Source: a virus | Lineage: Duplodnaviria; Heunggongvirae; Uroviricota; Caudoviricetes | DNA length: 64,000 nucleotides | Reading direction: 5' to 3' (one strand) | Virus record (IMG/VR): IMGVR_UViG_3300045973_000170 | Coordinates: 62,842 to 126,841 of that record | In this document: positions 1-64,000 of the stretch, one piece after another | How positions within the stretch are numbered: position 1 is the stretch's first letter | Layout: each line of letters begins with the position of its first letter | The notes under the pieces: generated by a model | Databases searched by the model: none | What the model saw: the letters and a program-made list of their open reading frames with translations, nothing else | What the model was told of the DNA's origin: nothing | Position numbers and translations under genes: made by a program

Positions 1-219
1 CAGCCGCACAGTGACAGCCAAGCCCACAGTCAGCAGAGCGAAGCATGATCTTCTGACCTGTCCTCACGTTGATGTACGGCCCCTGCCAATGCGGATTCTG
101 TCTGTCCAGTGCAATCTCATGGTACTGGAAATCCAGCCACAGTGGGAGATTCTTGGCCGTCTTGCGATTGGCACGGAAAGCGTAAATGCTTGGTGCCACC
201 GTTTCTCCCTCTGGAATCG
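1..219 (-). CDS. hypothetical protein, 5' part only (runs off window start); begins MMTIPEGETVAPSIYAF
   Basis: Open minus-strand frame from ATG at 217-219 continuing to position 1 without stop; fits minus-strand gene polarity of region. Confidence 0.35.
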
Positions 220-793
220 TCATCATTAGAGCCTCGCATCCAAGAGTTTGAGGAAATAGATAAATGGCCACATCACCACATATCCCATGAGCGTACTCAA
301 TAGCATTGGCTGACCGCATTGCATACGCTTTCGCGCCGCGATAATGACTCCAACGATCAGCCAGCAGTAGACAATGTTCATCGCTTCACTCGCTCTGTGA
401 TGACACAAACATTCTCACTGTGAACTTTCGACACCGTGGCGCGTTTTGGCCAATCCTTGAAGATTCCTTCACGCACAATCGTCAGGACGTAGCGCGTTCG
501 ATCATAGCGCATCGTCTTTTTGATTTCCGTGATTTCCCCTATTGCCACCTGACCAGAGAGGTTGTAAGCCACTCTGGTTCCGGTGGTCAACAGATTACCG
601 AAAGGATCGGTGACGGGCTTCACGGTCTAGCGGAAGACCTTGAGATACGTCTTCTGGTTGGACACGGACGTATCCGTGCGCCAGTTGCCGAAGAAGGACG
701 AGAAGTACTCCAAGCGAAGCCGCTTGCCGTCAGTCACCAGACGATTGGTGAAGCCACCCTTGCGCCACTTTTCCAGTACCACGAAATTCTTCT

Positions 794-1015
794 TCACTTG
801 ATATCCTCCTTGAGAATGGTTACCAGCCGGGAAAGCAATTCCTCGTTCAGCACGGTCTTGATGATCTGTCGCGTGGAGATTTCAAATCCCCAGATAAACA
901 GGAGCCAACCAGCCACGAACTTGAGCATGGGTGCATGAGGTTGAGCGATGATGCTGATGCCGAAGCCAAACATCACCTGTCCAAAAACCGACAACCCCAT
1001 CTTTTTCCAATCCAT
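794..1015 (-). CDS. small membrane protein (two hydrophobic segments)
   Basis: 73-aa ORF, hydrophobic stretches; preceded by conserved promoter-leader cassette at 1016-1090. Confidence 0.45.
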   Translation of the reverse strand: MDWKKMGLSVFGQVMFGFGISIIAQPHAPMLKFVAGWLLFIWGFEISTRQIIKTVLNEELLSRLVTILKEDIK

Positions 1016-1090
1016 ATGTTCTCCTGTTCAGAAGTATGATGTAACGTAGCTCACGGGATTACACTTGTCTGTCAGGGTTTCCCTGATTCT
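1016..1090 (-). promoter_or_regulatory. promoter-leader cassette (IR TCAGGGNNNCCCTGA, -35 CAGACA, 17 bp, -10 TACGTT, leader, SD)
   Basis: Member of the repeated cassette family. Confidence 0.5.
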
Positions 1091-1586
1091 ACAGGGCCAT
1101 CGCCATTTTGATTTTCTTGAGTGCGGTGGGTTTGAATCCCCGATGCTTCAGCGTGAGTCCATCAGAGCCAACATAGATCGCCTCCTTGTTACTTTCCCGA
1201 ATTTCGCAATACAGTAACACATTCTTGGGGCGTGAGTTATCGAAGATTTCCAAAGCACTCACCCGTTCCTCAATGTGCCTAATGGTTTGACCAGAGGAAA
1301 TCAAGTCATCAATGATGATGTAACGTCCTCCACCACCACTTCCCTCGTATGGAGTCAGAGCCTTGTGGTACTGGTCATGCGAGTCCTCTTCCTTGCGCCT
1401 GACGTAGATGGGCGTGAGTCCCGTCATGTAACAAATCAGGGACACCAAAGGAATGGAAGACAGACCAGAACCAGCAATCGCCACCACATCTTTGTTGAAT
1501 TTGAGATACCTCTTGACGTTCTTGATGATCTTATCCAACTCATCCCTTTTCATAATGGGGCTGTGATAATTCGGATAATGTGTCAT
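1089..1586 (-). CDS. phosphoribosyltransferase-domain protein
   Basis: PRPP-binding motif RYIIIDDLISSGQT (type I PRTase signature). Confidence 0.6.
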   Translation of the reverse strand: MTHYPNYHSPIMKRDELDKIIKNVKRYLKFNKDVVAIAGSGLSSIPLVSLICYMTGLTPIYVRRKEEDSHDQYHKALTPYEGSGGGGRYIIIDDLISSGQTIRHIEERVSALEIFDNSRPKNVLLYCEIRESNKEAIYVGSDGLTLKHRGFKPTALKKIKMAMAL

Positions 1587-1801
1587 TACTGTACCTTCTG
1601 TTCGATGAGAGCCACCGAATAGGCATCGTCACCCGCCGCCATGAGAGTACCTTCTGCTTCCATGGCCAAGTCTTCCTCACTGAATGCCTGAAGCTGTCCC
1701 GCTTTGGCAAGAGCCTCAAATGCATCAAAGGCATCAAACCCAATCTGAAAGAGGCGCACACTCTTCAGTTCAATGTCTTCCATTTCTATGAGGACAAACA
1801 T
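1586..1801 (-). CDS. hypothetical protein
   Basis: 71-aa ORF directly downstream of promoter-leader cassette 1802-1873. Confidence 0.4.
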   Translation of the reverse strand: MFVLIEMEDIELKSVRLFQIGFDAFDAFEALAKAGQLQAFSEEDLAMEAEGTLMAAGDDAYSVALIEQKVQ

Positions 1802-2183
1802 GGTGTCTCCGTTGAGGTATGCCTAATGATAAGGCGCGGGGTTACTTCTGTCTGTCGGGGATTGCCTGATTCTTCTCCAACTCTTCAATGGCGGCAAATG
1901 CCAATGCCTTGAACTCTGGCGCAAATGGTATTAGCTCACCACCAAAGTAGAAGCCAGCCGCATCCTTGATGATACGCCGTGCCTCATGAATTCCCGTCTG
2001 TATCTGTTCCTTTGTCATAACCCTCCATATCACAACCAATGAGGAATGCAAACACCGTCAGCACGAAAAACCCAATAATGGAAAGAGAAATCTTCGGAAT
2101 AAGAGTAATGGAAAGAATTATTACGAAAATCGTTCCCAATGCGGCATATCCTAAACCGATTCGCCTGAGGATTTCTTTTCTTG

Positions 2184-3002
2184 TCATGAGATTACCTGAA
2201 AGCTGGACGGATGCAGGGACATATCATCCATGACCATGTACTTGCTGAATGCCTCAGGCTCGTAAATCGAAATGTCCCAATCCAAATCACTGAGGTACGG
2301 ATGAAACAGCGCACCAAAGGCAATGTCTGACCTGTCGGTGAGACTGTTCAGATATTCCTTCAGCATTGGCCAACAACGGAATTCATCGGTTGCTCTGCCT
2401 TGTGCCACCATCGGCAGAAGAACAAAGTGCTGAATGTGACCATGATACTTGTTGTAGATTTCCTTGAATGTCTTGACTGACGCATGATTGGAAATCACGA
2501 TATGCAGATTCGTGTAAATGCCACGGTCAATCAACTTTCGTACACCGTCTTCCCACGGAAGATGGGCGTGACAGGATACCGCAACGCCAGTGACGTACTG
2601 TTCTGTTACATCCAGAATCTCATCGGTCAAATGGGTGCCGTTGGTGGTGTAGTTGGGGTCAATGCCAAGGTCATCAAATGCCTTGCAAATGGCCCGAAAC
2701 TCCGGGTGAATGGTGGGTTCACCACCCCCTATTGCCACCTGAAACGGACGCTCATTCAGGCTCATGGGGCCAAAGAAGTCATTGATCTTTTTCGGAATAT
2801 CCTGAAAATCATAATCCCGACCAGTGGATGACTGATAGCAATACGAACAGCCACCATAGCACCGATTGGTGATCTTCACATCATAGAACTCAGGGAACTT
2901 GAGTGCTGTGACGGGCTTCTTTCGATCAATGGGAAGGCGCATGGTCTTCCCATCAATGTAGATGGCCTTGTAGTTTGAGTCGGGGTGGATTCGGGTACGC
3001 AT
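2184..3002 (-). CDS. radical SAM enzyme (QueE/NrdG-like class not resolved)
   Basis: CxxxCxxC cluster (NRCYGGCSYCY) and glycine-rich GGGEP motif; cassette upstream at 3003-3075. Confidence 0.6.
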   Translation of the reverse strand: MRTRIHPDSNYKAIYIDGKTMRLPIDRKKPVTALKFPEFYDVKITNRCYGGCSYCYQSSTGRDYDFQDIPKKINDFFGPMSLNERPFQVAIGGGEPTIHPEFRAICKAFDDLGIDPNYTTNGTHLTDEILDVTEQYVTGVAVSCHAHLPWEDGVRKLIDRGIYTNLHIVISNHASVKTFKEIYNKYHGHIQHFVLLPMVAQGRATDEFRCWPMLKEYLNSLTDRSDIAFGALFHPYLSDLDWDISIYEPEAFSKYMVMDDMSLHPSSFQVIS

Positions 3003-3260
3003 GGTTCTCCTATCTCAGATGTATGATGCAAGGTAGCACACGCACTCAATCCTGTCTGTCAGGCTTTCCCTGAAGTTTTGTTTACCGCCAACCCACAGCG
3101 CGTACACACATCACCTTGATAAGTGCGCTGATAAGCTGGCCCCTTGTAGGTGCCATAGGTGGCAAAGAAAGGATCAAGCTTCTGTCCTAACTCATTATAG
3201 CGCGGAAAGAACTTATGTCCAAAGATTCTTCCCGCCAATGATGGACATGGATGAAATGTA

Positions 3261-3761
3261 TCAACCATCGTAGACTTCGGAAATGTCGAACATCCCCAAA
3301 ACAGTCTTGGCAAAGTCAATGTCCACACCGTCCTTGGTGGTGACAATCAGAGTGGAAGTCAGACCCGTATCCTGACCACTCTGCTTACCCTCAAACAGAG
3401 CTTCCAGAGCTTCCTGATTGGCTTTCTCCCAAACATCCACCGCTTCTCTCTGTGCGGCATAATCTGGCTTCCCTTCAGCGGTCTTGAGATTGATTGCCGC
3501 ATTGAAGGTTTCCAAATCGGGAATATCATCCTGTCTCACATGATGAGACTGAATGTAATACCGAATGCCATCCTGAGAGTAAGTGCGAACGCTGATGTTG
3601 AACAAATCATCAGCCGTCAGGGGTGTACCAGCCACCGAAAGAACCTTATTGATGAGCTTCTTGGCAAGATCAACAGAACCTTGGTGAGCCTCAGTGTAGA
3701 GGACTGAACTACTGTTCGTGATTACATCCACGATGGAGTGAATCGGAATGTGAAATCGCAT
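3261..3761 (-). CDS. hypothetical protein, paralog of 3761-4288
   Basis: Shares N-terminal HSIVDVITNSSSV.YTEAH and C-terminal LIVTTKDGV.IDFAK..L.MFDISE motifs with the adjacent upstream gene. Confidence 0.5.
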   Translation of the reverse strand: MRFHIPIHSIVDVITNSSSVLYTEAHQGSVDLAKKLINKVLSVAGTPLTADDLFNISVRTYSQDGIRYYIQSHHVRQDDIPDLETFNAAINLKTAEGKPDYAAQREAVDVWEKANQEALEALFEGKQSGQDTGLTSTLIVTTKDGVDIDFAKTVLGMFDISEVYDG

Positions 3762-4288
3762 CAGTTGTAGCTCTCGCTGATATCGAACATGGCCAGAGCC
3801 TTCCGTGCGAAGTCAATCTCCACACCATCCTTGGTGGTGACGATCAGGTTGGCATGAATGCCAGTTTCGGTGTTGGCCTCTTCATCATCGAACAGATGGT
3901 TCAGAGCTTCCTGATTCTCATTCTCCCACTTCTCGTATGCCTTGACCTGAGCATTGTAATCAGGCTCACCCTTCTTGTTCGTCAACTCCTGTGACGCCTT
4001 GTATGCGTCCAGATTGGGAATACGAGCAAGCGCATCCTCATCTTCATCATCCACCATACGCTGGATGAAATCGCACAGGTCATCCGTTCCCTTCTGAATA
4101 CGGAAGTTGAACAGGTCATCAGCCTTCTTGTCTGAGCCTGATGCCTTCAGCACAGCATTGATGATTTCCTTGGCCACCTTGATTGAATTATCATGGGCCT
4201 CAGTGTAGATCACGGAGCTACTGTTCGTGATCACATCAACAATGGAGTGGACGAGAATACGGAATTGCATGGTGGTTCTCCTTCTCAT
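3761..4288 (-). CDS. hypothetical protein, paralog of 3261-3761
   Basis: Tandem paralog; cassette upstream at 4289-4347. Confidence 0.5.
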   Translation of the reverse strand: MRRRTTMQFRILVHSIVDVITNSSSVIYTEAHDNSIKVAKEIINAVLKASGSDKKADDLFNFRIQKGTDDLCDFIQRMVDDEDEDALARIPNLDAYKASQELTNKKGEPDYNAQVKAYEKWENENQEALNHLFDDEEANTETGIHANLIVTTKDGVEIDFARKALAMFDISESYN

Positions 4289-4342
4289 GAGGTTATACTA
4301 CAAGGTAATGCATGGATACGTTGTTGTCAGTCAGGGATTCCC

Positions 4343-4756
4343 TTATCTATCCCATGGAGTTGAGCGCACACCCTCTCCCTTCTCTCCATCTTTCAGTACA
4401 AACTTCTTGGGGATGTAACAATTCTCCAACCAAAGAATACCTTTGATTGCCCCCAATAGCACGAATCGTGCCAGATGGATGGGTATGATAGCCCACCATA
4501 ACCCCAAGCACAGCTTGAAGGCGGCTGGAATGGAACACAGTTCACTCACAGAGGTTGCAATGAAAACGTCATTCCACATTTCCACCATGTAGTAACGTTC
4601 CATTACATACTCTTCATCGGTTCTCCAATCCCTGTCCTTTCTTTCGTAAATCACAGGTGGACTCATTCGAAGCCATGCACGAAACGTGCCATAAGCTCCA
4701 ATGAAATAGAGAATGCAGAATACGAGAAAGGTCACGATTTTGCCCCCTCTGTGCAT
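4343..4756 (-). CDS. membrane protein
   Basis: 137-aa ORF with several hydrophobic helices. Confidence 0.4.
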   Translation of the reverse strand: MHRGGKIVTFLVFCILYFIGAYGTFRAWLRMSPPVIYERKDRDWRTDEEYVMERYYMVEMWNDVFIATSVSELCSIPAAFKLCLGLWWAIIPIHLARFVLLGAIKGILWLENCYIPKKFVLKDGEKGEGVRSTPWDR

Positions 4757-5140
4757 GTGGTGTTCATCTTCCGCACAATCACTTCAATGTCATCCAGCTT
4801 ACGGTTGACCGTTTCCATGAGAGCGTTATGATCTTCGATGGCGTCACACACAGCCCTGAGGCTATCAAATGCCTTGTCCATGTCATGCCTCGACATGCGA
4901 TCATCCCCGTAGATGCCGTTGGTGATATTCGTTCTGTGATCGTCAAGTTCATCGTTGGTCATGCATCCTCCTAGATTGGTATTGACCAAATGGGCATTCG
5001 CTCATTCGCTCTGCGCTCTTCATTCAGGCGCATGGCCAACGTGTATTCATCCTGTACAGCCTTGATCAGACGAGCCTTGGCACATTCGAGACAGCAGTAT
5101 TCCCCTGATACGATGGCATCAAGGGAATACTCAACCGCTG

Positions 5141-5482
5141 TCACAGACCCTTCTCCTTGAGCAGGGTGTAGAGCAGAGCCGCCGCCATCAGGCGATGATC
5201 GTTCTCATGGAACCAGTAGGTATCAACACCCACGGGGCCGGGAGTATCCCATGCGGAAACGTACTCGTCGCGCTCTTCTCGCGTGGGGTGAAGCAGAGCA
5301 AGCAACTTGCGATACTCCTTGCCAATCGGCAACACCTTGGGGCGTTCGATCCTGTAATATCCCTGATCGTTGTACCCGTCGAAGCTCTTCTTGTCAATCC
5401 AGCACAGGAAGGGAACTGCCTTCTTCGACATGCACAGGTTGATGTACTGAAGCAGTCGCGTGGAAGCTTTCGGTGCGGCCAT
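5141..5482 (-). CDS. hypothetical protein
   Basis: 113-aa ORF downstream of cassette 5483-5560. Confidence 0.45.
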   Translation of the reverse strand: MAAPKASTRLLQYINLCMSKKAVPFLCWIDKKSFDGYNDQGYYRIERPKVLPIGKEYRKLLALLHPTREERDEYVSAWDTPGPVGVDTYWFHENDHRLMAAALLYTLLKEKGL

Positions 5483-5561
5483 GGGTATGTTCTCCGGTTA
5501 CAGGTTATGACTAATCATAACCCTTGGGTTCATCTGTGTCTGTCAGGGAAACCCTGAATGA

Positions 5562-5879
5562 CTAGGCTTTCTCTCTCTTGATGTTGCCGAACTTTTCCTG
5601 CAACGTCTTCGCTATTTCAACCATCTTGTTCACCACAGCGAAATTCATGCTGTGAATGTGAATCACAAACGGAATGTGACCACGACCATACGCCGCCAAT
5701 TCGATGTAGTTCAACACATCCATGCCCGACTTACCGTAGCCAAGGTCATGATCCAATGACACTTCCGTAATGTCATCCCAACAGGTAGCGAGAATCATGA
5801 CAGCATCCTCGTATGTCTGCACAGTCACCCATGTCTCATCCATGGGACTTCTGCGAATGTCGTCCAAATAGAGTTTCAT
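5562..5879 (-). CDS. hypothetical protein
   Basis: 105-aa ORF. Confidence 0.4.
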   Translation of the reverse strand: MKLYLDDIRRSPMDETWVTVQTYEDAVMILATCWDDITEVSLDHDLGYGKSGMDVLNYIELAAYGRGHIPFVIHIHSMNFAVVNKMVEIAKTLQEKFGNIKREKA

Positions 5880-6199
5880 GAGGATATCACCGTTGTTTGA
5901 GAAATCACGCGCCCAACTACTCGGAACGAGTGAGTGGGATTATGCTTTGCACATTCATCCATTACTGCCTTGGCATGACTAGCGGCAATCCACCCATGGA
6001 TTCCCCATATTTGCCAAGGATCATCTATTGTCTTGTACGGGTGAATCAGGGCGCGAAGCCTATCCCCGTCCTTTTTCTTCTGTTCCCATGTCAGGGGATT
6101 GAACATCAAGTACCCAACATCAGAGTCCGTCCAATCACCACCCTTTGTCTGGTGTTGTACATGAAAGATGCAACAGGTACCATCTTTTCTGAGGCACAT
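5876..6199 (-). CDS. hypothetical protein
   Basis: 107-aa ORF, 4-nt overlap with downstream gene. Confidence 0.4.
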   Translation of the reverse strand: MCLRKDGTCCIFHVQHQTKGGDWTDSDVGYLMFNPLTWEQKKKDGDRLRALIHPYKTIDDPWQIWGIHGWIAASHAKAVMDECAKHNPTHSFRVVGRVISQTTVISS

Positions 6200-6615
6200 T
6201 ACTTCACCCCAAAGATTATGACACCGCTACGTTCCCCGAACGTCACACACTTGATGCTCTGCATGTCGGGAAACTCACAGCGTGGCCCATCAGTGATTTC
6301 GAATTCATCTGAACCCTTCTCCACATCCTTGGGATAATGCCAACCCTTTCCAAAAGATGAGGCATACACCTTACCCCCATCAAATGCATAGGCATAATCG
6401 GTGGTGCGACTGTCATTCCATGGCCACGGCCAGCCCATGGAGGGAAGCGTAGCATCGTCACGGCTGGCCAGAAACGTATTGACAGCCGCACGATAGGACT
6501 TTATGCTCTTGGCCTTTGCAATGATGGGGTCAAGATCATCCCCATCCCATGCAACAGAGCCAAGCCATTCAGCCTTTGCTCCACGACCAATGTAGAAATC
6601 GGCTCGCGTTCCCAT
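6199..6615 (-). CDS. hypothetical protein
   Basis: 138-aa ORF. Confidence 0.4.
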   Translation of the reverse strand: MGTRADFYIGRGAKAEWLGSVAWDGDDLDPIIAKAKSIKSYRAAVNTFLASRDDATLPSMGWPWPWNDSRTTDYAYAFDGGKVYASSFGKGWHYPKDVEKGSDEFEITDGPRCEFPDMQSIKCVTFGERSGVIIFGVK

Positions 6616-6836
6616 TAGTCATCATCCCCAACATCACCACTCACCGAAGACTTGGGAATATTGGCACCACGCTTCTTGGCCCAATCCATCAGCTTGACGG
6701 CGAGAAGGTATACATCGTCAGCACTCAGCCACACCGTCTGATAGGTGTCAGCCTCAGGATAGAAGGCAAGGCGAGTGGCATCATCATCCACTTCCTCAAT
6801 GCACAGCACCTTTGAACCATCTCGACACTTGATCAT
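6615..6836 (-). CDS. hypothetical protein
   Basis: 73-aa ORF downstream of cassette 6837-6906. Confidence 0.45.
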   Translation of the reverse strand: MIKCRDGSKVLCIEEVDDDATRLAFYPEADTYQTVWLSADDVYLLAVKLMDWAKKRGANIPKSSVSGDVGDDD

Positions 6837-6906
6837 TGTTTCTCCTTGAGTGTATGCCTAATGATAAGAGCTAGGCTTGCTTCTGTCCATCAGGCTTTCC
6901 CTGATC
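6837..6906 (-). promoter_or_regulatory. promoter-leader cassette (-35 TGGACA, 17 bp, -10 TATCAT, leader TAGGCATACACTCAAGGAGAAACA-ATG)
   Basis: Read directly. Confidence 0.55.
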
Positions 6907-7290
6907 TTTTGGAATCACGCTGTTGGCCACCTTGTTAGCCAGCTTGGACAGTAGGATGTATGTGTATCGAAAGAAACTTGCGAAGGCAAAGAAGGGGCCG
7001 AAGCACAGTGAGGCAATAGCCGCATTCTTTACTTCCCAATTGGGTTCATCTGGCATTGAAAATCCTTCCTCAATACCATGACACCCACGCATCTTCCACA
7101 CGCTTGGCTGAGTGCGATACCGTGCCACTTCCTGAGGCTTACAACGCCAAGCCCACACACGGAAGAACACAAAGCCGATGATCAGATACCAAAAGAGGAA
7201 AATGAGGAATCCCATTAGTTCACCTTTACGCAAGCGATGGAGTTGAGGTTCTGGCTGTAACACGCCACACCCATGTCTTTGTCGTACCAA
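6871..7290 (-). CDS. membrane protein
   Basis: 139-aa ORF with two TM helices. Confidence 0.4.
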   Translation of the reverse strand: MVRQRHGCGVLQPEPQLHRLRKGELMGFLIFLFWYLIIGFVFFRVWAWRCKPQEVARYRTQPSVWKMRGCHGIEEGFSMPDEPNWEVKNAAIASLCFGPFFAFASFFRYTYILLSKLANKVANSVIPKDQGKPDGQKQA

Positions 7291-7487
7291 CGATACAGCC
7301 CATGGTCAGGTTCAAAGAACGCATGACCATTCGTTTGCTTCTCTTCGGGTTGAGGCTCCGGGGTTGGTGCTGGTGCCTCAAAGGTGGTAGTGGAAAATCC
7401 CTTGTCGTTATTATCCGGCACTGGCTTTTCCTCTTCCTTCTTCACGCACCCAACCAACAGGAGCAAACACAACATGAGATATTTCAC
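7215..7487 (-). CDS. lipoprotein (signal peptide plus Cys)
   Basis: N-terminus MKYLMLCLLLLVGC fits lipobox. Confidence 0.45.
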   Translation of the reverse strand: MKYLMLCLLLLVGCVKKEEEKPVPDNNDKGFSTTTFEAPAPTPEPQPEEKQTNGHAFFEPDHGLYRWYDKDMGVACYSQNLNSIACVKVN

Positions 7488-7657
7488 TTGATCACCTTCC
7501 GGCTGTTGAGTTGACGCGCCATCTGTCCATTCTCACGGCGCAGTTCCTTGACTTCAACGTGCAAGTCAATGAGATTTCCCTTCAGTTGGGCATTATCTTT
7601 TTCCACATTGCGGATAAAGGTTGCCAAACGCTTGAATTCGACTTTGCTCAGTTCCAA
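7484..7657 (-). CDS. small coiled-coil protein, TTG start (not in ORF track)
   Basis: AGGAG 7 nt upstream of TTG; 57 codons LELSKVEFKRLATFIRNVEKDNAQLKGNLIDLHVEVKELRRENGQMARQLNSRKVIK; cassette upstream at 7658-7732. Confidence 0.3.
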   Translation of the reverse strand: MELSKVEFKRLATFIRNVEKDNAQLKGNLIDLHVEVKELRRENGQMARQLNSRKVIK

Positions 7658-7727
7658 TGTCTTCTCCTATCTGATGTACCCCTCCAACCTAACACATGGT
7701 ATGCTTCGTGTCAAGTCAGGGAATCCC

Positions 7728-8141
7728 CTACCCCACCAGCCACCCAAGAACAAAACAGATGATTCCGGTGAACGCCAGCGTATTGATTTTGATGTTGGCG
7801 ACTTTCTTCAACGCCATCATTTCATCAAAAAGGCAATTGCTGTAATCCTCGTAATCACGAATGCAACGCATGAGTCCAGAGATTTGACGGCGCAGACGCT
7901 TGACCTTGCGTACCCTGATTGGATACTGGACAAGCCGTTTCGCATCCATTACCTTTTGCTTTTCAGCACTCACAGCGGCGGCGGCTTCAGCCTTGTCAAT
8001 CTCATCGAATGTCAGCGGAATGGTCACTTGGGAACCCTCGTAATGTATCCAAGGGCAGTCAAGGACAGGACAATACCCGCAACACCCATGAACAGAAGAG
8101 TCGCCTTGATGAACAGATTCGGCCATGTCTTCCCGTTCCAA
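7728..8141 (-). CDS. hypothetical protein with C-terminal TM helix
   Basis: 137-aa ORF. Confidence 0.4.
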   Translation of the reverse strand: MEREDMAESVHQGDSSVHGCCGYCPVLDCPWIHYEGSQVTIPLTFDEIDKAEAAAAVSAEKQKVMDAKRLVQYPIRVRKVKRLRRQISGLMRCIRDYEDYSNCLFDEMMALKKVANIKINTLAFTGIICFVLGWLVG

Positions 8142-8186
8142 ATGAGGGCAAGAAGGACGAATATGATTGTGCTTGCGTAGATGTAG

Positions 8187-8477
8187 TTATTCACTGTGTA
8201 CCTCCATGACATGCCATTCGAAGACGCCTTCCGTTACCCGTCCGATGTATTCAACAGATGATGCAACGATATCCCAACCCGTTCCCACAACACAGAAGAC
8301 ACGATTTTCAGTCTCCATCAGTTTCATGGGATTGACCAAACACCAGATGTAGATATTTTGATAATTGCGATCCTGTTGTATTCCAGCACTCAACACCTTA
8401 GCCCCAATCGGAAGTAGAATCAACTTTCGGTCAGGAGAAGGGCGACCAAGCGGATATTTGAAAATCGACTGTAGCAT
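8187..8477 (-). CDS. hypothetical protein
   Basis: 96-aa ORF; promoter motif 8602-8627 with ~100-nt leader. Confidence 0.4.
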   Translation of the reverse strand: MLQSIFKYPLGRPSPDRKLILLPIGAKVLSAGIQQDRNYQNIYIWCLVNPMKLMETENRVFCVVGTGWDIVASSVEYIGRVTEGVFEWHVMEVHSE

Positions 8478-8639
8478 TATATCTCCGGTAGGTGGTACTC
8501 AGCAGATTTCGTTCCTTGCTCCAACAGACAACGGATAGGAGTAGGTGGCGCGGTATTTCCGGTGCGTTTCCCGTTATCTGAACATTAGCACATGGCTCAT
8601 GTTCTGTCAGTCAGGCTTTCCCTGATTATCTTTTTCTTT

Positions 8640-9233
8640 CTACCTGAGGGAAGTGTACAGGTCGGTGATCCACTTGTTACGCGAGTTGGTGCGCTCATCA
8701 TCTGCCACCTGATTCTCCGTGTGATACTTGATGTTGTGTTCCTCATGCATCATCTGGTCAGCCAGCCACTCAGCACCAGTTTTCAGTGCAGGGGCTTTGA
8801 AATACTTGTCCTCCAACACATCCCAATTGATGGATTCATCCAACTGCTTGAGCATGAAATCCTTAAGATTTTGGTGATCGGGGGTAGGGGGAATCCATGC
8901 CGTCACCTTGGCAATCATGGCCTGATAGCGAGCTTCAACTTTCATGTTGTCGATCTTGCTCTTCACCCCATCCTGCACAGCCTTTTCATGTTCCTCTGCG
9001 GCCTTCTTATTGGCCTGTGCAATGGTCATTTTCTTGAGCTTGGCCAGATTCTCCTGTGCCGTCACCAATGCCTTCTGGTGGTAAGTATCCTTTGGTTGAA
9101 CTTTTGAGGGATCGGAGGCAGGATCGTTACGTTGCATGATGCAAGCCCCGAATGCCTTTGCACAAATCAATACAAAGGCATTCAGGTCAGTGACCGTCCC
9201 ATCGTTTACCCCACATGTGTATCCGCTTGGCAT
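8640..9233 (-). CDS. hypothetical protein
   Basis: 197-aa ORF. Confidence 0.45.
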   Translation of the reverse strand: MPSGYTCGVNDGTVTDLNAFVLICAKAFGACIMQRNDPASDPSKVQPKDTYHQKALVTAQENLAKLKKMTIAQANKKAAEEHEKAVQDGVKSKIDNMKVEARYQAMIAKVTAWIPPTPDHQNLKDFMLKQLDESINWDVLEDKYFKAPALKTGAEWLADQMMHEEHNIKYHTENQVADDERTNSRNKWITDLYTSLR

Positions 9234-9527
9234 TTACCAATCCTCCCCGCAAATGAATGGTGGTGGTGGTGTATCAGCATCTTCACCCTCAACGAGAGTG
9301 ATTGTGAAGTCCTTGGCCTCTACCAACCCCTGACCACGAAGCTCCTTGGTGAGGCTCTTACGCGCATCATTGGCCTTCTCAGCCTCAACCACCCGATGAG
9401 TGAACTCGGCTGTCTCGCCAGAGCCACGCCATACGATTGTGCATGTGAACTTTTTCATCGGTTGCTCGTATTGAGAATGTAATGAAGTTGAAATGCAGGA
9501 TTGAAAACAGGAGAACAACGACCACAC
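9234..9527 (-). CDS. hypothetical protein
   Basis: 97-aa ORF. Confidence 0.4.
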   Translation of the reverse strand: MWSLFSCFQSCISTSLHSQYEQPMKKFTCTIVWRGSGETAEFTHRVVEAEKANDARKSLTKELRGQGLVEAKDFTITLVEGEDADTPPPPFICGEDW

Positions 9528-9910
9528 GACCTATTGTTTTTCGGCTTACGGTGACGCCGACGAATCAAACCACACGCATGACATTCGGCAATCCACTTGA
9601 ACGTAACAGCCGTCATCCCTGTGCCATACCGATTACCATTGGAACCCAACTCAATGGCCTTGGAACGCCACACATGATCGTGTCCATGACCAACACCAAC
9701 CACTGCATGGGCAACCTCATGAGCAATCGTATCCTTGACCGCATCCTCCCCATCGGGAAGGTGAAACTTGCTGACTTCAATGCGACGGTGGTTGTATTTG
9801 CACACCCCAAGACGCCGCTTGTTGCTGTTGATCTTGAAACCCCATCCGTGCAACCCCTGTGCATCAAGCATCTGGCGAGCATGTAGCATTGCGTTCGTCG
9901 GGTGCATCAC
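9455..9910 (-). CDS. SprT-like zinc metallopeptidase
   Basis: HExxH motif (IAHEVAHAV) in SprT-like context; cassette upstream 9911-9982. Confidence 0.5.
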   Translation of the reverse strand: MMHPTNAMLHARQMLDAQGLHGWGFKINSNKRRLGVCKYNHRRIEVSKFHLPDGEDAVKDTIAHEVAHAVVGVGHGHDHVWRSKAIELGSNGNRYGTGMTAVTFKWIAECHACGLIRRRHRKPKNNRSCGRCSPVFNPAFQLHYILNTSNR

Positions 9911-9982
9911 AATCTCCGTTCAGAAGGTATGACTAATGATAAACAGGGGTGAGGCGTGTGTCAGTCAGGGAATCCCCGAATC
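9911..9982 (-). promoter_or_regulatory. promoter-leader cassette (IR TCAGGGAATCCCCGA, -35 CTGACA, 17 bp, -10 TATCAT)
   Basis: Read directly. Confidence 0.55.
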
Positions 9983-10432
9983 CGACTCTGAATCTTCTCG
10001 TACTCATCGTTGGTCTTCTTGACGTTCATAATCCAGAGCGCACATGCCGTGTTCATTCCCACACAGAACAGTTGCCAGATGGCAAGGCCGACACGACCAT
10101 GGGAGAAGTTGAAGATGCACATGAAAGAATTCAAACCAACGGCAACCCAATTGATCCAGATTGCAAAATTCAGAAGCGTTGTCGCTTTCATTATAGTTCC
10201 CCCTTGCTTGAAGCCGATGGTAGTTGTCCACGCTGAAACTTATCGTGCTTGATATCATCAGCCATGGCCAGTACAGCGTTGTCCCAAGTCTGTTCCTGAT
10301 AGGACAGGCCAAGTGCGGCCTCACGGAAGATTTGAAGAAGTTCAGGCATATCCGTTTCTTGCAGGGGACGCTCAATCTCAATGTAACTACGTCCCTCATC
10401 TTCCATCATTTCAACCGTGAGCCGAATCATGG

Positions 10433-10846
10433 TCAGTTGCGGAGAGCGTTGGCGGCACGTTCAGCCAACAGAATCGTAGTACCCATCTCCCGCACCTGTT
10501 CGAACTCCACCGGAGCTTCCCCCTCGAAACTGTCAATGTCAGCACAAATCTCGCGGAGCAGAGGCATACGAGCCGTCGCCTTGGCAGTCAACTCAGCCTT
10601 GACGATCTTGGCCAAGTCCTGAAGCCCTGCGTCGATCTGTTCACGGGTCTTTTCACCCCGCACCAAGACGCCCTGACCGTCAGCGATGGCCTGATCGCGC
10701 TTGAATCCATACTCGGACTCAGCCGCCGTCACCTGTGCATCGTACAGGTCAATCTTGTCGAGAATCTGCCGCTTAGTAGCCATGATTGGTGTCCCCCATG
10801 TTGAGCTTGAGTTTACGCGCAAGCTTGATGTACCGTTTGGTGGCAC
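10433..10846 (-). CDS. hypothetical protein
   Basis: 137-aa ORF. Confidence 0.4.
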   Translation of the reverse strand: MPPNGTSSLRVNSSSTWGTPIMATKRQILDKIDLYDAQVTAAESEYGFKRDQAIADGQGVLVRGEKTREQIDAGLQDLAKIVKAELTAKATARMPLLREICADIDSFEGEAPVEFEQVREMGTTILLAERAANALRN

Positions 10847-10970
10847 CCTGCTTGACGTTTGAATTGAAAACGTGGAGATTGGTCAGGCTCCCCTGTGGCC
10901 GCATCTTGCGAATGGGCATCTTCGTCGGGGTGTCGTACTGATCGTCCATGTCCTCGTACTTGTTACGCAT

Positions 10971-11043
10971 TGTGTTCTCCGTTGAGGTATGGGGGTAATG
11001 ATAAACCTCTCACCACCCCATGTCAGTCAGGGAATCCCTGAAG
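10971..11043 (-). promoter_or_regulatory. promoter-leader cassette (IR TCAGGGATTCCCTGA, -35 CTGACA, 17 bp, -10 TATCAT)
   Basis: Read directly. Confidence 0.55.
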
Positions 11044-11565
11044 TTAGCCGCTGAAGGCGATGAGGGAACACACACCAACCAGAATGAGCATCAGGAGAAA
11101 GTGAAAACCAATTGGTTCACCATCCGATTCAGTTTCACCATACTCCTTGGATGTAATCTTTCCGTCAGCACCAAAGTTCTCCTTCTTCAGAAACTTGTGA
11201 CCAATGTACTTGCGTAGCGACCAGAGGATCATTGGAAGAACGAGAACAAAGAGTATTGCAGAAATACAAAAATGCAAAAGCTCTCGTCCAACCACCTTCC
11301 AAACCACCAGAGCCATGGTCAAATGACCAACCTTGGTTTCTGCAAACTTGCTGGTCTGCTCTGTGACAGCCGACAGCGAAGAGTTGATGGCCTCACCAAC
11401 CTCCTTGCCAAGACCCACCCACTCACGGGCCGACTGCACTTCAACCACTTGTTTCTGTTGGGCCGTCAGCGTGTTCTTTGGCACCATCACCATGGTCACG
11501 GTGTCCTGTGCCGCCATCGGAATGGCCAGCATCAGCGCGAACAGCATACCTACGAATCTACGCAT
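11044..11565 (-). CDS. secreted/membrane protein (signal peptide); start moved to ATG at 11563-11565
   Basis: ORF-track start at 11598 lies inside the -10 box; ATG at 11565 sits 8 nt after GGAGAAACA SD and gives signal peptide MRRFVGMLFALMLAIPMAAQ. Confidence 0.45.
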   Translation of the reverse strand: MRRFVGMLFALMLAIPMAAQDTVTMVMVPKNTLTAQQKQVVEVQSAREWVGLGKEVGEAINSSLSAVTEQTSKFAETKVGHLTMALVVWKVVGRELLHFCISAILFVLVLPMILWSLRKYIGHKFLKKENFGADGKITSKEYGETESDGEPIGFHFLLMLILVGVCSLIAFSG

Positions 11566-11639
11566 TGTTTCTCCTATTGAAGGGGTATGACTAATCATAA
11601 TTCACACCCATGTTCATGTCAGTCAAGGAATCCCTGAAG

Positions 11640-11903
11640 TTAGCCCTTCATGGTTGGCGTCTTGCGACGAACAGGACACCACAGTTCATTCAGCGCAACG
11701 ATTACTGGCGGGGCAATCATTTCAACGAAAATGATACCCACCACAAGGTTTCGCGTTGACACCTTGTAGACGAGAGTGCTATCCCTTTCGTCCTGACTGT
11801 TGAAGCCCACACACGATACCGGGGTGGACTCACCCGGAAGTGTAACCTCTGACACACAGCCTGTCAAGAGGAAAAGCGGAAGAATCATCAGCATTTTTTT
11901 CAT
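11640..11903 (-). CDS. lipoprotein
   Basis: MKKMLMILPLFLLTGC lipobox. Confidence 0.45.
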   Translation of the reverse strand: MKKMLMILPLFLLTGCVSEVTLPGESTPVSCVGFNSQDERDSTLVYKVSTRNLVVGIIFVEMIAPPVIVALNELWCPVRRKTPTMKG

Positions 11904-12442
11904 TATGCCCCCTTGTGTCCATCGTTTTTGTCCAGCGTCTTCTTGAAAAGCTGACGGCTGGCGACATGGTAAACTACGATTCCCTCTGGCTTCATGAATC
12001 CCGGTGCGGCCTTTGACCCACCATACTTCAACTCCAACAGGATTTCATCAATGTCATGAGTATTGAAGATACCCGTGAAAAGCGTCGGCACCACATGGCA
12101 ACAGGCAGGACGAACATCGTCAGTCCAGCGACTTGTGTTGAAGAGGCTGAACCTCTTCTCAGTCAGCCCGTAGTTGCGCTGAATGCCCTGTCCCCACCAC
12201 TCTCCGAAGTGCTGGCCGATACCAAGGCCAATGCGAAGCTCGTCCTCATGGGCGACCACCCACTTGGCGAATCCGGCATTGTCTTCCTGAGGCGTGATCC
12301 AACGTGTGCGACTACCAGCGAATACCTCACCCTCTGGCGTTACCACAACCTGTGCGTTGGTGCCATCAATCTTCTCGCTGATGACACAATCGCGGGTGAG
12401 GCGGCTGATGCTCGGAAACTCTGCAAACTCTGGTCTGCTCAT
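11903..12442 (-). CDS. RNA ligase-like nucleotidyltransferase (Rnl2-type motifs)
   Basis: Motif I KIDGTN, motif IV EGIVVY, motif V FKKTLDK. Confidence 0.55.
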   Translation of the reverse strand: MSRPEFAEFPSISRLTRDCVISEKIDGTNAQVVVTPEGEVFAGSRTRWITPQEDNAGFAKWVVAHEDELRIGLGIGQHFGEWWGQGIQRNYGLTEKRFSLFNTSRWTDDVRPACCHVVPTLFTGIFNTHDIDEILLELKYGGSKAAPGFMKPEGIVVYHVASRQLFKKTLDKNDGHKGA

Positions 12443-12450
12443 GGATTCTC

Positions 12451-12882
12451 CTAGATGTTCAAGAAATCGTTGCGTGGATCATCGTCCATTTCATCGGGTG
12501 GCTCATACTCTGGGCCATCATCTTCAGGAAGCTCTGGCTCAATCTTATTGACCAGATAGAATTCCTTGCACTCAGGACACTGAATCAGACTCTTCTTTTC
12601 CTCGTCTGTCCATCCCTCAATGTCCTTGTTCTTTCTTTCTGCTTCCTGTTGCTTTTCCCACCATTCCCAAATGTCCTCAACGTCAGTCACATCGACGCCG
12701 CAACACTGAGTCTCAAAGGTGGAATGTTCGTCAATCCACTCTTGCTCTTCCTGTCGCTCTGCCTCTTCCTGATAGGGGCGTTCAAGCCAGCTATCGTAAC
12801 CAGCCCACGGATCAGAGGCCATAGTTATGCTCTGCGCGAATGCGATTGATGATCTTGAGGTACGCCTGAGTTTTTTTCTCAA
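12451..12882 (-). CDS. acidic hypothetical protein
   Basis: 143-aa ORF, E/D/W-rich. Confidence 0.4.
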   Translation of the reverse strand: MRKKLRRTSRSSIAFAQSITMASDPWAGYDSWLERPYQEEAERQEEQEWIDEHSTFETQCCGVDVTDVEDIWEWWEKQQEAERKNKDIEGWTDEEKKSLIQCPECKEFYLVNKIEPELPEDDGPEYEPPDEMDDDPRNDFLNI

Positions 12883-13010
12883 TTGCTTCGTCTATGGGCT
12901 TTGAACCACCATCACCATACCGATACCAGCCTTCAGCATCCCCCTGTTCTCTTGCACATTCCACAAGATCATCAAGAAGAGCTTCAATTTCTTGAATATA
13001 CGGTTCGATG

Positions 13011-13304
13011 TTACTCACCGTCAAGCTCACAGGTGCAGAAGAGCAACGTGTTACCACACTCGTCGCACATTTCACTGTCCAGTTCATCATCACTGGATTC
13101 AATGTCTTCATACCCGAAGTCCACATCGAAGGACTTGAGCGTGACCACAATCAGGTTGTCATAATCCCCTGACATGGCATTTGCACGGTACTCTTCGATC
13201 TTCTCCTTGCTCCACCCCGCTTTCTTGGCAACAGCGACAGCGCGGCCAATGATAGCAAAGGCATTGCCATCCTCACCTTCCAGCTTCAGTTTCGGCTTGC
13301 TCAT
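13011..13304 (-). CDS. acidic hypothetical protein
   Basis: 97-aa ORF; TTGACA-type promoter 13349-13371. Confidence 0.4.
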   Translation of the reverse strand: MSKPKLKLEGEDGNAFAIIGRAVAVAKKAGWSKEKIEEYRANAMSGDYDNLIVVTLKSFDVDFGYEDIESSDDELDSEMCDECGNTLLFCTCELDGE

Positions 13305-13378
13305 CGTGTCTCCTTGTAAAGATTATGACTCAAGCTACACGGTGGTATGCTGTCTGTCAAGGGGTGGAGCAAAGAAAG

Positions 13379-14281
13379 TTACAGAGGACGGCAGAGCCAA
13401 CGAATCGCACGATTCTGCCAGATGCCGCGCATCTTCGTCAGATCACAAATCTTCTTGACCGTGCGAAGGCTGTACTCACGCAAGTTGTCCTTGTTCTCAT
13501 GCATGAACCCAAGGATTTCCTTACCAAGCCCCTCATCAATCTCTTCCTTCTCAAACATCTTGCCTTCAAGGGCAACGTGGTTGATCCAGAGAGCAATGGA
13601 ATGCATATCGTGTAAATGCAAATCCAGATAATAGGCGCGGCTGATCAATGCGGCCATGTGCGTAGAATACTTGTTCTTGCCATCATCCACGAATGCCTGA
13701 AAGTCCAAGTTCGAAGAGAAGATAACACCACCCTCAAACACATGCGTCTTCTCAATGTTGTTGTCAGCCATGGTGCGATTGTCCTTGCGCCAGCTTACGA
13801 TACGCTTGCGCGTGGTATCGGTCATGGCCTTGAGGATGTTGAGACTGTCTTCATCGCGGAAGATGTTGTCACAATCATCAAACACCAGCACTTCTCCCTT
13901 GTGCTTGTACTTGTAGGACAACTGGTACAAGTCGGGTGCGCTGATTCCACCAGTGGTGGACACATAGCGATGATTCATCGAATCAAGGATATTGGTGATG
14001 GTGTAAGTCTTTCCCATTCCCGGCTTGCTAGTGACAATCATTGAACGGGCCTTTCCCCTCGCCACATCACCCGACATTAGCCCCAACTCATTGAAGCCTT
14101 CAGTCAGATCGGCAACAATTTCATCGTCGCTCTTGCGCGGAATGTTCACCCGTGCCGTCACCATCGCTTCCCGTGCCGCCACCATTTCCTTGGTGGGCCG
14201 TCCACGCTTCTTGGGCATGAAGGGGCTACTGATCACCCCACGGGGGATCGTTGGTACACTGGTTGTCATAATCGCCGTCAT
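13379..14281 (-). CDS. P-loop NTPase (Walker A GMGKT, Walker B LVFDDCD)
   Basis: Motifs read directly; cassette variant upstream 14282-14353. Confidence 0.55.
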   Translation of the reverse strand: MTAIMTTSVPTIPRGVISSPFMPKKRGRPTKEMVAAREAMVTARVNIPRKSDDEIVADLTEGFNELGLMSGDVARGKARSMIVTSKPGMGKTYTITNILDSMNHRYVSTTGGISAPDLYQLSYKYKHKGEVLVFDDCDNIFRDEDSLNILKAMTDTTRKRIVSWRKDNRTMADNNIEKTHVFEGGVIFSSNLDFQAFVDDGKNKYSTHMAALISRAYYLDLHLHDMHSIALWINHVALEGKMFEKEEIDEGLGKEILGFMHENKDNLREYSLRTVKKICDLTKMRGIWQNRAIRWLCRPL

Positions 14282-14647
14282 TTGTCCCTCGTTGAATGAT
14301 GTACCTTATGATAACCACAAGGGATACACTGTGCTATCAGGGTATCCCTTATCTTTCCAATACTTTGGGAGCAGGGGACGGTGGGATTCCAACCCACGAT
14401 CTTATTCATTGGTACTCACTAGCTTTCCCAATGATTGCTTTGAAGCACTAAGCTACGCCCCCCCAAAGTCCCCTATGTTGGCTCTTCCTTTCGGATTGTA
14501 GGCGTGGTCTGTGATGACGCCTCGTTCAGCCCAACACTACTGTTTACTGCGATGAGGGGGTGGGGGACTTGAACACCCATTTATTTCGAGTATCGGTATC
14601 GGTAGAAGTACATTCCTATCCTTCCCTACACTCCCCTCACTTCTTGT

Positions 14648-15040
14648 TTACTGCGCGTCCGTGGTGACAGGAGCCTCGACAGCAACCGGGGCCGCATCGA
14701 CCTTCGTGACGTTGGAAATCTTCTTGCCCGTGCCAACCGGACGGCCACGCACCGAAGCAACGAAAGCGTTGACCGGAGCCTTGATGTAGCGGTAGTCAGC
14801 CTTGCTCGTACCGTAGCGAGCCTTGACCACACCATCCGTCACGTTGACCACAACCACCCGCGAACCAGCCTTGAGGGGGTGACCAAGCGTATTGCGAACG
14901 GACTGCGTGAGGCGAACCACCTGAAGCGTCTTGAACATTAGAACCTCCTGTGTGAAACGTTGTGTGTTGCTCATGAATCGTACCCTAATCATAACTGCCC
15001 TACTCCTTCCTGTCAAGCCCCTTCTACAACATTCTCTCAT
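14648..15040 (-). CDS. hypothetical protein in GC-rich island (probable start MFKT at ~14940)
   Basis: ORF with ~60 percent GC versus ~45 percent elsewhere; overlapping Arg-rich alternative frame typical of GC-rich DNA. Confidence 0.4.
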   Translation of the reverse strand: MRECCRRGLTGRSRAVMIRVRFMSNTQRFTQEVLMFKTLQVVRLTQSVRNTLGHPLKAGSRVVVVNVTDGVVKARYGTSKADYRYIKAPVNAFVASVRGRPVGTGKKISNVTKVDAAPVAVEAPVTTDAQ

Positions 15041-15296
15041 TTTCTTTTCGTGAGAAAACAGATACTTCTATTGGGGTGAGCAGGGTTATCATCCATGTTG
15101 CCTCATTTAGGGCAATGAGGCTTGGCGGCGATGAACCCGCTGTTCCTCTGACTCACGAAAGGAATAGTAAAGGGTGGGTAATCCCATGTCAAGGGGTAAG
15201 ATGAAATTCTTTCAGGGGGTAATATGCAATGGGTAAATGCCGTAATGCAAAAACCCTACAGCGGGGTGCTGTAGGGTAAAGTCTTAGGAGATTCTC

Positions 15297-15629
15297 CTAC
15301 TCGTTGTCAGGGAAACTCTCATAGTGATATTCAATGTCCAATGTCACCATATCATCATCAGTCCTTTGACTCTCAGCCCAGACGTTATACGCCTCAACCA
15401 TCTTAGCCTCTGCCTTCTCGCACAAGTCTTCCTGTTCCCCAAGGATGAATTTGCACTTACAGGTTTGGCCCACCATTTCTATCCACGAATCTACTTCATA
15501 CTCGCCATCGTGATGGTAGACTTCTGAATTCCACTTAAAGGTCAATTGACCCTCTTTACATTCTGGGCATTCAAGTGTTGTTGTGTCATTCACAAGATGA
15601 AACCATGTCTCTACAGGATGATTGGCCAT
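15297..15629 (-). CDS. hypothetical Cys-rich protein
   Basis: 110-aa ORF with CPECKEG and CKCKF motifs. Confidence 0.4.
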   Translation of the reverse strand: MANHPVETWFHLVNDTTTLECPECKEGQLTFKWNSEVYHHDGEYEVDSWIEMVGQTCKCKFILGEQEDLCEKAEAKMVEAYNVWAESQRTDDDMVTLDIEYHYESFPDNE

Positions 15630-15664
15630 TCTACCTCCATGCTACATTTTGAATTACGTTTCGT

Positions 15665-16093
15665 TTAACGTTTTGGTTTGGGCCAAATACCAACGATTTC
15701 ATAAACTTCCTCATACTCATGTAGCCCCACAGCAGACATGTCACTTGGATCGTGAATGATACCTCGCCAATCCATTACCACCGAATGATAATACCCTTCA
15801 TCCATTGTTCCAACCACATGAACAGGAGCAAATGGTGCAACGGGCCAAGGAGTTCTTTCAATCTGTTGAGGGCTATAGAATTTGGTGATGTTGGACACAC
15901 AATAGTTCTTCTCCCCCAGATATTCATAAAACATCCTATCACTCACACCCCTTTCTCTGTACAAATCCCAGAAGGGGATCATGTCGTGCATAACTTCATC
16001 ATACGTTTGTCCTGTCACCATGGCCAAACACGCAATCACACAATCTGTATCTTCCCTCTGAGCAACATACACAATCGATGGTATCTGTTCCAT
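15665..16093 (-). CDS. papain-like cysteine peptidase (C39-like) candidate
   Basis: DCVIACLAMVTG resembles C39 catalytic Cys motif. Confidence 0.4.
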   Translation of the reverse strand: MEQIPSIVYVAQREDTDCVIACLAMVTGQTYDEVMHDMIPFWDLYRERGVSDRMFYEYLGEKNYCVSNITKFYSPQQIERTPWPVAPFAPVHVVGTMDEGYYHSVVMDWRGIIHDPSDMSAVGLHEYEEVYEIVGIWPKPKR

Positions 16094-16162
16094 TGGTACT
16101 CCTGATAAATACGAGTAGTTCCCGCTTTCAATCTATCACACTCTAGAGCCAGAGTCAAGCCC

Positions 16163-16531
16163 ATGACCACTCTACCGAAAGACATTCTCTCTTGTCTATT
16201 TGCGGCGGCAAATTCTTATGCCAAATGCTCAATGGGCAATCCGGATCAACGTGCCTGTGTTATTTATTCGACTAAACGAAAGACCATCGTAAGTATGGGA
16301 TTTCAGGTGGATATGATTTCACCTGAATATAACGCCCACGCCAAGCTTCGCTGGCTGGATAGGGGCGACCTGTATGCCATCTGTTCCCACGTTCCCACGG
16401 CTTCTGGGGCTGAATATCTCATCGAAATGAAGGTGAAGGAAGTCTACTACATGGAATATGTGGGTGGTGAAGTGGGCCTCATGAAACTAAAACTAAAGAA
16501 TATCCCTGCAACCCGTCTAATCTATGGCTAA
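16163..16531 (+). CDS. hypothetical protein (plus-strand island)
   Basis: 122-aa ORF on the rare strand, 8-nt overlap with next plus ORF. Confidence 0.4.
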   Translation: MTTLPKDILSCLFAAANSYAKCSMGNPDQRACVIYSTKRKTIVSMGFQVDMISPEYNAHAKLRWLDRGDLYAICSHVPTASGAEYLIEMKVKEVYYMEYVGGEVGLMKLKLKNIPATRLIYG

Positions 16532-17033
16532 GTTCTTTGTCTACCAGAAAGGAAATGAGATAATCATTGACACCAAAACCCAACGTGAGTTGGGTGATTT
16601 CTCTTTGGAAATCATTCAGACATTTGTGACCATCCAAGATTGTCGCCGTTGGGTGGGTAAATGGCATGGTACCAAACCCATTACGGATAGGATCAAGAGC
16701 AAGTACACAGGACAATCCCCTGAGTCCAAGGCCAAAGCCAAGGATTGGAAAAAGCGATTGGCCGCACGATCCAACTACTTCAAACGTAGTGAAGCCACCA
16801 AGAGAAAGATTAGTCGCACCATGAAAGGAACACGGGTAGGTTCCATGAATCCCAACTTTGGTAAGCTAGGCAAGAAACGCAAACCTTCCACCCGTTACAA
16901 GATGGCTCTCAAGAAGATGGGAACCAAGCTCTGTGTAGACACAGAGGGCAAGACGCATCGTGTACAGCCCGATTTCGTCTTGCCCAAAGGTTGGTGTTGG
17001 GGTGTCAATACGCGCACCCACAACCGTATCTAG
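16524..17033 (+). CDS. NUMOD3-repeat DNA-binding protein, homing-endonuclease-like
   Basis: Repeated SxxxKGxxxGSMNPNFGK-type motifs; Lys/Arg-rich. Confidence 0.45.
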   Translation: MAKFFVYQKGNEIIIDTKTQRELGDFSLEIIQTFVTIQDCRRWVGKWHGTKPITDRIKSKYTGQSPESKAKAKDWKKRLAARSNYFKRSEATKRKISRTMKGTRVGSMNPNFGKLGKKRKPSTRYKMALKKMGTKLCVDTEGKTHRVQPDFVLPKGWCWGVNTRTHNRI

Positions 17034-17046
17034 AACCAGATAGCCA

Positions 17047-17862
17047 TTACTGCTTTGCGCTCTTGCGCTCTTCCTCAGTGAATGCCGCATCAGCCAACGA
17101 TGCTTCACCGACCAAGTCTGAACCACGATAACGCCCCGTACTTGCGCTTGTTGCTGAGTACATTCCCTTGACACCAGCGGCATTTGCTGAGTAGTCCAAC
17201 GTGGAAAGGCTCTTGATGCCGATGGAACCAGCTTCACCAAATGAATCGATGTTGGCCCCAAGGAACTGGAACAGCCACCCATTCTTCGTGCAAGCCTCAA
17301 CAGTGGTCTTGATCTTGTCGCGTGTCCACTCGCGGCTGGCATTCTCGTCACCATCGGTGATCACCATGAAGACAACCTTGGTGTCAGCATTCACGATGCG
17401 AGTCTGTGTGTCAGCCAAAGTCTTTCCCATGGCGTCAAGCAGGGGCGTCAACCCTCTGGGATAAAACGCCAAGTCAGGAACATCTGCAATCGGCTTGGAC
17501 GCATAGACCGTGTCGATCACAGCATCATTGCCGTGCGTATCAAACTGCACCAGCGTCACGTTGCACGTTCCCGGTAGAGCTTTCTGTTCCTTGATAAAGG
17601 CGTTGAATCCACCTTCCATATCCTGCTTGATGCTTGCCATGGAGCCAGAGCGATCCAACACTACCACGATTTCACAGTGATTAGACACCGCCACCTTCTT
17701 CTTTGCGCTCACCGACTTCAGGTGTGGGGTGTCCGTGATCTTCTTTGGCTTCTTCGACGCTGTCTTCTTCACGATCTTCCCCTTCGTCACTTCCTTTTTT
17801 GGCGTACTCATGATCTTCTCCTGCGTGAGGGTTATATGATTCAACAATTTCCAGTTTTCCAC
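17047..17862 (-). CDS. von Willebrand factor A domain protein
   Basis: MIDAS motif DRSGSM; Lys-rich N-terminus. Confidence 0.6.
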   Translation of the reverse strand: MENWKLLNHITLTQEKIMSTPKKEVTKGKIVKKTASKKPKKITDTPHLKSVSAKKKVAVSNHCEIVVVLDRSGSMASIKQDMEGGFNAFIKEQKALPGTCNVTLVQFDTHGNDAVIDTVYASKPIADVPDLAFYPRGLTPLLDAMGKTLADTQTRIVNADTKVVFMVITDGDENASREWTRDKIKTTVEACTKNGWLFQFLGANIDSFGEAGSIGIKSLSTLDYSANAAGVKGMYSATSASTGRYRGSDLVGEASLADAAFTEEERKSAKQ

Positions 17863-18138
17863 CCATTGCCTCTATCGCCTTCTTGTAATACTCAAAGGTT
17901 CCTGCCATCAACATACTCATACCATAGCACCCCTTATAACAGAGGTAGGTACTTCCACTGAGATTGTGGAATTCGTAATGATCCCCGTTGTCCACAATCG
18001 TTTCAACCAGTGAACTGAAACGCCATTCGTCAGACCCAAGATAGCCGCCATACCATCCAGCCAAAACCTTGAGAAACGGTTCTTCACCCGGATTGGTAAG
18101 CTCTATAACTACCCACCGTTCTGGGGTTGTGGGATATT

Positions 18139-18546
18139 TCACCAATTCCTCCTTCGATGTTCTTTCATGTATTCTTCATATCCGTCGCGGTCATTAAACC
18201 ATTTATCAAGGGCTTCATCTTCCCCAGAGCAATAGGAACAGGGGTTCATATGGGAACATCCACGCATTTCCTCTTCAATATCATCCCAATCTCTTTGAAC
18301 CGCTTCATCCTCAATCCACTTCGTTTGAAATTCGTAAGATACACACACGGTAACTTCAGCCTTAGCATGACACCGATAGCATTCCCATGTGGCGGTATCT
18401 CCATCGTGTACATCACCACCATCACGAAATCGTGGGTAGTCTGTCATATCATTATCAACAAACCCACATTTCGGACATGTGATAAACGATTCCCAATCAC
18501 TAGATCGTACTCTTCCAACCCATCGTGACATTATTTCTTCTCCCAT
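18139..18546 (-). CDS. Zn-finger hypothetical protein
   Basis: CPKCGF...CYRCH Cys clusters. Confidence 0.4.
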   Translation of the reverse strand: MGEEIMSRWVGRVRSSDWESFITCPKCGFVDNDMTDYPRFRDGGDVHDGDTATWECYRCHAKAEVTVCVSYEFQTKWIEDEAVQRDWDDIEEEMRGCSHMNPCSYCSGEDEALDKWFNDRDGYEEYMKEHRRRNW

Positions 18547-18860
18547 CGCACATAAGCGGCAGTGATATGTTCACGAAAGGTATCAGGATCAATGATGGTT
18601 TCACAGTACTGAAAACTTCCATCAGGAAACTTCTCCATGGGACGAAAGAGGGGAAATATGGAAAACCACGGTTTCCCCCGCATTTCCTCAATCATGAAGT
18701 TGAGTAGTTGAGTATCAGATATCGTATTCACATTCTTTTCTACAATCTCTACAACAACTGCACAGTCTTCTATCATCATAGATTTCCACTTTAAGTGGAC
18801 AAGTGTGTTCTGACTCTGGTGGATTTTTCCCACACTTACACATCTCGCGGTTCTTCTCAT
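18531..18860 (-). CDS. hypothetical protein
   Basis: 109-aa ORF. Confidence 0.4.
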   Translation of the reverse strand: MRRTARCVSVGKIHQSQNTLVHLKWKSMMIEDCAVVVEIVEKNVNTISDTQLLNFMIEEMRGKPWFSIFPLFRPMEKFPDGSFQYCETIIDPDTFREHITAAYVRWEKK

Positions 18861-19111
18861 CAGCCATTGTTAGAGTCCTCACTTGAAGAACGATATTCCT
18901 TCATGCGTTGTGCCGCCTTGCGGCCCTTCTTCTTGATCTTTGAGGGTTTCTCAACGAACCCCTCTTCTGTTTTTGGATGCGTTCGAATCTTCACAAACGG
19001 CTTCTCTTCAGCATAGTCATCATCCAAATAATCCCAACGGTCTTCTACCACGTTCTGTGTTGCTCCTGATAGGGTATAGTGTAAGGTAATAGGCAGTATC
19101 TTGTTTGTCAA
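18860..19111 (-). CDS. hypothetical protein
   Basis: 83-aa ORF; TTGACA promoter 19103-19120. Confidence 0.4.
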   Translation of the reverse strand: MTNKILPITLHYTLSGATQNVVEDRWDYLDDDYAEEKPFVKIRTHPKTEEGFVEKPSKIKKKGRKAAQRMKEYRSSSEDSNNG

Positions 19112-19116
19112 GGGGT

Positions 19117-20949
19117 CTAGGACAGAAGAACAAAAGGGGCTGTATTAAAATACGCCATCACCTTTGTTCCGTTGTGATTCAACTCTTCCTTGAAGTAATC
19201 TTCAATCTTCCCTCTTCCAAACTCTCCTGAGAATATCTTCGTTCCCTCTTTACTGATCAACCCGAAGACGCTTAGGAACATCTTCTTTTTGAGCCAGAGA
19301 TAATCCTTTTCTCCCCCGCGAAAGAGGAAGTATGACACTTGAGCGCAGTGAAATTGGTTTTCTACCCATGTATCGTTGTCAGAGATAGAACGCTTCATTT
19401 TTCTGGTGGCCAATTCAATGAAGGCTTGTCCAAATGTTTCCAGAAGCTTCTCACCACCAAACTCTTTGGCATACGCTTCCAACAAAGATTTTGTATCCGG
19501 AATTTCTTTCAAAGTGAGGATTTTTGTATCCCCCAATTCCTTTAATGCCTTCGCATAAAGGTTTCGCATTTCGGTATTCAACTTACGATACTTCTCATGG
19601 ACAATCTTATGAAGAGCGAGTTTTCTCATCTTTACAATTTCAGGAATGATGTGATTACCAAATTCAGAGTAACGGAAAAACATGCGTTCCACTGTCTTTC
19701 CTGCCACACCACCTGTTTGCTGACCACCCACCCATAAACCGTTGAATCCACCGTCTGCCATGCTCTTGAGGATAAACTTGATTGATTCCCCATTCAATTT
19801 GATTTTCGTTCCGCGCTTAGTAATCTTATCATAATTGAAGGTGATTGGATACAACCATTGTTGAATCCTTGAATCGATCTTGAAGTCATCAAAGTGAATG
19901 GTGATCACTTTCTCAATGATATCATCCATCTGCTCTGAGGAAGACATAATTTCAGCCAGAAGCTTTTGAAATGGGTTGAAAAACTCAATGAGGTTCGCAT
20001 CTAATTCTGATTCAGAAGCACCAGAAATCTTGATTCGAATTGCGGAGTTGAGTGTTCTCGGAAGCTTCAAGGAAATAGGTATCAATGATTTGTTCTTGAA
20101 GTGCTTCTTAACGATGCTCCGATATGAATACAGATTGTGCTGTGTTTCCCCATCATCATTTATCAAATTGTCGATGATGTATGCGTCAGTAGCATTCAGA
20201 ATGTGCTTCTTGAATTCCTCAAGTATCTCGGCTTCCTTTGTGCGTTCCACCATGAAAATGTCTACGGATGAAAATATGCCAGTGTTCTGGGACGTTGGAT
20301 AATTCATCACGCGCTTAATCTTGCTCATCACATTATCTTTTATCTGTCTCGTCACCGCAGAATCTTGATCGTAGAACTTGTACAATGACAGGGGCTTTTT
20401 CACGACAGGATTGTTGGAGAATTCAATCGCCGCTGTAAAGACCTTTCTCAAATTCTCTGTATCATGCATTTTCCACTTCTTGGTGGCTCTATCGAATACC
20501 ACATTTGGAGAGACTTCATCCATCATTACCTTCATATTGTAGTCAGTGAAGTCCACATAGTCTCCACAAAATGCCTTTATCTTTTGTCCATCCTTGGCCG
20601 CTTTGGTGTTATTGTACAGCTTGAAATTTCCTGATGTGTTCAAGATAGATTTCAACAATCCTTGTGTCTTGTTGATCATGTCCGTGAGATTTACATCTTG
20701 AAGGATGGACTTCGTAATTTTGATTCCGGCTGGATAGGTAATCTTCCCCTCTCCACGGGCAACTTGTTCTGTTATCTTTTTCGAGATTTTTCCAACAGCG
20801 TTTGGGTCAGTCTGCTGTACAGTCAAAGGATTTATCAGTCGCACATCATCGAAAAACAGGTCGATGAATTCAGACTCCTTTGCCCGTGGATTCTTGGCGA
20901 GAAACACAAACGCAACAGTTTGTAGAATCTCATTGACTTCAGCGGCCAT
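19117..20949 (-). CDS. large hypothetical protein (610 aa)
   Basis: Long uninterrupted ORF. Confidence 0.55.
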   Translation of the reverse strand: MAAEVNEILQTVAFVFLAKNPRAKESEFIDLFFDDVRLINPLTVQQTDPNAVGKISKKITEQVARGEGKITYPAGIKITKSILQDVNLTDMINKTQGLLKSILNTSGNFKLYNNTKAAKDGQKIKAFCGDYVDFTDYNMKVMMDEVSPNVVFDRATKKWKMHDTENLRKVFTAAIEFSNNPVVKKPLSLYKFYDQDSAVTRQIKDNVMSKIKRVMNYPTSQNTGIFSSVDIFMVERTKEAEILEEFKKHILNATDAYIIDNLINDDGETQHNLYSYRSIVKKHFKNKSLIPISLKLPRTLNSAIRIKISGASESELDANLIEFFNPFQKLLAEIMSSSEQMDDIIEKVITIHFDDFKIDSRIQQWLYPITFNYDKITKRGTKIKLNGESIKFILKSMADGGFNGLWVGGQQTGGVAGKTVERMFFRYSEFGNHIIPEIVKMRKLALHKIVHEKYRKLNTEMRNLYAKALKELGDTKILTLKEIPDTKSLLEAYAKEFGGEKLLETFGQAFIELATRKMKRSISDNDTWVENQFHCAQVSYFLFRGGEKDYLWLKKKMFLSVFGLISKEGTKIFSGEFGRGKIEDYFKEELNHNGTKVMAYFNTAPFVLLS

Positions 20950-21433
20950 CTGATACTCCTAATCTGGATACATCGAAATTCTCTGGGTCTGTTTTCCCAC
21001 GAAACTTAGCAATGTCATGGTGGGTCACAATCTGTATATTGGGATATTGTTTTCTCAGCTTATCCATTAAGAGCTTCCCACTCTTGTATTGAGCTTCAGT
21101 GTATGGTTGATGACTGTTGGCAAAGCACACGCCGATAGAGAACTCATTCCAATGTAATTTTCCTCTATAAAACGACCAACCCGCATGATTGGCCATGAAC
21201 TTAGGATTTACTAACTGATAAACCTTTCCCTTTCTATCAATGTAATAATGATATGACTTATGTGTGTGTTTCAGATATGACAAAGCACCCGCTGATGTGG
21301 AACTTTCATCTGCATGAAGAACCACATAAGGCTGAGTGGTGTCACGAACCCCCTCATGATGATATCCCTTGAGTGGGATAATCGCCAATTGAAGTAACAA
21401 TAGAATTTTGAACATTGTCCTCCGTAAATGCAA
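20939..21433 (-). CDS. secreted N-acetylmuramoyl-L-alanine amidase (Amidase_2/PGRP fold)
   Basis: Signal peptide MFKILLLLQLAIIPLKG; amidase_2-like HAG...SIGV...HHD motifs. Confidence 0.55.
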   Translation of the reverse strand: MHLRRTMFKILLLLQLAIIPLKGYHHEGVRDTTQPYVVLHADESSTSAGALSYLKHTHKSYHYYIDRKGKVYQLVNPKFMANHAGWSFYRGKLHWNEFSIGVCFANSHQPYTEAQYKSGKLLMDKLRKQYPNIQIVTHHDIAKFRGKTDPENFDVSRLGVSDGR

Positions 21434-21480
21434 AGGCGTCCCATAAGTGTATTTATGGGACGCCTTTTCGTTATTGGTGA

Positions 21481-21975
21481 CTACACCTTGACCACAACAT
21501 TTGCATTGGGGCCAATGATTTCAGTCAAACGGTCAGCACAGAATGATGCGGCAGGGCTGTACGGCTTGCAAGCCACCAAGTCTACGTCACACGATCCACG
21601 CAGGAATCCCATGGCTTCTTCGACAATACATGAAGAGCCGTGTTCCTTCTGCTTGTTAATGTCGATGTGCAACTCGACATACTTATCCTGCAACAAGTCT
21701 TCCAAGCTGTGGAAGAACTCTGCCAACTTTGTGACTTCATTCATCAAGCGCATTGCTGGTTTGTTCTTCTTCTGATCGTAGTCTCGTTCCACTGAGGACT
21801 TACCGAAGACGCGACAACCGTTGCGCCCATTCATGTGAACGACAAGGCACAAAGTGTATTCAGCATACCACAGACCATTCTTTCTGAAACGGCATGAGTC
21901 AGAACCCAAGTAGTACTTGGTATCCGGCCCCTGTGTTTCAACGAATGCTGTAACTTCTGCCATGTCTATTTCCAT
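21481..21975 (-). CDS. hypothetical protein
   Basis: 164-aa ORF. Confidence 0.45.
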   Translation of the reverse strand: MEIDMAEVTAFVETQGPDTKYYLGSDSCRFRKNGLWYAEYTLCLVVHMNGRNGCRVFGKSSVERDYDQKKNKPAMRLMNEVTKLAEFFHSLEDLLQDKYVELHIDINKQKEHGSSCIVEEAMGFLRGSCDVDLVACKPYSPAASFCADRLTEIIGPNANVVVKV

Positions 21976-21978
21976 GAT

Positions 21979-22410
21979 CTAGCCTCCTTTATTGACCTCT
22001 TGAATGTTGTACCCCTTGTACTTCTTCTGAAGCTTTTGAAGCAAATCTAACTCTTCCTTCTCTTCGCGTAGCTTTCTCTCTGTTTCCTTTTCCTTTTCCT
22101 TGATACGCTGTACCATGGCGCGTTCCTTATCCTTCTTGGCCTTGGCAATACGCTTCTCTATTTCCTTTTCTGTCTCATCACGATACGGTGTGATGGTGGC
22201 TTCCAAATACGAATCGTAGCCATCATATGATTGACCAATATGAACAGTAGCATCGTCGCCATACTTGGCTACTGCTGTTAGAAGATATTCGATAAGTGAT
22301 GTGATTTTGTTGCCGCAAGGAAGTTCGTTGGTAATATCAATTTCCTTTTCCTGTACTCTGCGCGGCGTAGTATCAATTGCGAATTCTTCAGCTTTCTTTT
22401 TTGCCATCAT
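21979..22410 (-). CDS. hypothetical Lys/Glu-rich protein
   Basis: 143-aa ORF. Confidence 0.45.
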   Translation of the reverse strand: MMAKKKAEEFAIDTTPRRVQEKEIDITNELPCGNKITSLIEYLLTAVAKYGDDATVHIGQSYDGYDSYLEATITPYRDETEKEIEKRIAKAKKDKERAMVQRIKEKEKETERKLREEKEELDLLQKLQKKYKGYNIQEVNKGG

Positions 22411-22432
22411 GCCTCCATGATAATGTCATAAG

Positions 22433-22507
22433 AGCATCGTGAGGGATTTGAACCCCCGCATACGGGGGTTGCAATCCCGCGCCTTACCACTTGGCCAACG
22501 ATGCATA
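22433..22507 (-). tRNA. tRNA (anticodon arm ambiguous, possibly UGC)
   Basis: T-arm GGGGGTTCAAATCCCTC and 7-bp acceptor GCATCGT/ACGATGC. Confidence 0.55.
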
Positions 22508-22509
22508 AG

Positions 22510-22582
22510 AGGGAGAAGAGGGATTCGAACCCTCGCATAGTGGTTTTGCAGACCACGGCGTTAACCGCTTCGCCATTCTCCC
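22510..22582 (-). tRNA. tRNA-Cys(GCA)
   Basis: Acceptor GGGAGAA/TTCTCCC, loop CTGCAAA, T-arm GAGGGTTCGAATCCCTC. Confidence 0.7.
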
Positions 22583-22585
22583 AAG

Positions 22586-22659
22586 TCGGGGTAGAGGGAT
22601 TTGAACCCCCGACCTCTTGCTCCCAAAGCAAGCGCGATACCAAGCTACGCTATACCCCG
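22586..22659 (-). tRNA. tRNA-Pro(UGG)
   Basis: AC arm CTTGC-TTTGGGA-GCAAG; canonical T-arm. Confidence 0.7.
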
Positions 22660-22672
22660 TCTTGTACAACTA

Positions 22673-22747
22673 TCAGGTGGGAGGGAATCGAACCCTCTTC
22701 CTCGGCTCCACAGACCGATGCTCCTACCAACTGAGCCACGCACCTGT
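22673..22747 (-). tRNA. tRNA-His(GUG) candidate
   Basis: D-arm GCTCAGTTGGTAGGAGC, loop CTGTGGA; acceptor has one mismatch consistent with His G-1. Confidence 0.6.
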
Positions 22748-22756
22748 TACAACAGT

Positions 22757-22830
22757 ACCCCTAAAGGGATTCGAACCCCCAACCTTCTGATCCGTAATCA
22801 GACGCTCTATCCAGTTGAGCTATAAGGGCA
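22757..22830 (-). tRNA. tRNA-Arg(ACG)
   Basis: D-arm GCTCAACTGGATAGAGC, loop TTACGGA. Confidence 0.6.
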
Positions 22831-22858
22831 TGATTTACTCACACATAATTTCTCCTAG

Positions 22859-22933
22859 TGCGTTGGGTGGGCTTCGAACCCACGGAATCCAGTTTTTGAG
22901 GCTGGAATGTCTAGCCATTTGCATCACCAACGC
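22859..22933 (-). tRNA. tRNA-like with 9-nt anticodon loop (CCUCAAAAA)
   Basis: Perfect 7-bp acceptor GCGTTGG/CCAACGC and T-arm GTGGGTTCGAAGCCCAC; AC stem TCCAG/CTGGA encloses 9 nt. Confidence 0.45.
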
Positions 22934-22936
22934 CTT

Positions 22937-23025
22937 CAGTGCCTAAGGGGGGCATCGAACCCCCAAGACCATTGCTGGTCGCTGGATTTTGAGTCCAGTG
23001 CGTTTGCCAGTTTCACCACTCAGGC
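22937..23025 (-). tRNA. tRNA-Leu(CAA)
   Basis: AC arm CTGGA-CTCAAAA-TCCAG plus long variable arm. Confidence 0.7.
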
Positions 23026-23042
23026 ATATCTTTACTACAGTA

Positions 23043-23113
23043 GCCTCTGAGGGAATCGAACCCGTCATCTAGGGATTCAAAGTCCCCCGCCTTAGCCGTT
23101 GGGCGAAGAGGCC
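23043..23113 (-). tRNA. tRNA-Gln(UUG)
   Basis: Loop CTTTGAA. Confidence 0.55.
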
Positions 23114-23119
23114 ATTCAG

Positions 23120-23192
23120 TTGCCCATGGTAGATTCGAACTACCGTGTTAACTTTCAGAGAGTTACATCCTAGACCGCTGGATGAATGGGCA
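23120..23192 (-). tRNA. tRNA-Gln(CUG)
   Basis: Acceptor TGCCCAT/ATGGGCA, AC arm TAACT-CTCTGAA-AGTTA. Confidence 0.6.
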
Positions 23193-23227
23193 ATAATGTA
23201 TCCTAACACACTACGCACTGCTTGTCA

Positions 23228-23301
23228 AGGTCTAAATGGGGTTCGAACCCATGGCCTCTTCCTTACCAAGGAAGTGCTACCACCAACTGAGCTATTAGAC
23301 C
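23228..23301 (-). tRNA. tRNA-Thr(GGU)
   Basis: Acceptor GGTCTAA/TTAGACC, AC arm CTTCC-TTGGTAA-GGAAG. Confidence 0.7.
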
Positions 23302-23391
23302 AAAGTGATGTGGTACCGGATGACCACGATTCGAAGAACCTATGGGCCGCTGATCGGGTATGCATTTCCCCCAACCACATCACACTTCTAT

Positions 23392-23748
23392 TTATCCTAT
23401 TCCCCAACCCACCGTGTTCTTAAACATTTCTGGCCTCTCAGTGGGCTGATAACCACCTGTCTCTTCGTCACCCACCCATGTGTACCAATACTGTTCAAAA
23501 TCTCCACCATGAAAGGGATACAGACCCGTTGTGGTTTTCTCAATCACAAGCAGGGGGTAATACCCACATTCGTAGATATCTCCATAGTTGTTTAGGGCAA
23601 CATCTATGGCTTCATCTGCCTTTCGGAAGACACCCACACAACGACTGTCAAAGCTCTCTACGGGTTTATCGTCCCGTCCAAGAATTTTGCAAAACCTAAC
23701 CGTTGTCAGTGTCCACAGTTTCATTTCTTCCCGCCTCTGTCTGCCCAT
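23392..23748 (-). CDS. hypothetical protein
   Basis: 118-aa ORF. Confidence 0.45.
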   Translation of the reverse strand: MGRQRREEMKLWTLTTVRFCKILGRDDKPVESFDSRCVGVFRKADEAIDVALNNYGDIYECGYYPLLVIEKTTTGLYPFHGGDFEQYWYTWVGDEETGGYQPTERPEMFKNTVGWGIG

Positions 23749-23909
23749 GCATTAGCCCAAACCATCGAAATGATAACAAGGGCAAGGCAAATGTTGTAGA
23801 TATCCCCTGAGGTAAGTTTCATTAGATGAACCACCATGGGGCTTTCAACAGGTCAAAGGCATTCGGGTTACCCAAATCTTTGTCGCTCATGAAAATGTCC
23901 CAAAGGAGT

Positions 23910-24479
23910 CTACGCATTGACCACCTTCCTCCATGCCCCATCTGTTCCAACCACATACCCCTGACGCTTCCTACCCTGTCCAAGGACGTACTTCTTGCCC
24001 TTGCTGTGACAAGCCGCCGCAGGACGGCCATAACGAGTGCGAAGCTTTACCACTTCCATGGCTGTCATCTTCTTTCCCTTTCGTCCAAACATGGGCATCG
24101 TTAGAAGGGAACTGAAATTGCAAGCACCAGCCACATGTTCGGCCTTGAACTTGTACTTTCCGTCTTCATCAAGCTCAAGACAGATTTCCCACCACGCATC
24201 AACCTTCTCCTTGTCCAGAGCAAGAGCCTCTTCCCCGGCCTTCTGAAAGGCTTCACGGGCCGTCTTCTGCTCTTCAGTCTCATCGATCTTCGATGGGGTT
24301 GCATCACTCAAATCTGGAATCAACCAGACACCCTTTTCACCCCATACTGTCTTCTCGGTGACATGCCACACGGGTTCCGGCTTCTCTACAAGAACGTCCG
24401 AAATTGTTTCCAGTGTCTTCATTGCCTCATCATTTTCCAACTCAGCCGAAAGACCATCGGCACTCTTCAACGCTTCCAT
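23910..24479 (-). CDS. hypothetical protein
   Basis: 189-aa ORF. Confidence 0.45.
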   Translation of the reverse strand: MEALKSADGLSAELENDEAMKTLETISDVLVEKPEPVWHVTEKTVWGEKGVWLIPDLSDATPSKIDETEEQKTAREAFQKAGEEALALDKEKVDAWWEICLELDEDGKYKFKAEHVAGACNFSSLLTMPMFGRKGKKMTAMEVVKLRTRYGRPAAACHSKGKKYVLGQGRKRQGYVVGTDGAWRKVVNA

Positions 24480-24764
24480 TTACTCTCCCATGATAAAGGG
24501 TACAACGTCAACCCGATAATTCACTACACCATCAATACACGAATGTCCGAAATCAGGATCATCAAGCTCCGTGATATACTTCTGACGAATCTCGTCCTGT
24601 TTCTCATAACTCGACTCTTTCCACTCGTCATTCAAACGGTTTGCAATTGCCTGAAGACGATCCACTTCTTTGGTGGCATCTTCATAGACCGCAAACGCCT
24701 TGACATTTCGTGAGGAAGCGTCATCGTATTCACATGTTTCACACACCAAAATGTTCATCAACAT
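24480..24764 (-). CDS. hypothetical protein
   Basis: 94-aa ORF. Confidence 0.4.
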   Translation of the reverse strand: MLMNILVCETCEYDDASSRNVKAFAVYEDATKEVDRLQAIANRLNDEWKESSYEKQDEIRQKYITELDDPDFGHSCIDGVVNYRVDVVPFIMGE

Positions 24765-24778
24765 GATTTACTCCCATG

Positions 24779-24852
24779 CCCGTGGAGGGATTCGAACCCA
24801 CTACCTTGCGTTTAGGAAACGCCTACTCTGTCCTAATGAGCTACACAGGCAA
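24779..24852 (-). tRNA. tRNA-Arg(CCU)
   Basis: Acceptor GCCTGTG/CACGGGC, loop TTCCTAA. Confidence 0.55.
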
Positions 24853-24875
24853 TCTACCCCTTAGGAAGCCGCTTG

Positions 24876-25331
24876 TCAAGTGGGGCGACCAGACAACTCT
24901 TCCCTGACCTTCATCGAAATGATTCCCAACATGTTCTTTCCTTCTCCTTCGCATACACCCCAATACTTATCACCCCAAGTATTTCCTTCAATGAGGACTG
25001 CATCACCAGTGAATAGAAGCTTCTCGCGCAAGTCCTTGTGGGTCTGAAACTTTAGCTTCACCATGGAATACATAATTTCAACCTTGATTTCCTGCCAGTT
25101 ATCACGCAACTTGACCACTTTTCCAAACTGCTTGGCTTGGGCTGGTGTAGAAGCAAACATGATCTTCTTCATCTGCTCTTCGTCCACCGTCTTGAAACCC
25201 TGAAAGGCATGTTCAACGGTTGCCACCATTCCAATACCCCTGATGAGTATTGGGGCGGGGTAGAAATTACTCAAGAAGTAATGCTCCCCACGAAATTCCT
25301 CAACGACCTTCTGCCCTAACATATTTTTCAT
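24876..25331 (-). CDS. NADAR/YbiA-like (DUF1768) protein
   Basis: HYFLSNFY ... VEHAFQ motifs typical of the YbiA family. Confidence 0.55.
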   Translation of the reverse strand: MKNMLGQKVVEEFRGEHYFLSNFYPAPILIRGIGMVATVEHAFQGFKTVDEEQMKKIMFASTPAQAKQFGKVVKLRDNWQEIKVEIMYSMVKLKFQTHKDLREKLLFTGDAVLIEGNTWGDKYWGVCEGEGKNMLGIISMKVREELSGRPT

Positions 25332-25591
25332 GACGGTTTATTTCCTCCCCACACTTGACAATTTTCTCCCCGCGCATACCACGCAGGGCAAGGAAGTTCT
25401 TTCTTCTCTTCATCGGGTTGATATCCAGTAAACGCAATTCCCCAATGAATTCTCAATGATTGCCACTCCGGATGATCGTCACAAAATGAACATTCACCGG
25501 GAGCATGAAGCACCCTAGCATCGCAATGAGGAAATTGCCTAATGGCATTAAGAACATTCGATGGAATATTCGGTTGAACTGTTTTGTACAT
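25328..25591 (-). CDS. hypothetical Cys-rich protein (start trimmed to MYKTV to avoid tRNA overlap)
   Basis: ORF-track N-terminus would overlap tRNA 25596-25668. Confidence 0.35.
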   Translation of the reverse strand: MYKTVQPNIPSNVLNAIRQFPHCDARVLHAPGECSFCDDHPEWQSLRIHWGIAFTGYQPDEEKKELPCPAWYARGENCQVWGGNKPS

Positions 25592-25595
25592 TGAA

Positions 25596-25668
25596 GCCCC
25601 CCAACGGAATTGAACCGATGACTTAACTTTACGAGAGTTGTGTTTTGCCAACTAAACTAGGGGGGCGT
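25596..25668 (-). tRNA. tRNA-Thr(CGU)
   Basis: Acceptor GCCCCCC/GGGGGGC, loop CTCGTAA. Confidence 0.55.
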
Positions 25669-26222
25669 TACTTCAACAGATGGACAAGGACTTTCGCCAC
25701 CATCCGACTGTCATCAACGCCACGATGCGCCCTTCCTTCAAACATGCCAAGGTCTTCTGCACACTTACCCAATCCAGCATTGTAGCCGTACTTGGCCGCA
25801 AAGAGTGTCTTGACATTCAAATGCATATTGCTAAATGGATAACCCGTGTTGTTCCATTTGCAATTCTTCTCAAAGGACTTCCGATCATAGTCACCCCAAG
25901 AAGCAAAGATATTCTTGGCTGGCTTGTATTTCTGATCCATATAATCCAATGCCTGATGAAACGTCCTTCCTTCGGCCAGAATCAACTCATCAGTAATACT
26001 TGTCAGTTGGACACAGAACGGGGAAATCTCTGTGGTTGGGGGAATCACGATGATACCCTCTGAAACCCCAATCACCCTTGTCTTCACATCAACCGGGGTA
26101 ATACCAATCTCAATGATTTCGTTCCTCTGCTCTGGGAACTTGTTGGGTGGTCTGCCTTCCCAACACGTTGCCTCTATGTCGATGCACAGGATCGTTTTTG
26201 GCGTACTCATTGAATCCCCCAT
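25668..26222 (-). CDS. DEDD-family 3'-5' exonuclease
   Basis: Exo I motif CIDIEAT and downstream acidic motifs. Confidence 0.5.
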   Translation of the reverse strand: MGDSMSTPKTILCIDIEATCWEGRPPNKFPEQRNEIIEIGITPVDVKTRVIGVSEGIIVIPPTTEISPFCVQLTSITDELILAEGRTFHQALDYMDQKYKPAKNIFASWGDYDRKSFEKNCKWNNTGYPFSNMHLNVKTLFAAKYGYNAGLGKCAEDLGMFEGRAHRGVDDSRMVAKVLVHLLK

Positions 26223-26421
26223 AATGAAGTTCTTTGTTCCTTACACTTATTGTATGCGTAATTCGAATGCTTGGTATTCTTTTTCCGTTGTTCAGGTGTG
26301 GCTTGAATGTCACCACACACTGAACAACGGTTAAAGCGAATCTCGAAATTCACATGCTTAGGCGGGGTTACCCGCTTCCGTTGCTCTGCCAATTCGTGAG
26401 CGCATGTTTCAGACGGACAGT

Positions 26422-27099
26422 TCATAGACATTCTACCTCTTCAACGTCAAGGATTCTGACAAAGTAACTACCCGCATCATGATGCACCTTCTTGTGCATA
26501 TGACCTGAATATACACGCTTGGGATTCGTTTTGGCAATAGCCTCTGCCACCAAGTGGGATGAAATGTCCACCCAATTTGACGGTAGACCCCAACTCTCGG
26601 TGTTGATCATCGGAAAGTTGGAAAGAACCGTAGTCGGTGGAGGACAGTGGGTAATCAAAACATCCAACGGCTGACCACCAACATTCTTCACCAGACGCGC
26701 CACATCCTCTTCAGTGATTCTCTCCTGCTCCCACCACTCTTGGCGAGGGGGTTTGGTGTGACGCCACGCCTTGTCAACAGACTCAGCACCACCAAGGAAC
26801 CCAATGCGAAGACCTTCCATGGTCAACACCATCCCGCGAGGGATGTAGAAGAGATTCTTTGCCACTTCCTTCACCTTCGTCTTGGGCCACTCACCGATGA
26901 TATCAAAATTCTCATGATTGCCGTCGATGAAATAGACCGGACACTTGATTGCAGGGTAGAGATGATTCCACTCCATGACCATGCTGTGGGACACACCGAA
27001 ATCACCCACCTGAATGACAATGTCATCCTTGGTCACAAAGCGGTTAACTTTGACCATCGCCTCATAATACCCATGAATGTCACCCATCAGATAGATCAT
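26422..27099 (-). CDS. calcineurin-like metallophosphoesterase
   Basis: GDIHG ... GDF ... GNHE motifs. Confidence 0.6.
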   Translation of the reverse strand: MIYLMGDIHGYYEAMVKVNRFVTKDDIVIQVGDFGVSHSMVMEWNHLYPAIKCPVYFIDGNHENFDIIGEWPKTKVKEVAKNLFYIPRGMVLTMEGLRIGFLGGAESVDKAWRHTKPPRQEWWEQERITEEDVARLVKNVGGQPLDVLITHCPPPTTVLSNFPMINTESWGLPSNWVDISSHLVAEAIAKTNPKRVYSGHMHKKVHHDAGSYFVRILDVEEVECL

Positions 27100-27123
27100 A
27101 TCAATACCTCTGTAAAATTGTTC

Positions 27124-27196
27124 AAGCGGGTGATGGGATTCGAACCCACTGCAACTAGTTTGGAAAACTAGTGTTCAACCATATGAACTTCACCCG
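27124..27196 (-). tRNA. tRNA-Gly(UCC)
   Basis: Acceptor GCGGGTG/CACCCGC, AC arm CTAGT-TTTCCAA-ACTAG. Confidence 0.7.
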
Positions 27197-27201
27197 CATT
27201 A

Positions 27202-27286
27202 CGGAACCGGAGGGACTTGAACCCCCATGTGCCTTTCGACACGACAGTTTAGCAAACTGTTTCCTTACCATTCGGAACACGATTCC
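27202..27286 (-). tRNA. tRNA-Ser(GCU)
   Basis: AC arm ACAGT-TTGCTAA-ACTGT, long variable arm. Confidence 0.65.
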
Positions 27287-27288
27287 AA

Positions 27289-27663
27289 CTACGTTGTTAC
27301 TCTCACTGGTGTTCCACCCTTCTTAGAGTATTCCACCATATGTTTTGTTCCCTTGGAAGCACCAATGTTGCCGTGAAACGCTTCCACCACATCAGGGTGA
27401 GACTTGTCATACATCAACTTGTTTCGCACTGGCCCTGCCGCCCTACCATACCGTTCCCAATCAGCCTTAACCTCTAGTACATCGAAGCCTAGCTCTTCAG
27501 CAACTTCTCTGGCAATGGTGTCAGCCCCACGCGCACCACCCTCTACTATCAATGTAGTCAGGGGATCGTAGTCTGTCAAGACCCCGCGAATCTTTTCACG
27601 ATCCGTCCAGTTACGATCCCCTGTTACTAAGACAACCTTTACATATTCATGCCGTTCTTTCAC
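27289..27663 (-). CDS. hypothetical protein (Rossmann/SLOG-like)
   Basis: VVLVTGDRNW ... LIVEGGARGADTIA pattern. Confidence 0.35.
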   Translation of the reverse strand: MKERHEYVKVVLVTGDRNWTDREKIRGVLTDYDPLTTLIVEGGARGADTIAREVAEELGFDVLEVKADWERYGRAAGPVRNKLMYDKSHPDVVEAFHGNIGASKGTKHMVEYSKKGGTPVRVTT

Positions 27664-28627
27664 GGAACCTCTCGTACTGAGTGTTGTACTCTACACAAAC
27701 GTCCAAGCAGTTCTTTGAACAGATCGGGTCAGCCTTGGTGTCATGATTCTTGGCCCACGCTTCTCTGTCAGCCCTGAACCCCTCCTTCAACTCACCAATT
27801 GCCGCCCCACTCTCTCGCAAGTAGATGATGCAGGGATAGTGCTTCCCTTCCAAGATGGCCACATCATCCAAAACCAAAGAGCATCGTGAGGCATCACCGT
27901 CACGCAATCCACGCACTGGCAAGCTACGCTGGATGTTTCGAATTCTGTAAGCCAAGATCGGATACTTGTCCAACAAATCCTTGCTAACCTGAACATTGTT
28001 GAGTTTATCTCCATCCTGTGCCGCTGGAATGATACGAATGTCTGCCACACCCAAGGAATCAGCGAAACGAATAATGTCTTCAATTGATCCCTGATTGGCC
28101 TCAGTCAAGACTACACCAACTGTGGTGTAGACCAACGGGGATAGACGCTTGATGGTCGCTACAACGGCATCCCAAGCTCCTGAGACACCACCAGCCATCT
28201 TGTCGCCATCCTCTGCACAACAGGCATCCAACGAGATTGAGAAGTCGTTGACACCAGCATCGATCAAGCCCTGATAGATCGGCCAGATGCGCGAACCGTT
28301 TGACGAAACCGCAATGCGCTCAACTCCGCGAGCCTTGGCATACAACACCAAGTCTTCCAAGCCAGCGTACATCGTCGGCTCACCACCAGAGAAACGAATG
28401 TTTTTCAATCCCTCTTCGGTCAACTGCCAAATGGTCTTCAACGCTTCATTGATATCCAAGTCTGGGCCACCAATGCTACGGCAGTACGGACACTTGAAGT
28501 TGCATCGGCCTGTCAACAGAATTTCACCACGCTGTAACGGAGTGGTAGCATTTGCTGAACGACAACGCGCATCAGTCATAGTGTAGAATCCAATATCGTT
28601 TAACGAAATCACTGGTCGCGCTGTCAT
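27647..28627 (-). CDS. radical SAM enzyme with C-terminal Cys-rich (SPASM-like) region
   Basis: CNFKCPYC and RFSGGEPTMY motifs; C-terminal Cys cluster. Confidence 0.6.
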   Translation of the reverse strand: MTARPVISLNDIGFYTMTDARCRSANATTPLQRGEILLTGRCNFKCPYCRSIGGPDLDINEALKTIWQLTEEGLKNIRFSGGEPTMYAGLEDLVLYAKARGVERIAVSSNGSRIWPIYQGLIDAGVNDFSISLDACCAEDGDKMAGGVSGAWDAVVATIKRLSPLVYTTVGVVLTEANQGSIEDIIRFADSLGVADIRIIPAAQDGDKLNNVQVSKDLLDKYPILAYRIRNIQRSLPVRGLRDGDASRCSLVLDDVAILEGKHYPCIIYLRESGAAIGELKEGFRADREAWAKNHDTKADPICSKNCLDVCVEYNTQYERFRERTA

Positions 28628-28639
28628 TGTTACCCCCTG

Positions 28640-29299
28640 TTATAGTCCGTGTGTTGGCACCGTCCCTTGCTCTTCGGTACAACCAATCACGAAATAGCGT
28701 ACTGTTTGTCTATCGATTGCGGAAATTCCATGATACACCAGATAGACCACGAAAAGCGTCTTGATGTATTCTTTCACTTCTTCCGGAGAAGAGAACCCCA
28801 CCGGATGTTTAGTGTCCATCGCATACACCTTTCCTTCATACATCATTGATTCTGCGGTGGCATATGATTTCTTTTCTGCGGCCAACTCAAAGGACGATGT
28901 ACAGTGCTTAGGGATGGCGAACTTCACATCTGAATGTACCCACGCATCAAACGATGTAGTGTATGCAAAGTTTTCTTTCTCAATCACAAGCTTGTTACTT
29001 TCAAACATTTCGTTGAACTCAGCGATGGGCATTTCCTTTGCCCCATCTTCACTCCACACTTCCTCTGACGCTTCCATTTCGAGAATGTCGGTAGGGAGCA
29101 TGGATTCACTCGTTGCTGTCGTTGGATCAAAGTCCGAAGGAATCAGCTTCTTATCTTTGTTCTCAAGAGATTTCAGAAGCGGGTGCTTCTTTGACTCTTT
29201 CTTGGCCTTCGGCTCTGGCCCAACAGCTTCCTCATCTGTTCGGTGACCCCACACAAAAAGCTCTAATCCAAAAAGCTTGAAGTATTTCTCTATAATCAT
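28640..29299 (-). CDS. hypothetical protein
   Basis: 219-aa ORF. Confidence 0.45.
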   Translation of the reverse strand: MIIEKYFKLFGLELFVWGHRTDEEAVGPEPKAKKESKKHPLLKSLENKDKKLIPSDFDPTTATSESMLPTDILEMEASEEVWSEDGAKEMPIAEFNEMFESNKLVIEKENFAYTTSFDAWVHSDVKFAIPKHCTSSFELAAEKKSYATAESMMYEGKVYAMDTKHPVGFSSPEEVKEYIKTLFVVYLVYHGISAIDRQTVRYFVIGCTEEQGTVPTHGL

Positions 29300-29314
29300 T
29301 ACTGCCTCATGGTG

Positions 29315-29388
29315 ATTGATAACGCGCTCTGCGGGATTCGAACCCGCACTAATGGGGTTTAGAAGACCCCTTGACTATCCAGTTGCCG
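29315..29388 (-). tRNA. tRNA-Arg(UCU)
   Basis: T-arm GCGGGTTCGAATCCCGC, AC arm GGGGT-CTTCTAA-ACCCC. Confidence 0.65.
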
Positions 29389-29392
29389 AAAA

Positions 29393-29466
29393 GCGCATAG
29401 TGCCGCTGGTGGGCATCGAACCCACAAACAGAGGATTTTAAGTCCTCCCGATATGCCTGTTCTCGT
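29393..29466 (-). tRNA. tRNA with anticodon UAA (Leu-type codon) but short variable arm
   Basis: Perfect acceptor GCCGCTG/CAGCGGC; AC arm GAGGA-CTTAAAA-TCCTC; only 4-nt variable region. Confidence 0.5.
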
Positions 29467-29633
29467 ACAGCGGCATTTGTTCCACACAACGTCCGTTAAC
29501 TGTTTCTCTTACTAGAAGTCGGAGATTGTGACCCACCCACCTTGCCTTTTGCGACGATTCGTTCATTAGCGAGGACTGTCGAGGTTGCGCGGAACACAAC
29601 TAATCTAACCCAAGACACCGACGTTGTCAAGGG

Positions 29634-30233
29634 TTAGTCCAACCATTCGTGCTTGTAGGGGGTGATATCATCGTACAACTCTTCATCGTACTTGGCACGA
29701 TCCATGATGTTCTTGACCTTGTGGCGATAGTGCCGACTCCCTTCTCTCACGGTGTATCCATAGCGAGCTTTCCTTCCGTTATACGGCATTCTCCACATAA
29801 CCTGTTCCTGCTCGTACATCCGTTCGTGCTTGTAACACAGGTAATTGCGAATGTCGTAATTCCACAAATCACCGGGATAGTACGTCTGCTTGCGGAAGAA
29901 GTCGTAGAAATACATGTGGGTTCTCCACGGGTTCTTGGGGTTTTTGGCCCCATTGATCACATAGTGAGCATCCCCGTACAACCTCTTCCAATCCTCCTGC
30001 GCCCTCTTCTTAGCGGCCAGATACCCTTCCATGTCGTTCAGGATGGCCTTCTGGACATGCTTGCACTGTGGGCAGAAGTCCTCGTTTGTCTGGACAGTTC
30101 CATACAAGTAAGAACGATAGTACGGAATCTCCCACGCCTTCAAACCAGCATAGTAATCGATCTTCGTCCGATTGCGGGAACGCTTGATACGACCACTGTA
30201 ATCCTTGATCCACTTCTTGCTACCATGACTCAT
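29634..30233 (-). CDS. hypothetical protein
   Basis: 199-aa ORF rich in Y/R/K. Confidence 0.45.
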   Translation of the reverse strand: MSHGSKKWIKDYSGRIKRSRNRTKIDYYAGLKAWEIPYYRSYLYGTVQTNEDFCPQCKHVQKAILNDMEGYLAAKKRAQEDWKRLYGDAHYVINGAKNPKNPWRTHMYFYDFFRKQTYYPGDLWNYDIRNYLCYKHERMYEQEQVMWRMPYNGRKARYGYTVREGSRHYRHKVKNIMDRAKYDEELYDDITPYKHEWLD

Positions 30234-30268
30234 TAGTTCCTCCTGTTGAGATACCTAATACCCTATAG

Positions 30269-30739
30269 TCATGATGCCTCCTGTATGGGAATGTTGAAAT
30301 CCTCTGAGAGTCGCTTCCATGTTCGTGCTACAGCATTCTCTGGCCCATGCGGGTCTTCATCATCCCGCAAGTCTGTCACATAGAACTTCGAATAGTGGCC
30401 AGATTTGGCTAAAAGGAAGTCCTCATGCGCGTCTAATCTGTTCTCCACCCATACCCATGGGCGGGTTTCATCAAAGTCTACTGCCTCATTCTTGAAATTC
30501 CAAAAGCTCTTGGGGTTATCCCACTTTTGAAATTCTCTCCAATGAATTTGTCGTTCAAAACGGAGCCACAATGTCTTGGCTTGGTACTCATCCATCTTAC
30601 CACTTGGAATCCATCGTGTCAACCATCTGATTTCGAAATGTTCAGCACACCAGAGGAAGAATGCCTTGGCATTATGTACTGGTTCACCGTTCCACAGAAT
30701 TGTTTCGTCTAGGTCAAGATAGAGGATCGGCTTAGTCAA
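30269..30739 (-). CDS. HAD-superfamily phosphatase-like protein
   Basis: N-terminal LYLDLDETIL matches HAD motif I. Confidence 0.45.
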   Translation of the reverse strand: MTKPILYLDLDETILWNGEPVHNAKAFFLWCAEHFEIRWLTRWIPSGKMDEYQAKTLWLRFERQIHWREFQKWDNPKSFWNFKNEAVDFDETRPWVWVENRLDAHEDFLLAKSGHYSKFYVTDLRDDEDPHGPENAVARTWKRLSEDFNIPIQEAS

Positions 30740-31301
30740 TTTTTTCCCACCATACGTTAACGCGCAGTTGTGGAATTACAAGATATTCTTCACTTCGTTG
30801 ACAACAACGAGTTTCCATTCCATAGAAGTTCTTTTCAAACCCCATTTCCTGATAGCTATCATCTTCGAAGATGACATTCGCTTCAATTGCCGCATGTGCT
30901 TCTTCTTGTGTGGCATATCCGTTGTAATGATCAAAGATGTTACTATCAGAATGATCATATCGTTGCCGATGCATAGGGTGTACCAACCGCCCCTCTTCTG
31001 TCTTCTGAAAAATGAAATAGCGAACTTCACGGGATCGGTGTCGTTCAGCTATAAGCTTCTTTACTGGCTTCTTTTTCTTTGCAACCTTCTTTACAGCCTT
31101 GCGTATCTGTGGGCCACTCAAAGGTTTTGCAACATGAGTAGCTTTTGATGGCTTTCCGGTTGAGTGAACAACCTTCTTTGGTTTATCCCAATTTCTAAGC
31201 CCATTTGTGCGTTCCCAATTTGTTCCATGATACGCATCGTTCATGCAATCACTCACAATACCTCCATGATAAAGAACGGGCCGTATGGGGTTCGAACCCA
31301 T
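30732..31301 (-). CDS. hypothetical protein
   Basis: 189-aa ORF. Confidence 0.45.
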   Translation of the reverse strand: MGSNPIRPVLYHGGIVSDCMNDAYHGTNWERTNGLRNWDKPKKVVHSTGKPSKATHVAKPLSGPQIRKAVKKVAKKKKPVKKLIAERHRSREVRYFIFQKTEEGRLVHPMHRQRYDHSDSNIFDHYNGYATQEEAHAAIEANVIFEDDSYQEMGFEKNFYGMETRCCQRSEEYLVIPQLRVNVWWEKID

Positions 31302-31350
31302 CGTGTTCGCAGTGACAGTGCGGTGTCTTCACCTAGCAGACCCACGGCCC
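31267..31350 (-). tRNA. tRNA-Asp(GUC)
   Basis: Acceptor GGGCCGT/ACGGCCC, loop CTGTCAC. Confidence 0.7.
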
Positions 31351-31428
31351 TAAGCGTCCTTTTACCCCTTTAATGGACTCCCCAATTAAGAGGAAGGAAC
31401 TCTTTCGAGAAAGAACGAACATCCAAGT

Positions 31429-31503
31429 GGAGAATATGGGATTCGAACCCATCTGGTTAGCCGCATTGCAAGTGCGGTGTCCACCCCTAGCAGACCCATC
31501 CCC
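31429..31503 (-). tRNA. tRNA-like paralog of tRNA-Asp with Ala(UGC)-type anticodon arm; acceptor poorly paired (possible pseudo-tRNA)
   Basis: Shares D-arm GTCTGCTAGG and T-arm with 31267-31350; acceptor pairs only 4 of 7. Confidence 0.35.
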
Positions 31504-31506
31504 CAA

Positions 31507-32286
31507 CTATAACACTGACTCTATTGCCCTTGCATATGCCCTGAAGTCAGACTTGTACAAACCTGAAGCATTCGGGTTATTGAATTCGATGATCTTCATA
31601 TCCAGCGAATCATTCAATACGGCAATGTCAATCACAGCAACCTCATCCGGCGACCAGATATCGATCATCTTCTGAGCATAATCTACTACAATGTCATCCT
31701 GTTTGTCAAGTGCGCGACGAATCAATTTGTTGTCTTCGTTGTACATGGAACCCGTAATCATGCGCCCCTTGACCACAAAGAATCGATACTCACGAAAGAT
31801 ACTCTTGACCGTTGATACCTGAACTTTAGTCTCTGGTGCGATAGGAGAGTCACCCTTGAAGTAGAAAATCCTATCCTGCCATGCCACCAAGTTGTTGGTA
31901 TCTATGATTTCTCCGGTGAATGCCTTTCCATCGTCCACTGGACGAATGAAACGCTCTCCTTCGAAATGTGGAATATTCCCAAATGGGTGAATCTCTGAAT
32001 CCCCATTTAGCATATGATTTCCAAAAACTGCTCGCTGAACTTCGAAGTTAAGATTGTCGTTCCACCAGACACCTTTCAACCCCTTCTTCTTTCCCCACAT
32101 CGACAGATTCACAGAGCCATATGGTACGATGGGCATGTCCCTGTAGTTCTTTGGAAGCCCCTGTACGTTGTGAGTGAATGGACGAAGCTTGACATTCTTG
32201 AACGGAATGTTTTCTTCCGTGAGAATCTTAGCTATCACTTCTCTTTCCACTTCGTGAATCGCTGTTTGTAGAATCCAAAATGCCAT
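31507..32286 (-). CDS. hypothetical protein (possible ATP-grasp-like fold)
   Basis: 259-aa ORF; weak resemblance only. Confidence 0.4.
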   Translation of the reverse strand: MAFWILQTAIHEVEREVIAKILTEENIPFKNVKLRPFTHNVQGLPKNYRDMPIVPYGSVNLSMWGKKKGLKGVWWNDNLNFEVQRAVFGNHMLNGDSEIHPFGNIPHFEGERFIRPVDDGKAFTGEIIDTNNLVAWQDRIFYFKGDSPIAPETKVQVSTVKSIFREYRFFVVKGRMITGSMYNEDNKLIRRALDKQDDIVVDYAQKMIDIWSPDEVAVIDIAVLNDSLDMKIIEFNNPNASGLYKSDFRAYARAIESVL

Positions 32287-32296
32287 GATATTCTCC

Positions 32297-32369
32297 TAAC
32301 GCACCGTGAAAGAATCGAACTTTCCTGTGTCGGTTTAACAGACCGCCCCTATCCCAGACGAGGCAACAG
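32297..32369 (-). tRNA. tRNA-Asn(GUU)
   Basis: Loop CTGTTAA. Confidence 0.55.
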
Positions 32370-32754
32370 TGCTTACTTTTTTCTCAAACCTTTCTAGATA
32401 TGCAACAGCTTTCCTTGCACCATCTAAATCATCACCCAACTTTCCCATTCCCACATTACAATCGTCACAAATCCAGCCGCGCATCAAGTCAGTCACATAA
32501 TCATGATCTAACACCCAGACTGTCAATACCTTTCCACAACAATCACAAGTTGGTGGCTTTGGTGGTGCATTTTTCTTTAGCTTTGCCCTGTGCCGTGCAA
32601 CTCTTTTGATGCATGTCCTACACCGAGAATCAAGATTGTCTTCATGGTGAATGTGTTTTGGAAATTGATCAAGGGGTTTCTCAACCCCACAGATTCCACA
32701 CACTTTTGTTGCAAAGTACTCTTGCTCTTCACCCGTCAAGACATTGATCATCAC
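32335..32754 (-). CDS. endonuclease VII-like (His-Me finger) protein
   Basis: LDHDYVTDLMRGWICDDCNVGMGKLGDD matches EndoVII DHDH..RG.LC..CN..LG signature; 3' end overlaps tRNA 32297-32369 so real stop may be earlier. Confidence 0.55.
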   Translation of the reverse strand: MMINVLTGEEQEYFATKVCGICGVEKPLDQFPKHIHHEDNLDSRCRTCIKRVARHRAKLKKNAPPKPPTCDCCGKVLTVWVLDHDYVTDLMRGWICDDCNVGMGKLGDDLDGARKAVAYLERFEKKVSTVASSGIGAVC

Positions 32755-32776
32755 ATTCTCTCATAGTGTTAAGATC

Positions 32777-32852
32777 ATCGGATGGGATTCGAACCCATGT
32801 AGGCTTACGCCACAGATTAACAGTCTGCCACCTAGCCGCTAGGTTACCGATG
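32777..32852 (-). tRNA. tRNA with anticodon GUU and 13-nt variable arm (atypical)
   Basis: Perfect acceptor TCATCGG/CCGATGA; AC arm GCAGA-CTGTTAA-TCTGT; variable GGCGTAAGCCTAC. Confidence 0.45.
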
Positions 32853-32932
32853 AATGCTTACTTCAAGTGGGCATAGTTGGAATCGAACCAACGTGTCGCC
32901 TCCTATCCTTTCAACGGCTTATCAGACCGAGG
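32851..32932 (-). tRNA. atypical tRNA-like element (no D-arm; anticodon-like loop CTGATAA), paralog of 39194-39270
   Basis: Acceptor GGGCGTA/TATGCCC and T-arm GTTGGTTCGATTCCAAC; conserved 3' half TTGAAAGGATAGGAGGCGACACG. Confidence 0.35.
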
Positions 32933-33130
32933 GAATATACGCCCAAGCTTTTTCTTTTTCTTCTGTAGATTTATGTACTTTACATTTGGATAGAACCAAG
33001 TGCAACCACACTTATTACAACATCCTTCACCAGCAAAATGAGTCTTGCTGACATGTCCACAATCACATTTCACGTTACCGTGTGCCATGATATCTCCATG
33101 TTCAGTGGGGGAAGAGGGAATCGAACCCAC
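32903..33130 (-). CDS. small Cys-rich (zinc-ribbon) protein
   Basis: CDCGH ... CCNKCGC motifs; C-terminal region overlaps tRNA-like element. Confidence 0.3.
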   Translation of the reverse strand: MGSIPSSPTEHGDIMAHGNVKCDCGHVSKTHFAGEGCCNKCGCTWFYPNVKYINLQKKKKKLGRIFPRSDKPLKG

Positions 33131-33194
33131 AACGCCTAATTAAAGAAACAGATTTACAGTCTGGTGTGACCAACCAATAGTCACCTTACCCCCG
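33108..33194 (-). tRNA. tRNA-Tyr(GUA)
   Basis: D-arm GTGACTATTGGTTGGTCAC, loop CTGTAAA, long variable arm. Confidence 0.6.
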
Positions 33195-33294
33195 ACACCT
33201 AAGTGTTTCGGCCCACATGGGCCTCATCAGGAGGGTGAAGTGATGGATACGGTCTAGATGCCAGTTCCCCGTATTTACGCGCCCATCTAACGTG

Positions 33295-33750
33295 CTACCA
33301 ACCAAAGTACTTCTTGATTTCCTTCTCAATGTCCAGAGATTCGCCAGTGAATTGGAAGGCGTTCACAATCGCCTTTGCTCCATCCATAGCTTCTCTTTCC
33401 ATCATGTTAGCATTGTGTATACTCAATTCCCTACGCTTGCGGAACACATCAAGAACGATGTGCCAAATGTATGTTGGGAAGAAACCCCAACCGTGATTCA
33501 TCCGACGATACTGATATCCGTGGATACATTCTTCCACCAAAATCTTTACATCAATCAGGAGGAACAAGTCTGGGTTCACCCTAATCTTATCACCCCATGT
33601 GTATGCCGGGGTCATTGACCCAAGAATATATGGAGTAGTCGGCCACATTTCTACCACCTTCATGCCCTTCGGGACGATGCAAAATGTCCCAAACATCTTC
33701 AAGGTCTGTCTTCCATCCAGCGATGGTACTTCTCTATCCTTGACCTTCAT
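33295..33750 (-). CDS. hypothetical protein
   Basis: 151-aa ORF. Confidence 0.45.
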   Translation of the reverse strand: MKVKDREVPSLDGRQTLKMFGTFCIVPKGMKVVEMWPTTPYILGSMTPAYTWGDKIRVNPDLFLLIDVKILVEECIHGYQYRRMNHGWGFFPTYIWHIVLDVFRKRRELSIHNANMMEREAMDGAKAIVNAFQFTGESLDIEKEIKKYFGW

Positions 33751-34242
33751 AACGCCTCACTACGAGAAGGTACGCCTCCAATGCTTTAGCGCGAAAGTGC
33801 AAATCCTTTGTACTCGCGCCACTCTCTGCCAGTGCGATAATCTCTTCACAAAGTTTGATGGCGATATTCTGCGTTTCACTCATCTTTGCTCTCCTTTTTC
33901 TTCATTTTGCGGCGACAACTCAAACAGGCTGTTCCCTTTTCCTTTACCGTCTTTGTGCATCCGTAGATGCCTTGGCAGAGATATCTTCCGTTTGTCGTTT
34001 CCGGCATACGTTCAGGGTGCCAAGCCCAATTACCACTCATAGTACCTCCGCTACCCCAATGATCTTCACATCTGAATCGATGTACTGCTTATCCAATTCT
34101 TCAGTACTCAGATTTGTGAGCGATTCAAGGGTTTCTCTGCCAACTTCTAGTGCTTCGGCAATCGTTGCCGCCCTCACCATATGATCCTTGTACAACACAA
34201 TTTTGGTACTGATAACAAATTCCTTCATGAAGACCTCCTTCA

Positions 34243-34336
34243 GTTAATGGCGGGTGTGGGAGTCGAACACCACTATCTTGAGGTTATGAGTCTCAAATGA
34301 TTAGGCAATCTTTCGAAAGCCGATCCGTTTCACTCT
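34243..34336 (-). tRNA. tRNA-Met(CAU)-like paralog carrying ~23-nt insertion in D-loop
   Basis: AC arm TTGAG(A)-CTCATAA-(C)CTCAA nearly identical to 34357-34426; extra GGCTTTCGAAAGATTGCC hairpin in D region. Confidence 0.4.
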
Positions 34337-34356
34337 CCCGCTATAGAAGCTCGCCA

Positions 34357-34426
34357 AGGATTCGAACCTTGCTCTTGAGGTTATGAGCCTCAAATGACCC
34401 CGTTCACTTGCCAGCTATGAAAGTAC
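34357..34426 (-). tRNA. tRNA-Met(CAU)
   Basis: AC arm TTGAGG-CTCATAA-CCTCAA, T-arm CAAGGTTCGAATCCTTG. Confidence 0.6.
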
Positions 34427-34433
34427 CAGTAGA

Positions 34434-34505
34434 CAGATTCGAACTGACGATGGAAGCTTATGAGGCTCCTGCCTTAGGCCGCTTGGCTATACTGGCGTAA
34501 TGTTG
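34434..34505 (-). tRNA. tRNA with CAU anticodon (Met or Ile2)
   Basis: AC arm GGAGC-CTCATAA-GCTTC. Confidence 0.6.
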
Positions 34506-34586
34506 GTAGCTTGATCATTGCAGGGAGTAGTCAATTTCGAGGGATTGCTTACTATCTACAAAACCCCAATTGCTCATTCTCCTTTT

Positions 34587-34660
34587 CCCAACACAGTGGA
34601 CACAGAGAGATTTGAACTCCCGATCACGGCATGTCGAGCCGTCGCTTTAGACCAAACTGA
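34587..34660 (-). tRNA. tRNA-Val(GAC)
   Basis: D-arm GCTCAGTTTGGTCTAAAGC, AC arm ACGGC-TCGACAT-GCCGT. Confidence 0.55.
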
Positions 34661-34857
34661 GCTATGCGTCCTTCTTTGTATCATTTCTCATTTGAATTGC
34701 TTCTAACACCTGTTCAAACAATTCAGCGGTGAACTGTGAAACTGGAATTTCAGAACAACCCAAAATACCTTTTACACGATCACCAGTTTCTTGATATTCT
34801 TCAATCGTTGCCAATCTCATGTGATTCTCCATGGTTGTATTTATGCAAGTGCCGCCT

Positions 34858-34930
34858 CAGGGGATCGAACCCTATTCTCGCCCTCTTCAGGGGCGCGTTA
34901 TCACCAGACCTACGCAAGCGGCGTGTTGTT
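34858..34930 (-). tRNA. tRNA-Phe(GAA)
   Basis: AC arm CGCCC-CTGAAGA-GGGCG. Confidence 0.65.
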
Positions 34931-35279
34931 GGTAGCCTGATCAAGGCAGGGGTGTCTAATTCTATCGCACCGGATTCAGTTGTGAGCGTTCATGACAACC
35001 CCACTCCCTATCCATTAGCTCAAAAAGAACCGATCTGAGTTAGTCAAGTTGTACCCAAACCATTTACCCTTTTCCCAACAAAGTGAAGGTGGTAGTCTGC
35101 CACAAACCCCGCTAAGAGAATGTGGGCAAACGGGGAACGGAACGGATAATGTAGCTATTGGCCTGTTGTTAGCGTTCATGGTACGAGCATACGTTCTGCC
35201 TCATCCAATCAGACACTATCAGCAATCCTAACTGCACGGCTATCGTATCTTCCCGTACAGTATTTCCTTTTCCCACCAG

Positions 35280-35355
35280 TAGCGAATGAGAGATTCGAAC
35301 TCTCATGGTGTCCTCATCCCGAATGAGGCGGCTTATCCTGTTAGCCCAATCCGCT
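35280..35355 (-). tRNA. tRNA-Pro(CGG)
   Basis: D-arm GGCTAACAGGATAAGCC, AC arm CCTCA-TTCGGGA-TGAGG, T-arm GAGAGTTCGAATCTCTC. Confidence 0.65.
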
Positions 35356-36330
35356 AGAATTTGTGAGGGGTTGAGAATACACCCATCGTGGCTGTCCTTT
35401 CAAGGGATTATGAACCAGTGTCCCCACCGATCTTTCCCCTCTTTTCCACTTCCGCGAGGAAGTTGACAACCGAAGCAGTTCTCTTTAAGGTCTGAACAGT
35501 ATGACCGTCATCTAGTGCTACTCAACCTTTTCTCTACCACCGACCTTGCGAGCCGTTCGGAGTCGCTAAACCCCTATGTGCGAGTCTGGATCGAAGATTG
35601 TCGGGCTTGGGGCCGTTCAATCTGCCCTCTTCCTTGCGGGAAGGCATTATGCCACTTTTGGCACTTAGACCGAGGAAGTCTTTCCTTTTTATATTCTCTT
35701 TATCTCAATTAAAGTGGGCTGTTAACCCTGAATGTGAACTTTGAGTGAAGTGCTTCCTCAGTTGTTCCAATAGCTTTTGGCTATCAGAATGCAACACTCC
35801 ACGGCTACCGTTCGCCTTGCTCTGGCTACTTGATCATGCTTCTGGATTTAGGGCGAAGCTATTGAGAATAGCACTTCGCTCAAACCTCATGACATTCACG
35901 GAAAGCCCTATGGTGCAACCCATCGGACAATCTTGCGTGTATCCGTTACCGATCCGTTTTCGAATAGTTGGTTGTGTGCAGTACCCGACACCACTCGTCA
36001 GTCTTCGTTACTTGCCTTCCCTTGCGGGGGCGTCAGCAACGCTTTCTTCTGCACCTACTCTTCAAACATATCTCCACCTTCTTAGGGATGAAGCGGGGAT
36101 GTTCGAATATCCCCTCAGTCGGACTTGTTTGGATGAACCAACCTTGCGGCTGGCGGGGGTTACAAAGATAAGCCCCTTTATGCACCTTACGATGCACTGC
36201 TCTTTGGGAGTCCAAACACCCCAATTTCCTACTTCTCAATCAGCCTCCACCATGTGGGAGTCCCGTCATCGCCTTGGTAAGCTTTACCTCACCAACTAGC
36301 TGGTAGGTTTCTCCCTCTGTTTCTGAAGGA
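35356..36330 (-). ncRNA. ~1 kb ORF-free structured RNA with co-linear islands of small-subunit rRNA similarity
   Basis: No minus-strand ORF. TTGACA-N17-TAGCTT promoter at 36335-36363. GNRA-type hairpins (CCCGCAAGGG, CGCAAG, CTTCGG). Minus-sense segments match universal 16S blocks in 16S order. Confidence 0.5.
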
Positions 36331-36334
36331 CAAC

Positions 36335-36363
36335 TCCTTCGAAACCATGAATGAAGCTAACAC
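36335..36363 (-). promoter_or_regulatory. sigma70-like promoter (TTGACA-17-TAGCTT) driving the rRNA-like ncRNA
   Basis: Motif on minus strand immediately upstream of ORF-free region. Confidence 0.45.
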
Positions 36364-36367
36364 CTTG

Positions 36368-36805
36368 TTAGTCTCTTGTCAAGCCCCTGAACGAATTTTG
36401 TTCCGAAGGAATCACATCAAATGAAGAAATCTCGTAGTCATCTTGTATTTCGTTGACACCTGTTTCTTCATTCAACTTCAAAGACCCAATCCCGCGAGGA
36501 ACAACCGTAAGGTCAAATCCATTTTCCAACATATCCTTAAGGACTTTCCCCTGCGGGGTGTCCAAGACTTCAATTTCTGCATCAACGATATCACCATCCC
36601 ATGAAAAGGATGTTACCATATGTGAAACGTTCTTAAGGTTGATTGTGGGGGTTTCCCCTACTCCCAACTCACCTAAGGCTCTCCTATCCTTAACATACTT
36701 CTCTTCGTATTCTTTGAGAGCCTTTTCAAAGACTGCCCGTGGATAGATACGATGGTTTAGATTTGGCTTATCTACCACCATTACTGGCCCGACAATGATT
36801 TTCAT
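36368..36805 (-). CDS. hypothetical protein
   Basis: 145-aa ORF. Confidence 0.45.
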   Translation of the reverse strand: MKIIVGPVMVVDKPNLNHRIYPRAVFEKALKEYEEKYVKDRRALGELGVGETPTINLKNVSHMVTSFSWDGDIVDAEIEVLDTPQGKVLKDMLENGFDLTVVPRGIGSLKLNEETGVNEIQDDYEISSFDVIPSEQNSFRGLTRD

Positions 36806-37299
36806 CGATCATCCTTTAGCAAGTCATTAAGAACATCCCACATTTTCAACACAGGATAGCTCGCCATCCCAATGGGCTGTCGAAGAGCCTCTTGAAACGC
36901 CACATGTTCATTGCGATACATGTCAATCTTTCCACCACTCTCTACGTTGGCGATACGGTCTGCCAACTTAATCATGATGGCATAAGTACCGTATTCAAGA
37001 ATCTTGGGATACTGAATCGCATGTTTCTCTTTGCGAGTCCCCGTCTTTGGATTCGTGACGGCCAACACCAAATCTGCAATGTGTGGGCCAAACTCCCATG
37101 CCAACTCGCCATACTCTGTGTCTGTGTCTTCCAACACATCGTGCAAGGCTCCCGCCGAAACAACAATATGCGGGGCGTTGAACTCATGAAGGATGCTCAC
37201 CACACATGCTAGATGCACCATGTACGGAACACCTTCCCCGTACTTTTGATCACCGTGTTTCACGGCGACATAATGCAATGCTTTTTGAATGACTCTCAC
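36802..37299 (-). CDS. HD-domain phosphohydrolase (SpoT/Mesh1-like ppGpp hydrolase fold)
   Basis: HGDQ ... HL ... GALHDVLEDT motif set. Confidence 0.6.
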   Translation of the reverse strand: MRVIQKALHYVAVKHGDQKYGEGVPYMVHLACVVSILHEFNAPHIVVSAGALHDVLEDTDTEYGELAWEFGPHIADLVLAVTNPKTGTRKEKHAIQYPKILEYGTYAIMIKLADRIANVESGGKIDMYRNEHVAFQEALRQPIGMASYPVLKMWDVLNDLLKDDR

Positions 37300-37315
37300 A
37301 ATACCTCCATGATTA

Positions 37316-37386
37316 GAAAGCGGGTGACGGGGATCGAACCCGTGATTTCATCCTTGGCAAGGATGCACATTACCACTCTGCTACAC
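37316..37386 (-). tRNA. tRNA-Gly(GCC)
   Basis: Acceptor GCGGGTG/CACCCGC, AC arm CATCC-TTGCCAA-GGATG. Confidence 0.7.
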
Positions 37387-37890
37387 CCGCAATAACTCTA
37401 CTGCTCTATCGACTGCACTCTTGAAACGCTTATCATAAAATGCAATTGCATTATGATCCTGCTTCTCCATCTTTTCTGACAACCACCCAAGAATCTGAAC
37501 CGTTTCTTCTTGACTCATCGGTGGTGGTGTTTCCTCTGATAACGCTTCCTGTATGATACTGATGATAGCACCCGACAAGTCTTCTGTCAAGCCCCCACCT
37601 TCAGATTTTATCTTCACGATGGACAACACCGACACAAAAGAGTGGCCATGTTCAGTATATCCCTTATGTGTCCTCTGTTGCAATTCACCCATTGATTCGG
37701 AAAATGGATCATCAAAATCAATGCCAAATTCAATTCCCAACTGAAAAATCATTTCAGCCTTAAGCTTGGTGTAGAATTCCGTAGTACTCTGCTTCTTCCT
37801 GAATAACACCATCAAAACGTCAGTGTTTACCACCGTTCGTATTTCAGCGGTGTTCTCATCAATCTGGCGAAGTACTACGGAACAGAACTC
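37387..37890 (-). CDS. hypothetical protein (start at MEFCSVV)
   Basis: Start taken as internal Met of ORF 37381-37986 to avoid overlap with GroES gene. Confidence 0.4.
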
Positions 37891-37892
37891 CA

Positions 37893-38186
37893 TTAGCGAT
37901 GGAACCCGAAGATGTTGCGCTCTGCAACGACCTTGAAATCCTTGCCATCCAAACGGATCGTTGACGCATGACCCTTGGCATACCACACGGTATCACCAAC
38001 CTTGCATAGCATCTCGCCACGCTGACCACCATCAAAGATATGACCGGGGCCAACTGCCACAACGGTACCACTGGTAATCTGACCACTTCCCGTTACGCTC
38101 TCTGGGAGAACCAAACCTGATGCGGTCACTGACTCTTCTGCTTTGGACGGACTGATGATAATGTTGTCGCCACATGGATTAAACAT
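37893..38186 (-). CDS. GroES-like co-chaperonin (Cpn10)
   Basis: LVLPE ... GTVVAVGPG ... VGDTV motifs. Confidence 0.6.
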   Translation of the reverse strand: MFNPCGDNIIISPSKAEESVTASGLVLPESVTGSGQITSGTVVAVGPGHIFDGGQRGEMLCKVGDTVWYAKGHASTIRLDGKDFKVVAERNIFGFHR

Positions 38187-38427
38187 CGCTCTTCCTCTCA
38201 AAAATGGATTGTATTGCATCAACCTTCAATTGTCCTACTGCTTCATCCAAAAGTCTCACGAATGAGTCTTTAGGAGAAATGCTTTCAAACACCGATTTGT
38301 CCATCATATCTTCAGGAGAAATTGCAACACTCAAAACGTAATATGGTCTGAATGTTTCAGAATCCATTATTCGCTTTATGTCCGTTTTGTACATGTGAAG
38401 CCTCACTATAGTGAATGATGAACTACA

Positions 38428-38502
38428 ACAGGCCGGAAGGGATTCGAACCCTTAAGTTTGACAGTTTTGGAGACTGTTGGCCTTCCTGATGGCCCTCCGA
38501 CC
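38428..38502 (-). tRNA. tRNA-Trp(CCA)
   Basis: D-arm GGCCATCAGGAAGGCC, AC arm ACAGT-CTCCAAA-ACTGT. Confidence 0.65.
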
Positions 38503-38507
38503 TATAA

Positions 38508-38579
38508 ATGCCCCCTACAAGAATTGAACTTGTTCTGTTAGTTTCGAAGACTAACGTGCTTTCCGGCACACTCAAGAGG
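38508..38579 (-). tRNA. tRNA-Arg(UCG)
   Basis: AC arm GTTAGT-CTTCGAA-ACTAAC, T-arm ACAAGTTCAATTCTTGT. Confidence 0.6.
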
Positions 38580-38656
38580 CTTGATGGTTGTGGTGGGGTG
38601 AGGCCCACTTTGATGTAATCGGTAGGTACATGCCTTGCCTACACAACCTATTTAGA

Positions 38657-38740
38657 TGGAGCGAGTGGGTGTCGAACCCACATTCCGGTAAGTCTCAGGG
38701 GGCTAGTAGATGTTCGAAGCACCCTCCCCTAAACCTCACC
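38657..38740 (-). tRNA. tRNA-like element, structure unresolved
   Basis: T-arm GTGGGTTCGACACCCAC; acceptor pairing incomplete. Confidence 0.3.
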
Positions 38741-39012
38741 ATTGCGTCACGATATCGCTTCTCTCTGTTTTCATGGTACCACTACTCACAGGCTTCAGCT
38801 ACCGCCCCGTAATCTTTTCTTGTAATTCTCGCCAATCCTTTTCACTTTCGAAAGAACCCTTTTGGATAGCTTCAGTCATCTTTTCCTGACACAGCTTGGC
38901 CAATGCAATACGTTCAAAAGTGTTTAATGGAATTTCCCTAATATCTTCTCTGGCACTAGGTGTTGGCGTTATGCCTACGCTGTTTGTCATATGATACTTC
39001 CTTAAAGTGTGA

Positions 39013-39086
39013 TAGCTCTCAGGGGAATCGAACCCCTCTCTACTGACTGAGAATCAGTTGTCCTTTACCGATAGACGAGAAAGCCG
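39013..39086 (-). tRNA. tRNA-Glu(CUC)
   Basis: AC arm ACTGA-TTCTCAG-TCAGT. Confidence 0.55.
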
Positions 39087-39193
39087 TGAGGCAGGGGTTC
39101 AGGTCGCTCCATCCTGAGTAGCCGTTCACCCGTCCGAAGAGGGTTAGCTGTGAAACGGGTTCAGGCACATGGCCCTCAATGCCCCGACCAAGT

Positions 39194-39270
39194 ACGGGTG
39201 GTTGGAATCGAACCAACGTGTCGCCTCCTACCCTTTCAATCGTTTATAAGACGCAGGGGATACACCCGCA
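39194..39270 (-). tRNA. atypical tRNA-like element (no D-arm; anticodon-like loop CTTATAA), paralog of 32851-32932
   Basis: Acceptor GCGGGTG/CACCCGT, T-arm GTTGGTTCGATTCCAAC, conserved 3' half GATTGAAAGGGTAGGAGGCGACACG. Confidence 0.35.
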
Positions 39271-39475
39271 AAATTCACTAATTGATATGAAAGGATGAGG
39301 GAAGCTTACCAAAAGCATCTGCCAACCAAGCCAGCGCACAAACCACCCACACAAACCATACCACTTTCTTTGTATCTGGGATGAAATAGATTACAGCACC
39401 ACCAATGAGCAACACAATCAACAATAGATACAATGTCATTTTTACCTTCTTTGAAGAGGTTGATCGTATTTATAC

Positions 39476-39552
39476 AGCGCGAGAGGGAGGATTCGAACCT
39501 TCCAAAGCTTCCTACTTTGTTCTAGACCGTTTCGGAGTCGCATACCCCAGAT
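39476..39552 (-). tRNA. tRNA-like element with degenerate acceptor
   Basis: T-loop TTCGAAT and AC-like hairpin CAAAG-TAGGAAG-CTTTG; acceptor pairs 4 of 7. Confidence 0.3.
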
Positions 39553-39600
39553 TAGTTGTCTGGTGACTTTATCCATTTGTCTACCCTCGCAATTCATACA

Positions 39601-39674
39601 TGCACCGCATGGGATTTGAACCCACATCGTGAAGCTTAAGAGGCTCCTGTAATTGCCGTTTATACTAACGGTGC
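39601..39674 (-). tRNA. tRNA-Lys(CUU)
   Basis: AC arm GGAGC-CTCTTAA-GCTTC. Confidence 0.6.
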
Positions 39675-39791
39675 GTTGGTGAAGCAATGACCAAGGGCGG
39701 TGACCTTGTCCTTAAGGATGCTGACACATTCCTATTGGATGGGGCTTGAGAACCTGTCAGAGTCCTTGTTCCCCTGAGACTTGCTTCTATT

Positions 39792-40202
39792 TTAGTAACT
39801 TTTTCCTTCTTTATATCGTTTCATTCTCCACGCTCTTCCATTGCCTTTATTCAAAGCTCTGAAATTTGATTGTAAAGAATGACAATTGGGACAAATGATT
39901 CTTCCATTTTCTGGTAAGTTGTTCTCACTGTTCCCATCAATATGATCTAATTCTGTTGGAACATTATTAGTAATAGGATTGCGTTCTTCCCATCCACACA
40001 ACATACATTGTTCTCCGTATTTGTCGATCAAATATCTTCTGAGCATTCTTGGAGTTAATGTTTTTTCATCAACTCTTTTTTGTCTCTGATATTCTTGTTG
40101 ACACTTCCCAGAACAATACAACCCCTTATTAACTTTTGAACACGAAAATTCTGTTTCACAATTCAAACATATTACCACTTTCTTTGGATTTGTCCACGCC
40201 AT
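39792..40202 (-). CDS. HNH homing-endonuclease-like protein
   Basis: ELDHIDGNSENNLPENGRIICPNCH HNH motif plus N-terminal Cys-rich zinc ribbon; AT-rich relative to neighbours. Confidence 0.6.
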   Translation of the reverse strand: MAWTNPKKVVICLNCETEFSCSKVNKGLYCSGKCQQEYQRQKRVDEKTLTPRMLRRYLIDKYGEQCMLCGWEERNPITNNVPTELDHIDGNSENNLPENGRIICPNCHSLQSNFRALNKGNGRAWRMKRYKEGKSY

Positions 40203-40259
40203 ATAATCTCCTTTTGAGTTAACGACACTATCTGTATTTATACATGTCGTAAACTCTAG

Positions 40260-40332
40260 AGCTAACGGTGGGATTCGAACCCACGGCGTCTAAATTACAA
40301 GTTTAGAGCATTGACCGCTATGCTACGTTAGC
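40260..40332 (-). tRNA. tRNA-Thr(UGU)
   Basis: Acceptor GCTAACG/CGTTAGC, AC arm CTAAA-CTTGTAA-TTTAG. Confidence 0.7.
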
Positions 40333-40495
40333 AAGATGATCATAAAGAAACTCTACGTTATTGCGACATAGTTTGAGAATTGATGTTGATTCATTGTACT
40401 CCCTTGAGAATGAGTTCGCATTTCTTCTCTCAGGTCTAGCCGAATCTCTCCTATTCTTTAGATCAAATCGTCACGGGAGCTTATCTCCGCAACAG

Positions 40496-40575
40496 TAATC
40501 GCAATGGGGGTCGAACCCATATTAACCCCGCGAAGGGGGCTGTCCTGCCCTTAGACGATGCGTTTCGGCTATACG
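40496..40575 (-). tRNA. tRNA-like, extended D region
   Basis: T-arm ATGGGTTCGACCCCCAT, acceptor AATCGTA/TGCGATT; internal hairpin GCCCC-CTTCGCG-GGGGT. Confidence 0.3.
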
Positions 40576-40667
40576 ATTAGGATTGCAGTCCCTTTCTAAA
40601 CCGTGTCTTACTTCCTTTTCATGAACCCTGCAAGGAACATTCAAAGAAGCCCAACAGTAGCCCCAAT

Positions 40668-40739
40668 GGGAGTCGAACCCATCTTCTCACCTTGAAAGGG
40701 TGGTGAACTAGCCGATATTCGATGAGGCCAAATTTTACA
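40668..40739 (-). tRNA. tRNA-Glu(UUC)
   Basis: AC arm CACC-CTTTCAA-GGTG. Confidence 0.6.
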
Positions 40740-40742
40740 ACA

Positions 40743-40816
40743 TAGCAGTGACGAGATTCGAACTCGCGTTACTCAGATTGAAGGTCTGGTTTACTAGGCC
40801 ACTATAAGACACTGCC
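40743..40816 (-). tRNA. second tRNA with UUC anticodon (C at position 33)
   Basis: AC arm CAGA-CCTTCAA-TCTG. Confidence 0.45.
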
Positions 40817-40900
40817 AAACTTGAAATCTGCGACAATATTAATGACCTTTGTTCTTACCTCTTGGAACGGTCAGGCAAGCGACAGATTTCTTTACTACAG

Positions 40901-40974
40901 TGCGCCCACAGAGAATCGAACTCTGGTCTGAGGGTTAAAAGCCCCCTGCTACTGCCAATTGAGCTATAAGCGCA
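40901..40974 (-). tRNA. tRNA-Lys(UUU)
   Basis: AC arm GGGGG-CTTTTAA-CCCTC, T-arm CAGAGTTCGATTCTCTG. Confidence 0.65.
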
Positions 40975-41159
40975 TAATGCTTAGAAGATGTACGGTCTTC
41001 CTTCCCGCTGTTTCACAAGCCCACCACAAGCCTTTACGCGAGGCCATGGCCAATCCCGATTATCTCTTGCGATCAAGCTACGGCACGTTGAGCATTGCAA
41101 CGCTGTCAAATGAAGCAAATGTCCGGTGTCCTGACCGCTAGACGAACGAGAGGCGTGAA

Positions 41160-41242
41160 CCAATCGTACAGGATTCGAACCTGTGTTTCCAGAGCTTCCG
41201 GTTGAATAGGCTCTTACCTTTCGGTATTGTAGGCGTCCGATC
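41160..41242 (-). tRNA. tRNA-like, structure unresolved
   Basis: T-arm ACAGGTTCGAATCCTGT; acceptor only 4 bp. Confidence 0.3.
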
Positions 41243-41275
41243 AACGCCTCGTTACTTCCTATTCCAAGTTTTATG

Positions 41276-41363
41276 CAGTGCGGATAGAGAGATTCGAACT
41301 CTCAAGACCGATAAAGGTCTACAGGTTCCTAAGACCTGCGCGTACTTCCATTCCCACCATACC
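41276..41363 (-). tRNA. tRNA-Leu(UAG)
   Basis: AC arm CAGGT-CTTAGGA-ACCTG plus long variable arm. Confidence 0.65.
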
Positions 41364-41581
41364 CGCATAAACTACCATAATCATCATCAGTTGTCAATTA
41401 GCACTCTTTCAATCTAACCCCTTACACTCTTGTTGTCAAGGGGTACTTCAATCTTCTCAGTGGGACTTGAACCCACAAACCTCCATAGATGGCAATCTAC
41501 TTTGGTACCGGATTCAGGTGTGTTGCCACACACCCTTGGCCAGCGTGTTTCCCATTTTCACCATAAGAAAACTCTTCGTAA

Positions 41582-41669
41582 CGGATAGTGAAGGATTCGA
41601 ACCCTCGTCACCCTTTCGGGGTGTGCTAGTTTTCAAGACTAGTGCGATAGACCACTCTGCCAACTATCC
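41582..41669 (-). tRNA. tRNA-Ser(UGA)
   Basis: Perfect acceptor GGATAGT/ACTATCC, AC arm CTAGT-CTTGAAA-ACTAG, long variable arm. Confidence 0.7.
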
Positions 41670-41838
41670 ATTTTTGGTCGATCACCCATGCCAACGTGTG
41701 ATCGCTTGCGTCAGTAACGTATCCTTACAGAATGAAGTGTATTCCATTTCGCCAGAGACATTGTCCCCTGAATGGCTACTTTGCATCATCACTCACGCGC
41801 TTCCCCTTACGGGGTCAGGCTGGTGTACTGAACCAAAG

Positions 41839-41916
41839 TGGTCGATGTAGGATTCGAACCTACGATCATAAGCCTGTGTGTAGGACAGGTGCCTTGGGCC
41901 TCTGGGCGAATCGACC
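41839..41916 (-). tRNA. tRNA-Val(UAC)
   Basis: Perfect acceptor GGTCGAT/ATCGACC, AC arm CCTGT-CCTACAC-ACAGG. Confidence 0.65.
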
Positions 41917-41950
41917 ATATACTACAACCTAAACTGCGGTACTTCGTTTG

Positions 41951-42003
41951 TCAAGCCCCCTCAAAACTTTGGCCCCCTCTCTGCTGTATCCAGAAAGGGG
42001 GCC
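41951..42003 (-). terminator. 8-bp GC hairpin then AAAGUUUU, followed by TTGACA-N17-TAGGTT promoter feeding the tRNA array
   Basis: GGCCCCCT...AGGGGGCC hairpin at 41971-42003; TTGACA at rc of 41954-41959. Confidence 0.4.
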
Positions 42004-42150
42004 GAATCGTGCCGGAAACCTAAACTAGAACAGGATGATCAAAAGAAGCATTGTACCCAGAAGTACCTTAATCCAAAATGGCGAATTCGCCACTTCAGAT
42101 GTACGCTCTCTGAGAAATGATTTGACTAGGTCTAGCTTGGTTTGTTCCAT

Positions 42151-42702
42151 TTACTTCTCCGTCTTCTGTTTCTTTGCTGGTGCCGCCTCAACCTTTGGCG
42201 ATTCCGCCACTGTTTCTACACTTGGTAGATCAGCTTTGACTTCTTCCTTCTTTAGGCTAGTATTTATACAAGTTTCAATCCCCAAAGCGGGTAAAACCAC
42301 CCAAAGATCAGGATATTTGTCACAAAGTGTCTGATCTTTTACATGGGTCAAAATGACCGCTTCCCGATAATTCAAGCCCTGTAGGAGAGCTACCCAACTG
42401 TCTTCCAGCTTCTTTTCGTCCAGAACCTTCAGGGGGCCACCCGTGCAATAGTTCTGAATCCGACGAAACTCTGTGCGAATATTGGTATCCGAAATGCCCA
42501 CAGGCAAATCCTTCTCTGGCCTGAACCGCTTGGGAAACCCTACCGCCAACCGATCAATCTTAAACTTAGGATCGACGGCCATCTTCAACAATGACCACAG
42601 ATAGGGTTCCTTCTTACACATATCATCCATCGCTTTAATCTTTGTATCCATGTCTGGAATATCCGACATGCGATCAAGAATCTCATCAACTTGTAGCTTC
42701 AT
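42151..42702 (-). CDS. hypothetical protein
   Basis: 183-aa ORF. Confidence 0.45.
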   Translation of the reverse strand: MKLQVDEILDRMSDIPDMDTKIKAMDDMCKKEPYLWSLLKMAVDPKFKIDRLAVGFPKRFRPEKDLPVGISDTNIRTEFRRIQNYCTGGPLKVLDEKKLEDSWVALLQGLNYREAVILTHVKDQTLCDKYPDLWVVLPALGIETCINTSLKKEEVKADLPSVETVAESPKVEAAPAKKQKTEK

Positions 42703-43157
42703 TACCTACTCCCTTGTGATCATGTTTAACTGCATAGTATGTTCCACCAAAATACCCCGCCATCATTGGCAAGATTAACCACGGATTCTTTGTATACGCC
42801 AACACGTTCATTGACGAGAACCCATAAATCAAAACACTCCACCATGCGGCTGGCAATGCCTTGTTCTCACTGGCCTCTTGATGTATTTAGTCCAGCACCA
42901 ATCTGATGCAAAAGACAAACAAAAACAACCAGCACCAATGAGATAACTATTCATTTACTCTGCGCCCAAACTGCAACCCCAAGGGCGACAACCAAAATCC
43001 CAAGCACCAAAAGGATGGAAATCCAAATGGGTGAAAGTACCCACCACCACGACCAATCAATCTTACCCAACAGCTTGAGGGTGACGAACACAATGGTCAA
43101 TAGACCACTAAAACCAATACCACTTGATGACGAACTGCTCTGGCTCATGTTATTCTC

Positions 43158-43667
43158 CTATAGTCCAACGATTTTAGCGGCGTCCAGAATCGAATTCTTG
43201 GCCGATGCCGCACTTGCCTTTGCATTCTCGTAGATACGCTGGCGTTCTGTCCATGCACTCTGGGCAGTATTCAATGCCGCACTTGCGATACTCTCTACTT
43301 CAGCGGCACTTTCTGCTCGACGCTTCAACGCATCCACTTTCTGTGCTGTAGTATTGACAGCTTCTCTTACTGCCAAACAAGTGTCAAGAGCATTTCCCCG
43401 CTTGATGTTCTTGGCACTCCTGATAGAAGCCAACAAGTCTTCTACCCCCTTCTCAAAGACTGTTACAGCCCTCACCTTGGCCTCTACCGCCGCCTCTACC
43501 GCCGCCGCACAGTCCCTCATAACCCGTTCAGTCTCTAACACCGCATGAGTAGCTTGATCGACAAGAATCCTTGCATCATCATAGACACGAACGGCAGAAT
43601 CAATGGCACTTCGGGCCTTGAGACAAGCTTCCAACTTTCGACTAATCTCCCCAATTCCTACTGACAT
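43158..43667 (-). CDS. Ala-rich coiled-coil protein
   Basis: 169-aa ORF. Confidence 0.4.
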   Translation of the reverse strand: MSVGIGEISRKLEACLKARSAIDSAVRVYDDARILVDQATHAVLETERVMRDCAAAVEAAVEAKVRAVTVFEKGVEDLLASIRSAKNIKRGNALDTCLAVREAVNTTAQKVDALKRRAESAAEVESIASAALNTAQSAWTERQRIYENAKASAASAKNSILDAAKIVGL

Positions 43668-44773
43668 TAGAATTCTCCCTTCTCTCGGATTGAAACACCA
43701 ACATTGAACGTGGGCTTACCCTTCAGGGTTGTCTCAAAGTATCTCACAGTCAACCACTGACCGATGTAATCTTTCTTGTTCTTGAACAACTCGCGCTTAT
43801 ACTCCAAGGTACCTTCTGGGTTGGAGTCAAACTCTTCCCCATCCTTGGTAACACACTTGAAGATGGCACAACCCTTGTACAACCCATCGCCTTCCTTGAC
43901 GCCGATAATCTTAAACTCGCCGTCCATGAAGTCCTTGTGCTTCTGAAGATTCTCTGACCGCTGACCAATGGCGTACTTGCTGTTGGCATTGCGAAGGATT
44001 GTTCCTTCGTATCCATCCAGTACAAACAGTTGGTGACACTTTTCCATTTCCGCTTCATTCTTCGCAAGAGCAGTTGCCACTAACTCAACATTCTCTGGCG
44101 CATTCTTTACCAACTTGGCAAGAATCTTGGTACGCTCTTCAAATGTTAGGTTTTCATCTACAATGTCATAGACACAATAGATCAACGTGGGTGATAGGTC
44201 ACAATACTTCTTGATAGCAGTCATTGTAGTCTGAAGCGGAACATTGCCCGGAAGCATTAGCTCACCGTCAATGATGTACCCCTGTGTATCAAACTCAAGG
44301 TGTTCGATGACCTCAGGAATGAACGGCTTTCCCCCACGACTCTGACCATTGACACCATCAAAGATCATACGGTTGCCATCCAGCTTGGGCTGGACGTAGC
44401 ATGGCCACACAATCTTGTGGCTCTTGTCACGGTACTTCTGAGCCAGCATAGGCAACGGAAGCTTTCTCCCTGTAGGCTTGGCACCCTTGGGAAGGTAGTT
44501 CTTCTTGTCCATCTGTGACTTCACCATGGATTTGAATTCTGACTCAGCCTGTTCAAGCGGGGCAGTCTCATTGGACTTTCCAACGTTCTTGATCGTCACT
44601 GGATAGGGAACAGATTCAACCACCTTGCTTGTTCCACCACCAGCCAACTGACGCCAGCTAGTGGACTGAAGGTAGTAGCCATATTCATCTTTGACAATAT
44701 GACCCTGCCAGAACTTATCCATACCAGTGCTGGCCTTGGAAATCAAAACCTCTGATGACTTCACGATATTCAT
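43667..44773 (-). CDS. ATP-dependent DNA ligase
   Basis: Motif I KLDGNR within CYVQPKLDGNRMIF; size 368 aa. Confidence 0.7.
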   Translation of the reverse strand: MNIVKSSEVLISKASTGMDKFWQGHIVKDEYGYYLQSTSWRQLAGGGTSKVVESVPYPVTIKNVGKSNETAPLEQAESEFKSMVKSQMDKKNYLPKGAKPTGRKLPLPMLAQKYRDKSHKIVWPCYVQPKLDGNRMIFDGVNGQSRGGKPFIPEVIEHLEFDTQGYIIDGELMLPGNVPLQTTMTAIKKYCDLSPTLIYCVYDIVDENLTFEERTKILAKLVKNAPENVELVATALAKNEAEMEKCHQLFVLDGYEGTILRNANSKYAIGQRSENLQKHKDFMDGEFKIIGVKEGDGLYKGCAIFKCVTKDGEEFDSNPEGTLEYKRELFKNKKDYIGQWLTVRYFETTLKGKPTFNVGVSIREKGEF

Positions 44774-44859
44774 CTTAAACTCTCAACAGAAGATAAGCCG
44801 CACCAGCCGTTGCAAGAATAACAGCAATGAAAATCCCCACAAGTCTCTTTACATTCATC

Positions 44860-45756
44860 TTAGAATTCCCCCAATTTTTCCATCAAATTTGGCATTTCAT
44901 AGGCAACGAAATAGTCCAACAACTTACTACGATCTTTGCGTAATGCAATTTGCGTAATGTAAGAATCAATCACCGCATCTTGAATCTCCTGAGGAATACA
45001 CCCCAGATCAACCAACATCCGATTGCGTTCAAAGTTCTTCTTTAGCTCTGGGGTAGTGCAAATCTCTTCAGGTGACCAGTACTTCCACTTGTCAGCCTTG
45101 ATACCCAATGCCTTCTGGCGCAACTCCGGGTTAACAAAGGTATCATCAGCACTGAGGAAGTTGGGTACACCATCACCCTTATCCCCACGCAAGATATGTT
45201 CCATCAGAAAGATTTCAGGTTCAGTATTTTTGATAAACTTCTTTTCCACCGGAGCATATTGTTCAACGTTGTTGTATCTCTGTAGCTGTTGAAAATCATG
45301 ATCCTGTGACAGAATCAGGATAGGCTTGGGCCTATCATCGTCCAGAATGCCCCCAGACTGAAAATCGTTCTTCTGTGACCAGAAGACCAAGGAGGCAATT
45401 ACATCGTCGGCCTCGGCCCGTGGAACCTCAATGACGGGGTACGGGAAGTGTTCAGCCAACTCCTGCTTGACAAGATTCAATGCCTCAAAGATGGATGCCC
45501 AATCAAAGCCGGAATCGTCACGGCTCTTCTTGCGGCTGGCCTTGTAATATGGAAAATTCTCTTTACGCCAGTAACGCCTATCGTCACATGCAATGATAAT
45601 CTGACCATAGGTATGGCCAAACTTCACCTTGTATGACCGGATGGCATTGACCAACATGTGACGAACCAGAGGAACGCTGATAGGTATATCCTTGCGTCCT
45701 GCTAGTTCTGCCATCAGTGTGCTGATCGCAATCTGGCTATAGTCTACAATGATCAC
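44860..45756 (-). CDS. rnh: RNase H / 5'-3' flap endonuclease (T4 rnh-like)
   Basis: FEN family motifs IIIACDD ... AEADDVIA. Confidence 0.7.
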   Translation of the reverse strand: MIIVDYSQIAISTLMAELAGRKDIPISVPLVRHMLVNAIRSYKVKFGHTYGQIIIACDDRRYWRKENFPYYKASRKKSRDDSGFDWASIFEALNLVKQELAEHFPYPVIEVPRAEADDVIASLVFWSQKNDFQSGGILDDDRPKPILILSQDHDFQQLQRYNNVEQYAPVEKKFIKNTEPEIFLMEHILRGDKGDGVPNFLSADDTFVNPELRQKALGIKADKWKYWSPEEICTTPELKKNFERNRMLVDLGCIPQEIQDAVIDSYITQIALRKDRSKLLDYFVAYEMPNLMEKLGEF

Positions 45757-45907
45757 TCTTTCTCCTTAACTTTCGGCTCTGTCTTTACGGTGTGATGTGC
45801 GTGACAATCTACACAGTTCGCCACCTTCCTACACCCCTCACATGGGCCGTAACTTCCTGACATAGTAAAACACCCACAATCCTTATGACACTTCTCACAG
45901 AGAAACA

Positions 45908-47074
45908 TTAGTCGGCCCTCAACAGAATAAGGTCAGCATTCGTCCTGCCTGTCAATGCTTGCGGCTTGGCCTTGATCGCACCAAAGAAATTAGCCGTCTG
46001 GTTCTTTCGAAGCTTGCTAAATGCCGTCATCTGCTCGTCGGGCTTTCTCAGTGTCTTCTGGAACGATGGCTTGACGCCCAAGATTGTGGTTCCCTTGACA
46101 TGAAGGCTACCAGCGAACTCGCCCTCGTAATAGCCTAGCTTGCGCTTCTTGCAATCATAGACCCACAAGACCGATGCTCCAATGATATCCACAGGGTTGA
46201 TGCTTGTCAAGCCCAACTCCTTACATTCCTTGAGCAACTTGAGCTTGGCCACCATCTTACGCTTATCCGTGGGCTTCTTCTTTCGGATACGAACCATTCT
46301 TACCTTATTGCCTTCGGTGACTAGTGTTCCCGTCAAGGTAGAAAACTTATCAATGATGTTCTTGAGAATCTTCTTTCCTGCATAGGCATATCCTTCAGTT
46401 AATTGGATAGAGGTTTCGTCCTTCACCTTTCCATCCATGGCGTCCATCGCTTCTTGCCATTCATCAATCTGACGTTTGATATACTTCTCAATGATGGCTA
46501 GATGGGGAGCCTTGAAGTTGGGATTGAAAATCTTCTCCCGCAGGGAATCAAAATCTACGGCAACATCATTAACGAGAAAGTCGTCAATGGCTTGATCAAT
46601 TTCAGACAAAACACCCTGTACCTGAATCTTCATACGATCTTGTACTGAGGGGCCAGTAGATTCTTCTCCTTTAGCTTTCTCTACTTTATCCATGCGCTTC
46701 AGATCGTTGAAAAAGGTCGTTAGCAAATGAATATCCCCTTCATCCAACGGAAATCCCATCAAATGCATACGGGCTATACGAGCCAGCACAGAAAATTCAG
46801 GACATATTTCCTTTTCTGAAAGTTTGTCGAGTCTTGCGAGGTCTTTCTTTTCCGTGTTAGGACGATGGGTTTGAATCCATTCTTCGAAAAACTTACGGTG
46901 ATCCTCAACATCGCAGACGTAGTTATACCAATTCAATCCGCGACCAAGCATAATCTTATAGTTTGAATCTGTAACCTGTTTGGAAAATTCGTCCCCGTTC
47001 CAAGTAGGTTCTTCCCCCATGTGTCCACGTTCTGACACATCGGGGGAAACATGATGTAGCTTGACTCCTTTCAC
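45908..47074 (-). CDS. hypothetical protein (388 aa)
   Basis: Long ORF in replication module. Confidence 0.5.
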   Translation of the reverse strand: MKGVKLHHVSPDVSERGHMGEEPTWNGDEFSKQVTDSNYKIMLGRGLNWYNYVCDVEDHRKFFEEWIQTHRPNTEKKDLARLDKLSEKEICPEFSVLARIARMHLMGFPLDEGDIHLLTTFFNDLKRMDKVEKAKGEESTGPSVQDRMKIQVQGVLSEIDQAIDDFLVNDVAVDFDSLREKIFNPNFKAPHLAIIEKYIKRQIDEWQEAMDAMDGKVKDETSIQLTEGYAYAGKKILKNIIDKFSTLTGTLVTEGNKVRMVRIRKKKPTDKRKMVAKLKLLKECKELGLTSINPVDIIGASVLWVYDCKKRKLGYYEGEFAGSLHVKGTTILGVKPSFQKTLRKPDEQMTAFSKLRKNQTANFFGAIKAKPQALTGRTNADLILLRAD

Positions 47075-47077
47075 AGC

Positions 47078-47500
47078 TTAGTCCTCGGAAGGAATGAACT
47101 CCACAGTTGAAACGCGAACGTCCTTGGGGATATACACACCATTTATCGTCTTGAACTGAATCACCGTGTCAAAGCGGAATGAACGCCAATCCTTGCGCTC
47201 AAGATCATACACCACACATGTATCAGGGTTGGGGCGTCTTGCTGGCCTCTTCTGATCCTTCAGTGGCTTTGCGGGGGGAAGAAAGTCAGGATCAAGTGTA
47301 CATACCATATCACGACACGAACCTGTGCTTTCCTTCTGGAAGGTTACCGTTACCACGCCTTCGTGGAGAAGGTCATTCAATGTGGCCTTCATTTCGGCAT
47401 ACGCATCCGTGTTCTTTTCTACCATCATGTGTTGCTCCTTTAATAGGGATATATGCAACGTAACGGGTGGGGGGCTGTTTGTCAACCCCCCACCCAACAC
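47078..47500 (-). CDS. hypothetical protein
   Basis: 140-aa ORF; TTGACA-N17-TACGTT promoter upstream. Confidence 0.45.
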   Translation of the reverse strand: MLGGGLTNSPPPVTLHISLLKEQHMMVEKNTDAYAEMKATLNDLLHEGVVTVTFQKESTGSCRDMVCTLDPDFLPPAKPLKDQKRPARRPNPDTCVVYDLERKDWRSFRFDTVIQFKTINGVYIPKDVRVSTVEFIPSED

Positions 47501-47501
47501 T

Positions 47502-48344
47502 TTACGGAGTTACCTTGATGAAAGGCACCGCACCACTCGTAACCGTGGGTAGGACGCCGTTCCACTTGTCCAGAGCCTTGGCCTGAAGTACAGCACTCGT
47601 CAAAGACTGCTGAAGCAAACTGTTGGCATGAGCCTGACCCGAAGCACGGATGACTGACGAAAGACTGTCACCACGGGCCGTCTGAATCATCTGATTGGCC
47701 TCTGCCTCTGCTTGCTTGACCTTGTTACCCGCCTCAATAGCCGCCTGTGCCGCCGCAAGCACCGCATTGATGCTTCGCTTCACGTTCTGATCAACACGAA
47801 TCTCACCGATGATGGAAAGCTGTGTCATCTTGATACCCATGGGGTCTAGGTGAGCGCGAATCTCAGCAAGGGAACTATCCTGAAACACTTGCTTCTGATT
47901 ACCAAAAATGTCAGTAACCTTCATTCGGCTGGCGTGATGACTGAACGCATCGCGCATCAAAGAGCGAACGAAAATCTGCATGATGTGGTCTTCGTCCTTA
48001 CGGAACTTGACGAAAATCTTCGGCACAGAGTCGGCCTGAAACTCCACGCTAGTCTGAACGTCGAAGTTGATGGTGGCACCTTCGATGCTGTTCACCGTGA
48101 TGCTCTCATCCGTGGGGCTACCCTCATCCTTGGCGGCAGTCCAAATCTTGTTCTGCTGGAAGGTGGGGAAACGATACAGGTCGGTGGTGATGGGGTTGTA
48201 CAGTACAACACCCGTGCGAATGGGGAAGTCCTGAACACCCTTCTGGGAACCGTAGTTGTTGACCAGAATGCCAACGGTACCGGGGGCCACAGTGCCACAG
48301 GCCGACAGCGCGAGTACAGCAACAGCAAGGAACAGTCTCTTCAT
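47502..48344 (-). CDS. SPFH/band-7 domain lipoprotein
   Basis: Lipobox MKRLFLAVAVLALSAC; prohibitin-like core and C-terminal Ala/Gln-rich coiled coil. Confidence 0.55.
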   Translation of the reverse strand: MKRLFLAVAVLALSACGTVAPGTVGILVNNYGSQKGVQDFPIRTGVVLYNPITTDLYRFPTFQQNKIWTAAKDEGSPTDESITVNSIEGATINFDVQTSVEFQADSVPKIFVKFRKDEDHIMQIFVRSLMRDAFSHHASRMKVTDIFGNQKQVFQDSSLAEIRAHLDPMGIKMTQLSIIGEIRVDQNVKRSINAVLAAAQAAIEAGNKVKQAEAEANQMIQTARGDSLSSVIRASGQAHANSLLQQSLTSAVLQAKALDKWNGVLPTVTSGAVPFIKVTP

Positions 48345-48556
48345 TATGTAGTCTCCTTCTCAATTTGGGTTACCAGCCACATCACGAAATCCTTTACACA
48401 CAGCCCAACAAACATGATCAATACTCCGAAGCCAAGAAACCCAATGCCAACAGCCACATCGCTGTCCATGGTAACGAGGCTCGCAAAGAAAGACCACAAC
48501 GGCATCACAAAGAACAAACCGACAAGCTTTGCGATGAGTCTTACCTTTTGACCCAT
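48344..48556 (-). CDS. small two-TM membrane protein (possible NfeD-like partner of SPFH protein)
   Basis: 70-aa ORF, 4-nt overlap with SPFH gene; own TTGACA-N17-TAAGCT promoter. Confidence 0.4.
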   Translation of the reverse strand: MGQKVRLIAKLVGLFFVMPLWSFFASLVTMDSDVAVGIGFLGFGVLIMFVGLCVKDFVMWLVTQIEKETT

Positions 48557-48587
48557 ACATCCTCCTGTTTTTGTGTACAGGGGAAGC

Positions 48588-49592
48588 TTAATGGGGGATT
48601 ATCCGTTTGTCAAGGGGTTGGGGCATCCATTTTTCATGACCCGTAAAATCCAATTCTTGGGGTGGACTTTCTTGGGTAACTTCCATGATACTTTCTTGGG
48701 TAACTTCTGTTACCACACCACTTACAAGTGGTTGAAGTGCTTTAACTTGTACCGCTTCAACATTCTCCACCTTTTCAGGGGTTTGAGGCTCCACCGGAAC
48801 ACTGGTATTGGGTACAATGGAAAGCCCTGTAACGAATTCTGGTCGCTTTATCGTATCATTCTTCGTTTCCCTTCGGTGAATATTACCAGCGATAACCAAA
48901 AGAATAGCCAGAGGGTCAAGCACAAACACCAAAGTCAAAATGAACCAGCGTACCACTACATCCATGTTGGTGTCAGGGGATATCAATGCCGCCAAATACT
49001 TTAGGGGGCCAACGTCCACTTCCTTTACCCGTTGAATCTGAGAGAGACTATCCTTCTGGTGTTGCAGTTCCAAAAGGTTCTTGTTAGCTAATACAATCTC
49101 AGCCTGTGTGGTCTTCCTTTCCTTGAGCAACTTGGTACGGGCCGCATCAGCACGAATTGTCTTTGATGTGTCAGTCAGGTAATTGTTCACCACCTTATCC
49201 CCTTGAGCCATGGACTGCTGTAGGAAGGTGATGTTACTTTGCTCCATGTCAATCTGTTTTTGTACGAAGGACACATTATCTACCGCACCCGCAATTCCCG
49301 TTGTTCCTTCAATATGTTTACGACTTAGATAGCCATAGACACCCACGGAAGACAAAAGAGATAGGGTAATTGTCATTCCCAGAAGGACAGAACGGGTGAG
49401 TGCCTTGTATTTGTTCCAGTACTGATACACGAATGATGCAGTCACTAGCTTACCCATTTCGAGTACGATGCCCATTGAAACAATAGGCAATACTGCATTA
49501 GGGAAAATAGCAGTCAGCCCACTTATACTGAAGTAGGCTGAAACCGACGAAATCAGAAATGCGGAAAGAAATAATAGGACTAGGAAGATCAT
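48588..49592 (-). CDS. membrane protein with extended coiled coil
   Basis: 334-aa ORF, N-terminal TM helices. Confidence 0.45.
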   Translation of the reverse strand: MIFLVLLFLSAFLISSVSAYFSISGLTAIFPNAVLPIVSMGIVLEMGKLVTASFVYQYWNKYKALTRSVLLGMTITLSLLSSVGVYGYLSRKHIEGTTGIAGAVDNVSFVQKQIDMEQSNITFLQQSMAQGDKVVNNYLTDTSKTIRADAARTKLLKERKTTQAEIVLANKNLLELQHQKDSLSQIQRVKEVDVGPLKYLAALISPDTNMDVVVRWFILTLVFVLDPLAILLVIAGNIHRRETKNDTIKRPEFVTGLSIVPNTSVPVEPQTPEKVENVEAVQVKALQPLVSGVVTEVTQESIMEVTQESPPQELDFTGHEKWMPQPLDKRIIPH

Positions 49593-49990
49593 TTGGGAAG
49601 TTTAAGGTGACTCCGGTGAATCCGGCACCGAATTTGCTCGTTGTAGAATTTCTCTGGCTGTTCTAGCACACAAAAGAGAAATTGCAACCTAGCCTCATGA
49701 TAACTACATTGCCCTCTAGTCTCACATAGGTGTAGTATCTCACGGACGAAAGACTGCTTTCCATGGGTTCCAACATCATCGTTGAGAGCTTTGTTTGATC
49801 CGTAGTACTCGCGCCAATCGGATTCGACGCGAGTACGTTTTCGTCTTCCTTTGACGGTTCTTGACTTGGCAAAGGTGAAGAGTTTCTTTCCAATGTATTC
49901 TCGGTTGTCTAGGGTATTGGTGATTTTGTAGACGAAGCCTATGATATTTGGTGGAACCTCTTCAAATTCTTTTCCTTCATATAACCACAT
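49589..49990 (-). CDS. GIY-YIG homing-endonuclease-like protein
   Basis: GFVYKITNTLDNREYIGKK matches GIY ... YIG spacing; adjacent to RNR gene. Confidence 0.5.
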   Translation of the reverse strand: MWLYEGKEFEEVPPNIIGFVYKITNTLDNREYIGKKLFTFAKSRTVKGRRKRTRVESDWREYYGSNKALNDDVGTHGKQSFVREILHLCETRGQCSYHEARLQFLFCVLEQPEKFYNEQIRCRIHRSHLKLPK

Positions 49991-50320
49991 AGAGCATCCA
50001 TGTTGGAGACTCTATATTTATGCCTCTTCGTCATCCTCTTCTACGTCATATTCATCATCCTGATCCAGCGGCTTCCCACAGAAGGGACAAAATCGGGGAA
50101 CAAAGATTTCATCACTTGAGTCATGCTTGACCCGAAATTCCATGTCGCATTCAGCGCAATATAGGTTCTTATTCATTGGTTCTCTTATCGTTGAGGTCAA
50201 GGGACAACTGAGCTTCTTTCACTTTCCTTCTTTCCTTCTCCACGGGGCATCCATAAAGATGATCGTTGTTGTAAATGTAATCCCCGCAATAGGGGCAATC
50301 GTAATAGTCAGAATGGGCCA

Positions 50321-51976
50321 TTATCCGCAACTCCCTGCTTTGGTAATGTCGCACACATCAACTGTTTCATAGAAGACTTCGCCAATGTGTTTCGCGGCGG
50401 TTGTGTATTTCACGGGTGTCAATGGCTGTCCACCACGCGCCCCATCAGGATAACAGGTAATACCACGCAACTCTGGAAGATACTTCATCAACATCGTCCC
50501 AAACTTCTGTACAGTGTTGCTGTTGTTATGTTCACTCCCCCACTCCGGAAGATTGATCGTGGATGAAATAGAGTGATCCACAAACTTTTGCAACCATGCC
50601 TGAAACTCCACGCGCCGTTCCACATCTTCTGCCAGTGTGTAGGCATCTTCAATATGGTCAGGGTTCACACCCCTATCAACGAGCTTCTTGGCTGTAGGAT
50701 CGATGACATACTGATAAGCCATCATATCCGTTCCCTTACGATATCTGCGCTTGTAGGCGGCACAGAAGATCGGCTCCATACCTGTGGTTGTCTCTGCCAC
50801 GATACCCGTTGTTCCATTCGGAGCAATGGCGCGAGTCTTCACTGGAACAGTCAAATCCCATTCCTTGGCATACTTGGTAGCAACCTCAGTACTCTGAGCG
50901 TAAATCTTCAAGTATTCTTCCAACTCTGCATCTGGCCCATATTTCTTGCCGTGCATCAACAACCATTCGTGTAATCCCATGAGTCCAAGCCCAAGGCGTC
51001 TATTCTTATGACGCATCTTGTCTACATCAGGATAAGGCACATCAGAGTAAACACTTCCTGCCAAAAGAAAAGCAATGCCACGATCCATGGCGATCTGCAT
51101 TTCTTCCAGAGAATTGATCTGAGCCATGTTGATACTTCCCAGATTACAAATGTCATCAGAATCCTCCGACGTTACTTCTGTACACGCATTACGAAGTGTT
51201 TCCTTACTGTTCTTTCCCACGTTCACTGAGAATCCGGGTTCTCCCGTCTTCAACATCTGCTCCACGACAGCCCAATAGACAGACTGTGCGTGAGTATGTA
51301 ACTCATGCTTCTCGTCCTTGAATGCCTTGAAAAACAAATCATCCAAGATGACTGAGATATTAGTCCCATCCATGGTTGCAGGGAAGTTGTAATCGTCTTC
51401 CTTCAACTCACGCACCTTGGAAGACCAATCCTTGAGGCGAATGAACTTATGAATATCAGCATGATTCCAATTTAGTCCAGCCCAGATAGCACTGCGGCGT
51501 GATCCACCTTGCATCACACCGCGACCAGCTTCGTTTACCATTTGCATAAGGGCGATTGGGCCTGTGGCCGTCCCACCTGTCTTACGGATAGGCTTACCCT
51601 CTGCACGAATGTCAGAGTAGTCTACACCGATACCAGCACCCGTCATGAGTGCCATGGTGGACTTCTTCATCAACTCACTCCATCCCTCACGACTGTCTTC
51701 TGCTCTCATGAGCAAACAGTTTTGAGTTTGATGAAAGGCGCGTCCTGTGGCATACAAGTATCGTCCACCCGGAACGAATTGCCTCTTTTGAATCAACCCC
51801 TGAATTTCCTTTGTCAGTGTCTTTGAGGCACCGACTGCCTTCATCACATGTTTGGCTGTTCGATATGAAATGTTCTCCCACGTTTCTTTTGTTTCATTTT
51901 CCAAAATATGGGAGTACTTCTGTTCCATGATGCTCTTTGCGAAGTCACTCATTACTACCGGATTGATTGCGACCAT
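50321..51976 (-). CDS. ribonucleotide reductase, probably class II (NrdJ-like)
   Basis: 551-aa protein; PIALMQMVNEAGRGVMQGGSRRSA ... NWNHADIHKFIRLK resembles class II radical-site and effector regions. Confidence 0.6.
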   Translation of the reverse strand: MVAINPVVMSDFAKSIMEQKYSHILENETKETWENISYRTAKHVMKAVGASKTLTKEIQGLIQKRQFVPGGRYLYATGRAFHQTQNCLLMRAEDSREGWSELMKKSTMALMTGAGIGVDYSDIRAEGKPIRKTGGTATGPIALMQMVNEAGRGVMQGGSRRSAIWAGLNWNHADIHKFIRLKDWSSKVRELKEDDYNFPATMDGTNISVILDDLFFKAFKDEKHELHTHAQSVYWAVVEQMLKTGEPGFSVNVGKNSKETLRNACTEVTSEDSDDICNLGSINMAQINSLEEMQIAMDRGIAFLLAGSVYSDVPYPDVDKMRHKNRRLGLGLMGLHEWLLMHGKKYGPDAELEEYLKIYAQSTEVATKYAKEWDLTVPVKTRAIAPNGTTGIVAETTTGMEPIFCAAYKRRYRKGTDMMAYQYVIDPTAKKLVDRGVNPDHIEDAYTLAEDVERRVEFQAWLQKFVDHSISSTINLPEWGSEHNNSNTVQKFGTMLMKYLPELRGITCYPDGARGGQPLTPVKYTTAAKHIGEVFYETVDVCDITKAGSCG

Positions 51977-52356
51977 TAGAGTCCTAGTGCCTTTTCGATA
52001 TTGGGTTTGAAGTATGTTTCTGGCTTGAGAATCTTTCCGTCTTCACGACGGAGTACTTGTCCATTCGCAGGAATCTTGCTCATGTTGGAATCACGAACTT
52101 CTTTCCATACGGGTTCAAGATCAATGCCCATGGCATTACATAAGCCAAAAACAACCCAAATCAAATCAGCGGCACCATCTGCTACCCCAACAATATTTCT
52201 CTCACGAAATGCATCTGCTATCTCTTGCGCTTCCTCTCGTACTAGTTCGGCGTATAAGAACGCCTGTTCATGGTTAGTGTCTACTGTGGGTTGATATGCT
52301 ACTGGTTGTCCACATAACTGTTGAAAGATTTTCACTTCCGTCTGCTCTTGAATCAT
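51976..52356 (-). CDS. MazG-like nucleotide pyrophosphohydrolase domain protein
   Basis: EE..E.. and ADGAADL acidic motifs; all-alpha NTP-PPase pattern. Confidence 0.4.
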   Translation of the reverse strand: MIQEQTEVKIFQQLCGQPVAYQPTVDTNHEQAFLYAELVREEAQEIADAFRERNIVGVADGAADLIWVVFGLCNAMGIDLEPVWKEVRDSNMSKIPANGQVLRREDGKILKPETYFKPNIEKALGL

Positions 52357-52386
52357 TCCTACAACCTCTGTTAAGGGAAAGGATAT

Positions 52387-53232
52387 TTATACCTTGTGAT
52401 ATTTTGGAACCCACTCAGGAATTCCATCGTAATTCCCAACATTTTCAAAATCTTCGAAATACAACGTGAAGTGCAAACGCAACTCTGTCAACACCTTATC
52501 AGCCAACCGACGAATCTCTGGTTCAGCAAATCGACTTGAACGCGATTCAACAAACCAACGCCATGCCCGAAGGTTGCCTGTATAGGTAATTCTAGTTTCC
52601 AAACAATGGGGAAGAATGTTACGAGCTTTTCCACGCGCCCACTTGCGAAGATCATGTCCCTTGAGATTCAAGGGATTCAAGTGTATGAGAGTTTCAACTT
52701 GAGATTCGTAAATATCAATGGCGCGTTCTGCCGCCTCAAGAAAATGAACATACAACCAATATTCATCATCATCGTTACCTAAAAATGAACTGTTTCCCTT
52801 ATGAACAATGATGGTTTCATCTTCATATGGAACGTTCAATTCGATACAATCTTTGAACTTGTTTGCAAGGGATGCATAGAACGGCTCAAGCACAATGGCC
52901 GAATTACCCTCTTCTGTGTAACGAGTTGATCGCTGTGAGATAGCATTCTGTCTGTGACGATTGCTCTCCAAGGACAGCGCACGGCTGATGCCTTCAAGAA
53001 ACAACGTGGCTGTAATGTGTTCCAAGACAGACCCATGCATCTGTTCAACAACTTGACGCTGGTTTGCCTCATTGGGCCGACCATCCTCACCATACGAATC
53101 GTAACATCCCTTGGCCGCAAACGCACCAATCTTCACTGCATCATTCCCATCGGCGGGAATCTTGTATACCGGATGTTCAATGAACACCTGTTTGGCAACC
53201 AAAGTCACCGTAGGTTCCAGAATCACTTTCAT
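52387..53232 (-). CDS. thyX: flavin-dependent thymidylate synthase ThyX
   Basis: ThyX signature RHRQNAISQRSTRY. Confidence 0.7.
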   Translation of the reverse strand: MKVILEPTVTLVAKQVFIEHPVYKIPADGNDAVKIGAFAAKGCYDSYGEDGRPNEANQRQVVEQMHGSVLEHITATLFLEGISRALSLESNRHRQNAISQRSTRYTEEGNSAIVLEPFYASLANKFKDCIELNVPYEDETIIVHKGNSSFLGNDDDEYWLYVHFLEAAERAIDIYESQVETLIHLNPLNLKGHDLRKWARGKARNILPHCLETRITYTGNLRAWRWFVESRSSRFAEPEIRRLADKVLTELRLHFTLYFEDFENVGNYDGIPEWVPKYHKV

Positions 53233-53534
53233 CGAATGTTTCTCCTTTCGTATTCTTCATCGTCTTTCTTCCACAAATTCAGTGAATAGGAATCTGCTAT
53301 CATCATAGCAAGATTTGCCACATCAGCGCATTCAAGAAGAATTCTTTCAATGTCGTCTTTGCACTCCAAACCCACTTCTAATTCACGAACCTCTTCTTTC
53401 AAATGTTCTAGAAGGTCTTTTGGCCTATCTGTTTTCCATGAAGTTCCTCTTGTTGCATCGTATTTACGCAACTTTGACTCCATAGCTTCGGCAAAATCAA
53501 GCACATCCTGTCTTATCATCTGATATTTCTCCAC
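53229..53534 (-). CDS. MazG-like pyrophosphohydrolase
   Basis: LEHLKEEVRELEVG ... ECADVANLAMMIAD pattern. Confidence 0.45.
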   Translation of the reverse strand: MEKYQMIRQDVLDFAEAMESKLRKYDATRGTSWKTDRPKDLLEHLKEEVRELEVGLECKDDIERILLECADVANLAMMIADSYSLNLWKKDDEEYERRNIR

Positions 53535-54565
53535 TCGGTAAATTGTAATTCAGCACTCAACCCCTGATAGGTGTTCTCACGGATGATTGCCACGGGATCA
53601 CGACCAGCCTGTATCATTTCGTTTACGTCCTTCTCTTGAATCTCACGGGGCCACACCACCACTTTGAACCCCAAGTCAATATACCGCTTCATGATCTTGC
53701 ACACTTCCGCATTACGGGGTTGGTTGTCGAACACGATGGTCAACTGATCCTTGGGCAAGTCCATGGTTTCAATCTTCCCAAAGGAGGTACCCCCACAGGC
53801 AATGCTGTTGGGAATGAAGAGACTATCAAACTGCCCTTCCAGTACCGTAATCGGTTGTGTCATATCTAGGTGGAAGAGTCCAAATGTCAAGTCAGCGTCT
53901 TCCTCAAACCGCACGGTAATGTATCGCAAGGCTTCTCCCCGGATAGCCCGAAGGGTGACCCCCACGATCTTCCCGTTCTCCTTATGGAAAGGAATAACAA
54001 GGCGAGGTTCCTCACTACTCAATGCCTTCTTGTACTTCTCAGGGGCGATAGCCAACATGTCCTTGACCTGAGGTACGAACCAGAGGCGATACAACTCATT
54101 GAAGGGAAGCATACGCTTGGCACAATACACCCGTGCTTCATGATCCCGTGGAAGGTCTGTGATATTGGTACACACTCCCCTGAGAAGATCATCTTCCCAA
54201 AGGGTTGGTGTCAGGACAAGTTCTCTCTGGGGTTCTAGGTCAGCGAATAGTTCCTCTGGCTGTGCCTTGTGTGCAGAACGTCCCCCCTCTCCCTTGGCAA
54301 ACCGTTCAAAGTAGTACTGATCATACAAAGCCGGATCAACGTCCTTCAGGAAGGTTCCGAAATGCATACTGGCATTGCAGTTATGACACTTGTAGTAAAG
54401 ATTTTGTTTCGATCTGTAGAAATAACCGCGAGTTTTGGTCTTTTTCTTACTAGAGTCACCACAGAGGATACAACGACAGTTCCACAGATAATCCCCCTTC
54501 TGTTTGAAGAGAGGCAATCTGGGGCTAAGTTGTTTCAAGTACGAGATATCAATATACAACGACAA
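53516..54565 (-). CDS. DNA primase (zinc-binding domain plus TOPRIM)
   Basis: CRCILCGDS ... CHNC zinc ribbon; TOPRIM-like EGQFDSL. Confidence 0.6.
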   Translation of the reverse strand: MSLYIDISYLKQLSPRLPLFKQKGDYLWNCRCILCGDSSKKKTKTRGYFYRSKQNLYYKCHNCNASMHFGTFLKDVDPALYDQYYFERFAKGEGGRSAHKAQPEELFADLEPQRELVLTPTLWEDDLLRGVCTNITDLPRDHEARVYCAKRMLPFNELYRLWFVPQVKDMLAIAPEKYKKALSSEEPRLVIPFHKENGKIVGVTLRAIRGEALRYITVRFEEDADLTFGLFHLDMTQPITVLEGQFDSLFIPNSIACGGTSFGKIETMDLPKDQLTIVFDNQPRNAEVCKIMKRYIDLGFKVVVWPREIQEKDVNEMIQAGRDPVAIIRENTYQGLSAELQFTEWRNIR

Positions 54566-54625
54566 GGGTACACTCCGGTTAGTCCAGAAATGTACCCTGT
54601 TGTCCTTCTCTTGTCAAGTGTTAGC

Positions 54626-55192
54626 TTAGAACCCTTTTCGACTTTTTTCTTCTTGAACCGCCATTGCAGTAGACGTAACCAAATCAGATGCCGTCTTTGC
54701 AGTAGAAGCAATAAGATCAGCAGCGGCTTGTGCGGCAATTTGAATGGTTGAAACAGCAACAGAAGCGGCATGGGCCGTTACCTCAGTGGCACTATTTGCG
54801 GCGGCAATTACAGCGGCGGCGGCATTTGTAGTTGCCTCAACAGAAGGCATTGCACCTTCCAATGTTGATGTTCGTTGAGCCACCCTTGAAACATCATTTA
54901 CCACCCCATCAATACGTTTATCAAGAGATTCAATAGTGATATTCAATTTTTGTGTATCTATAATTTGACGTTCTAATGCGTCAGTCAATTTTTCAACAGC
55001 ACGAACCAAAATAGGAATCTGAACAATTTGTGGGCCAACAACTTCTTTGATTGCTATATCTAATCTGGGGCCGACAAAAAACTTGATACCAGCCCAAAAA
55101 GTGGCAAGAATTGCAAGTACAGCAATCACAACATCGGAAGCTGTTCCAAAAATTGGAGATTGAAATAAGCTTGGGAAAGAGAGTATAATCAT
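54626..55192 (-). CDS. membrane-anchored Ala-rich protein
   Basis: 188-aa ORF. Confidence 0.4.
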   Translation of the reverse strand: MIILSFPSLFQSPIFGTASDVVIAVLAILATFWAGIKFFVGPRLDIAIKEVVGPQIVQIPILVRAVEKLTDALERQIIDTQKLNITIESLDKRIDGVVNDVSRVAQRTSTLEGAMPSVEATTNAAAAVIAAANSATEVTAHAASVAVSTIQIAAQAAADLIASTAKTASDLVTSTAMAVQEEKSRKGF

Positions 55193-55764
55193 TTGAATGT
55201 TCTAACCATGTGATGGAGTATCTGGAATCCGCACAATGCTCCCAACAATTTGGGGTTGTTTGCGTCTTGCCATTTTATTTTTCGTTCCTAACAGTGGATC
55301 ATACTTAGCAATACCGGGAGTGGCCGCAATGTTATTTGCTGGCACCCCACCACCTTCCCCTTCCTCTGTAATGAACTCTATGAATGATTTCATATCTTGC
55401 GTAATTTGAAAATGAGTTTCTGATCTAGTGGGATATCGCTCTCGTTCTTATTCCCAATCTTGCAATCGTCTGGAAGATACTCCAAGAACACAAGGAAGGT
55501 TTTAATCTGAGGCCAATACTTTTCTTCGAACTTGAAAAAGAGCAGGGGGACGGTGGCTTCTGCAAACACATTATGCAAAAGGATAATATGGTTGAGTATC
55601 AATCGTTCCCCGACTTCTCCCGTCTTCTCGTACTGCTTCAACAATCGTTTGATGTACTTGAAGCGTTTCAGATCATCTTGAAACTCCTTCATCCCTGTAC
55701 ACCCCGGATTGTCATAATGCTTTACTGTATATAGTAAAAACGTATCATCATTCAGAATCATAGT

Positions 55765-56208
55765 TTAGTAACTGATCGTTGCAGTTCCAGAAAGAGGCCA
55801 CCACTTGGTTCCATTCCAAAACAGTATCATAGTCTTGCCAGCTTGATCAAACACAATCGAAGTGACAGCCAAGTTTGTCCCTGTAAGAGTGGAGTTATTT
55901 GTCGCACTAGTGGTAAGAATGATCTTGAGTTGACCATCAAACAACCCATCATTGATGGCCAACGCAACATTGCCCGTGTTCGAAATCTTGGTTGTCGTTT
56001 GTGTGACGGTGATTGTTCCTGCACCAGCCAACGTCTGGGGAGTGCCACCCAAGTAGAGTGGACTCCCCGTTTTCATTGGTGATGGGATGTTGGCGAACAG
56101 AGTTGCAAATGTGAAATAGAAATCTTCTCCATCTCGCACCAAGTAACCTTTGTCCGTTCCTTCAATCGTTGTTGCAGGAGTGAAGTCTTCCAACTTTCCA
56201 TTAGCCAT
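55765..56208 (-). CDS. Thr/Asn/Gly-rich beta-type protein (virion or fibre candidate)
   Basis: 147-aa ORF directly downstream of repeat protein. Confidence 0.4.
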   Translation of the reverse strand: MANGKLEDFTPATTIEGTDKGYLVRDGEDFYFTFATLFANIPSPMKTGSPLYLGGTPQTLAGAGTITVTQTTTKISNTGNVALAINDGLFDGQLKIILTTSATNNSTLTGTNLAVTSIVFDQAGKTMILFWNGTKWWPLSGTATISY

Positions 56209-56222
56209 TAGTTAAACCTCAA

Positions 56223-56873
56223 TTAGGTTGGTGAAGGAGTTGGTGAAGGTGTCTCTGACGGCGTGATTGACGGGGTCACTGACGGCGTGATTGACGGGGT
56301 CACTGACGGGGTACGAGTGATTGTCGGTGTTACTGACGGGGTGAAACTCACTGACGGTGTTTCTGACGGCGTCACAGACGGTGTTACTGACTGGGTGTAC
56401 CCAATGCTGGTACTCGGCGTCAATGACGGTGTTGGTGTCGGTGTTACTGACCGTGTGGGCGTTGGGCTATGTGACCAACCAATGCTTGCACTCGGTGTTG
56501 AAGTTGGTGTTACTGACGGTGACCAACCAATGCTGGTACTTGGTGTCACTGACGGGGTGATTGATGGCGTCACGGAAGGTGTGACCGTAACCGAAGGTGT
56601 AATCGACGGTGTTGGGGTTACACTCCACGAAACGTTCGGGAAAATAGGATCATCACCACTACCTTCAGTGGGTGCTTCCTTCATGGCAATAAGTGTCTCG
56701 TAACGCACACGGCTGTTGCCAGCGTTATCGACGTTTGCTAGACGATAGACCCAACCAATGTGCTGTGGGCCGGGAGTCCATTTGATTTCCTCCCCATCTA
56801 CGCCGTAAACATCGTCTGCGTTCTTGACAGCGGGTTCAATATTTGGCCGCTGAGTTCTGCTCCAACCTGACAT
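56223..56873 (-). CDS. protein with N-terminal globular domain and Ser/Val/Thr/Pro tandem repeats
   Basis: SVTP/SITP repeats encoded by 12-nt periodic DNA repeats. Confidence 0.5.
   Translation of the reverse strand: MSGWSRTQRPNIEPAVKNADDVYGVDGEEIKWTPGPQHIGWVYRLANVDNAGNSRVRYETLIAMKEAPTEGSGDDPIFPNVSWSVTPTPSITPSVTVTPSVTPSITPSVTPSTSIGWSPSVTPTSTPSASIGWSHSPTPTRSVTPTPTPSLTPSTSIGYTQSVTPSVTPSETPSVSFTPSVTPTITRTPSVTPSITPSVTPSITPSETPSPTPSPT
56258..56305. repeat. exact 24-bp tandem duplication inside broader 12-bp periodic repeat tract (56230-56700)
   Basis: gacggcgtgattgacggggtcact occurs twice back to back. Confidence 0.6.
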
Positions 56874-56897
56874 GGTACTTCTCCTTAGGTAAAACTG

Positions 56898-59579
56898 TTA
56901 TGCGCTATCTTTGGGCAACTTCGACCAACCACCCTTGGGTGTCTTGGCCAATTCATCTTTTGCCGCATCAATTGCCGACTGTGCTTTGTCGGCTCGCGCC
57001 TTTTTCTCTGCCCTGTAGCGAATTTGCTCCGGGGTCAAACTTCCGTCATCTGCTTGTGATTCCTTTGATTTTCTAATCTTGTCGTAGACCTTTTCCTTGT
57101 AGTCCTCATCCGACACAGATTCGCTTTGTACAAGACTCATGAACAGCTTTGTCATTTCCTCATCCAAGTCAGAAATATTCTTGACCTCAAACAATTCAAG
57201 GGTCTTGTTAAAACGAACTTCAAAATCTTCCTTTCGTACACGCTTCTTTGAATTCACATCTGAAACATCTGACGCATCATCGATATCTTTGAACCATGAA
57301 GTCTTTGAAGGCTTCACAACCTTCTTTGGTGTATCGTGAACAGTCTTTGTGACAGGGGTGTGTAGACGATTAATAGCGTGTGATGTACCCTTTGTTCTTT
57401 TCTGTACCTTCTTGATTGAACTATCTACCCCACGCTGATTACCTTTCATCGCATGTGTAGCATAGTTCAACAAATGATCATCACGATCCTGCAATGAATG
57501 AGCGATATACTTAACGTAGGTATCCTTATGCAACTCATCGATTTCAACTTCTTCCTTGACTGCACTCTTAACATGGGCCTTGATTTTTGCCATAGCAGTA
57601 TCAACACCCTTCTCTCTGTTGTCCAGCTTCCGTGCCTTGTTGGGATCAATGTCATCCCGATCATACTTCAAACCTTTACCCCGTTTCCAATTCCGAAGGG
57701 ACTCAGCTTCATCGCGCTTTGCAAAATCGGCTGACGCCTTCTTGACATAGGAACCAAGTACCTTCTTCAACTCATCCAACTGCTCTTCGGTCAAGACCAC
57801 GTTCTCTTCGGCCAAAATGTCAGCCAAGTCAAGATAAGAAGGATCAAAGCTACTAGTAATGCCGTTGGTTGTTCCAGCACCGAAGTACTTACGACGGCGC
57901 AATTCATTACGCGCCTTGGACGCAATCTTACGATCATTGACACTCACCTTTCCACCATGACTTTTCTTATTCTTGACCATACCAGCCAAGGTCTGCAACA
58001 TGCCTTGTGGGGTCTTGCGATAGTTTACATCTTCGTCAAGCACTTCCCCATTCATAACCATGTCCATATTCAGCTTGAGTTGTTCTGCCTTTCCGGTGGG
58101 CATGGGCTTATCCTTTTTTGGTGCTGGTGTCTGCCTTCCGTCAAAATCCTTCTGGGCTTTGGCGATGGCTGAAATCTTGTTTGTGGGATTAGTCCTATTC
58201 CAAAGGTCTTGTGACTTCTTGATCAATGGGTTATCAGATACACGGCGACCTTCCTCAGGAATGAATTCATCCTTGATAGCACGGACTCTTTCAGTTGATG
58301 CCATTTTGAAATCCTTTGGTTGCTTGGGGCCACCCGGACGAGAACCAATTTCTATTTTTCTCGGCGCATGAGAAGGAATTTTCGGTGTCTTTCCACCCAA
58401 CGGTGTATGAACAGCATTCATGGTATCAATCATATTCTGAAAGAAGCCCTCATTTTTTGGTGTGAGTGCATCTTCCTTCTTCTTCCAAAGTGCCGCTTGA
58501 AAATCCTTCTTGCGCTGAACGCTATCCTTCTTGGTCATCTTGACTTGCTTGCCAGATGCCATATCGTATCGATACTGATTGTCGCGGCCTTCTGTTACCT
58601 TAACTTCAGAATTTGCCTTGTCAGCAATCTCTTTGCTCTTGGTCTTATTGTGCTTTGACTCTTCATCATCATAGGGGTTTGGACGGGTAAGCTTGCCGCC
58701 CTTCAACCAGTGAGGTTGCTTCTTGACGGTGCCTGACTTGATATCTGTTTCTGTACAATTCTCATGAATCTCAACATCATGAGCAAGAGTACGAGCCTTA
58801 TCGCCTGTCTCGGTCTTGTTGCGTACTGATCCCTTATCCTCATAAGGATTTGGGCGTTCCAACTTCTTTCCCTTCAACCAACGGGGCTGTTGAGGTACCG
58901 TTCCAACTGTCTCTTCATTGGCAATTTCCTTCTTTGCACCCTGTCTATCCTTATGGGCGGCAAGCTTCTTTGATTCCTTTCCCGCCTTTACCCAACCCCC
59001 AAGTCTCTTAGAACCATATTCCTTCGTTCTCTTTCCACCACGATCCTTGTAGGTCTTCCCTTCTTCAAGCTCAACCTCTTCCTTCCTCAACTTTTCTCTC
59101 GCCAAATTTTGTCCATGTTTTCTATTTGCAAACTTCTTCACATCTGGTTGCGCCTTTTTTGGGTCACTCTCTTTCTCCAATCTATCCCAAATTTCGTCTG
59201 AAGACTTTTGAGAATGAGTTAGATATGTTTTGAGTGTAGGCTTACGCAACTCGTCCAACTGTTCCTGTTCAGCCATGTCGGTTTCCTCTGGCATGTATCG
59301 GTTACTGACTGAATCATTACGATTCGCGGCAACCTTGTTTCGAATCAAGCGATAGATTCCTGCCTCTCCCAAACCCAATTCTAGCAATTCTTCAATGAAT
59401 TCGTAGAAAGGCTTTCGGATGATCAATGGAAGGAACGCATCAGTCTGTATGAGCTTCAAAGCTCGCTTGATATACGGGAGTTTGGCCACAGGCATCATAC
59501 CCAAGCGTACCAATTGTTCGGCTTTTCCCGACCAATCGTGTACTTCGTTAAGTTCTTCTTGGGTAAGGTTATAGGACAT
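56898..59579 (-). CDS. large Lys-rich protein (893 aa) with internal ~27-aa repeat
   Basis: QPRWLKGKKLERPNPYEDKGSVRNKT and KQPHWLKGGKLTRPNPYDDEESKHNKT repeats. Confidence 0.5.
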   Translation of the reverse strand: MSYNLTQEELNEVHDWSGKAEQLVRLGMMPVAKLPYIKRALKLIQTDAFLPLIIRKPFYEFIEELLELGLGEAGIYRLIRNKVAANRNDSVSNRYMPEETDMAEQEQLDELRKPTLKTYLTHSQKSSDEIWDRLEKESDPKKAQPDVKKFANRKHGQNLAREKLRKEEVELEEGKTYKDRGGKRTKEYGSKRLGGWVKAGKESKKLAAHKDRQGAKKEIANEETVGTVPQQPRWLKGKKLERPNPYEDKGSVRNKTETGDKARTLAHDVEIHENCTETDIKSGTVKKQPHWLKGGKLTRPNPYDDEESKHNKTKSKEIADKANSEVKVTEGRDNQYRYDMASGKQVKMTKKDSVQRKKDFQAALWKKKEDALTPKNEGFFQNMIDTMNAVHTPLGGKTPKIPSHAPRKIEIGSRPGGPKQPKDFKMASTERVRAIKDEFIPEEGRRVSDNPLIKKSQDLWNRTNPTNKISAIAKAQKDFDGRQTPAPKKDKPMPTGKAEQLKLNMDMVMNGEVLDEDVNYRKTPQGMLQTLAGMVKNKKSHGGKVSVNDRKIASKARNELRRRKYFGAGTTNGITSSFDPSYLDLADILAEENVVLTEEQLDELKKVLGSYVKKASADFAKRDEAESLRNWKRGKGLKYDRDDIDPNKARKLDNREKGVDTAMAKIKAHVKSAVKEEVEIDELHKDTYVKYIAHSLQDRDDHLLNYATHAMKGNQRGVDSSIKKVQKRTKGTSHAINRLHTPVTKTVHDTPKKVVKPSKTSWFKDIDDASDVSDVNSKKRVRKEDFEVRFNKTLELFEVKNISDLDEEMTKLFMSLVQSESVSDEDYKEKVYDKIRKSKESQADDGSLTPEQIRYRAEKKARADKAQSAIDAAKDELAKTPKGGWSKLPKDSA

Positions 59580-59808
59580 TTTTGCTCCGTGGGTTTCTTC
59601 TATTTATAAGAGTAGGGATTTCCCTATCTCCATTGTCCTGCGTTTCGATCTTCCAGAATTTTCAGAATACTGATGTAGATGGTGATATAGTGTTCCACTT
59701 CTTCAGGGGATGGCGCACAAGGAATAGCGATCTTATCGATCCGGGTTCTGTAATACTCCCTGAAGTATTCATAATACGCTATCCGTTCTTTCACATATTC
59801 CGTATTGG

Positions 59809-60507
59809 TCATTTGGTTTTAATGACAAAATGCTTAATGGCCTGATCACCAATAACAGTGGCAATCACACCACCAACAAAGGCTTGGGTTCTGGAAGGCT
59901 TCTTGAACAACCCAAAGAAGAACTTATCTGGGTTCTCAGGGGGTTTTGGAATATCAACCAGATTCGTTCTGGCACTATCCAAGGACGTTTGAAGTATTTT
60001 CTTCTCAGAGAACAACACCCCATTAATCTTTCTCAGGGCAATATTCTCGTTTTCCTTGGCCAACATGGAGAACTTGTAGACCACAATCGTACTATCCTGT
60101 GACTTGATCAACGTATCCTGTGCGGGGATGACAGTACGAGCCAGTACCACGCTGTCGTTGGTTGCCCTCTTGAGGCTGTCAATCCTCGTCTTGAGGCCAG
60201 CAATCACCTGAGGGTTGGGCATGGCTTCCTTGAGCCTTGCAACCTCTGCACGGGCATCATTCGCATCAACGATGTAAAGGACAATCTCTTCATCCTTCCT
60301 GTCGATGACCTTCTTGACACTGTCTAACATCTTGACAGTTTGTGCAGTTTGTGCCTGAAACACCTTGTACTTATCGATGTAGCTTTGAATCTCGCTCTTC
60401 GAACTATTACTGGTGACAACATTAGTGACCAGAAACACCACAGCCGCAACTAATACAAGCTGTGCGGCTTGTGGAATTGCTTTCAAGAACTCCCATACTT
60501 TGTTCAT
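59809..60507 (-). CDS. N-terminally anchored coiled-coil protein (spanin or lysis-accessory candidate)
   Basis: N-terminal TM helix LVLVAAVVFLVTNVV; downstream of holin and endolysin. Confidence 0.35.
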   Translation of the reverse strand: MNKVWEFLKAIPQAAQLVLVAAVVFLVTNVVTSNSSKSEIQSYIDKYKVFQAQTAQTVKMLDSVKKVIDRKDEEIVLYIVDANDARAEVARLKEAMPNPQVIAGLKTRIDSLKRATNDSVVLARTVIPAQDTLIKSQDSTIVVYKFSMLAKENENIALRKINGVLFSEKKILQTSLDSARTNLVDIPKPPENPDKFFFGLFKKPSRTQAFVGGVIATVIGDQAIKHFVIKTK

Positions 60508-60510
60508 AGT

Positions 60511-60870
60511 CTACCTCTTTTCGGGGTCAGTGTAACGGTCTTCATCAGGCTCATCGGGCTTGTCGTGCTTGCCCTTGAGAGAAAACTTATCGGCAGTATC
60601 CGCACCCAGACACGCCATGGCAATCATCATAATGGCGTTGACAATGGAATCGGACGGCTTGGCTTCTGGAAGGTATACGGTAAATGCTAACGACATGCAC
60701 AAATAGATGGTACACAAGTAAGCCAAAAACGGCTTAATTGAAACACCACCACGTTCATCAAGGAACAACTCATAGTGAAATCTGATGAATTTTTGTACGA
60801 AGTTCATATTAGGAAGCGTTAAGGATTGGATAGAATTTCTTGAAGAGTTTGAGTCTGTCATCATAACCAT
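60511..60870 (-). CDS. holin-like small membrane protein (true start may be MNFVQK at ~60810)
   Basis: Two or three TM segments; immediately downstream of endolysin, start overlaps lysin stop. Confidence 0.4.
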   Translation of the reverse strand: MVMMTDSNSSRNSIQSLTLPNMNFVQKFIRFHYELFLDERGGVSIKPFLAYLCTIYLCMSLAFTVYLPEAKPSDSIVNAIMMIAMACLGADTADKFSLKGKHDKPDEPDEDRYTDPEKR

Positions 60871-61411
60871 TCATTCCACCATTCACGACCTTTGTAATTC
60901 GTGTAACGACTGCATCAGAATCCCCCAGATCGGCAATGGCATTGAGATTTCTGCTGTTCCAATACCATGCCGCTGAGAGCAATGGGTATTTCGTCGCAAC
61001 TAACTCAGGCTGTTCGATGATGTTCTCTTCCACAAGTTTATCAAAAGAGGCGTAGTTAACTTTACCCGTGAGTTGGATGAAACCCCTACCACGATACTTG
61101 AAGCCCTCTCCTGAAGCTTCGTCGCCATTGCCCATGCGGTTTGCATAAACGCGAGAGCCGATACGCTGTCCTTGACGCGCATAGCTCTTGGCTAGATCAT
61201 CTGGGAAGTACTTATGGAAGACCCTGTTCAAGGCTTCCTCTGAGTAGTTCAGATTCTCGACGGTAGCTGTAAAATTCCAGCTTTCATGACCACACTGAGA
61301 CAGGAAATGCCCCAAGCGAAGTGGGGTATTGACTGAAAATTGGGTCATAACGTTGGGTATTTGTGCGATTACGGTTGCCGGAATCGCACCACTTAGTTTG
61401 TTGATATCCAT
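60809..61411 (-). CDS. endolysin, glycoside hydrolase family 19 (chitinase-like)
   Basis: GHESWNF ... FKYRGRGFIQLTGKVNY catalytic-region motifs of GH19. Confidence 0.7.
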   Translation of the reverse strand: MDINKLSGAIPATVIAQIPNVMTQFSVNTPLRLGHFLSQCGHESWNFTATVENLNYSEEALNRVFHKYFPDDLAKSYARQGQRIGSRVYANRMGNGDEASGEGFKYRGRGFIQLTGKVNYASFDKLVEENIIEQPELVATKYPLLSAAWYWNSRNLNAIADLGDSDAVVTRITKVVNGGMNGYDDRLKLFKKFYPILNAS

Positions 61412-61627
61412 TTTGAGTTACCAGAATAAGGTGAAGATGAGGTTCAGATATTGAATAGGCTAATCGCCGGATTTCCTGTAACAACTCAGGTTGTTTGTAG
61501 GTATATCATCCCTCGTCTGCATTGGTATTTATGGATTGGAAAAAGCCAAAAACATGGGGACGTTACCAGATCGGCAACGTCCCCACAGCCCTTTCTACAC
61601 TTATGGTCGGTAGATGGGTACTCCTAT

Positions 61628-63073
61628 TTATGCCCTCGCTCTGGCCCTCACTTCGGCATAATCATAGAACATCTTGAACTGCCCATCCTTCCACACAGTC
61701 TTCAACTCAGACTGTTCAAGCTCATCCACCGTGGCCTGATTCTTCAGATAAAGATTACCATCCTTATCCCTGAGAACAGCCAACATACCCTTGGCCGATT
61801 CCTTCATACCATTGTCAGTGATCGGCTTCTTGAACATGTCAATTGGCGTTCCATTGATTTCACAATGGGTGGCCTTCATCGCCATGTTATAGGTGTCACG
61901 GGTGACGTACTGATAGGTGAAGCTACCCATGCCGAAGACCATGTTGGCCGAAGCAAACCCGTTCTCTTCCAACCCCTCAAGGATAGCATTGAGGCGTTCA
62001 ATGTTGATCGAATCGCCGTAGATGCAACCAATGTGGCTGTCCAGAAGCTTGTAACCACGCGAGGTTGTGGTGCCGCCGAAGACTTCCCAAAGCAACTGAA
62101 TGACTCCCTTGTACGCAGGACTCATGTACGGCGCATCCTTGTCACCACAAATGATCTTGACAGGATCGCCAGAGTCAGGACGAATGACCATCTTTCCATT
62201 GCGATTCAGGATTTCCCTCTTCAGCGAAGGAAGAATTTCCGTCAACAGTCTCCACAAGTCCCATGTATCAGAGACATAAGAGAAGATTCCTTCCGGATAC
62301 AAGTCAATCAAACGACTGACCGTTTCCCGTTCCCCACCTTCCCCACCAGCACACACCACTGAATGCTCTGTTGCAGCAACCGATCCCGCAATAAACGTTT
62401 CTGTTGGGTAGTATTCCTCAATCAGGTCGATGGCAGGAATGGTATCGGTACCCGTGAAGAATAACAGGTGACCAGCACCGCTAATCATTGCGGCCTCAAG
62501 CCCCGGCATACCACGGAAGCTGAAGTCATGACCCTGCCAATCCACAAACTCCTTGGGTGAACCCGTGCGCTCTGCGTACTGATCCAGCACACGCCGGAAC
62601 TGTGACGCTGTGGTGGCTGACGTTGTCGGCATCCACAAGACGTTGGACAGAAGGGTTTCAAAGTAGTTGGTAAGCCAAAAGAATTCCGGCACAGTGTTCA
62701 CCACGGTAAACATAGGAACTCTCAAGGGGACATGCGTACCCTCAGGAAGTGCCTTGAATTCCAACGGGAGATACCCAAGGTTGTGCAAGGCGCGAATGTG
62801 ATCGGTACCGATGGTGTTAGGGCCAAGATAGCCGTTCACTCGACGGGCATACTTCTCACAGACCTTCTCTACATTCTGTTCGAAGAACCCCCTATTGAAC
62901 TCTTCCATCAGATACTTCTTGAGAAAGTACTGAAGACCAAAGAACACAACATGAGTCTCACCCTTTACGCGACTTCCACGGGGTGTCAGGTTGCTGTAGA
63001 CGCTTTCTGTACCCTGAGGATACTGGCGTCGGTGATCCAGCTTGTAGCCATCAATTGCGGTAGAAATGTTCAT
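61628..63073 (-). CDS. nadV: nicotinamide phosphoribosyltransferase (NadV/NAMPT); start at MNISTAIDGY
   Basis: MNISTAIDGYKLDHRRQYPQGT N-terminus and overall NAMPT-like length. Confidence 0.7.
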   Translation of the reverse strand: MNISTAIDGYKLDHRRQYPQGTESVYSNLTPRGSRVKGETHVVFFGLQYFLKKYLMEEFNRGFFEQNVEKVCEKYARRVNGYLGPNTIGTDHIRALHNLGYLPLEFKALPEGTHVPLRVPMFTVVNTVPEFFWLTNYFETLLSNVLWMPTTSATTASQFRRVLDQYAERTGSPKEFVDWQGHDFSFRGMPGLEAAMISGAGHLLFFTGTDTIPAIDLIEEYYPTETFIAGSVAATEHSVVCAGGEGGERETVSRLIDLYPEGIFSYVSDTWDLWRLLTEILPSLKREILNRNGKMVIRPDSGDPVKIICGDKDAPYMSPAYKGVIQLLWEVFGGTTTSRGYKLLDSHIGCIYGDSINIERLNAILEGLEENGFASANMVFGMGSFTYQYVTRDTYNMAMKATHCEINGTPIDMFKKPITDNGMKESAKGMLAVLRDKDGNLYLKNQATVDELEQSELKTVWKDGQFKMFYDYAEVRARARA

Positions 63074-63975
63074 AGTTGTACCCCCATAAAGTAGTTGCAA
63101 ACGTTGATTGTCTTCACTGTCCATGGCTCCATTTCTTTGGTGCCAACCACTGAATCCGTTGAAATGATGTTCTTGAAGTAAATCTTCAACGACTCCAATC
63201 CCTTGGTAAACAAACCATGGGTTACATACAAACTCAATTCAACATCAGGTGAAATCTTATTGATTTTGTCGGCCAACCCAATGAAGGTGCCGCCACCATC
63301 ACAAATGTCATCCACAATAAGGAAATGACCCTTGGAAGGAAGATCGTGAATCCAGAAATCGGTAATCTTGCCTGTCTTCGTTTCACGGGTCTTTCCACCC
63401 ACAAAGAGAGGGAGTCCAAGATGCTTGGCTACACCCATGGCTCGCTTTGTAGCTCCCGAATCAGGAGCAATGACGCCTGTGAATTCTCCTTCAAGTTCGT
63501 ACATTGGAAGAGTAGAATTCGCCGCTAGGATGCTCTTTTTCTCTGCATTGAAAATCTGTGCTGGTGACACCGCCACACAGCGATCAATCAAACCAGAGAT
63601 AACGTCTGAATGAGGATCAAAGATAGTGACCGAAGGGAAGTTTCTGGCGTTGATCATCTTCGCCACAGACTTGGCTGTGAAGAGAAAATCCCCACCACCT
63701 TCCATCTGGCGATCCTGTCTTGCCCCCGGAACAAAGGGAAGGATCAATTCAGGCACATCCCCATATCGATCCGCAAAGGCATCCACGAAGAACATGGCAC
63801 CCACGAATTGATTCATGGTTGCAGGACGAACGAGAAGCTTTCGGCCCCCATTCTTTATTCCATTCGTGAACACAATCTGCGATGGGGCAAACCGAATAAG
63901 GGGTTCCCCACTTGGGTACTCAGCGAAATCGATGATCGTAATACCGCCACCATCACGATAGATGATATTGCTCAT
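63070..63975 (-). CDS. prs: ribose-phosphate pyrophosphokinase (PRPP synthetase)
   Basis: PRPP-binding loop HFLIVDDICDGGGT; Prs-like N-terminus; ATGA overlap with nadV. Confidence 0.65.
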   Translation of the reverse strand: MSNIIYRDGGGITIIDFAEYPSGEPLIRFAPSQIVFTNGIKNGGRKLLVRPATMNQFVGAMFFVDAFADRYGDVPELILPFVPGARQDRQMEGGGDFLFTAKSVAKMINARNFPSVTIFDPHSDVISGLIDRCVAVSPAQIFNAEKKSILAANSTLPMYELEGEFTGVIAPDSGATKRAMGVAKHLGLPLFVGGKTRETKTGKITDFWIHDLPSKGHFLIVDDICDGGGTFIGLADKINKISPDVELSLYVTHGLFTKGLESLKIYFKNIISTDSVVGTKEMEPWTVKTINVCNYFMGVQL

Positions 63976-64000
63976 TTAGGATACCGGAAGAGTTTCGTGG

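Follow-up and report, generated by a model that had tools for sequence, protein, structure and literature searches.

Cassette architecture

The window, the whole 64-kb stretch of DNA analysed here, comes from an uncultured phage that is a distant relative of T4. Its minus strand carries 12 cassettes, upstream of genes starting between 1015 and 14281, that have four parts in common: a palindrome (TCRGGG-WWW-SCCYGA), a promoter made of a -35 box, a 17-bp spacer and a -10 box, a CATACC start region, and a GGAG ribosome site with a start codon (Table 1). The palindrome is 15 bp long and lies flush against the -35 box, its centre at about -42/-43 relative to the inferred transcription start. The genes behind the cassettes include a radical SAM gene (cassette C), a SprT-like gene (cassette I) and an AAA ATPase gene (cassette M). 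An earlier, sequence-only reading had listed 13 such sites; all are present on the minus strand at the gene starts it gave. A 20-nt pattern (CAGGGWWWSCCTGACWGACA), allowed up to three mismatches across the window, has 10 minus-strand matches between 1066 and 11636, against 0.17 expected by chance from shuffles (largest count, 2), so the motif is indeed enriched over shuffled controls. The single plus-strand match is the echo of a palindrome, and no copies with zero or one mismatch occur past 14.4 kb in the 64 kb scanned.

Table 1. Cassettes, palindrome-free (class I) promoters and an intrinsic terminator in the window
Feature	Position	Strand	Palindrome or upstream sequence	-35	Spacer	-10	Leader	Ribosome site	Start codon
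Cassette A	1016..1086	-	TCAGGGaaaCCCTGA	CAGACA	N17	TACGTT	ACATCATAC	GGAGA	ATG at 1015
Cassette B	1802..1869	-	TCAGGCaatCCCCGA	CAGACA	N17	TATCAT	TAGGCATACC	GGAGA	ATG at 1801
Cassette C	3003..3073	-	TCAGGGaaaGCCTGA	CAGACA	N17 (TGc)	TACCTT			ATG at 3002
Cassette D	4289..4345	-	TAAGGGaatCCCTGA	CTGACA	N17	TACCTT			ATG at 4288
Cassette E	5483..5557	-	TCAGGGtttCCCTGA	CAGACA	N17	TATGAT	TAGTCATAAC		ATG at 5482
Cassette F	6837..6904	-	TCAGGGaaaGCCTGA	TGGACA	N17	TATCAT	TAGGCATACA		ATG at 6836
Cassette G	7658..7730	-	TAGGGGattCCCTGA, then c (register +1)	TTGACA	N17 (TGt)	TAGGTT			TTG at 7657
Cassette H	8478..8625	-	TCAGGGaaaGCCTGA	CTGACA	N17 (TGc)	TAATGT			ATG at 8477
Cassette I	9908..9979	-	TCGGGGattCCCTGA	CTGACA	N17	TATCAT	TAGTCATACC	GGAGA	ATG at 9907 or GTG at 9910
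Cassette J	10971..11041	-	TCAGGGattCCCTGA	CTGACA	N17	TATCAT			ATG at 10970
Cassette K	11566..11637	-	TCAGGGattCCTTGA	CTGACA	N17	TATGAT	TAGTCATACC		ATG at 11565
Class I promoter	13305..13367	-	ccacccc	TTGACA	N17	TAGCTT	GAGTCATAAT		ATG at 13304
Cassette M	14282..14351	-	TAAGGGataCCCTGA	TAGCAC	N17	TATCAT			ATG at 14281
Class I promoter	14939..15021	-	ggggc	TTGACA	N17	TATGAT	TAGGGTAC	AGGAGG	ATG at 14938
Canonical intrinsic terminator, for contrast with the cassette palindromes	15253..15277	-	10-bp stem, then TTTTT						

The copies had been called near-identical, which they are not: over 75 nt, pairs of copies aligned without gaps are 48% identical on average (range 31–71%; random, 25%), and identical runs between cassettes span ~12–30 nt. 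Conservation is concentrated in the functional boxes (-35, 75%; -10, 69%; palindrome, 67%) around a near-random spacer (33%). Cassettes K and J have a 31-nt direct repeat in common, GGCTAACTTCAGGGATTCCyTGACTGACATG. With the spacer constant at 17 bp, the reported -10 boxes TATCAT and TATGAT occur at seven of the 13 sites; the others read TACGTT, TACCTT (twice), TAGGTT, TAATGT and TAGCTT, three of them with a TGn extended -10. A consensus scan called six of the cassettes sigma-70-like. The exact palindrome formula fits six copies, and six more depart from it by one or two mismatches. The palindrome of cassette B contains two mismatched pairs, and that of cassette I one G-T pair. Cassette H has an unusually long leader (~105 nt before the ATG) that folds no better than its shuffles (z = 0.31).

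Across ~26 copies from the window and its relatives, palindrome and promoter stand in just two registers, 0 or +1 nt. The GG..C core and the GA end of the palindrome are invariant. Its centre is W3 in every copy, with AAA/TTT and AAT/ATT both represented; this strand symmetry is as expected for a duplex site. In at least six cassettes the upstream ORF passes through the palindrome or ends within it. For example, the palindrome and -35 of cassette B both lie inside the upstream reading frame, and upstream stop codons are supplied by the TGA of the palindrome 3′ arm in cassette C, the TAA in TAAGGGaatCCCTGA (cassette D), the TAG in TAGGGGattCCCTGA (cassette G) and the TGA within CTGACTGACA (cassette I). 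The end of the upstream ORF falls in the spacer of cassette F.

Palindrome-free promoters

A second promoter class, CCCC-TTGACA without a palindrome, is spread over 13–55 kb. The site at 13304, previously described as having a degraded inverted repeat, is not degraded but belongs to this other class (ccacccc-TTGACA), and its homologue occupies the same junction in a relative. The supposedly simpler TTGACA form at 15009–15021 does contain TTGACA, as a member of the same palindrome-free class. Such promoters, at 13360, 15016 and 15192, are interspersed with the cassettes; they are of the same type and extend over the remainder of the window, and many more are found in the relative. The proposal that a single regulator switches the whole early block therefore reaches too far.

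The two classes differ at the -35 box. When promoters were called independently of their -35, a perfect TTGACA was present in one of 14 with a palindrome versus 12 of 13 genuine ones without. Most palindrome copies retain -35 boxes with four or five of six consensus matches, so their promoters may work unaided. The weak -35 could also stem from one founder cassette, without selection.

Relatives and gene turnover

The relatives have a gp61-type primase, gp32, a gp33-like coactivator and rIIB, all markers of T4. The cassette region is a hyperplastic part of the genome: homologues in 29 kb of a relative exist for four of the 34 ORFs lying below 11.6 kb, versus 10 of 19 upstream. The ortholog of cassette J in the relative is ~100% identical over 57 nt, and the homology begins precisely where the palindrome does, at its 5′ edge; a 173-aa gene flanked by cassettes K and J is present in the window and missing from the relative. 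The gene at 6615–6836 is found in the relative behind a palindrome cassette at another place. Cassette M is conserved in an 88%-identical relative (L012/L024), and the same junction in a 70% relative holds a TTGACA promoter without a palindrome; the two promoter classes thus swap at one junction between different relatives. The palindrome consensus also holds in a relative with neighbouring proteins that are just 70% identical. More distantly, L026 (45% identity) has a CCCC-TTGACT-N17-TAssTT-TCATACC-AACGGAG-ATG unit without a palindrome. This recurrence of the core, together with its sigma-70-like -35, 17-bp spacer, -10, start region and GGAG, supports at the sequence level the earlier proposal of promoter-leader cassettes.

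Comparison with PeSL cassettes

The cassettes are a lineage-specific version of the promoter-early stem-loop (PeSL) cassettes known from the T4-type phages RB49/phi1, PST/T4 and nt-1/KVP40 (Arbiol et al. 2010, PMC2839356; Comeau et al. 2014, PMC4122927), a parallel that the earlier reading had not drawn. Like PeSLs, they are repeated composite intergenic units of ~70–100 bp in a T4-related genome, concentrated among small ORFans of a hyperplastic region, and they combine a stem-loop-capable sequence with a sigma-70-like -35/N17/-10, a ribosome site and a start codon. The stem sequence is lineage-specific in both, and the nt-1 stem (AAAGGG-loop-CCCTTT) has the same GGG/CCC core. Unlike in PeSLs, the stem here is short and runs into CWGACA rather than an AT-rich or U-rich stretch, its sequence is conserved beyond pairing, and it is coupled to non-consensus -35 boxes. 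It also occupies one fixed place flush with the -35, whereas RB49/phi1 stem-loops occur in five positions.

PeSL stem-loops have been shown to terminate transcription in a reporter, where one cut lacZ as strongly as rrnB T1 (PMC2839356). By this precedent and the matching architecture, the palindrome would be an RNA stem-loop that attenuates or terminates read-through or protects the upstream 3′ end, with each cassette pairing a terminator with an independent early promoter downstream of it. The palindromes are located at gene ends, as are the G+C-rich inverted repeats of Rho-independent terminators; members of one membrane-protein gene family precede a palindrome at three sites (window 4343–4756 and 6871–7290; merged relative sequence 15803–16135); and 10 of the 13 window copies fold into the consensus hairpin. 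We nonetheless consider this explanation unlikely. The stem is only 3–6 bp, with stabilities of just -0.3 to -8.2 kcal/mol as RNA and 0 to -4.9 kcal/mol as DNA, and every copy lacks a U tract, whereas genuine T-run terminators stand on the same strand (15277–15253 and 61587–61553). In at least six cassettes, translation of the upstream ORF would enter or cross the hairpin. Half of the 26 copies have an internal mismatch, one stem pair is A-C in five copies versus G-U in four, only one double change occurs, and there is no covariation for pairing across the 26 (395 of 500 column shuffles reach the observed pairing). A hairpin is compatible with the missing covariation because the palindrome sequence is itself conserved. 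The rigid spacing and the link with a weak -35 are unexpected for two independent signals.

Somewhat less probable still is that the cassettes serve mainly as recombination linkers, short patches at which genes are inserted, deleted or swapped with their own signals, the palindrome being a target or a passenger. The gene turnover described above (the hyperplastic region, the displaced and window-only genes, the direct repeat in cassettes K and J, the homology edge at a palindrome and the exchange of promoter classes) is consistent with this, as is mini-circle and indel evidence for PeSLs (PMC2839356, PMC4122927). By a hand count, however, five of 12 transitions between shared and unshared genes fall at cassettes, which make up ~13 of 38 junctions, with no clear enrichment. 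In a close strain pair (L028 and a relative; 97–99.9% identity over 21 kb), none of three indels lies at a palindrome cassette, and the borders of one gene swap show ribosome-site microhomology instead. The low identity and short identical runs between cassettes also weigh against linkers, which would leave the conservation of the palindrome without explanation.

We doubt even more that the palindrome is a functionless relic of one duplicated founder cassette, from which the non-consensus -35 would also be inherited. The palindrome-free unit of the distant relative, the many imperfect copies and the missing covariation fit such an origin; against it stand the conservation of the palindrome, with its invariant positions, beside a near-random spacer, its retention even within coding sequence, and its persistence in the relative with 70%-identical neighbouring proteins. 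Promoters of the N4 type, in which an extruded hairpin (6-bp stem, 3-nt loop) is read by a phage single-subunit RNA polymerase starting ~11 nt downstream, have similar stem and loop dimensions but are a most improbable model here, as many copies form a weak DNA hairpin or none, a complete sigma-70 -35/17/-10 follows at fixed spacing, the -10 and leader also occur without any hairpin, and the relatives are T4-like rather than N4-like.

A candidate duplex site beside a weakened promoter

The palindrome resembles a protein-binding site by a weakened promoter more than it resembles a terminator. In class II CRP/FNR promoters, an activator dyad adjoins or replaces the -35. Activator-dependent Mu promoters, Pm (Mor) and the late promoters (C), share this layout (PMC4390567, PMC2582627); at Pm, a 16-bp element centred at -43.5 stands in for the -35, and its two inverted repeats are the binding site of a Mor dimer (PMC4390567). 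Here, as in Mu, a short inverted repeat is centred at about -42 to -43.5, the -10 is recognisable, the -35 is sub-optimal and several promoters have one common site. Unlike in Mu, the -35 is weakened (four or five of six) rather than absent, and the site sequence is unrelated. In T4 middle promoters, which depend on MotA/AsiA, the -35 gives way to the MotA box, a non-palindromic element at -30. The cassettes resemble them as a second promoter class that keeps a sigma-70 -10 and adds a phage-specific upstream element, but their palindrome lies upstream of a retained -35. A variant of middle promoters, ‘PmSL’, has been described in nt-1 (PMC4122927). Pfam and PHROG scans of ~70 window ORFs (64 kb of a ~170-kb genome) found no HTH, Mor/C, MotA or AsiA domains, and no DNA-binding regulator turned up among these ORFs.

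We favour the view, with a probability of roughly 0.45, that the palindrome is bound as a duplex by a dimeric protein, which acts on RNA polymerase at these promoters; this agrees with the earlier suggestion of a shared operator or activator site. The fixed place by the -35, the co-occurrence with non-consensus -35 boxes, and the absence of both covariation and terminator features point this way, as do the enrichment over chance, the conservation of palindrome, -35 and -10 around a near-random spacer, and the L026 unit without a palindrome. Against it count the lack of a regulator among the window ORFs scanned, a possibly inherited -35 and the reporter results for the PeSL stem-loop.

Under the duplex-site reading, the cassettes would be portable sigma-70-type promoter and 5′-leader units, each driving one to five small accessory genes. 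The core (-35, 17 bp, TAnnnT, the CATACC start region and a short leader with GGAG) is probably old, as it also occurs without a palindrome elsewhere in this genome and in the distant relative. This sub-lineage would then have added the 15-bp palindrome (TCRGGG-WWW-CCCYGA) flush against the -35, in promoters with a -35 other than TTGACA. A dimeric protein of the phage or its host may bind the double-stranded palindrome (candidate site, TCAGGGAATCCCTGA duplex) and touch RNA polymerase, with either joint activation, in the geometry of Mu Mor at Pm or of class II promoters, or joint shut-off as the outcome. If this is true, the palindrome promoters would form a co-regulated promoter subset.

Cassette architecture and conservation

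Direct reading of the minus strand from 900 to 16500 confirms the cassettes as a whole and places one at every gene start for which the sequence-only reading had claimed one. Each consists, in order, of the palindrome TCAGGG-WWW-CCCTGA, a −35 box (CTGACA or CAGACA), N17, TAnnnT, ∼4 nt, CATAC(C), a short GGAG(A) leader and a start codon. The 17-bp spacer, likewise claimed earlier, separates the xxGACA-like and TAnnnT boxes ahead of small ORFs in 13 of 13 copies when anchored on the −35, and GGAG(A) lies 5–9 nt ahead of ATG, GTG or TTG in every copy. The motif is enriched over shuffled sequence: the 20-nt pattern of palindrome plus −35, with at most three mismatches, has 10 minus-strand matches versus 0.17 in shuffles. 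A relaxed scan of the window finds no good cassette copy past 14.4 kb. Six cassettes pass a generic sigma-70 consensus scan, and judged from their sequence the cassettes very likely function as promoters.

Some details of the earlier description need revision. The copies had been called near-identical; their mean pairwise identity is 48%, made up of 67% in the palindrome, 75% in the −35, 69% in the −10 and an almost random 33% in the spacer. This concentration in the boxes points to selection on the signals rather than recent duplication. Similarly, the −10 had been given as TATCAT or TATGAT, which is true of seven copies; the others carry TACGTT, TACCTT, TAGGTT, TAATGT or TAGCTT, three of them with a TGn extended −10.

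The cassette-linked accessory genes listed in the table span 1089-12442 on the minus strand. After some palindrome cassettes, a long untranslated stretch of 100–220 nt takes the place of the usual ∼25-nt leader; such stretches may represent small RNAs or decayed genes. Rfam searches gave no family for the cassettes or for the long leader of cassette H (gene start 8477). The stops that a cassette contributes in three frames (TGA, TGA, TAG) are indistinguishable from chance in a 75-nt non-coding stretch.

Features of the window and of related phage sequences
Feature	Position	Strand	Remark
Phosphoribosyltransferase, weak match	1089-1586	minus	accessory gene behind cassette
Radical SAM protein	2184-3002	minus	accessory gene behind cassette
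cREC_REC receiver domain	5562-5879	minus	accessory gene behind cassette
DUF7352	8187-8477	minus	accessory gene behind cassette
SprT-like protease	9455-9910	minus	accessory gene behind cassette
RNA ligase-like protein	11903-12442	minus	accessory gene behind cassette
Tandem duplicate	3261-3761, 3761-4288	minus	genes of ∼170 aa
Membrane-protein paralogues	4343-4756, 6871-7290	minus	palindrome cassette directly after each, likewise after the relative's homologue
Long untranslated stretch	8478-8590	minus	after cassette H; z = 0.31 versus shuffles, not more structured
Long untranslated stretches	merged relative sequence (L009 1-18579 + L020) 19715-19934, 21265 onward; L012 1170-1378		after palindrome cassettes
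tRNA-like gene, 90 nt	14373-14462	minus	just upstream of cassette M; Rfam tRNA 40.3 bits, no ARAGORN call; seems to carry a ∼15–19-nt insertion around the anticodon arm; conserved in L012/L024 (88% relative)
Canonical terminators	15277-15253, 16595, 42775, 61587-61553	minus	
Decayed palindrome	15307-15320	minus	no promoter; at end of gene 15297-15629
Terminator in L025	8532-8600		after orthologue of gene 15297-15629
Symmetric variant in L024	2157-2260		after orthologue of gene 15297-15629
38 tRNA genes	22432-41916	minus	∼20 kb, all on the sense strand
tRNA call	40495-40565		abnormal 2-nt anticodon
ORF, 610 aa	19117-20949	minus	no Pfam or PHROG match
ORF, 893 aa	56898-59579	minus	no Pfam or PHROG match
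Class I promoters with complementary runs	47485, 41439, 29630, 24879, 27579	minus	first base of −35
Homing-endonuclease-like ORF in L028	3106-4025		GIY-YIG type (MYYLVYKLTNQINGKFYIGV...); replaces a different segment among the sister strain's tRNA genes
Gene swap, L028 versus merged relative sequence (L009 1-18579 + L020)	L028 20137-20332; merged 19931-20236		gene replaced by an unrelated one

A second, palindrome-free promoter class

Scanning the sense strand for xxGACx-N16-18-TAnnnT reveals ∼20 further promoters at 13–55 kb, several of which front tRNA genes. These class I promoters lack the palindrome; their TTGACA is perfect and follows a G/C run (CCCC or GGGC). The copy at 13304, formerly counted in the cassette family with a degraded inverted repeat, belongs to this CCCC-TTGACA class, as do the sites at 15016, 15192 and 16158. 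Both classes have the same −10 and start-region features (e.g., TATGAT-TAGGGTAC at 15016). Given these shared features and the existence of a second class, the family first described is the palindrome-bearing subset, with 12 window copies, of a genome-wide promoter type. Many of the genes in the window's tRNA array have their own CCCC-TTGACA promoters. Several class I promoters can pair the G/C run that precedes the −35 with a complementary run directly ahead of the −10 (e.g., GGGTGGGGGG-TTGACA-aacag-CCCCCCACCC); the −35 then lies within the resulting stem-loop, as in the RB49/phi1 sub-types of the promoter-early stem-loop cassettes (PeSLs) of T4-type phages.

Relatives of the phage and of its cassettes

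All genes of the window lie on the minus strand, at a GC content of ∼0.47. Among cultured phages there was no megablast match to 8 kb of the window and no tblastn match to its 893-aa ORF, and blastn of one cassette returned only chance 18-mers. The window primase matches 2398 phage records at 38% identity or less; the top matches are T4-like cyanophages, and the groups named among the matches are mostly hosts of T4-type phages. Domains in the window include an ATP-dependent ligase, EndoVII, a gp30.3-like NADAR and a gp21-like protease fragment. Contigs with an AAA ATPase 44–45% identical to that of the window (13379-14281) carry gp32, a gp33-type late coactivator and rIIB. On these three lines of sequence comparison, the phage is a deep-branching T4 relative.

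We searched IMG/VR with three variants of the cassette pattern and with a protein probe. The pattern scans identify a single lineage with the element, represented by two near-identical contigs of 168 and 27 kb; the remaining matches are single chance ones in unrelated, often high-GC contigs. Probing with the radical SAM gene recovered unrelated AT-rich phages that lack cassettes, and a metagenome scan with the AAA protein returned short contigs only. The 168-kb relative (IMGVR_UViG_3300020049_006071), whose AAA protein is 70% identical to that of the window, was compared over 29 kb assembled from that record. Here the window's consensus recurs in at least 13 palindrome cassettes, among them a sub-type whose palindrome leads into cTTGCGn or cTAGCGn, then N17 and TAnnnT; palindrome-free CCCC-TTGACA promoters are interspersed. 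L012/L024, the 88% relative, retains cassette M (gene start 14281). It also carries a palindrome cassette on the downstream side of the AAA gene, a place taken by a palindrome-free promoter in both the window and the 70% relative.

The 45% relative L026 has very regular cassettes (CCCC or CCAC, TTGACT/A, N17, TAssTT, nnnTCATACC, nnAACGGAG, N5–7, ATG) with no palindrome at all. Because the unit occurs in L026 without the palindrome, we infer that the promoter-leader unit is old and that one sub-lineage acquired the palindrome later. After orthologues of gene 15297-15629, which ends in a decayed palindrome in the window, the related sequences L025 and L024 carry, respectively, a terminator with the same GGGGTTTCCCC core plus a T run and the symmetric variant TAAGGGTTTCCCTTA.

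PeSLs, which occur in hyperplastic regions of T4-type phages, are composites of an early promoter, a stem-loop, a ribosome site and an ATG (PMC2839356, PMC4122927). The window cassettes match them in architecture and genomic setting: sigma-70-like boxes with a ∼17-bp spacer, a stem-loop-capable neighbor, a Shine-Dalgarno sequence with start codon, and a T4-type hyperplastic region. Below 11.6 kb, just 4 of 34 ORFs have a homolog in the relative's 29 kb, versus 10 of 19 upstream. The cassettes are a lineage-specific variant of PeSL-type cassettes. That kind of cassette is already known; a palindrome fixed at −43 and coupled to weakened −35 boxes is new and testable.

The palindrome as a possible duplex site beside the −35

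We favor the reading that the palindrome (TCAGGGAATCCCTGA as a duplex) is a protein site acting on RNA polymerase, on the grounds of its link with imperfect −35 boxes, its fixed position and a geometry like that of Mu Pm. We put the probability that it is a regulator site in duplex DNA at roughly 45%. The first ground was assessed with promoters detected independently of the −35, requiring TAnnnT, a CATAC-like start region, a ribosome site and a start codon. A perfect TTGACA occurs in 1 of 14 palindrome-bearing promoters found in this way; most match 4–5 of the 6 positions and some 2–3. The palindrome-free matches divide into chance intragenic ones (0–3 of 6) and real intergenic promoters, of which 12 of 13 are perfect.

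As to position, every copy has either 0 or 1 nt between the palindrome and the −35, which places the palindrome's center at approximately −42/−43 from the inferred start. Class II activators use the same geometry as the Mu Pm promoter. At Pm, a Mor dimer occupies inverted repeats in a 16-bp element centered at −43.5 (PMC4390567). Promoters that depend on Mor/C-type or class II activators have a dyad near −41.5 to −43.5, a sub-optimal −35 and a recognizable −10, and the cassettes match all of these features.

Variation within the palindrome likewise matches the expectation for a symmetric dimer that binds duplex DNA: TCAGGG and TCGGGG alternate in the same way, and independently, in both arms, and the center is always W3 in both orientations. 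There is no sign of an UP element upstream of the palindrome (8-nt flank AT 0.49 versus 0.53 background); the last 4 nt alone are A-rich, largely from stop codons. Pfam and PHROG searches found no DNA-binding domain among the ∼70 ORFs of the 64-kb window.

A broader proposal, possible but in our view somewhat unlikely, is that the palindrome marks an as yet undescribed regulon of this T4-related lineage. At least 12 promoters here and at least 13 in the relative, all with a weakened −35, would be switched on or off jointly by a single dimeric protein sitting near −43. Such control would be middle-mode-like but unrelated to MotA/AsiA, and grafted on an older portable promoter-leader cassette.

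Hairpins, attenuation and recombination

The palindrome may instead act in RNA, as an attenuator, which we consider unlikely. PeSL stem-loops terminate transcription in a reporter (PMC2839356, PMC4122927), and the consensus palindrome can form a stem-loop with a 6-bp stem and a 3-nt loop. In the window, 10 of 13 copies have a predicted RNA fold (−3.9 to −8.2 kcal/mol); B (gene start 1801) and L stay unfolded. Across copies, stabilities range from −0.3 to −8.2 kcal/mol. Among 26 copies from the window and its relatives, 88% of cells are paired. The stems of these copies show no covariation, and 395 of 500 column shuffles reach the observed pairing. Pair 3/13 comprises four G-U, five A-C and one G-C, and pair 2/14 has eight mismatches.

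Judged by sequence, a canonical intrinsic (rho-independent) terminator is rejected: the stems are weak, often translated and without covariation, no U tract follows them, and the terminator scan is negative. No copy has a T/U run after the palindrome, and a sense-strand terminator scan called no palindrome; canonical terminators were found on the same strand. The upstream ORF reads through the palindrome in cassettes B and F (gene start 6836), stops at the palindrome's own TGA in cassette C (3002) and at a TGA just after it in cassette I (9907/9910). In cassettes D (4288) and G (7657), it stops at a TAA or TAG made by a variant 5′ arm. As DNA, the hairpin amounts to just 0 to −4.9 kcal/mol, making a cruciform or an N4 virion-RNA-polymerase hairpin promoter unattractive. 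In the N4 type the hairpin is itself the promoter, sigma-70 boxes are absent, and transcription starts about 11 nt from the loop. Here every palindrome is followed by a full −35/17/−10, and class I promoters and L026 have the same −10 and leader but no hairpin. Both models are rejected.

A role as a recombination linker is, in our estimation, quite unlikely. Gene shuffling and mini-circle formation occur through PeSL cassettes (PMC2839356, PMC4122927), and several window features are suggestive of recombination footprints. Cassettes K and J (gene starts 11565 and 10970) have a common 31-nt direct repeat flanking a gene missing from the relative, homology with the relative begins precisely at the palindrome edge, and gene 6615-6836 is found elsewhere in the relative, again behind a palindrome cassette. 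Cassette J itself is ∼100% identical to the relative over 57 nt; adjoining coding sequence is 70–80% identical. A hand count of synteny breakpoints gave no clear enrichment at cassettes, and between L028 and the relative (97–99.9% identical) none of three indels involves a palindrome. Where a gene has been swapped between L028 and the merged relative sequence, the junctions lie in the ribosome-site motif GGAGACAACCCCGTG; this exchange used translation-start microhomology, not the palindrome. That the palindrome is a functionless relic is very unlikely; the copies with mismatched pairs speak for this reading, the concentration of identity in the palindrome, as in the −35 and −10 boxes, against it.

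Implications for T4-type phages

T4-type phages are a model for viral programming of host RNA polymerase, and little is understood, beyond T4 itself, of how their large, variable accessory gene regions are controlled. If the palindrome is a regulator site, the cassettes would constitute a simple, sequence-defined regulon of about a dozen promoters with one 15-bp site, and would show a portable promoter cassette gaining a new control element. Should it be no more than an attenuator of the PeSL type, the cassettes would extend PeSLs to a deep-branching uncultured T4 relative, with stem-loops that need not resemble terminators. Under either reading, the cassettes are useful for marking out transcription units when metagenomic phages of this sort are annotated.

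Follow-up and report, generated by a model that had tools for sequence, protein, structure and literature searches.

A large phage tRNA island with a conserved class of tRNA-like genes lacking the D arm

Introduction

Streptomyces phage Coruscant carries 41 tRNAs (PMC7650747), and huge phages carry up to 67 (PMC7162821). GOLLD RNA is known from the neighbourhood of phage tRNA islands (PMC12286853). We analysed 64,000 nucleotides of an uncultivated large Caudoviricetes phage (IMGVR_UViG_3300045973_000170, positions 62,842 to 126,841; hereafter the window), whose tRNA island an earlier note, made from the sequence alone, had placed near the upper end of phage tRNA complements; against the numbers above, that ranking is an overstatement. 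We read the locus as a phage tRNA island of 39 cloverleaf tRNAs and two D-arm-less isoleucine tRNAs, with degenerate copies and one GOLLD RNA, and give this reading as a whole a probability of about 60%.

Size and content of the tRNA island

The island is real, large and phage-borne. With default settings, ARAGORN called 38 tRNA genes between 22432 and 41916, all on the minus strand: ten in a tight block (22432-23301) and 28 in a second block of 17 kb (24776-41916), where they are interspersed with small ORFs. Both the two-block layout and the single orientation had been described in the earlier note, and the check with prediction tools that it proposed recovered the loci. The Rfam tRNA model gave 34 matches inside the island range when the whole window was searched at the gathering score, and 36 plus one below threshold when the region was scanned alone. 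The minus strand has 67 matches to the T-loop motif G[GT]TCRANNC and the plus strand 15, with 43 of the 67 inside tRNA calls, a skew that excludes a chance pattern. Genes for ribonucleotide reductase, NAMPT, DNA ligase, primase, PolB, UvsX and RegA flank the island and set it in a phage context.

The union of ARAGORN and Rfam comprises 39 cloverleaf-type genes, which between them serve 19 amino acids and almost all codon families. They are listed here with their Rfam tRNA scores (bits) from the scan of the island region; all were called by ARAGORN except where stated.

22432-22504, minus: tRNA-Cys(GCA), 60.2
22509-22582, minus: tRNA-Cys(GCA), second copy, 65.4
22585-22659, minus: tRNA-Pro(UGG), 67.5
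22673-22746, minus: tRNA-His(GUG), 50.3; position -1 is C and the discriminator G (ends read)
22755-22829, minus: tRNA-Arg(ACG), 64.1
22858-22933, minus: tRNA-Leu(CAA), 43.8; 76 nt, without long variable arm (from the sequence)
22939-23025, minus: tRNA-Leu(CAA), 48.2; with long variable arm
23040-23113, minus: tRNA-Gln(UUG), 48.5
23119-23192, minus: tRNA-Gln(CUG), 55.1
23228-23301, minus: tRNA-Thr(GGU), 64.4
24776-24851, minus: tRNA-Arg(CCU), 55.6
25595-25666, minus: tRNA-Thr(CGU), 57.1
27125-27197, minus: tRNA-Gly(UCC), 61.5
27201-27287, minus: tRNA-Ser(GCU), 47.3
29322-29397, minus: tRNA-Arg(UCU), 38.9
29400-29474, minus: tRNA-Leu(UAA), 55.0; 75 nt, without long variable arm (from the sequence)
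31277-31350, minus: tRNA-Asp(GUC), 45.8
31427-31504, minus: tRNA-Ala(UGC) with G3:U70, 37.9; paralogue of the adjoining tRNA-Asp (repeat D17)
32300-32372, minus: tRNA-Asn(GUU), weak copy, 35.7; overlaps the 3' end of the endonuclease VII ORF
32773-32853, minus: tRNA-Asn(GUU), 54.2; variable region extended by 10 nt (alignment)
33105-33193, minus: tRNA-Tyr(GUA), long variable arm; Rfam tRNA-Sec model only, 34.9, below threshold; syntenic Tyr in L089, L091, L092 and L095
34346-34416, minus: tRNA(CAU), doubtful, with weak D arm and one acceptor mismatch; no Rfam match at E<=1
34423-34496, minus: tRNA(CAU), Met or Ile2, 54.5
34596-34671, minus: tRNA-Val(GAC), 53.6
34849-34922, minus: tRNA-Phe(GAA), no Rfam match; syntenic Phe in L089 and L095
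35279-35355, minus: tRNA-Pro(CGG), 52.6; 12 nt downstream of the GOLLD match
37319-37390, minus: tRNA-Gly(GCC), 67.9
38428-38504, minus: tRNA-Trp(CCA), 48.2
38509-38580, minus: tRNA-Arg(UCG), 47.7
39013-39085, minus: tRNA-Glu(CUC), 50.6
39601-39674, minus: tRNA-Lys(CUU), 52.4
40259-40332, minus: tRNA-Thr(UGU), 70.2
40495-40565, minus: Glu-like, degenerate, ARAGORN "tRNA-???", no Rfam match; paralogue of 40657-40729 (repeat D15, 78% identity)
40657-40729, minus: tRNA-Glu(UUC), 47.0
40742-40817, minus: tRNA-Glu(UUC), second copy, 49.5; ARAGORN only at -ps90
40900-40973, minus: tRNA-Lys(UUU), 57.1
41278-41366, minus: tRNA-Leu(UAG), long variable arm, 42.0
41581-41670, minus: tRNA-Ser(UGA), 51.3
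41838-41916, minus: tRNA-Val(UAC), 48.6

Two of the 39 are doubtful and were called by ARAGORN only, namely 34346-34416 and the Glu-like copy, which has a 6-nt anticodon loop. Adding two D-arm-less genes and five aberrant tRNA-like sequences brings the island range to 46, so that the earlier count of about 48 is approached when aberrant members are included and is too high for cloverleaf tRNAs. The isotypes previously read by eye need correction to two Cys, four Leu and two Asn, and lacked the Ala(UGC) gene; the three CAU tRNAs reported resolve into one solid gene and two degenerate copies.

A conserved class of tRNA-like genes without a D arm

The earlier note had remarked on several further members with non-canonical folds, and this was its most valuable part: two of them belong to a conserved class of D-arm-less tRNA-like genes that had not been annotated before.

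32868-32944, minus: D-arm-less gene, 77 nt, anticodon loop CUGAUAA (GAU, Ile); Rfam tRNA 31.7 bits, models R1/R2 106/96 bits, covariation
39193-39269, minus: D-arm-less gene, 77 nt, anticodon loop CUUAUAA (UAU, Ile AUA); Rfam tRNA 26.7 bits (below gathering score), R1 106.5 bits, covariation

The two are paralogues (repeat D12, 81% identity). In both, the acceptor stem has 7 bp, the T stem 5 bp and the loop UUCGAUU, and the anticodon loop 7 nt, including U33 and A37. Neither has a D arm, and a 3-bp outer helix bears the anticodon hairpin instead. In 32868-32944, the order is acceptor stem, UAU, outer helix, 4-bp anticodon stem, UUGAAA, a conserved, purine-rich connector of 13 nt (UAGGAGGCGACAC) and the T arm, with A as discriminator. 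When aligned to this gene, the Rfam tRNA model deletes the D arm and places GAU in the anticodon loop.

Covariation supports this structure. The two window copies differ in 16 columns, 15 of which lie in helices and the last at anticodon position 34; 37 of 38 cells are paired, with five compensatory pairs. Nine distinct members were compared, drawn from the window, from four metagenomic contigs and from Magritte, Coruscant and LilMartin: 97.1% of their cells are paired, against 31-52% in slid controls, and 16 of 19 pairs vary on both sides. Covariation extends to all four helices, and none of 500 shuffles reached the score.

Homologues occur in metagenomic contigs and, unannotated, in the cultured Microbacterium phage Magritte and Streptomyces phages Coruscant and LilMartin, which makes the class directly testable. 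A sister type with Arg anticodons was found in 29 phage records. The same scaffold bears the anticodons UCU, ACG and UCG in other phages, and in this variety the class resembles tRNAs. In the related contig L001, a normal tRNA-Ile(GAU) stands immediately upstream of the tRNA-Asn with long variable region, whereas in the window the D-arm-less GAU gene occupies exactly that position.

Proposed isoleucine decoding

Isoleucine accounts for 918 of the 14,663 codons in window ORFs (ATT 0.52, ATC 0.40, ATA 0.09). No cloverleaf tRNA-Ile was found in the window with ARAGORN (default, relaxed and intron settings) or Rfam. We read 32868-32944 and 39193-39269 as D-arm-less phage tRNAs and infer that they would be the only isoleucine adaptors of this phage, with GAU reading AUU and AUC, and UAU reading AUA.

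The class could instead have another role. LilMartin has a D-arm-less GAU gene besides annotated cloverleaf tRNA-Ile(GAU) and tRNA-Ile(UAU), so the class is not always the sole isoleucine adaptor, and a D-arm-less UCU gene stands alongside a normal tRNA-Arg(UCU) in Magritte. Moreover, bacterial IleRS uses D-stem elements in E. coli, and these are missing from the D-arm-less genes. On the other hand, the complete genome of Magritte has 26 tRNAs, none of them for isoleucine, and its GAU member sits within the tRNA island, in a gap without annotation; all four helices covary, and the use of one scaffold with several anticodons is as in tRNAs. We favour the adaptor reading, under which both genes would be transcribed, processed, charged with isoleucine and used by the ribosome. 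A cloverleaf tRNA-Ile could also lie elsewhere in the phage, roughly 44 kb of the 126.8-kb contig being unread; within about 10 kb on either side of the window, no tRNA of any kind was found. Lastly, the tRNA(CAU) at 34423-34496 could be a lysidine-type tRNA-Ile2.

Aberrant and outlying tRNA-like sequences

Five aberrant sequences lie within the island and one more tRNA-like gene outside it.

34249-34341, minus: degenerate CAU tRNA copy with loop CUCAUAA; T arm poor, extra nucleotides inserted on the 5' side (T-loop motif, ARAGORN at -ps80, fold)
38655-38771, minus: T arm, acceptor stem 6/7 and loop CUUCGAA on an extended arm (sequence; ARAGORN at -ps90 as Arg(tcg), 38655-38749)
39477-39590, minus: acceptor stem, D arm, CAACUAA-loop hairpin, variable region of about 46 nt and T arm (ARAGORN -i, fold)
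41142-41252, minus: T-arm-like hairpin ACAGG-UUCGAAU-CCUGU within a longer helix, then Glu-like D-arm sequence (T-loop motif, sequence, fold)
41451-41571, minus: Leu-like, long variable arm (ARAGORN -i, fold)
14373-14462, minus: outlying gene with good acceptor stem, D arm and T stem, 7-bp anticodon stem, 15-nt loop and T loop UUGGAAU (Rfam tRNA 40.3 bits, ARAGORN -ps90 and -i, fold)

The sequence at 38655-38771 matches model R2 in its T arm alone, and 39477-39590 has no homologue among the compared loci. The Leu-like sequence has, in place of the anticodon loop, a 7-bp hairpin with a tetraloop cap; the fold z-score of 41451-41571 is -2.91, and none of 200 shuffles was as stable.

GOLLD RNA and island ORFs

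A GOLLD RNA, absent from the earlier note, lies inside the island, in line with the known association.

35368-35802, minus: GOLLD RNA, conserved domain (Rfam RF02032, 174.5 bits, gathering score 150)
35803-36360, minus: non-coding, strongly structured stretch 5' of that domain

The match covers the full model (positions 1-416 of 416, E 8e-48). The upstream stretch is probably the variable 5' domain of GOLLD; it contains no minus-strand ORF of at least 70 aa, and its fold z-score is -4.13, with none of 100 shuffles as stable. The following ORFs have Pfam matches.

24876-25331, minus: NADAR domain (PF08719, 1.1e-27)
25668-26222, minus: RNase T / DnaQ-like 3'-5' exonuclease (PF00929, 1.3e-12)
26422-27099, minus: metallophosphoesterase (PF00149, 1.2e-13; phrog_1649)
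27289-27663, minus: YspA/SLOG family (PF10686, 5.3e-14)
27647-28627, minus: radical SAM protein (PF04055, 1.4e-20)
31507-32286, minus: ATP-grasp, R2K clade (PF18299/PF14243)
32335-32754, minus: endonuclease VII-like (homing-type), between the two tRNA-Asn copies (PF02945, 1.7e-8)
36802-37299, minus: HD_4 domain (PF13328, 1.3e-13)

Proposed expression and use of the island

The scanned ORFs yielded no aminoacyl-tRNA synthetase, no CCA-adding enzyme and no translation factor. None of the tRNA genes encodes CCA (3' ends read), and 21 of 39 genes, both D-arm-less genes among them, have CU after the discriminator. The strong translational autonomy proposed earlier can only be inferred: with no such enzyme among these ORFs and no encoded CCA, the set still depends on host enzymes.

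Several sigma-70-like promoters would drive transcription of the island genes, which are co-oriented with the phage genes, into long precursors that include the small ORFs. Host RNase P and 3' processing enzymes would release the tRNAs, a CCA-adding enzyme would have to complete them because no gene encodes CCA, and the finished tRNAs would feed phage translation. They may supply codons poorly read by the host, replace host tRNAs lost to shut-off or tRNA-cleaving defences, or both. In the D-arm-less genes, the outer helix and anticodon hairpin may together make an extended arm, roughly as long as the D and anticodon stems stacked in a normal tRNA, and the connector may assume contacts normally made by the D loop.

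We found 41 promoter-like sites against 26.4 +/- 5.0 expected, the ten best all being on the minus strand. One promoter-like site, TTGACA-N17-TAGATT, ends at 24851, the upper coordinate of the minus-strand tRNA-Arg(CCU).

tRNA gene content of the island

ARAGORN, which the earlier note had proposed as a check on its gene count, predicted with default settings 38 tRNA genes in the window, all on the minus strand and all within 19.5 kb (22432-41916); 10 are packed in 22432-23301 and 28 are scattered across 24776-41916. The Rfam tRNA model at its gathering score gave 35 matches over the whole window, 34 of them inside the island range, and 36 matches plus one slightly under threshold when the island region was searched alone. 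The two finders agree at 34 loci, and the loci at which they differ are the following:

40743-40816: second tRNA-Glu(UUC), found by Rfam (49.5 bits) and accepted by ARAGORN at a relaxed threshold only
33105-33193, minus strand: tRNA-Tyr, ARAGORN only
34849-34922, minus strand: tRNA-Phe, ARAGORN only
34346-34416, minus strand: CAU gene, ARAGORN only, a weak call
40495-40565, minus strand: Glu-like gene with a 6-nt anticodon loop, ARAGORN only

Syntenic copies in related contigs support both the Tyr and the Phe genes. We counted 67 matches to the T-loop motif G[GT]TCRANNC on the minus strand of the window, 43 of them within tRNA calls, and 15 on the plus strand.

Our tally is 39 cloverleaf-type genes, two genes lacking a D arm and five aberrant tRNA-like sequences, 46 in all. 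The figure of about 48 that had been read by eye therefore holds approximately for tRNA-like sequences and is an overcount for normal tRNAs. Clustered, co-oriented, recovered by two independent finders and carried by a phage genome, these genes form a genuine and sizeable phage tRNA island, but one that is ordinary among large phages and does not come near the upper end of phage complements, as suggested before: Streptomyces phage Coruscant has 41 tRNAs (PMC7650747) and huge phages have up to 67 (PMC7162821).

None of the tRNA genes of the island encodes CCA, and CU directly follows the discriminator in 21 of the 39. Sigma-70-like promoter matches number 41 in the island against 26.4 +/- 5.0 in shuffles; the best ten are all on the minus strand, and several read TTGACA-N17-TAGATT. 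This promoter-like motif often lies within a short hairpin-forming repeat, with some copies directly 5' of tRNA genes:

23200-23228, minus strand: copy with TAGGAT
24851-24879, minus strand: copy
29602-29630, minus strand: copy
31680-31709, minus strand: copy
41411-41439, minus strand: copy

Decoding capacity

With wobble, nearly all codon families used are within reach of the cloverleaf genes, which represent 19 amino acids. Judged by codon usage in 75 minus-strand ORFs (14,663 codons), duplicated tRNA genes tend to match the codons that the phage prefers: two Leu(CAA) genes correspond to TTG (0.35 of Leu codons) and two Glu(UUC) genes to GAA (0.59 of Glu codons). Isoleucine, with 918 codons, is the exception, and no cloverleaf tRNA with a GAU or UAU anticodon was found in the window by Rfam or under any of the ARAGORN settings tried.

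Domains of the NADAR, SLOG, HD and phosphoesterase types, which occur in nucleotide- and NAD-centred conflict systems, are encoded by ORFs of the island, and the tRNA set is nearly complete, not targeted, serving common and rare phage codons alike. These features, together with the known ability of phage tRNAs to escape tRNA-targeting defences (PMC10264068, PMC11555353, PMC11464382), would fit an island that is mainly a reserve replacing host tRNAs destroyed during infection, and not a means of codon matching. We regard this as possible but doubtful: the duplicated genes do fit preferred codons, and codon supply is the usual explanation for the tRNA sets of comparable low-GC phages of high-GC hosts, such as Coruscant with 48% vs 72% (PMC7650747). 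The two roles are not mutually exclusive.

Two genes with isoleucine anticodons and no D arm

Isoleucine anticodons are present in the window on two unusual 77-nt genes, paralogues that are 81% identical and lie 6.3 kb apart:

32868-32944, minus strand: D-arm-less gene, anticodon loop CUGAUAA (GAU; codons AUU/AUC)
39193-39269, minus strand: D-arm-less gene, anticodon loop CUUAUAA (UAU; codon AUA)

Both have a 7-bp acceptor stem followed by discriminator A and then CUUG, a perfect T arm (GUUGG-UUCGAUU-CCAAC; 5-bp stem, 7-nt loop of the UUCRANY type), and an anticodon loop with U33, A37 and A38 on a stem of four pairs, not five. They thus share with cloverleaf tRNAs the acceptor stem and discriminator, the T arm and a 7-nt anticodon loop that has U33 and a purine at 37, but from position 9 to the anticodon stem there is no D arm. 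When the Rfam general tRNA model is aligned to 32868-32944, its 15 D-arm positions are reduced to 4 nt, and 18 nt are inserted in the variable region. The acceptor and anticodon stems are spaced by 8 nt, and positions 11-13 pair with 37-39, 3' of the anticodon hairpin, so that the hairpin sits on an outer helix. Applied to the isolated elements, the relaxed and mitochondrial modes of ARAGORN returned nothing.

The two copies differ at 16 columns, 15 of which are in helices and one of which is the first anticodon base; 37 of their 38 helix cells are paired, and five pairs are changed on both sides.

Two other readings of the fold were rejected. The invariant UUGAAA(G/A) at the site of a normal anticodon loop, and a tRNA-Phe at the corresponding position of the related contig L082, had suggested a tRNA-Phe, but no stem flanks this site and it is the GAU/UAU hairpin that covaries. 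The outer-helix register preferred by RNAalifold (8-41 to 12-37) breaks a pair in the metagenomic member L090 and gains no compensatory change; the register pairing 11-13 with 37-39 has three.

A small cysteine-rich ORF (32903-33130, minus strand) upstream of the GAU gene overlaps it by 42 nt. In the window, as in the related contig L095 (1696-1917), this ORF ends at the invariant UAG of the connector, the segment 3' of the anticodon arm; the other members have no such overlap.

Relatives in metagenomes and cultured phages

A search pattern built on the conserved connector found full-length homologues in four metagenomic contigs, and a protein-guided look-up added one more. Three metagenomic contigs keep the gene order of the window (Phe, Val, Met, ..., Tyr, element, Asn, Ala, Asp). 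The member in L090 (Ga0208587_1006005, 393-469) is of the UAU type and lies in a contig end of 49.5% GC; the remainder of the contig is 63-68% GC and encodes AbgB-like M20 peptidases, and the member may mark the edge of a mobile element or prophage in a high-GC bacterium. Exact-pattern scans of IMG/VR for the conserved core gave no match, and the class seems to be either absent from IMG/VR or diverged at the bases chosen for the pattern.

Two further matches were set aside. The sole match from genome collections, in a Polyangiaceae MAG (L094), lies within a high-GC coding region, has no acceptor stem and is due to chance. The other (L093; PVBE011472056.1, 2617-2660) is a different object, a minimal hairpin without D arm or anticodon arm, in which a 7-bp stem (GGAGGCG/CGCCUCC) is connected by an ACAC joint to a T arm and followed by ACCA.

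Among GenBank phages, BLAST found an Ile-type member in Microbacterium phage Magritte, whose complete 133-kb genome has 26 tRNA genes in one island and none for Ile, Met or His. The GAU member occupies an unannotated gap between tRNA-Cys and tRNA-Ala, and an adjoining second gene has the same architecture with the loop GUUCUAA (UCU). In the Streptomyces phages Coruscant, LilMartin, MulchMansion and Angela, a GAU member lies between nucleotidyltransferase and FtsK-like genes, where it is unannotated or overlapped by the annotated FtsK-like CDS. The 173-aa 'nucleotidyltransferase' gene directly 5' of it (locus L102 of LilMartin, 4458-5073; locus L103 of Coruscant, 4462-5072) could encode a dedicated CCA-adding or repair enzyme.

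Nine distinct Ile-type sequences could be aligned almost gap-free. Across them 97.1% of cells are paired and 16 of the 19 pairs change on both sides, comprising all seven pairs of the acceptor stem, all three of the outer helix, all four of the anticodon stem and two of the five in the T stem, which is itself paired in 100% of cells. This covariation score was reached by none of 500 column shuffles, and sliding the partners by 1-3 columns lowers pairing to 31-52%. The discriminator is A in eight of the nine members, and the unpaired segments are nearly invariant: UAU (8-10), CU, UUGAAA, UAG..GG..CAC and the T loop. Protein similarity between the window phage and the actinophages amounts to one weak phosphoesterase match, and the absence of any further similarity indicates that the RNA class is common to unrelated phages. 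Nothing in the window corresponds to the accessory proteins that LilMartin and Magritte encode (nucleotidyltransferase, Ro-like, RNA ligase, kinase, DnaQ-like, FtsK-like, rIIB-like).

Sister genes with arginine anticodons

A model built from the nine Ile-type sequences yielded three more candidates, namely the neighbour of the GAU gene in Magritte and the following two:

LilMartin, 85682-85756: Arg-type gene, loop CUUCUAA (UCU)
IMG/VR contig L049, 10654-10732: Arg-type gene, loop CUUCGAA (UCG)

BLAST with the LilMartin Arg-type gene retrieved 29 phage records: 26 of Streptomyces phages, two of Alishewanella phages and that of Rhodococcus phage NiceHouse, in which the loop is CUACGAA (anticodon ACG). 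Most records have no feature at this site; Mildred21 has "tRNA-OTHER", an Alishewanella phage "tRNA-Ser", and NiceHouse a hypothetical CDS on top of the gene. Six Arg-type genes follow one plan: the acceptor stem has 7 bp, the D arm is missing, the anticodon arm is long and bulged, and a UAA(U/C)GGA connector and a T arm are present. Of their cells, 94.2% pair, and both partners change in 10 of the 20 pairs. In Magritte, the Rfam general tRNA model detects the Arg-type gene (31.9 bits) and misses the Ile-type gene, which explains why the latter is not annotated.

The two Ile-anticodon genes thus reveal, as judged from sequence and covariation, a conserved and largely unannotated class of predicted D-arm-less tRNA-like genes in phages, cultured ones included.

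Adaptors or mimics

A single predicted scaffold that carries several sense anticodons together with a normal acceptor end and T loop is tRNA-like in appearance. We put at roughly 55% the probability that phages of bacteria encode conserved, full-length D-arm-less tRNAs (Ile GAU/UAU, Arg UCU/ACG/UCG) that would be charged and used on bacterial ribosomes, and that would be the only tRNA-Ile in at least two phages, the window phage and Magritte. We favour real isoleucine adaptors because no other tRNA-Ile was found in either of these two phages, because the trailer begins with CU as in neighbouring tRNAs, and because synteny points the same way: in the comparison locus L001, a normal tRNA-Ile(GAU) stands directly upstream of a tRNA-Asn with a long variable region, and in the window a D-arm-less gene has this place. 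In such an adaptor, the outer helix, internal loop and anticodon stem would together approximate the length of the stacked D and anticodon stems of a normal tRNA, and the GG-containing connector could take over the contact of the D loop with the T loop.

LilMartin has annotated cloverleaf tRNA-Ile(GAU) and tRNA-Ile(UAU) genes besides its D-arm-less GAU gene, and Magritte a cloverleaf tRNA-Arg(UCU) besides its D-arm-less UCU gene. These cloverleaf equivalents speak against simple replacement and leave room for a non-decoding role, for example as a decoy for tRNA-targeting defences. The RNAs would then be structured mimics of tRNA-Ile and tRNA-Arg that bind a tRNA-recognising protein, be it a defence nuclease of the host that cleaves tRNAs, an enzyme of tRNA modification or a synthetase, while host tRNAs decode isoleucine. 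Anticodon nucleases, retron effectors and PARIS are among the defences that phage tRNAs are known to counter (PMC10264068, PMC11555353, PMC11464382), and the unusual invariance of the unpaired segments suggests a specific binding surface. We nevertheless consider such mimicry rather unlikely. All features of charging and decoding that can be read from sequence are kept (7-bp acceptor stem, discriminator A, T loop, U33/A37 loop), the scaffold carries several different sense anticodons, and two phages with broad tRNA sets have no other detected tRNA-Ile; the redundancy in LilMartin says little, since many isoacceptors are duplicated there.

It is very improbable that the non-canonical elements are functionless tRNA pseudogenes decaying after duplication and recombination in the island: this would suit the evident degenerate copies (34249-34341, 34346-34416, 40495-40565) and the five aberrant elements with no detectable homologue in the loci compared, but as far as can be read from sequence it is ruled out for the two D-arm-less genes, whose four helices are kept by compensatory changes in nine members (97.1% paired; 0/500 shuffles reach the score) from unrelated phages that share no proteins except for one weak phosphoesterase match.

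Comparison with known non-canonical tRNAs

In bacterial YrlA Y RNAs, tRNA-like domains are bound by Ro-like proteins, and the RNA ends form a Ro-binding stem that replaces the anticodon arm. The D-arm-less RNAs are, like Y RNAs, tRNA look-alikes of phage and bacterial genomes, and genes for Ro-like proteins lie close to the tRNA islands of Magritte and LilMartin; in contrast to Y RNAs, the D-arm-less RNAs have a normal anticodon loop and pair their ends into a normal acceptor stem. Neither D-arm-less element has a Y RNA or tmRNA match in Rfam (E<=1), no Y RNA match was found in the window or in the Magritte sequence scanned, and the window has no detected Ro-like protein.

D-armless tRNAs of animal mitochondria, such as mammalian mt-tRNA-Ser(AGY) and nematode mt-tRNA-Ser (PMC7609411, PMC4013460), likewise have an effectively longer anticodon arm. 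The phage RNAs differ in being full-length (77 nt), in having a canonical T loop (UUCGAUU) on a 5-bp T stem, in the conserved 13-nt connector 3' of the anticodon arm, and in their Ile or Arg anticodons; they are encoded in viruses of bacteria, not in a metazoan mitochondrial genome. No sequence relationship to mitochondrial tRNAs is evident, which suggests that the fold was probably invented independently. Allo-tRNAs (PMC5389517) are also non-canonical, bacterial or metagenomic, and overlooked by standard annotation, but they keep the D arm and alter the lengths of acceptor and T stems (8/4 or 9/3; 12-bp branch), whereas the phage genes have the canonical 7/5 and no D arm.

A 2020 review of non-canonical tRNAs describes D-arm loss in animal mitochondria only and does not mention phages (PMC7609411), and according to a 2024 paper every known bacterial tRNA is a cloverleaf (PMC11551756). 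Our full-text search, with most subscription journals outside its reach, returned nothing relevant on D-arm-less or non-canonical phage tRNAs, and no aminoacylation or decoding data for this class were found in the searchable literature. The phage genes would be the first tRNAs known without a D arm outside animal mitochondria. If they are indeed tRNAs, the statement that all tRNAs of bacterial systems are cloverleaves would be overturned, and one would have to ask why phages favour the fold, possibly as an escape from host tRNA-targeting nucleases or for independence from D-arm recognition. If functional, they would show how much of the tRNA core bacterial translation can spare and could offer a natural scaffold for orthogonal tRNAs. 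Members missed or mislabelled in GenBank (no feature, "tRNA-OTHER", "tRNA-Ser", or under a CDS) mean that phage tRNA complements and their "missing" isotypes are miscounted. Since cultured phages of Microbacterium, Streptomyces, Rhodococcus and Alishewanella carry members of the class, their charging, ribosome use and three-dimensional structure can be tested now.

A GOLLD RNA within the island

The island also contains a large structured RNA that had gone unremarked in the earlier note:

35368-35802, minus strand: GOLLD RNA (Rfam RF02032), 174.5 bits against a gathering score of 150, covering model positions 1-416 of 416

Between the match and the downstream tRNA-Pro(CGG) lie 12 nt. The 565 nt on the 5' side of the match contain no minus-strand ORF of note and are much more stably folded than shuffles (z = -4.13); on these two grounds, they would fit the variable 5' domain of GOLLD, which probably reaches to about 36360. 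GOLLD RNAs occur near phage tRNA islands and assemble as 14-mer cages, the function of which is unknown (PMC12286853). As far as tested, the window copy does not differ from the family, and it is a new member of it, an ordinary companion of a tRNA island.

The phage and the ORFs of the island

The window is plainly phage. Its ORFs, nearly all on the minus strand, include a ribonucleotide reductase, NAMPT, an ATP-dependent DNA ligase, a primase, a T4-type RNase H, ThyX and a band-7 protein, and a family B DNA polymerase (PolB), UvsX, a DnaB-like helicase, RegA and a clamp-loader subunit are encoded just outside it. The sequence is present on a 126,841-bp JGI contig and in one Logan assembly; no close relative was found among 50,697 GenBank phage records, and the roughly 10 kb on each flank of the window are free of tRNA genes. 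The NAMPT resembles that of Gordonia and Mycobacterium phages, and this similarity, with the link to actinophages, gives a weak hint of the host.

ORFs between the tRNA genes encode the following domains:

NADAR
RNase T/DnaQ-like exonuclease
metallophosphoesterase
YspA/SLOG
radical SAM
R2K ATP-grasp
endonuclease VII-like
HD_4

Many other ORFs between tRNAs have no domain match, and of ten island-region ORFs compared with PHROGs, eight gave no hit. We saw no synthetase, CCA-adding enzyme or translation factor in the set of scanned ORFs.

The island resembles those of Coruscant and the huge phages in its dozens of co-oriented tRNA genes among small ORFs and homing-type endonucleases, in near-complete amino-acid coverage, and in the metallophosphoesterase and band-7 protein close by. 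It differs in that its proteins have no similarity to theirs except for one weak phosphoesterase match, in that isoleucine would be covered by D-arm-less genes only, and in that the window has no detected gene for a tmRNA, an RNA ligase, a polynucleotide kinase or a Ro-like protein.

Genes linked to NAD or ADP-ribose (NADAR, SLOG/YspA, metallophosphoesterase, NAMPT and a phosphoribosyltransferase-like ORF) lie in or near the island (24876-28627 and 61628-63975, minus strand), and the radical SAM and R2K ATP-grasp proteins are present too. Among 80 IMG/VR loci with the same radical SAM protein, only L001, with its normal tRNA-Ile, has a comparable tRNA island. A phage contig sharing this protein (L016, IMGVR_UViG_3300025115_000007) has a tmRNA at 5769-6127 (138.9 bits) beside a tRNA cluster.

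Aberrant elements and unusual tRNAs

Six tRNA-like sequences have aberrant anticodon arms or insertions, and no homologue of any of them was found in the loci compared:

34249-34341: aberrant tRNA-like sequence
38655-38771: aberrant tRNA-like sequence
39477-39590, minus strand: aberrant tRNA-like sequence following a normal tRNA-Lys(CUU)
41142-41252: aberrant tRNA-like sequence
41451-41571, minus strand: aberrant tRNA-like sequence following a normal tRNA-Ser(UGA)
14373-14462, minus strand: aberrant tRNA-like sequence outside the island (Rfam, 40.3 bits)

Some aberrant elements are evident degenerate duplicates of neighbouring genes. The element at 38655-38771 was considered for the D-arm-less class and was not accepted by R2, a model of the D-arm-less genes. 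At 41451-41571, a 7-bp hairpin with a tetraloop replaces the anticodon loop, and with a fold z-score of -2.91 this element may be functional; it has in common with 39477-39590 the motif CAAAGUAG in a long variable arm. The element at 14373-14462 is flanked by an AAA-ATPase-like ORF and a small ORF. Its acceptor stem, D arm and T stem are good; its anticodon stem has 7 bp and a 15-nt loop, and its T loop is UUGGAAU.

Several genes of the cloverleaf type are unusual as well:

22858-22933, minus strand: tRNA with Leu anticodon CAA
29400-29474, minus strand: tRNA with Leu anticodon UAA
22673-22746, minus strand: tRNA-His
32300-32853, minus strand: two tRNA-Asn(GUU) genes on either side of an endonuclease VII-like ORF (32335-32754)
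31277-31350, minus strand: tRNA-Asp(GUC)
31427-31504, minus strand: tRNA-Ala(UGC)

Bacterial tRNA-Leu normally has a long variable arm; the two listed Leu-anticodon tRNAs are 75-76 nt long with a 5-nt variable region, and long-arm Leu(CAA) and Leu(UAG) genes are also present in the island. The tRNA-His has an apparent C at -1 opposite discriminator G, the usual bacterial arrangement being G-1:C73. The 3' end of the endonuclease VII-like ORF overlaps the weaker tRNA-Asn copy, an arrangement that looks like the insertion of a homing endonuclease with target duplication; the related contig L082 has merely a 78-aa ORF at this position. The tRNA-Asp and tRNA-Ala genes are 84% identical over the D and anticodon region, and the Ala gene has G3:U70, which looks like isotype switching after duplication.

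Follow-up and report, generated by a model that had tools for sequence, protein, structure and literature searches.

Putative tRNA-Ile genes with a rewired core in a bacteriophage tRNA array and their relatives among phage tRNA-Ile and tRNA-Arg sequences

Two paralogous elements at 32868-32944(-) (copy 1) and 39193-39269(-) (copy 2) of the window, i.e. the whole 64,000-nt stretch of phage DNA analysed, are probably the working tRNA-Ile genes of the phage, with a rewired core in which, judging from the sequence comparisons, the canonical tertiary core would be kept. The computational analysis supports a family to which both copies belong, covariation of its helices, a Levitt-like covariation, identity elements that track the anticodon, and a swap between canonical and rewired forms at the same locus.

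Location and structure of the two elements

Both elements are 77 nt long and include a 7-bp acceptor stem, a canonical T-arm, a discriminator A and an Ile anticodon loop, the anticodon being GAU in copy 1 and UAU in copy 2. The copies are on the minus strand and make up an 83-nt direct repeat with 81% identity (repeat family D8), bearing out the paralogous pair described in the first-pass annotation. Positions 31-69 are the same in the two copies with the exception of position 39, which agrees with the near-identical 3' half noted earlier, and also the 7-bp acceptor, the linker (then given as about 8 nt, here 8 nt) and the anticodon-like hairpin, with the loops CUGAUAA in copy 1 and CUUAUAA in copy 2, were recovered. 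The differences between the copies cluster in the stems, with compensation, while the loops are kept.

The boundaries of the elements are fixed because they are set by the acceptor pairing. The span first assigned to copy 1 (32851-32932) omits the 5' acceptor strand and enters the 3' trailer and the neighbouring tRNA-Asn, and had to be corrected. For copy 2 the locus first proposed (39194-39270) was right and its coordinates were off by one base.

Copy 1, the complete rewired tRNA-Ile(GAU), is situated between tRNA-Tyr (33105-33193) and tRNA-Asn (32773-32853), and scored 31.7 bits with the Rfam tRNA model and 84.7 bits with the family model R1. All its parts are on the minus strand. The 5' strand of the acceptor stem (positions 1-7, GGGCGUA; 32938-32944) forms seven of seven pairs with 32869-32875, and the acceptor pairs covary in the family. 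It is followed by U8, A9 and the 5' strand of a long-range helix (positions 10-13, UUCC), together covering 32932-32937. The anticodon hairpin (positions 16-30; 32915-32929) has a 4-bp stem, the pairs of which covary in the family, and the loop carries the anticodon at 32921-32923. The junction UUGAAA (positions 31-36; 32909-32914) is invariant, but was fixed by the search patterns; in the proposed fold G33 would pair with C14, and A34-A36 would be bulged. Next come the 3' strand of the long-range helix (positions 37-40, GGAU; 32905-32908), for which there is covariation at 11-39 and compensation at 12-38 and 13-37 in divergent members, and a displaced D-loop-like and variable segment (positions 41-52, AGGAGGCGACAC; 32893-32904). 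The T-arm (positions 53-69, GUUGG UUCGAUU CCAAC; 32876-32892) and the 3' strand of the acceptor (positions 70-76) with the discriminator A at 32868 (together 32868-32875) complete the element, and the gene encodes no CCA. Copy 1 shares its first 42 nt, at the 5' end, with a called ORF of 61 codons, and this counts against the tRNA reading.

Copy 2, the complete rewired tRNA-Ile(UAU), is likewise on the minus strand, between tRNA-Lys(CUU) (39601-39674) and tRNA-Glu(CUC) (39013-39085), and scored 26.7 bits with the Rfam tRNA model and 83.7 bits with R1. Its acceptor stem includes a G1-U72 pair. The long-range helix is formed by positions 10-13 (UCCC; 39257-39260) and 37-40 (GGGU; 39230-39233), where C11-G39 in place of the U11-A39 of copy 1 is a compensatory change. 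The anticodon hairpin (positions 16-30; 39240-39254), with the anticodon at 39246-39248, has a weak stem of only three Watson-Crick pairs and a G-A mismatch at 16-30, a mismatch seen in only one of the 121 family sequences. The weak stem and the G1-U72 pair also speak against the tRNA reading. The displaced D-loop-like and variable segment (positions 41-52, AGGAGGCGACAC) covers 39218-39229 and the T-arm (positions 53-69) 39201-39217.

Standard tRNA models, folding and tRNA classes

ARAGORN called neither copy, nor any of the 121 unique family sequences when these, window copies included, were analysed. With the Rfam tRNA model (RF00005; gathering score 29 bits) the score of copy 1 was above and that of copy 2 below the gathering score. 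In the Rfam alignments of both copies the D-arm positions are deleted and the variable region has an insertion: the 15 D-arm positions of the model align to 4 nt in copy 1, and in copy 2 both the D-arm and the anticodon-arm positions are left unaligned. The remaining arms are of the canonical type in both copies, with a 7-bp acceptor on a 5-bp T-stem and a GTTCRANYC-type T-loop, in agreement with the family covariation, and an anticodon arm whose 7-nt loop contains U33 and has a purine at 37. No D hairpin of the 10-13/22-25 type was found between position 9 and the anticodon arm of either copy. The tertiary-core signature (U8, A14, R15-Y48 covariation and G18G19) is present but displaced.

Minimum-free-energy folding gave no preference to the proposed fold, producing instead alternative hairpins that bury the anticodon, and its z-scores were unremarkable; for these reasons the folding is uninformative.

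Several known classes and alternative pairings were rejected. That each locus might be part of a longer canonical class II tRNA with other boundaries, as the first-pass annotation had allowed, is contradicted by the lack of both a D hairpin and a variable-arm hairpin in the copies. The candidate variable-arm hairpin 31-33/47-49 is energetically poor, GAGG is not conserved, and the segment pairs with 10-13 instead. Also the pairing 13-16/43-46 (CCUC/GAGG) is energetically poor, and in the family member L063 the GAGG is replaced by GACGG. A 5-bp register 8-12/37-41 would fit both window copies, but the family covariation pairs 11 with 39. An allo-tRNA was rejected since both copies, like the family, have a 7/5 acceptor/T branch, not 8/4 or 9/3, and a mitochondrial-type D-arm-lacking tRNA because of the length of 75-78 nt and the conserved GG-bearing D-loop-like segment. 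The tRNA-like domain of tmRNA consists of an acceptor/T minihelix accompanied by an mRNA-like domain and pseudoknots, with the Ala identity pair G3-U70; this assignment was rejected as the sole match was a 7.8-bit chance hit to permuted tmRNA, and the elements are 77 nt long with an anticodon hairpin. A Shine-Dalgarno-like role of AGGAGG was rejected because the sequence is not conserved, and a chimeric origin from another tRNA of the array because the 3' segment is absent from all the other array tRNAs.

Covariation in the long-range helix and the displaced segment

Covariation was detected in every helix of the family, and none of 500 shuffles matched the observed score. Over the whole structure 93.6% of the cells are paired, compared with 62% in the shuffles and 35-45% in slid controls. 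The acceptor, anticodon-stem and T-arm pairs all covary across the family. The pair 11-39 is Watson-Crick in all 121 sequences (A-U 63, C-G 43, G-C 9, U-A 6), both columns having been left as N in the search patterns. Columns 8-10, 12-15, 31-38 and 40-41, on the other hand, were fixed by the search patterns, so that the lack of variation in them is in part circular and they are tested only by the few divergent members that the family model picked up. In these members the pairs 12-38 and 13-37 change in a compensatory manner, and the UUGAAA junction varies.

The first-pass annotation held that no D-arm is possible and that U8, A14 and G18G19 are absent. Both copies have U8 and A9, as do 121 of the 121 members, in columns fixed by the search pattern. 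Positions 10-13 pair with 37-40, supported by the family covariation, and a D-loop-like segment (A, R, ..GG.., A, ..Y) occupies the place of the variable loop. In this segment A41, G42, G45G46 and C52 are proposed as the equivalents of A14, R15, G18G19 and Y48, respectively, which would thus lie 3' of the anticodon arm.

R42 and the last base before the T-stem form a Levitt-type combination resembling R15-Y48, being A-U in 66 and G-C in 29 of the 121 sequences. The GG of the displaced segment is nearly invariant in the family, and the base following it is U in 71 of the 78 Ile members and A in 35 of the 43 Arg members. A20 is the main determinant of ArgRS. All 78 of the 78 Ile members have A as the discriminator, and CCA is encoded in 24/43 Arg members. 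Charging is pointed to because A73 in the Ile members and the A20 equivalent in the Arg members track the anticodon and many Arg members encode CCA.

What stands of the earlier description is that the elements are non-canonical, tRNA-shaped RNAs forming a family, that they carry Ile anticodons, and that their acceptor and anticodon stems have no D hairpin between them. The term mini-tRNA does not suit elements of 77 nt, and the regulatory RNA offered as another option is not supported, the family-wide covariation pointing the other way.

Size and distribution of the family

The same architecture was found in about 160 IMG/VR contigs with degenerate motif scans, two of which matched 111 and at least 118 contigs. 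A control with wrong spacing (16 vs 15) in the viral scan gave 12 matches, none of them tRNA-like. In a BLAST search of a phage collection, at least 77 cultured Streptomyces phage records were found to carry a member, all but one of these unannotated there, and three Microbacterium phage records also carry one; one record labels its member as tRNA-Leu. In Streptomyces phage Mildred21, a Samistivirus phage (NC_042008), the loci are 73703-73779 for Ile-GAU and about 94857-94933 for Arg-ACG. The first-pass annotation suggested seeking the conserved 3' half in other phage genomes; the architecture is present both in viral contigs and in cultured actinophages.

The 121 unique sequences are 75-78 nt long, and all have Ile or Arg anticodons (GAU 40, UAU 36, CAU 2, ACG 27, UCU 12, UCG 2, CCU 2). 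The family therefore reaches far outside the source phage and takes in also tRNA-Arg. With the family covariance model the members scored 83-94 bits, as against at most 30 bits for canonical tRNAs.

Exact and degenerate scans for the 3' motif of the source phage itself (TAGGAGGCGACAC...) gave nothing relevant in viral contigs, JGI metagenomes or GTDB genomes. With its GGAGG this motif has a variant form of the D-loop-like segment that is specific to the lineage, and these scans are silent on the family in cellular genomes; their AGGAGG matches were rejected as ribosome-binding sites. A relative found via an ATP-grasp protein carries no tRNAs.

Genomic slots and exchange with canonical genes

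ARAGORN identified 38 tRNAs for 19 amino acids in the array, and none for Ile. Copies 1 and 2 are the only tRNAs with Ile anticodons in the array of the phage, and the long ORFs of the window contain about 66 Ile codons per 1000. In syntenic relatives a canonical cloverleaf tRNA-Ile(UAU) is located between tRNA-Lys(CUU) and tRNA-Glu(CUC), in the slot of copy 2, and a tRNA-Ile(GAU) directly after tRNA-Tyr, in the slot of copy 1. The genomes L062 and L063 have flanks that are 98-100% identical, and at the same site L062 has a canonical and L063 a rewired tRNA-Ile(GAU). For tRNA-Arg(UCU) the arrangement is the opposite, canonical in L063 and rewired in L062.

The array includes also other aberrant tRNA-like sequences (34250-34337, 40495-40565 and an 81-nt tRNA-Asn). 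Homing-endonuclease genes are present near the array, and small lineage-specific ORFs adjoin both copies.

Interpretation

If copies 1 and 2 are the working tRNA-Ile genes of the phage, copy 1 would read AUU and AUC and copy 2 AUA. The acceptor stem, T-arm and anticodon loop would stay canonical, while the canonical segment 10-21, comprising the 5' strand of the D-stem and the D-loop, would be encoded 3' of the anticodon arm instead of 5' of it. Positions 10-13 would then act as the canonical positions 22-25, and their partner 37-40 as the canonical 10-13. Because this pairing encloses the anticodon arm, the D-stem and the anticodon stem would make one continuous hairpin of about ten stacked layers. 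The segment A41-R42-..-G45G46-..-A-C-A-Y52 would supply the equivalents of A14, R15, G18G19 and Y48, and the L-shape could still have its U8-A14 and R15-Y48 contacts and its D-loop/T-loop elbow; we infer this three-dimensional mapping of the displaced segment from the primary structure. Processing by RNase P, 3' trimming, CCA addition, charging by the host IleRS and use by the ribosome would follow.

In a wider sense, we lean towards regarding the family as an undescribed topological class of tRNA: natural, widespread phage tRNA-Ile and tRNA-Arg with the segment 10-21 transposed 3' of the anticodon arm, whose non-cloverleaf fold would rebuild the standard core of the L-shape and function with the synthetases, EF-Tu and ribosomes of bacteria. 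Such a class may persist because it would go unseen by a host defence or a phage nuclease directed at the D-arm side of tRNA-Ile and tRNA-Arg. An engineered D-arm-less tRNA is accepted by the HisRS, EF-Tu and ribosome of Escherichia coli (PMC11551756).

Instead of adaptors, the elements could be decoys or regulators in which the acceptor/T minihelix and the Ile or Arg anticodon loop would soak up or mislead a host factor, for which an anticodon nuclease, a tRNA-modifying toxin or a synthetase-linked sensor are candidates; we regard this, whichever the target, as unlikely. Phage tRNAs counter tRNA-targeting defences, and this general role would fit a decoy, as would the rejection of the elements by standard tRNA finders and the limitation of the non-canonical architecture to two amino-acid specificities, which a specific antagonist could explain. 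In the source phage, however, the canonical Ile genes are replaced and not accompanied by the elements, and in near-identical genomes the two forms swap as alleles. Furthermore, the synthetase identity elements covary with the anticodon, CCA is encoded by many Arg members, and the full elbow signature would be superfluous for a decoy.

Quite improbable, too, is that the elements are truly D-arm-less, flexible adaptors of the mini-tRNA type, comparable to animal mitochondrial tRNA-Ser(AGY), with a single-stranded connector in place of the D-arm and the 3' segment as an enlarged variable loop that does not mimic the core. The missing D hairpin between the acceptor and the anticodon stem is in line with this, an extended helix of the kind proposed for mitochondrial D-arm-less tRNAs can be drawn for the anticodon arm, and the engineered D-arm-less tRNA functions in E. 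coli (PMC11551756). Yet the 3' segment has the A-R...GG...A...Y pattern and the length of a D-loop, it shows R-Y covariation and an amino-acid-specific base after the GG, U8 and A9 are invariant, and the length of 75-78 nt exceeds the approximately 60-65 nt of such tRNAs. That the copies would be functionless decaying pseudogenes or recombination scars of a fast-evolving array, as the aberrant array sequences, the nearby homing-endonuclease genes and the small ORFs abutting both copies might suggest, is highly implausible, since the substitutions between the copies are in stems and compensated with the loops conserved, the architecture is kept across the viral contigs and cultured actinophages, every helix covaries beyond the level of all shuffles, and the diversity of the acceptor and T stems speaks against one recently spread mobile sequence.

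As for the probable tRNA function, that the family is confined to Ile and Arg would point to a specific selective pressure in the phage-host conflict over tRNAs. Our guess at the selective reason would be escape from a host or phage factor recognising the canonical D-arm region of tRNA-Ile and tRNA-Arg. To our knowledge, textbooks describe every known bacterial-type tRNA as a cloverleaf. All known bacterial-type tRNAs were stated to be cloverleafs also in a 2024 paper (PMC11551756), and our literature search found no description of the present architecture. If the reading is true, the family would represent a new structural solution for the genetic code's adaptor, with the tertiary core kept and the strand connectivity permuted, and would show the tolerance of IleRS, ArgRS, RNase P, the CCA-adding enzyme, EF-Tu and the ribosome. 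As standard tools miss every member, the tRNA counts of the phage records carrying them are too low. Cultured phage-host pairs exist, for instance with Streptomyces phage Mildred21 or Microbacterium phage A3Wally, making direct testing possible, and the elements could offer a natural scaffold for the engineering of orthogonal tRNAs.

Comparison with known systems

The family shares with canonical bacterial and phage tRNA-Ile and tRNA-Arg (RF00005) the 7-bp acceptor, the 5-bp T-stem with a GUUCRAnYC loop, the 7-nt anticodon loop with U33 and A37, and the discriminator A for Ile. Also the D-loop-type A-R-Y-U-G-G-(U/A)-N-A and the Levitt-type R-Y pair are alike, and canonical genes occupy the same slots in relatives. 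It differs in that the 5' strand of the D-stem and the D-loop are 3' of the anticodon arm. A D hairpin is missing, and the anticodon arm is enclosed by the D-stem. Furthermore, the family has an extra UUGAAA junction and an anticodon stem of four Watson-Crick pairs and a U-U, and it is missed throughout by ARAGORN and scored near the threshold by Rfam.

Red and green algae have circularly permuted tRNA genes in which the 3' half comes before the 5' half, a canonical mature tRNA being restored by processing. The order of segments is permuted in relation to the cloverleaf in both systems, but in the family the acceptor ends are in their normal order and the permutation is internal, so that the mature RNA should still have it.

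Allo-tRNAs, with an 8/4 or 9/3 acceptor/T configuration (PMC5389517; review PMC7609411), are similarly a non-canonical class from metagenome mining with a long stretch between the anticodon and T arms, and the anticodon UAU is frequent among them. Unlike the family, in which the branch is 7/5, they keep the D-arm, a true variable-arm hairpin and a 12-bp branch split in one of these two ways.

Animal mitochondrial D-arm-lacking tRNAs such as tRNA-Ser(AGY) and the engineered 'mini HisT' (PMC11551756) have in common with the family the lack of a D hairpin between the acceptor and the anticodon stem. Also their three-way junction and extended anticodon arm are shared, and these RNAs provide evidence that the translation machinery tolerates such molecules. 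They are, however, short and without the G18G19/T-loop elbow contact, whereas the phage elements are of full length and apparently keep the D-loop in a displaced position, and the family is natural and encoded by bacteriophages while these comparators are organellar or engineered.

Two tRNA-like elements in the tRNA array

The window derives from a T4-like phage, the RNase H of which is only ~45% identical to that of its closest cultured relatives. Its tRNA array lies on the minus strand at about 22.4–41.9 kb and, according to ARAGORN, holds 38 tRNAs for 19 amino acids. None of these 38 calls was a tRNA-Ile; in the window's long ORFs, ~66 of every 1000 codons specify Ile.

The two paralogous tRNA-like loci proposed in the first-pass annotation proved to be real, as both matched the Rfam tRNA model end to end, with 31.7 bits for copy 1 and 26.7 bits for copy 2 (gathering score 29). 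Copy 1, for which shifted coordinates had been given, is located at 32868–32944 (minus strand) and reads GGGCGUA-UAUUCCCU-CGGU-CUGAUAA-GCCG-UUGAAAGGAUAGGAGGCGACAC-GUUGG-UUCGAUU-CCAAC-UAUGCCC-A. Copy 2 is located at 39193–39269 (minus strand) and reads GCGGGUG-UAUCCCCU-(G)CGU-CUUAUAA-ACG(A)-UUGAAAGGGUAGGAGGCGACAC-GUUGG-UUCGAUU-CCAAC-CACCCGU-A. Both are of full length (77 nt) and possess U8, contrary to the 'mini' size and missing U8 of the earlier description. On the Rfam model, copy 1 had 4 nt at 15 D-arm positions and an 18-nt insertion ahead of the T-arm, and of copy 2 the acceptor stem and T-arm alone were aligned. The copies constitute a direct repeat of 83 nt in which 81% of the positions are identical, the homology ending a few bases beyond the acceptor stems.

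Other unusual RNAs were also present in the array. The tRNA-Asn(GUU) at 32773–32853 (minus) and its counterpart in a relative (contig L079, 86–170), 81–85 nt long, have a variable region unusually long for an Asn tRNA. A full-length GOLLD RNA was found at 35368–35802 (minus) beside tRNA-Pro(CGG), scoring 174.5 bits on Rfam RF02032 (gathering score 150). The tRNA-like sequence at ~34250–34337 (minus), called by neither ARAGORN nor Rfam, is a partial duplicate of the adjoining tRNA-Met at 34346–34416 (repeat D10), with a CUCAUAA loop, a T-arm with a bulged stem, a partly paired (5-bp) acceptor and ~37 nt in place of the D-arm. The tRNA at 40743–40816 (minus) was missed by ARAGORN despite 49.5 bits on Rfam, and that at 40495–40565 (minus), with a 6-nt anticodon loop, was called 'tRNA-???' by ARAGORN and occurs at the same place in relatives (L062 6619–6689 and others). 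The G+C-rich 107-nt spacer between copy 2 and tRNA-Glu (39086–39192, minus) includes a UUCG-capped hairpin and had no Rfam matches; its end motifs GCAUUGAGGGCC ... GGAGCGACCUGAAC recur behind the canonical tRNA-Ile(UAU) of the relative L070 (596–715), and the spacer may represent a small structured RNA. A tRNA with a CUA anticodon (ARAGORN 'tRNA-Pyl'), which could be an amber suppressor, is present in relatives (L062 4566–4634, L063 2452–2520 and L066 1394–1462).

Family members in viral sequences

The first-pass annotation had suggested scanning other phages for the conserved 3' half. The window phage's own 3' half, a motif unrepresentative of the family, gave nothing relevant in viral contigs, JGI metagenomes or GTDB genomes, but members were obtained by BLAST of relatives and then with new motifs. 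BLAST of both loci against the fetched relatives found two further members, both with a GAU anticodon and overlooked by ARAGORN (L068 12779–12855 and L063 12611–12686). Comparison of these with the window copies revealed the conserved parts, UAUNCCCU 5' of the anticodon hairpin and UUGAAAGGNUA 3' of it, while the GGAGG motif was not conserved among members.

In IMG/VR the first motif pattern matched 111 contigs and the second at least 118; these family counts are lower bounds and the proportions approximate. When the spacing was shifted by one position as a control, 12 matches were obtained, all of them non-tRNA. At least 121 unique full-length members of 75–78 nt were taken from the IMG/VR matches, and ARAGORN detected none of the 121. 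In the JGI metagenomes, the window phage's own 3' motif had a chance match in the G+C-rich contig Ga0181526_10009537 (~660–770, minus), inside a sequence of ~105 nt that has a T-arm plus a 6–7-bp acceptor-like closing helix but neither a recognisable anticodon arm nor an ARAGORN call.

Among cultured phages, BLAST identified an Ile(GAU) member in at least 77 records of Streptomyces phages (Samistivirus, cluster BE), several of which also have Arg members. Further members were found in the Microbacterium phages A3Wally and Zooman and in a 462-kb uncultured phage. The site was unannotated in every record except that of Streptomyces phage EGole (MK494112.1 75265–75341), where it is labelled 'tRNA-Leu, codon UUA' though the loop is CUGAUAA; this is almost certainly a mis-call. 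Streptomyces phage Mildred21 has two members (NC_042008.1 73703–73779 and ~94857–94933), and a nucleotidyltransferase gene adjoins the members in the cultured Streptomyces phages. Neither the PLSDB plasmids nor the 5,426 genomes of E. coli that were searched contained a BLAST match.

Secondary structure and covariation

The family consensus comprises, in its 5' part, the acceptor strand (7 nt), U8 A9 U10 N11 C12 C13 C14 U15 and a 4-bp stem with a 7-nt anticodon loop, followed by U31 U32 G33 A34 A35 A36 G37 G38 N39 U40 A41 R42 N N G G N N A C A Y, the T-arm, the acceptor strand and N73. Several of these columns were fixed by the search patterns, while columns 11 and 39 were left unconstrained. 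The pair 11–39 was Watson-Crick in 121 of 121 members and included all four types (A-U 63, C-G 43, G-C 9, U-A 6). The sole difference between copies 1 and 2 outside the stems and the anticodon, U11/A39 versus C11/G39, is a case of this pair.

The structure tested on an alignment of 62 sequences included the acceptor stem, helix 10–13/37–40, C14–G33, the anticodon stem, R42–Y52 and the T-stem. Paired cells covered 93.6% in the proposed structure, against 61.9% in shuffles and 35–45% when the partners were slid, and none of 500 shuffles attained the observed covariation score. A covariance model made from the same alignment gave members 83–94 bits and canonical tRNAs at most 30 bits. It also found divergent members beyond the reach of the motif patterns, in which pattern-fixed pairs showed compensatory changes (13–37 G-C; 12–38 U-A; CAG/CUG; CCG/CGG; and GCC/GGC in the member at L062 18219–18293).

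Anticodons and the proposed displaced D-loop

The anticodons of the 121 unique members listed were GAU (40), UAU (36) and CAU (2; Ile reading needs lysidine at position 34) for Ile, and ACG (27), UCU (12), UCG (2) and CCU (2) for Arg. The second motif pattern left the anticodon free, and only Ile and Arg occurred among the matches listed; the divergent members likewise all had Ile or Arg anticodons. It may be speculated that this limit reflects a family that arose once and later had its anticodons remoulded; UAU would need only one substitution to become UCU, along with a U-to-A change at the equivalent of position 20. A shared antagonist is another speculation.

The 'variable' segment that follows strand 37–40 of helix 10–13/37–40, A41-R42-N-N-G-G-N-N-A-C-A-Y, is probably, judging from its sequence pattern, a displaced D-loop, because R42 covaries with the last base ahead of the T-stem in the manner of the R15–Y48 Levitt pair (A-U 66/121, G-C 29/121), the GG is nearly invariant, and the base 3' of GG is U in 71 of 78 Ile members and A in 35 of 43 Arg members. 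A20 is the major ArgRS identity element, and the Arg-type segment AACUGGAUA essentially matches the D-loop of canonical E. coli tRNA-Arg. The discriminator and CCA features also follow the anticodon: discriminator A was present in all 78 Ile members, and CCA was encoded in 24 of the 43 Arg members.

Genomic slots and exchange with canonical genes

Syntenic contigs were gathered via homologues of the HD-domain protein located between the two copies. In relatives, the slot of copy 2 is occupied by a canonical cloverleaf tRNA-Ile(UAU) between tRNA-Lys(CUU) and tRNA-Glu(CUC), and the slot of copy 1 by a tRNA-Ile(GAU) immediately after tRNA-Tyr. Copies 1 and 2 are therefore the Ile genes of the array.

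The relatives L062 and L063 have flanks with 97.8–100% identity and differ at two tRNA loci (L062 14875–15130 and 17467–18271; L063 12610–13206 and 15556–16243). The Ile(GAU) locus is canonical in L062 and rewired, with a 163-codon ORF, in L063; the Arg(UCU) locus is rewired-type in L062 and canonical beside an HNH gene in L063, the adjacent ORF or HNH gene thus being swapped along. Small ORFs lie ahead of both window copies, one encoding a 61-aa Cys-rich protein (32903–33088, minus), with its last 14 codons overlapping copy 1 by 42 nt at the 5' end, and one a 53-aa hydrophobic protein (39278–39439, minus); neither has homologues in the syntenic relatives. Homing-endonuclease-like genes lie nearby in the window, and L070, with an HD protein of 82% identity, retains the canonical Ile(UAU). 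Because of these swaps, relative-absent ORFs, nearby homing-endonuclease-like genes and the canonical gene of L070, the rewired genes seem to travel as cassettes, substituting for canonical genes. Such substitution is as expected if both do the same job.

Proposed fold and function

Based on these patterns, we propose that canonical positions 10–21 have been relocated and now follow the anticodon arm. Positions 10–13 of the rewired elements would then correspond to canonical 22–25, C14–G33 to 26–44, U15–U31 to 27–43, G37–U40 to G10–N13, A41 to A14, R42 to R15, G45G46 to G18G19 and Y52 to Y48. In a normal tRNA, strand 39–44 is stacked directly on 10–13; the rewiring would turn this quasi-continuous strand into a covalent one, leaving one hairpin of ~10 layers, the length of the D-stem, position 26 and the anticodon stem together. 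The bulged A34–A36 could replace positions 9, 45 and 46 in base triples.

The elements probably function as tRNA-Ile isoacceptors whose D-domain is permuted; they would be processed and CCA-tailed as the other tRNAs of the array, charged by the host IleRS and used in translation. The feasibility of this is supported by the acceptance of an engineered D-arm-less tRNA by the HisRS, EF-Tu and ribosome of E. coli (PMC11551756). That they instead act as a tRNA-like decoy or regulator appears unlikely, and a truly D-arm-less flexible tRNA, lacking mimicry of the core, is slightly less probable again. Pseudogenes are very improbable, being contradicted by covariation in every helix.

Comparison with known tRNA classes

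As putative isoacceptors, the elements depart from the cloverleaf model in not having its defining D-hairpin. They were not assigned to class II tRNAs, as they have no variable-arm hairpin, nor to allo-tRNAs, the acceptor branch being 7/5 instead of 8/4 or 9/3. Mitochondrial-type D-arm-less tRNAs were rejected since the elements are of full length with a putatively displaced D-loop, and algal-type permuted tRNA genes since the two acceptor ends keep their usual order. The rewired architecture was not described in the full-text literature searched, although papers outside that library may hold a description. According to PMC11551756, every bacterial tRNA known so far is a canonical cloverleaf; the rewired elements would form a new structural class of tRNA.
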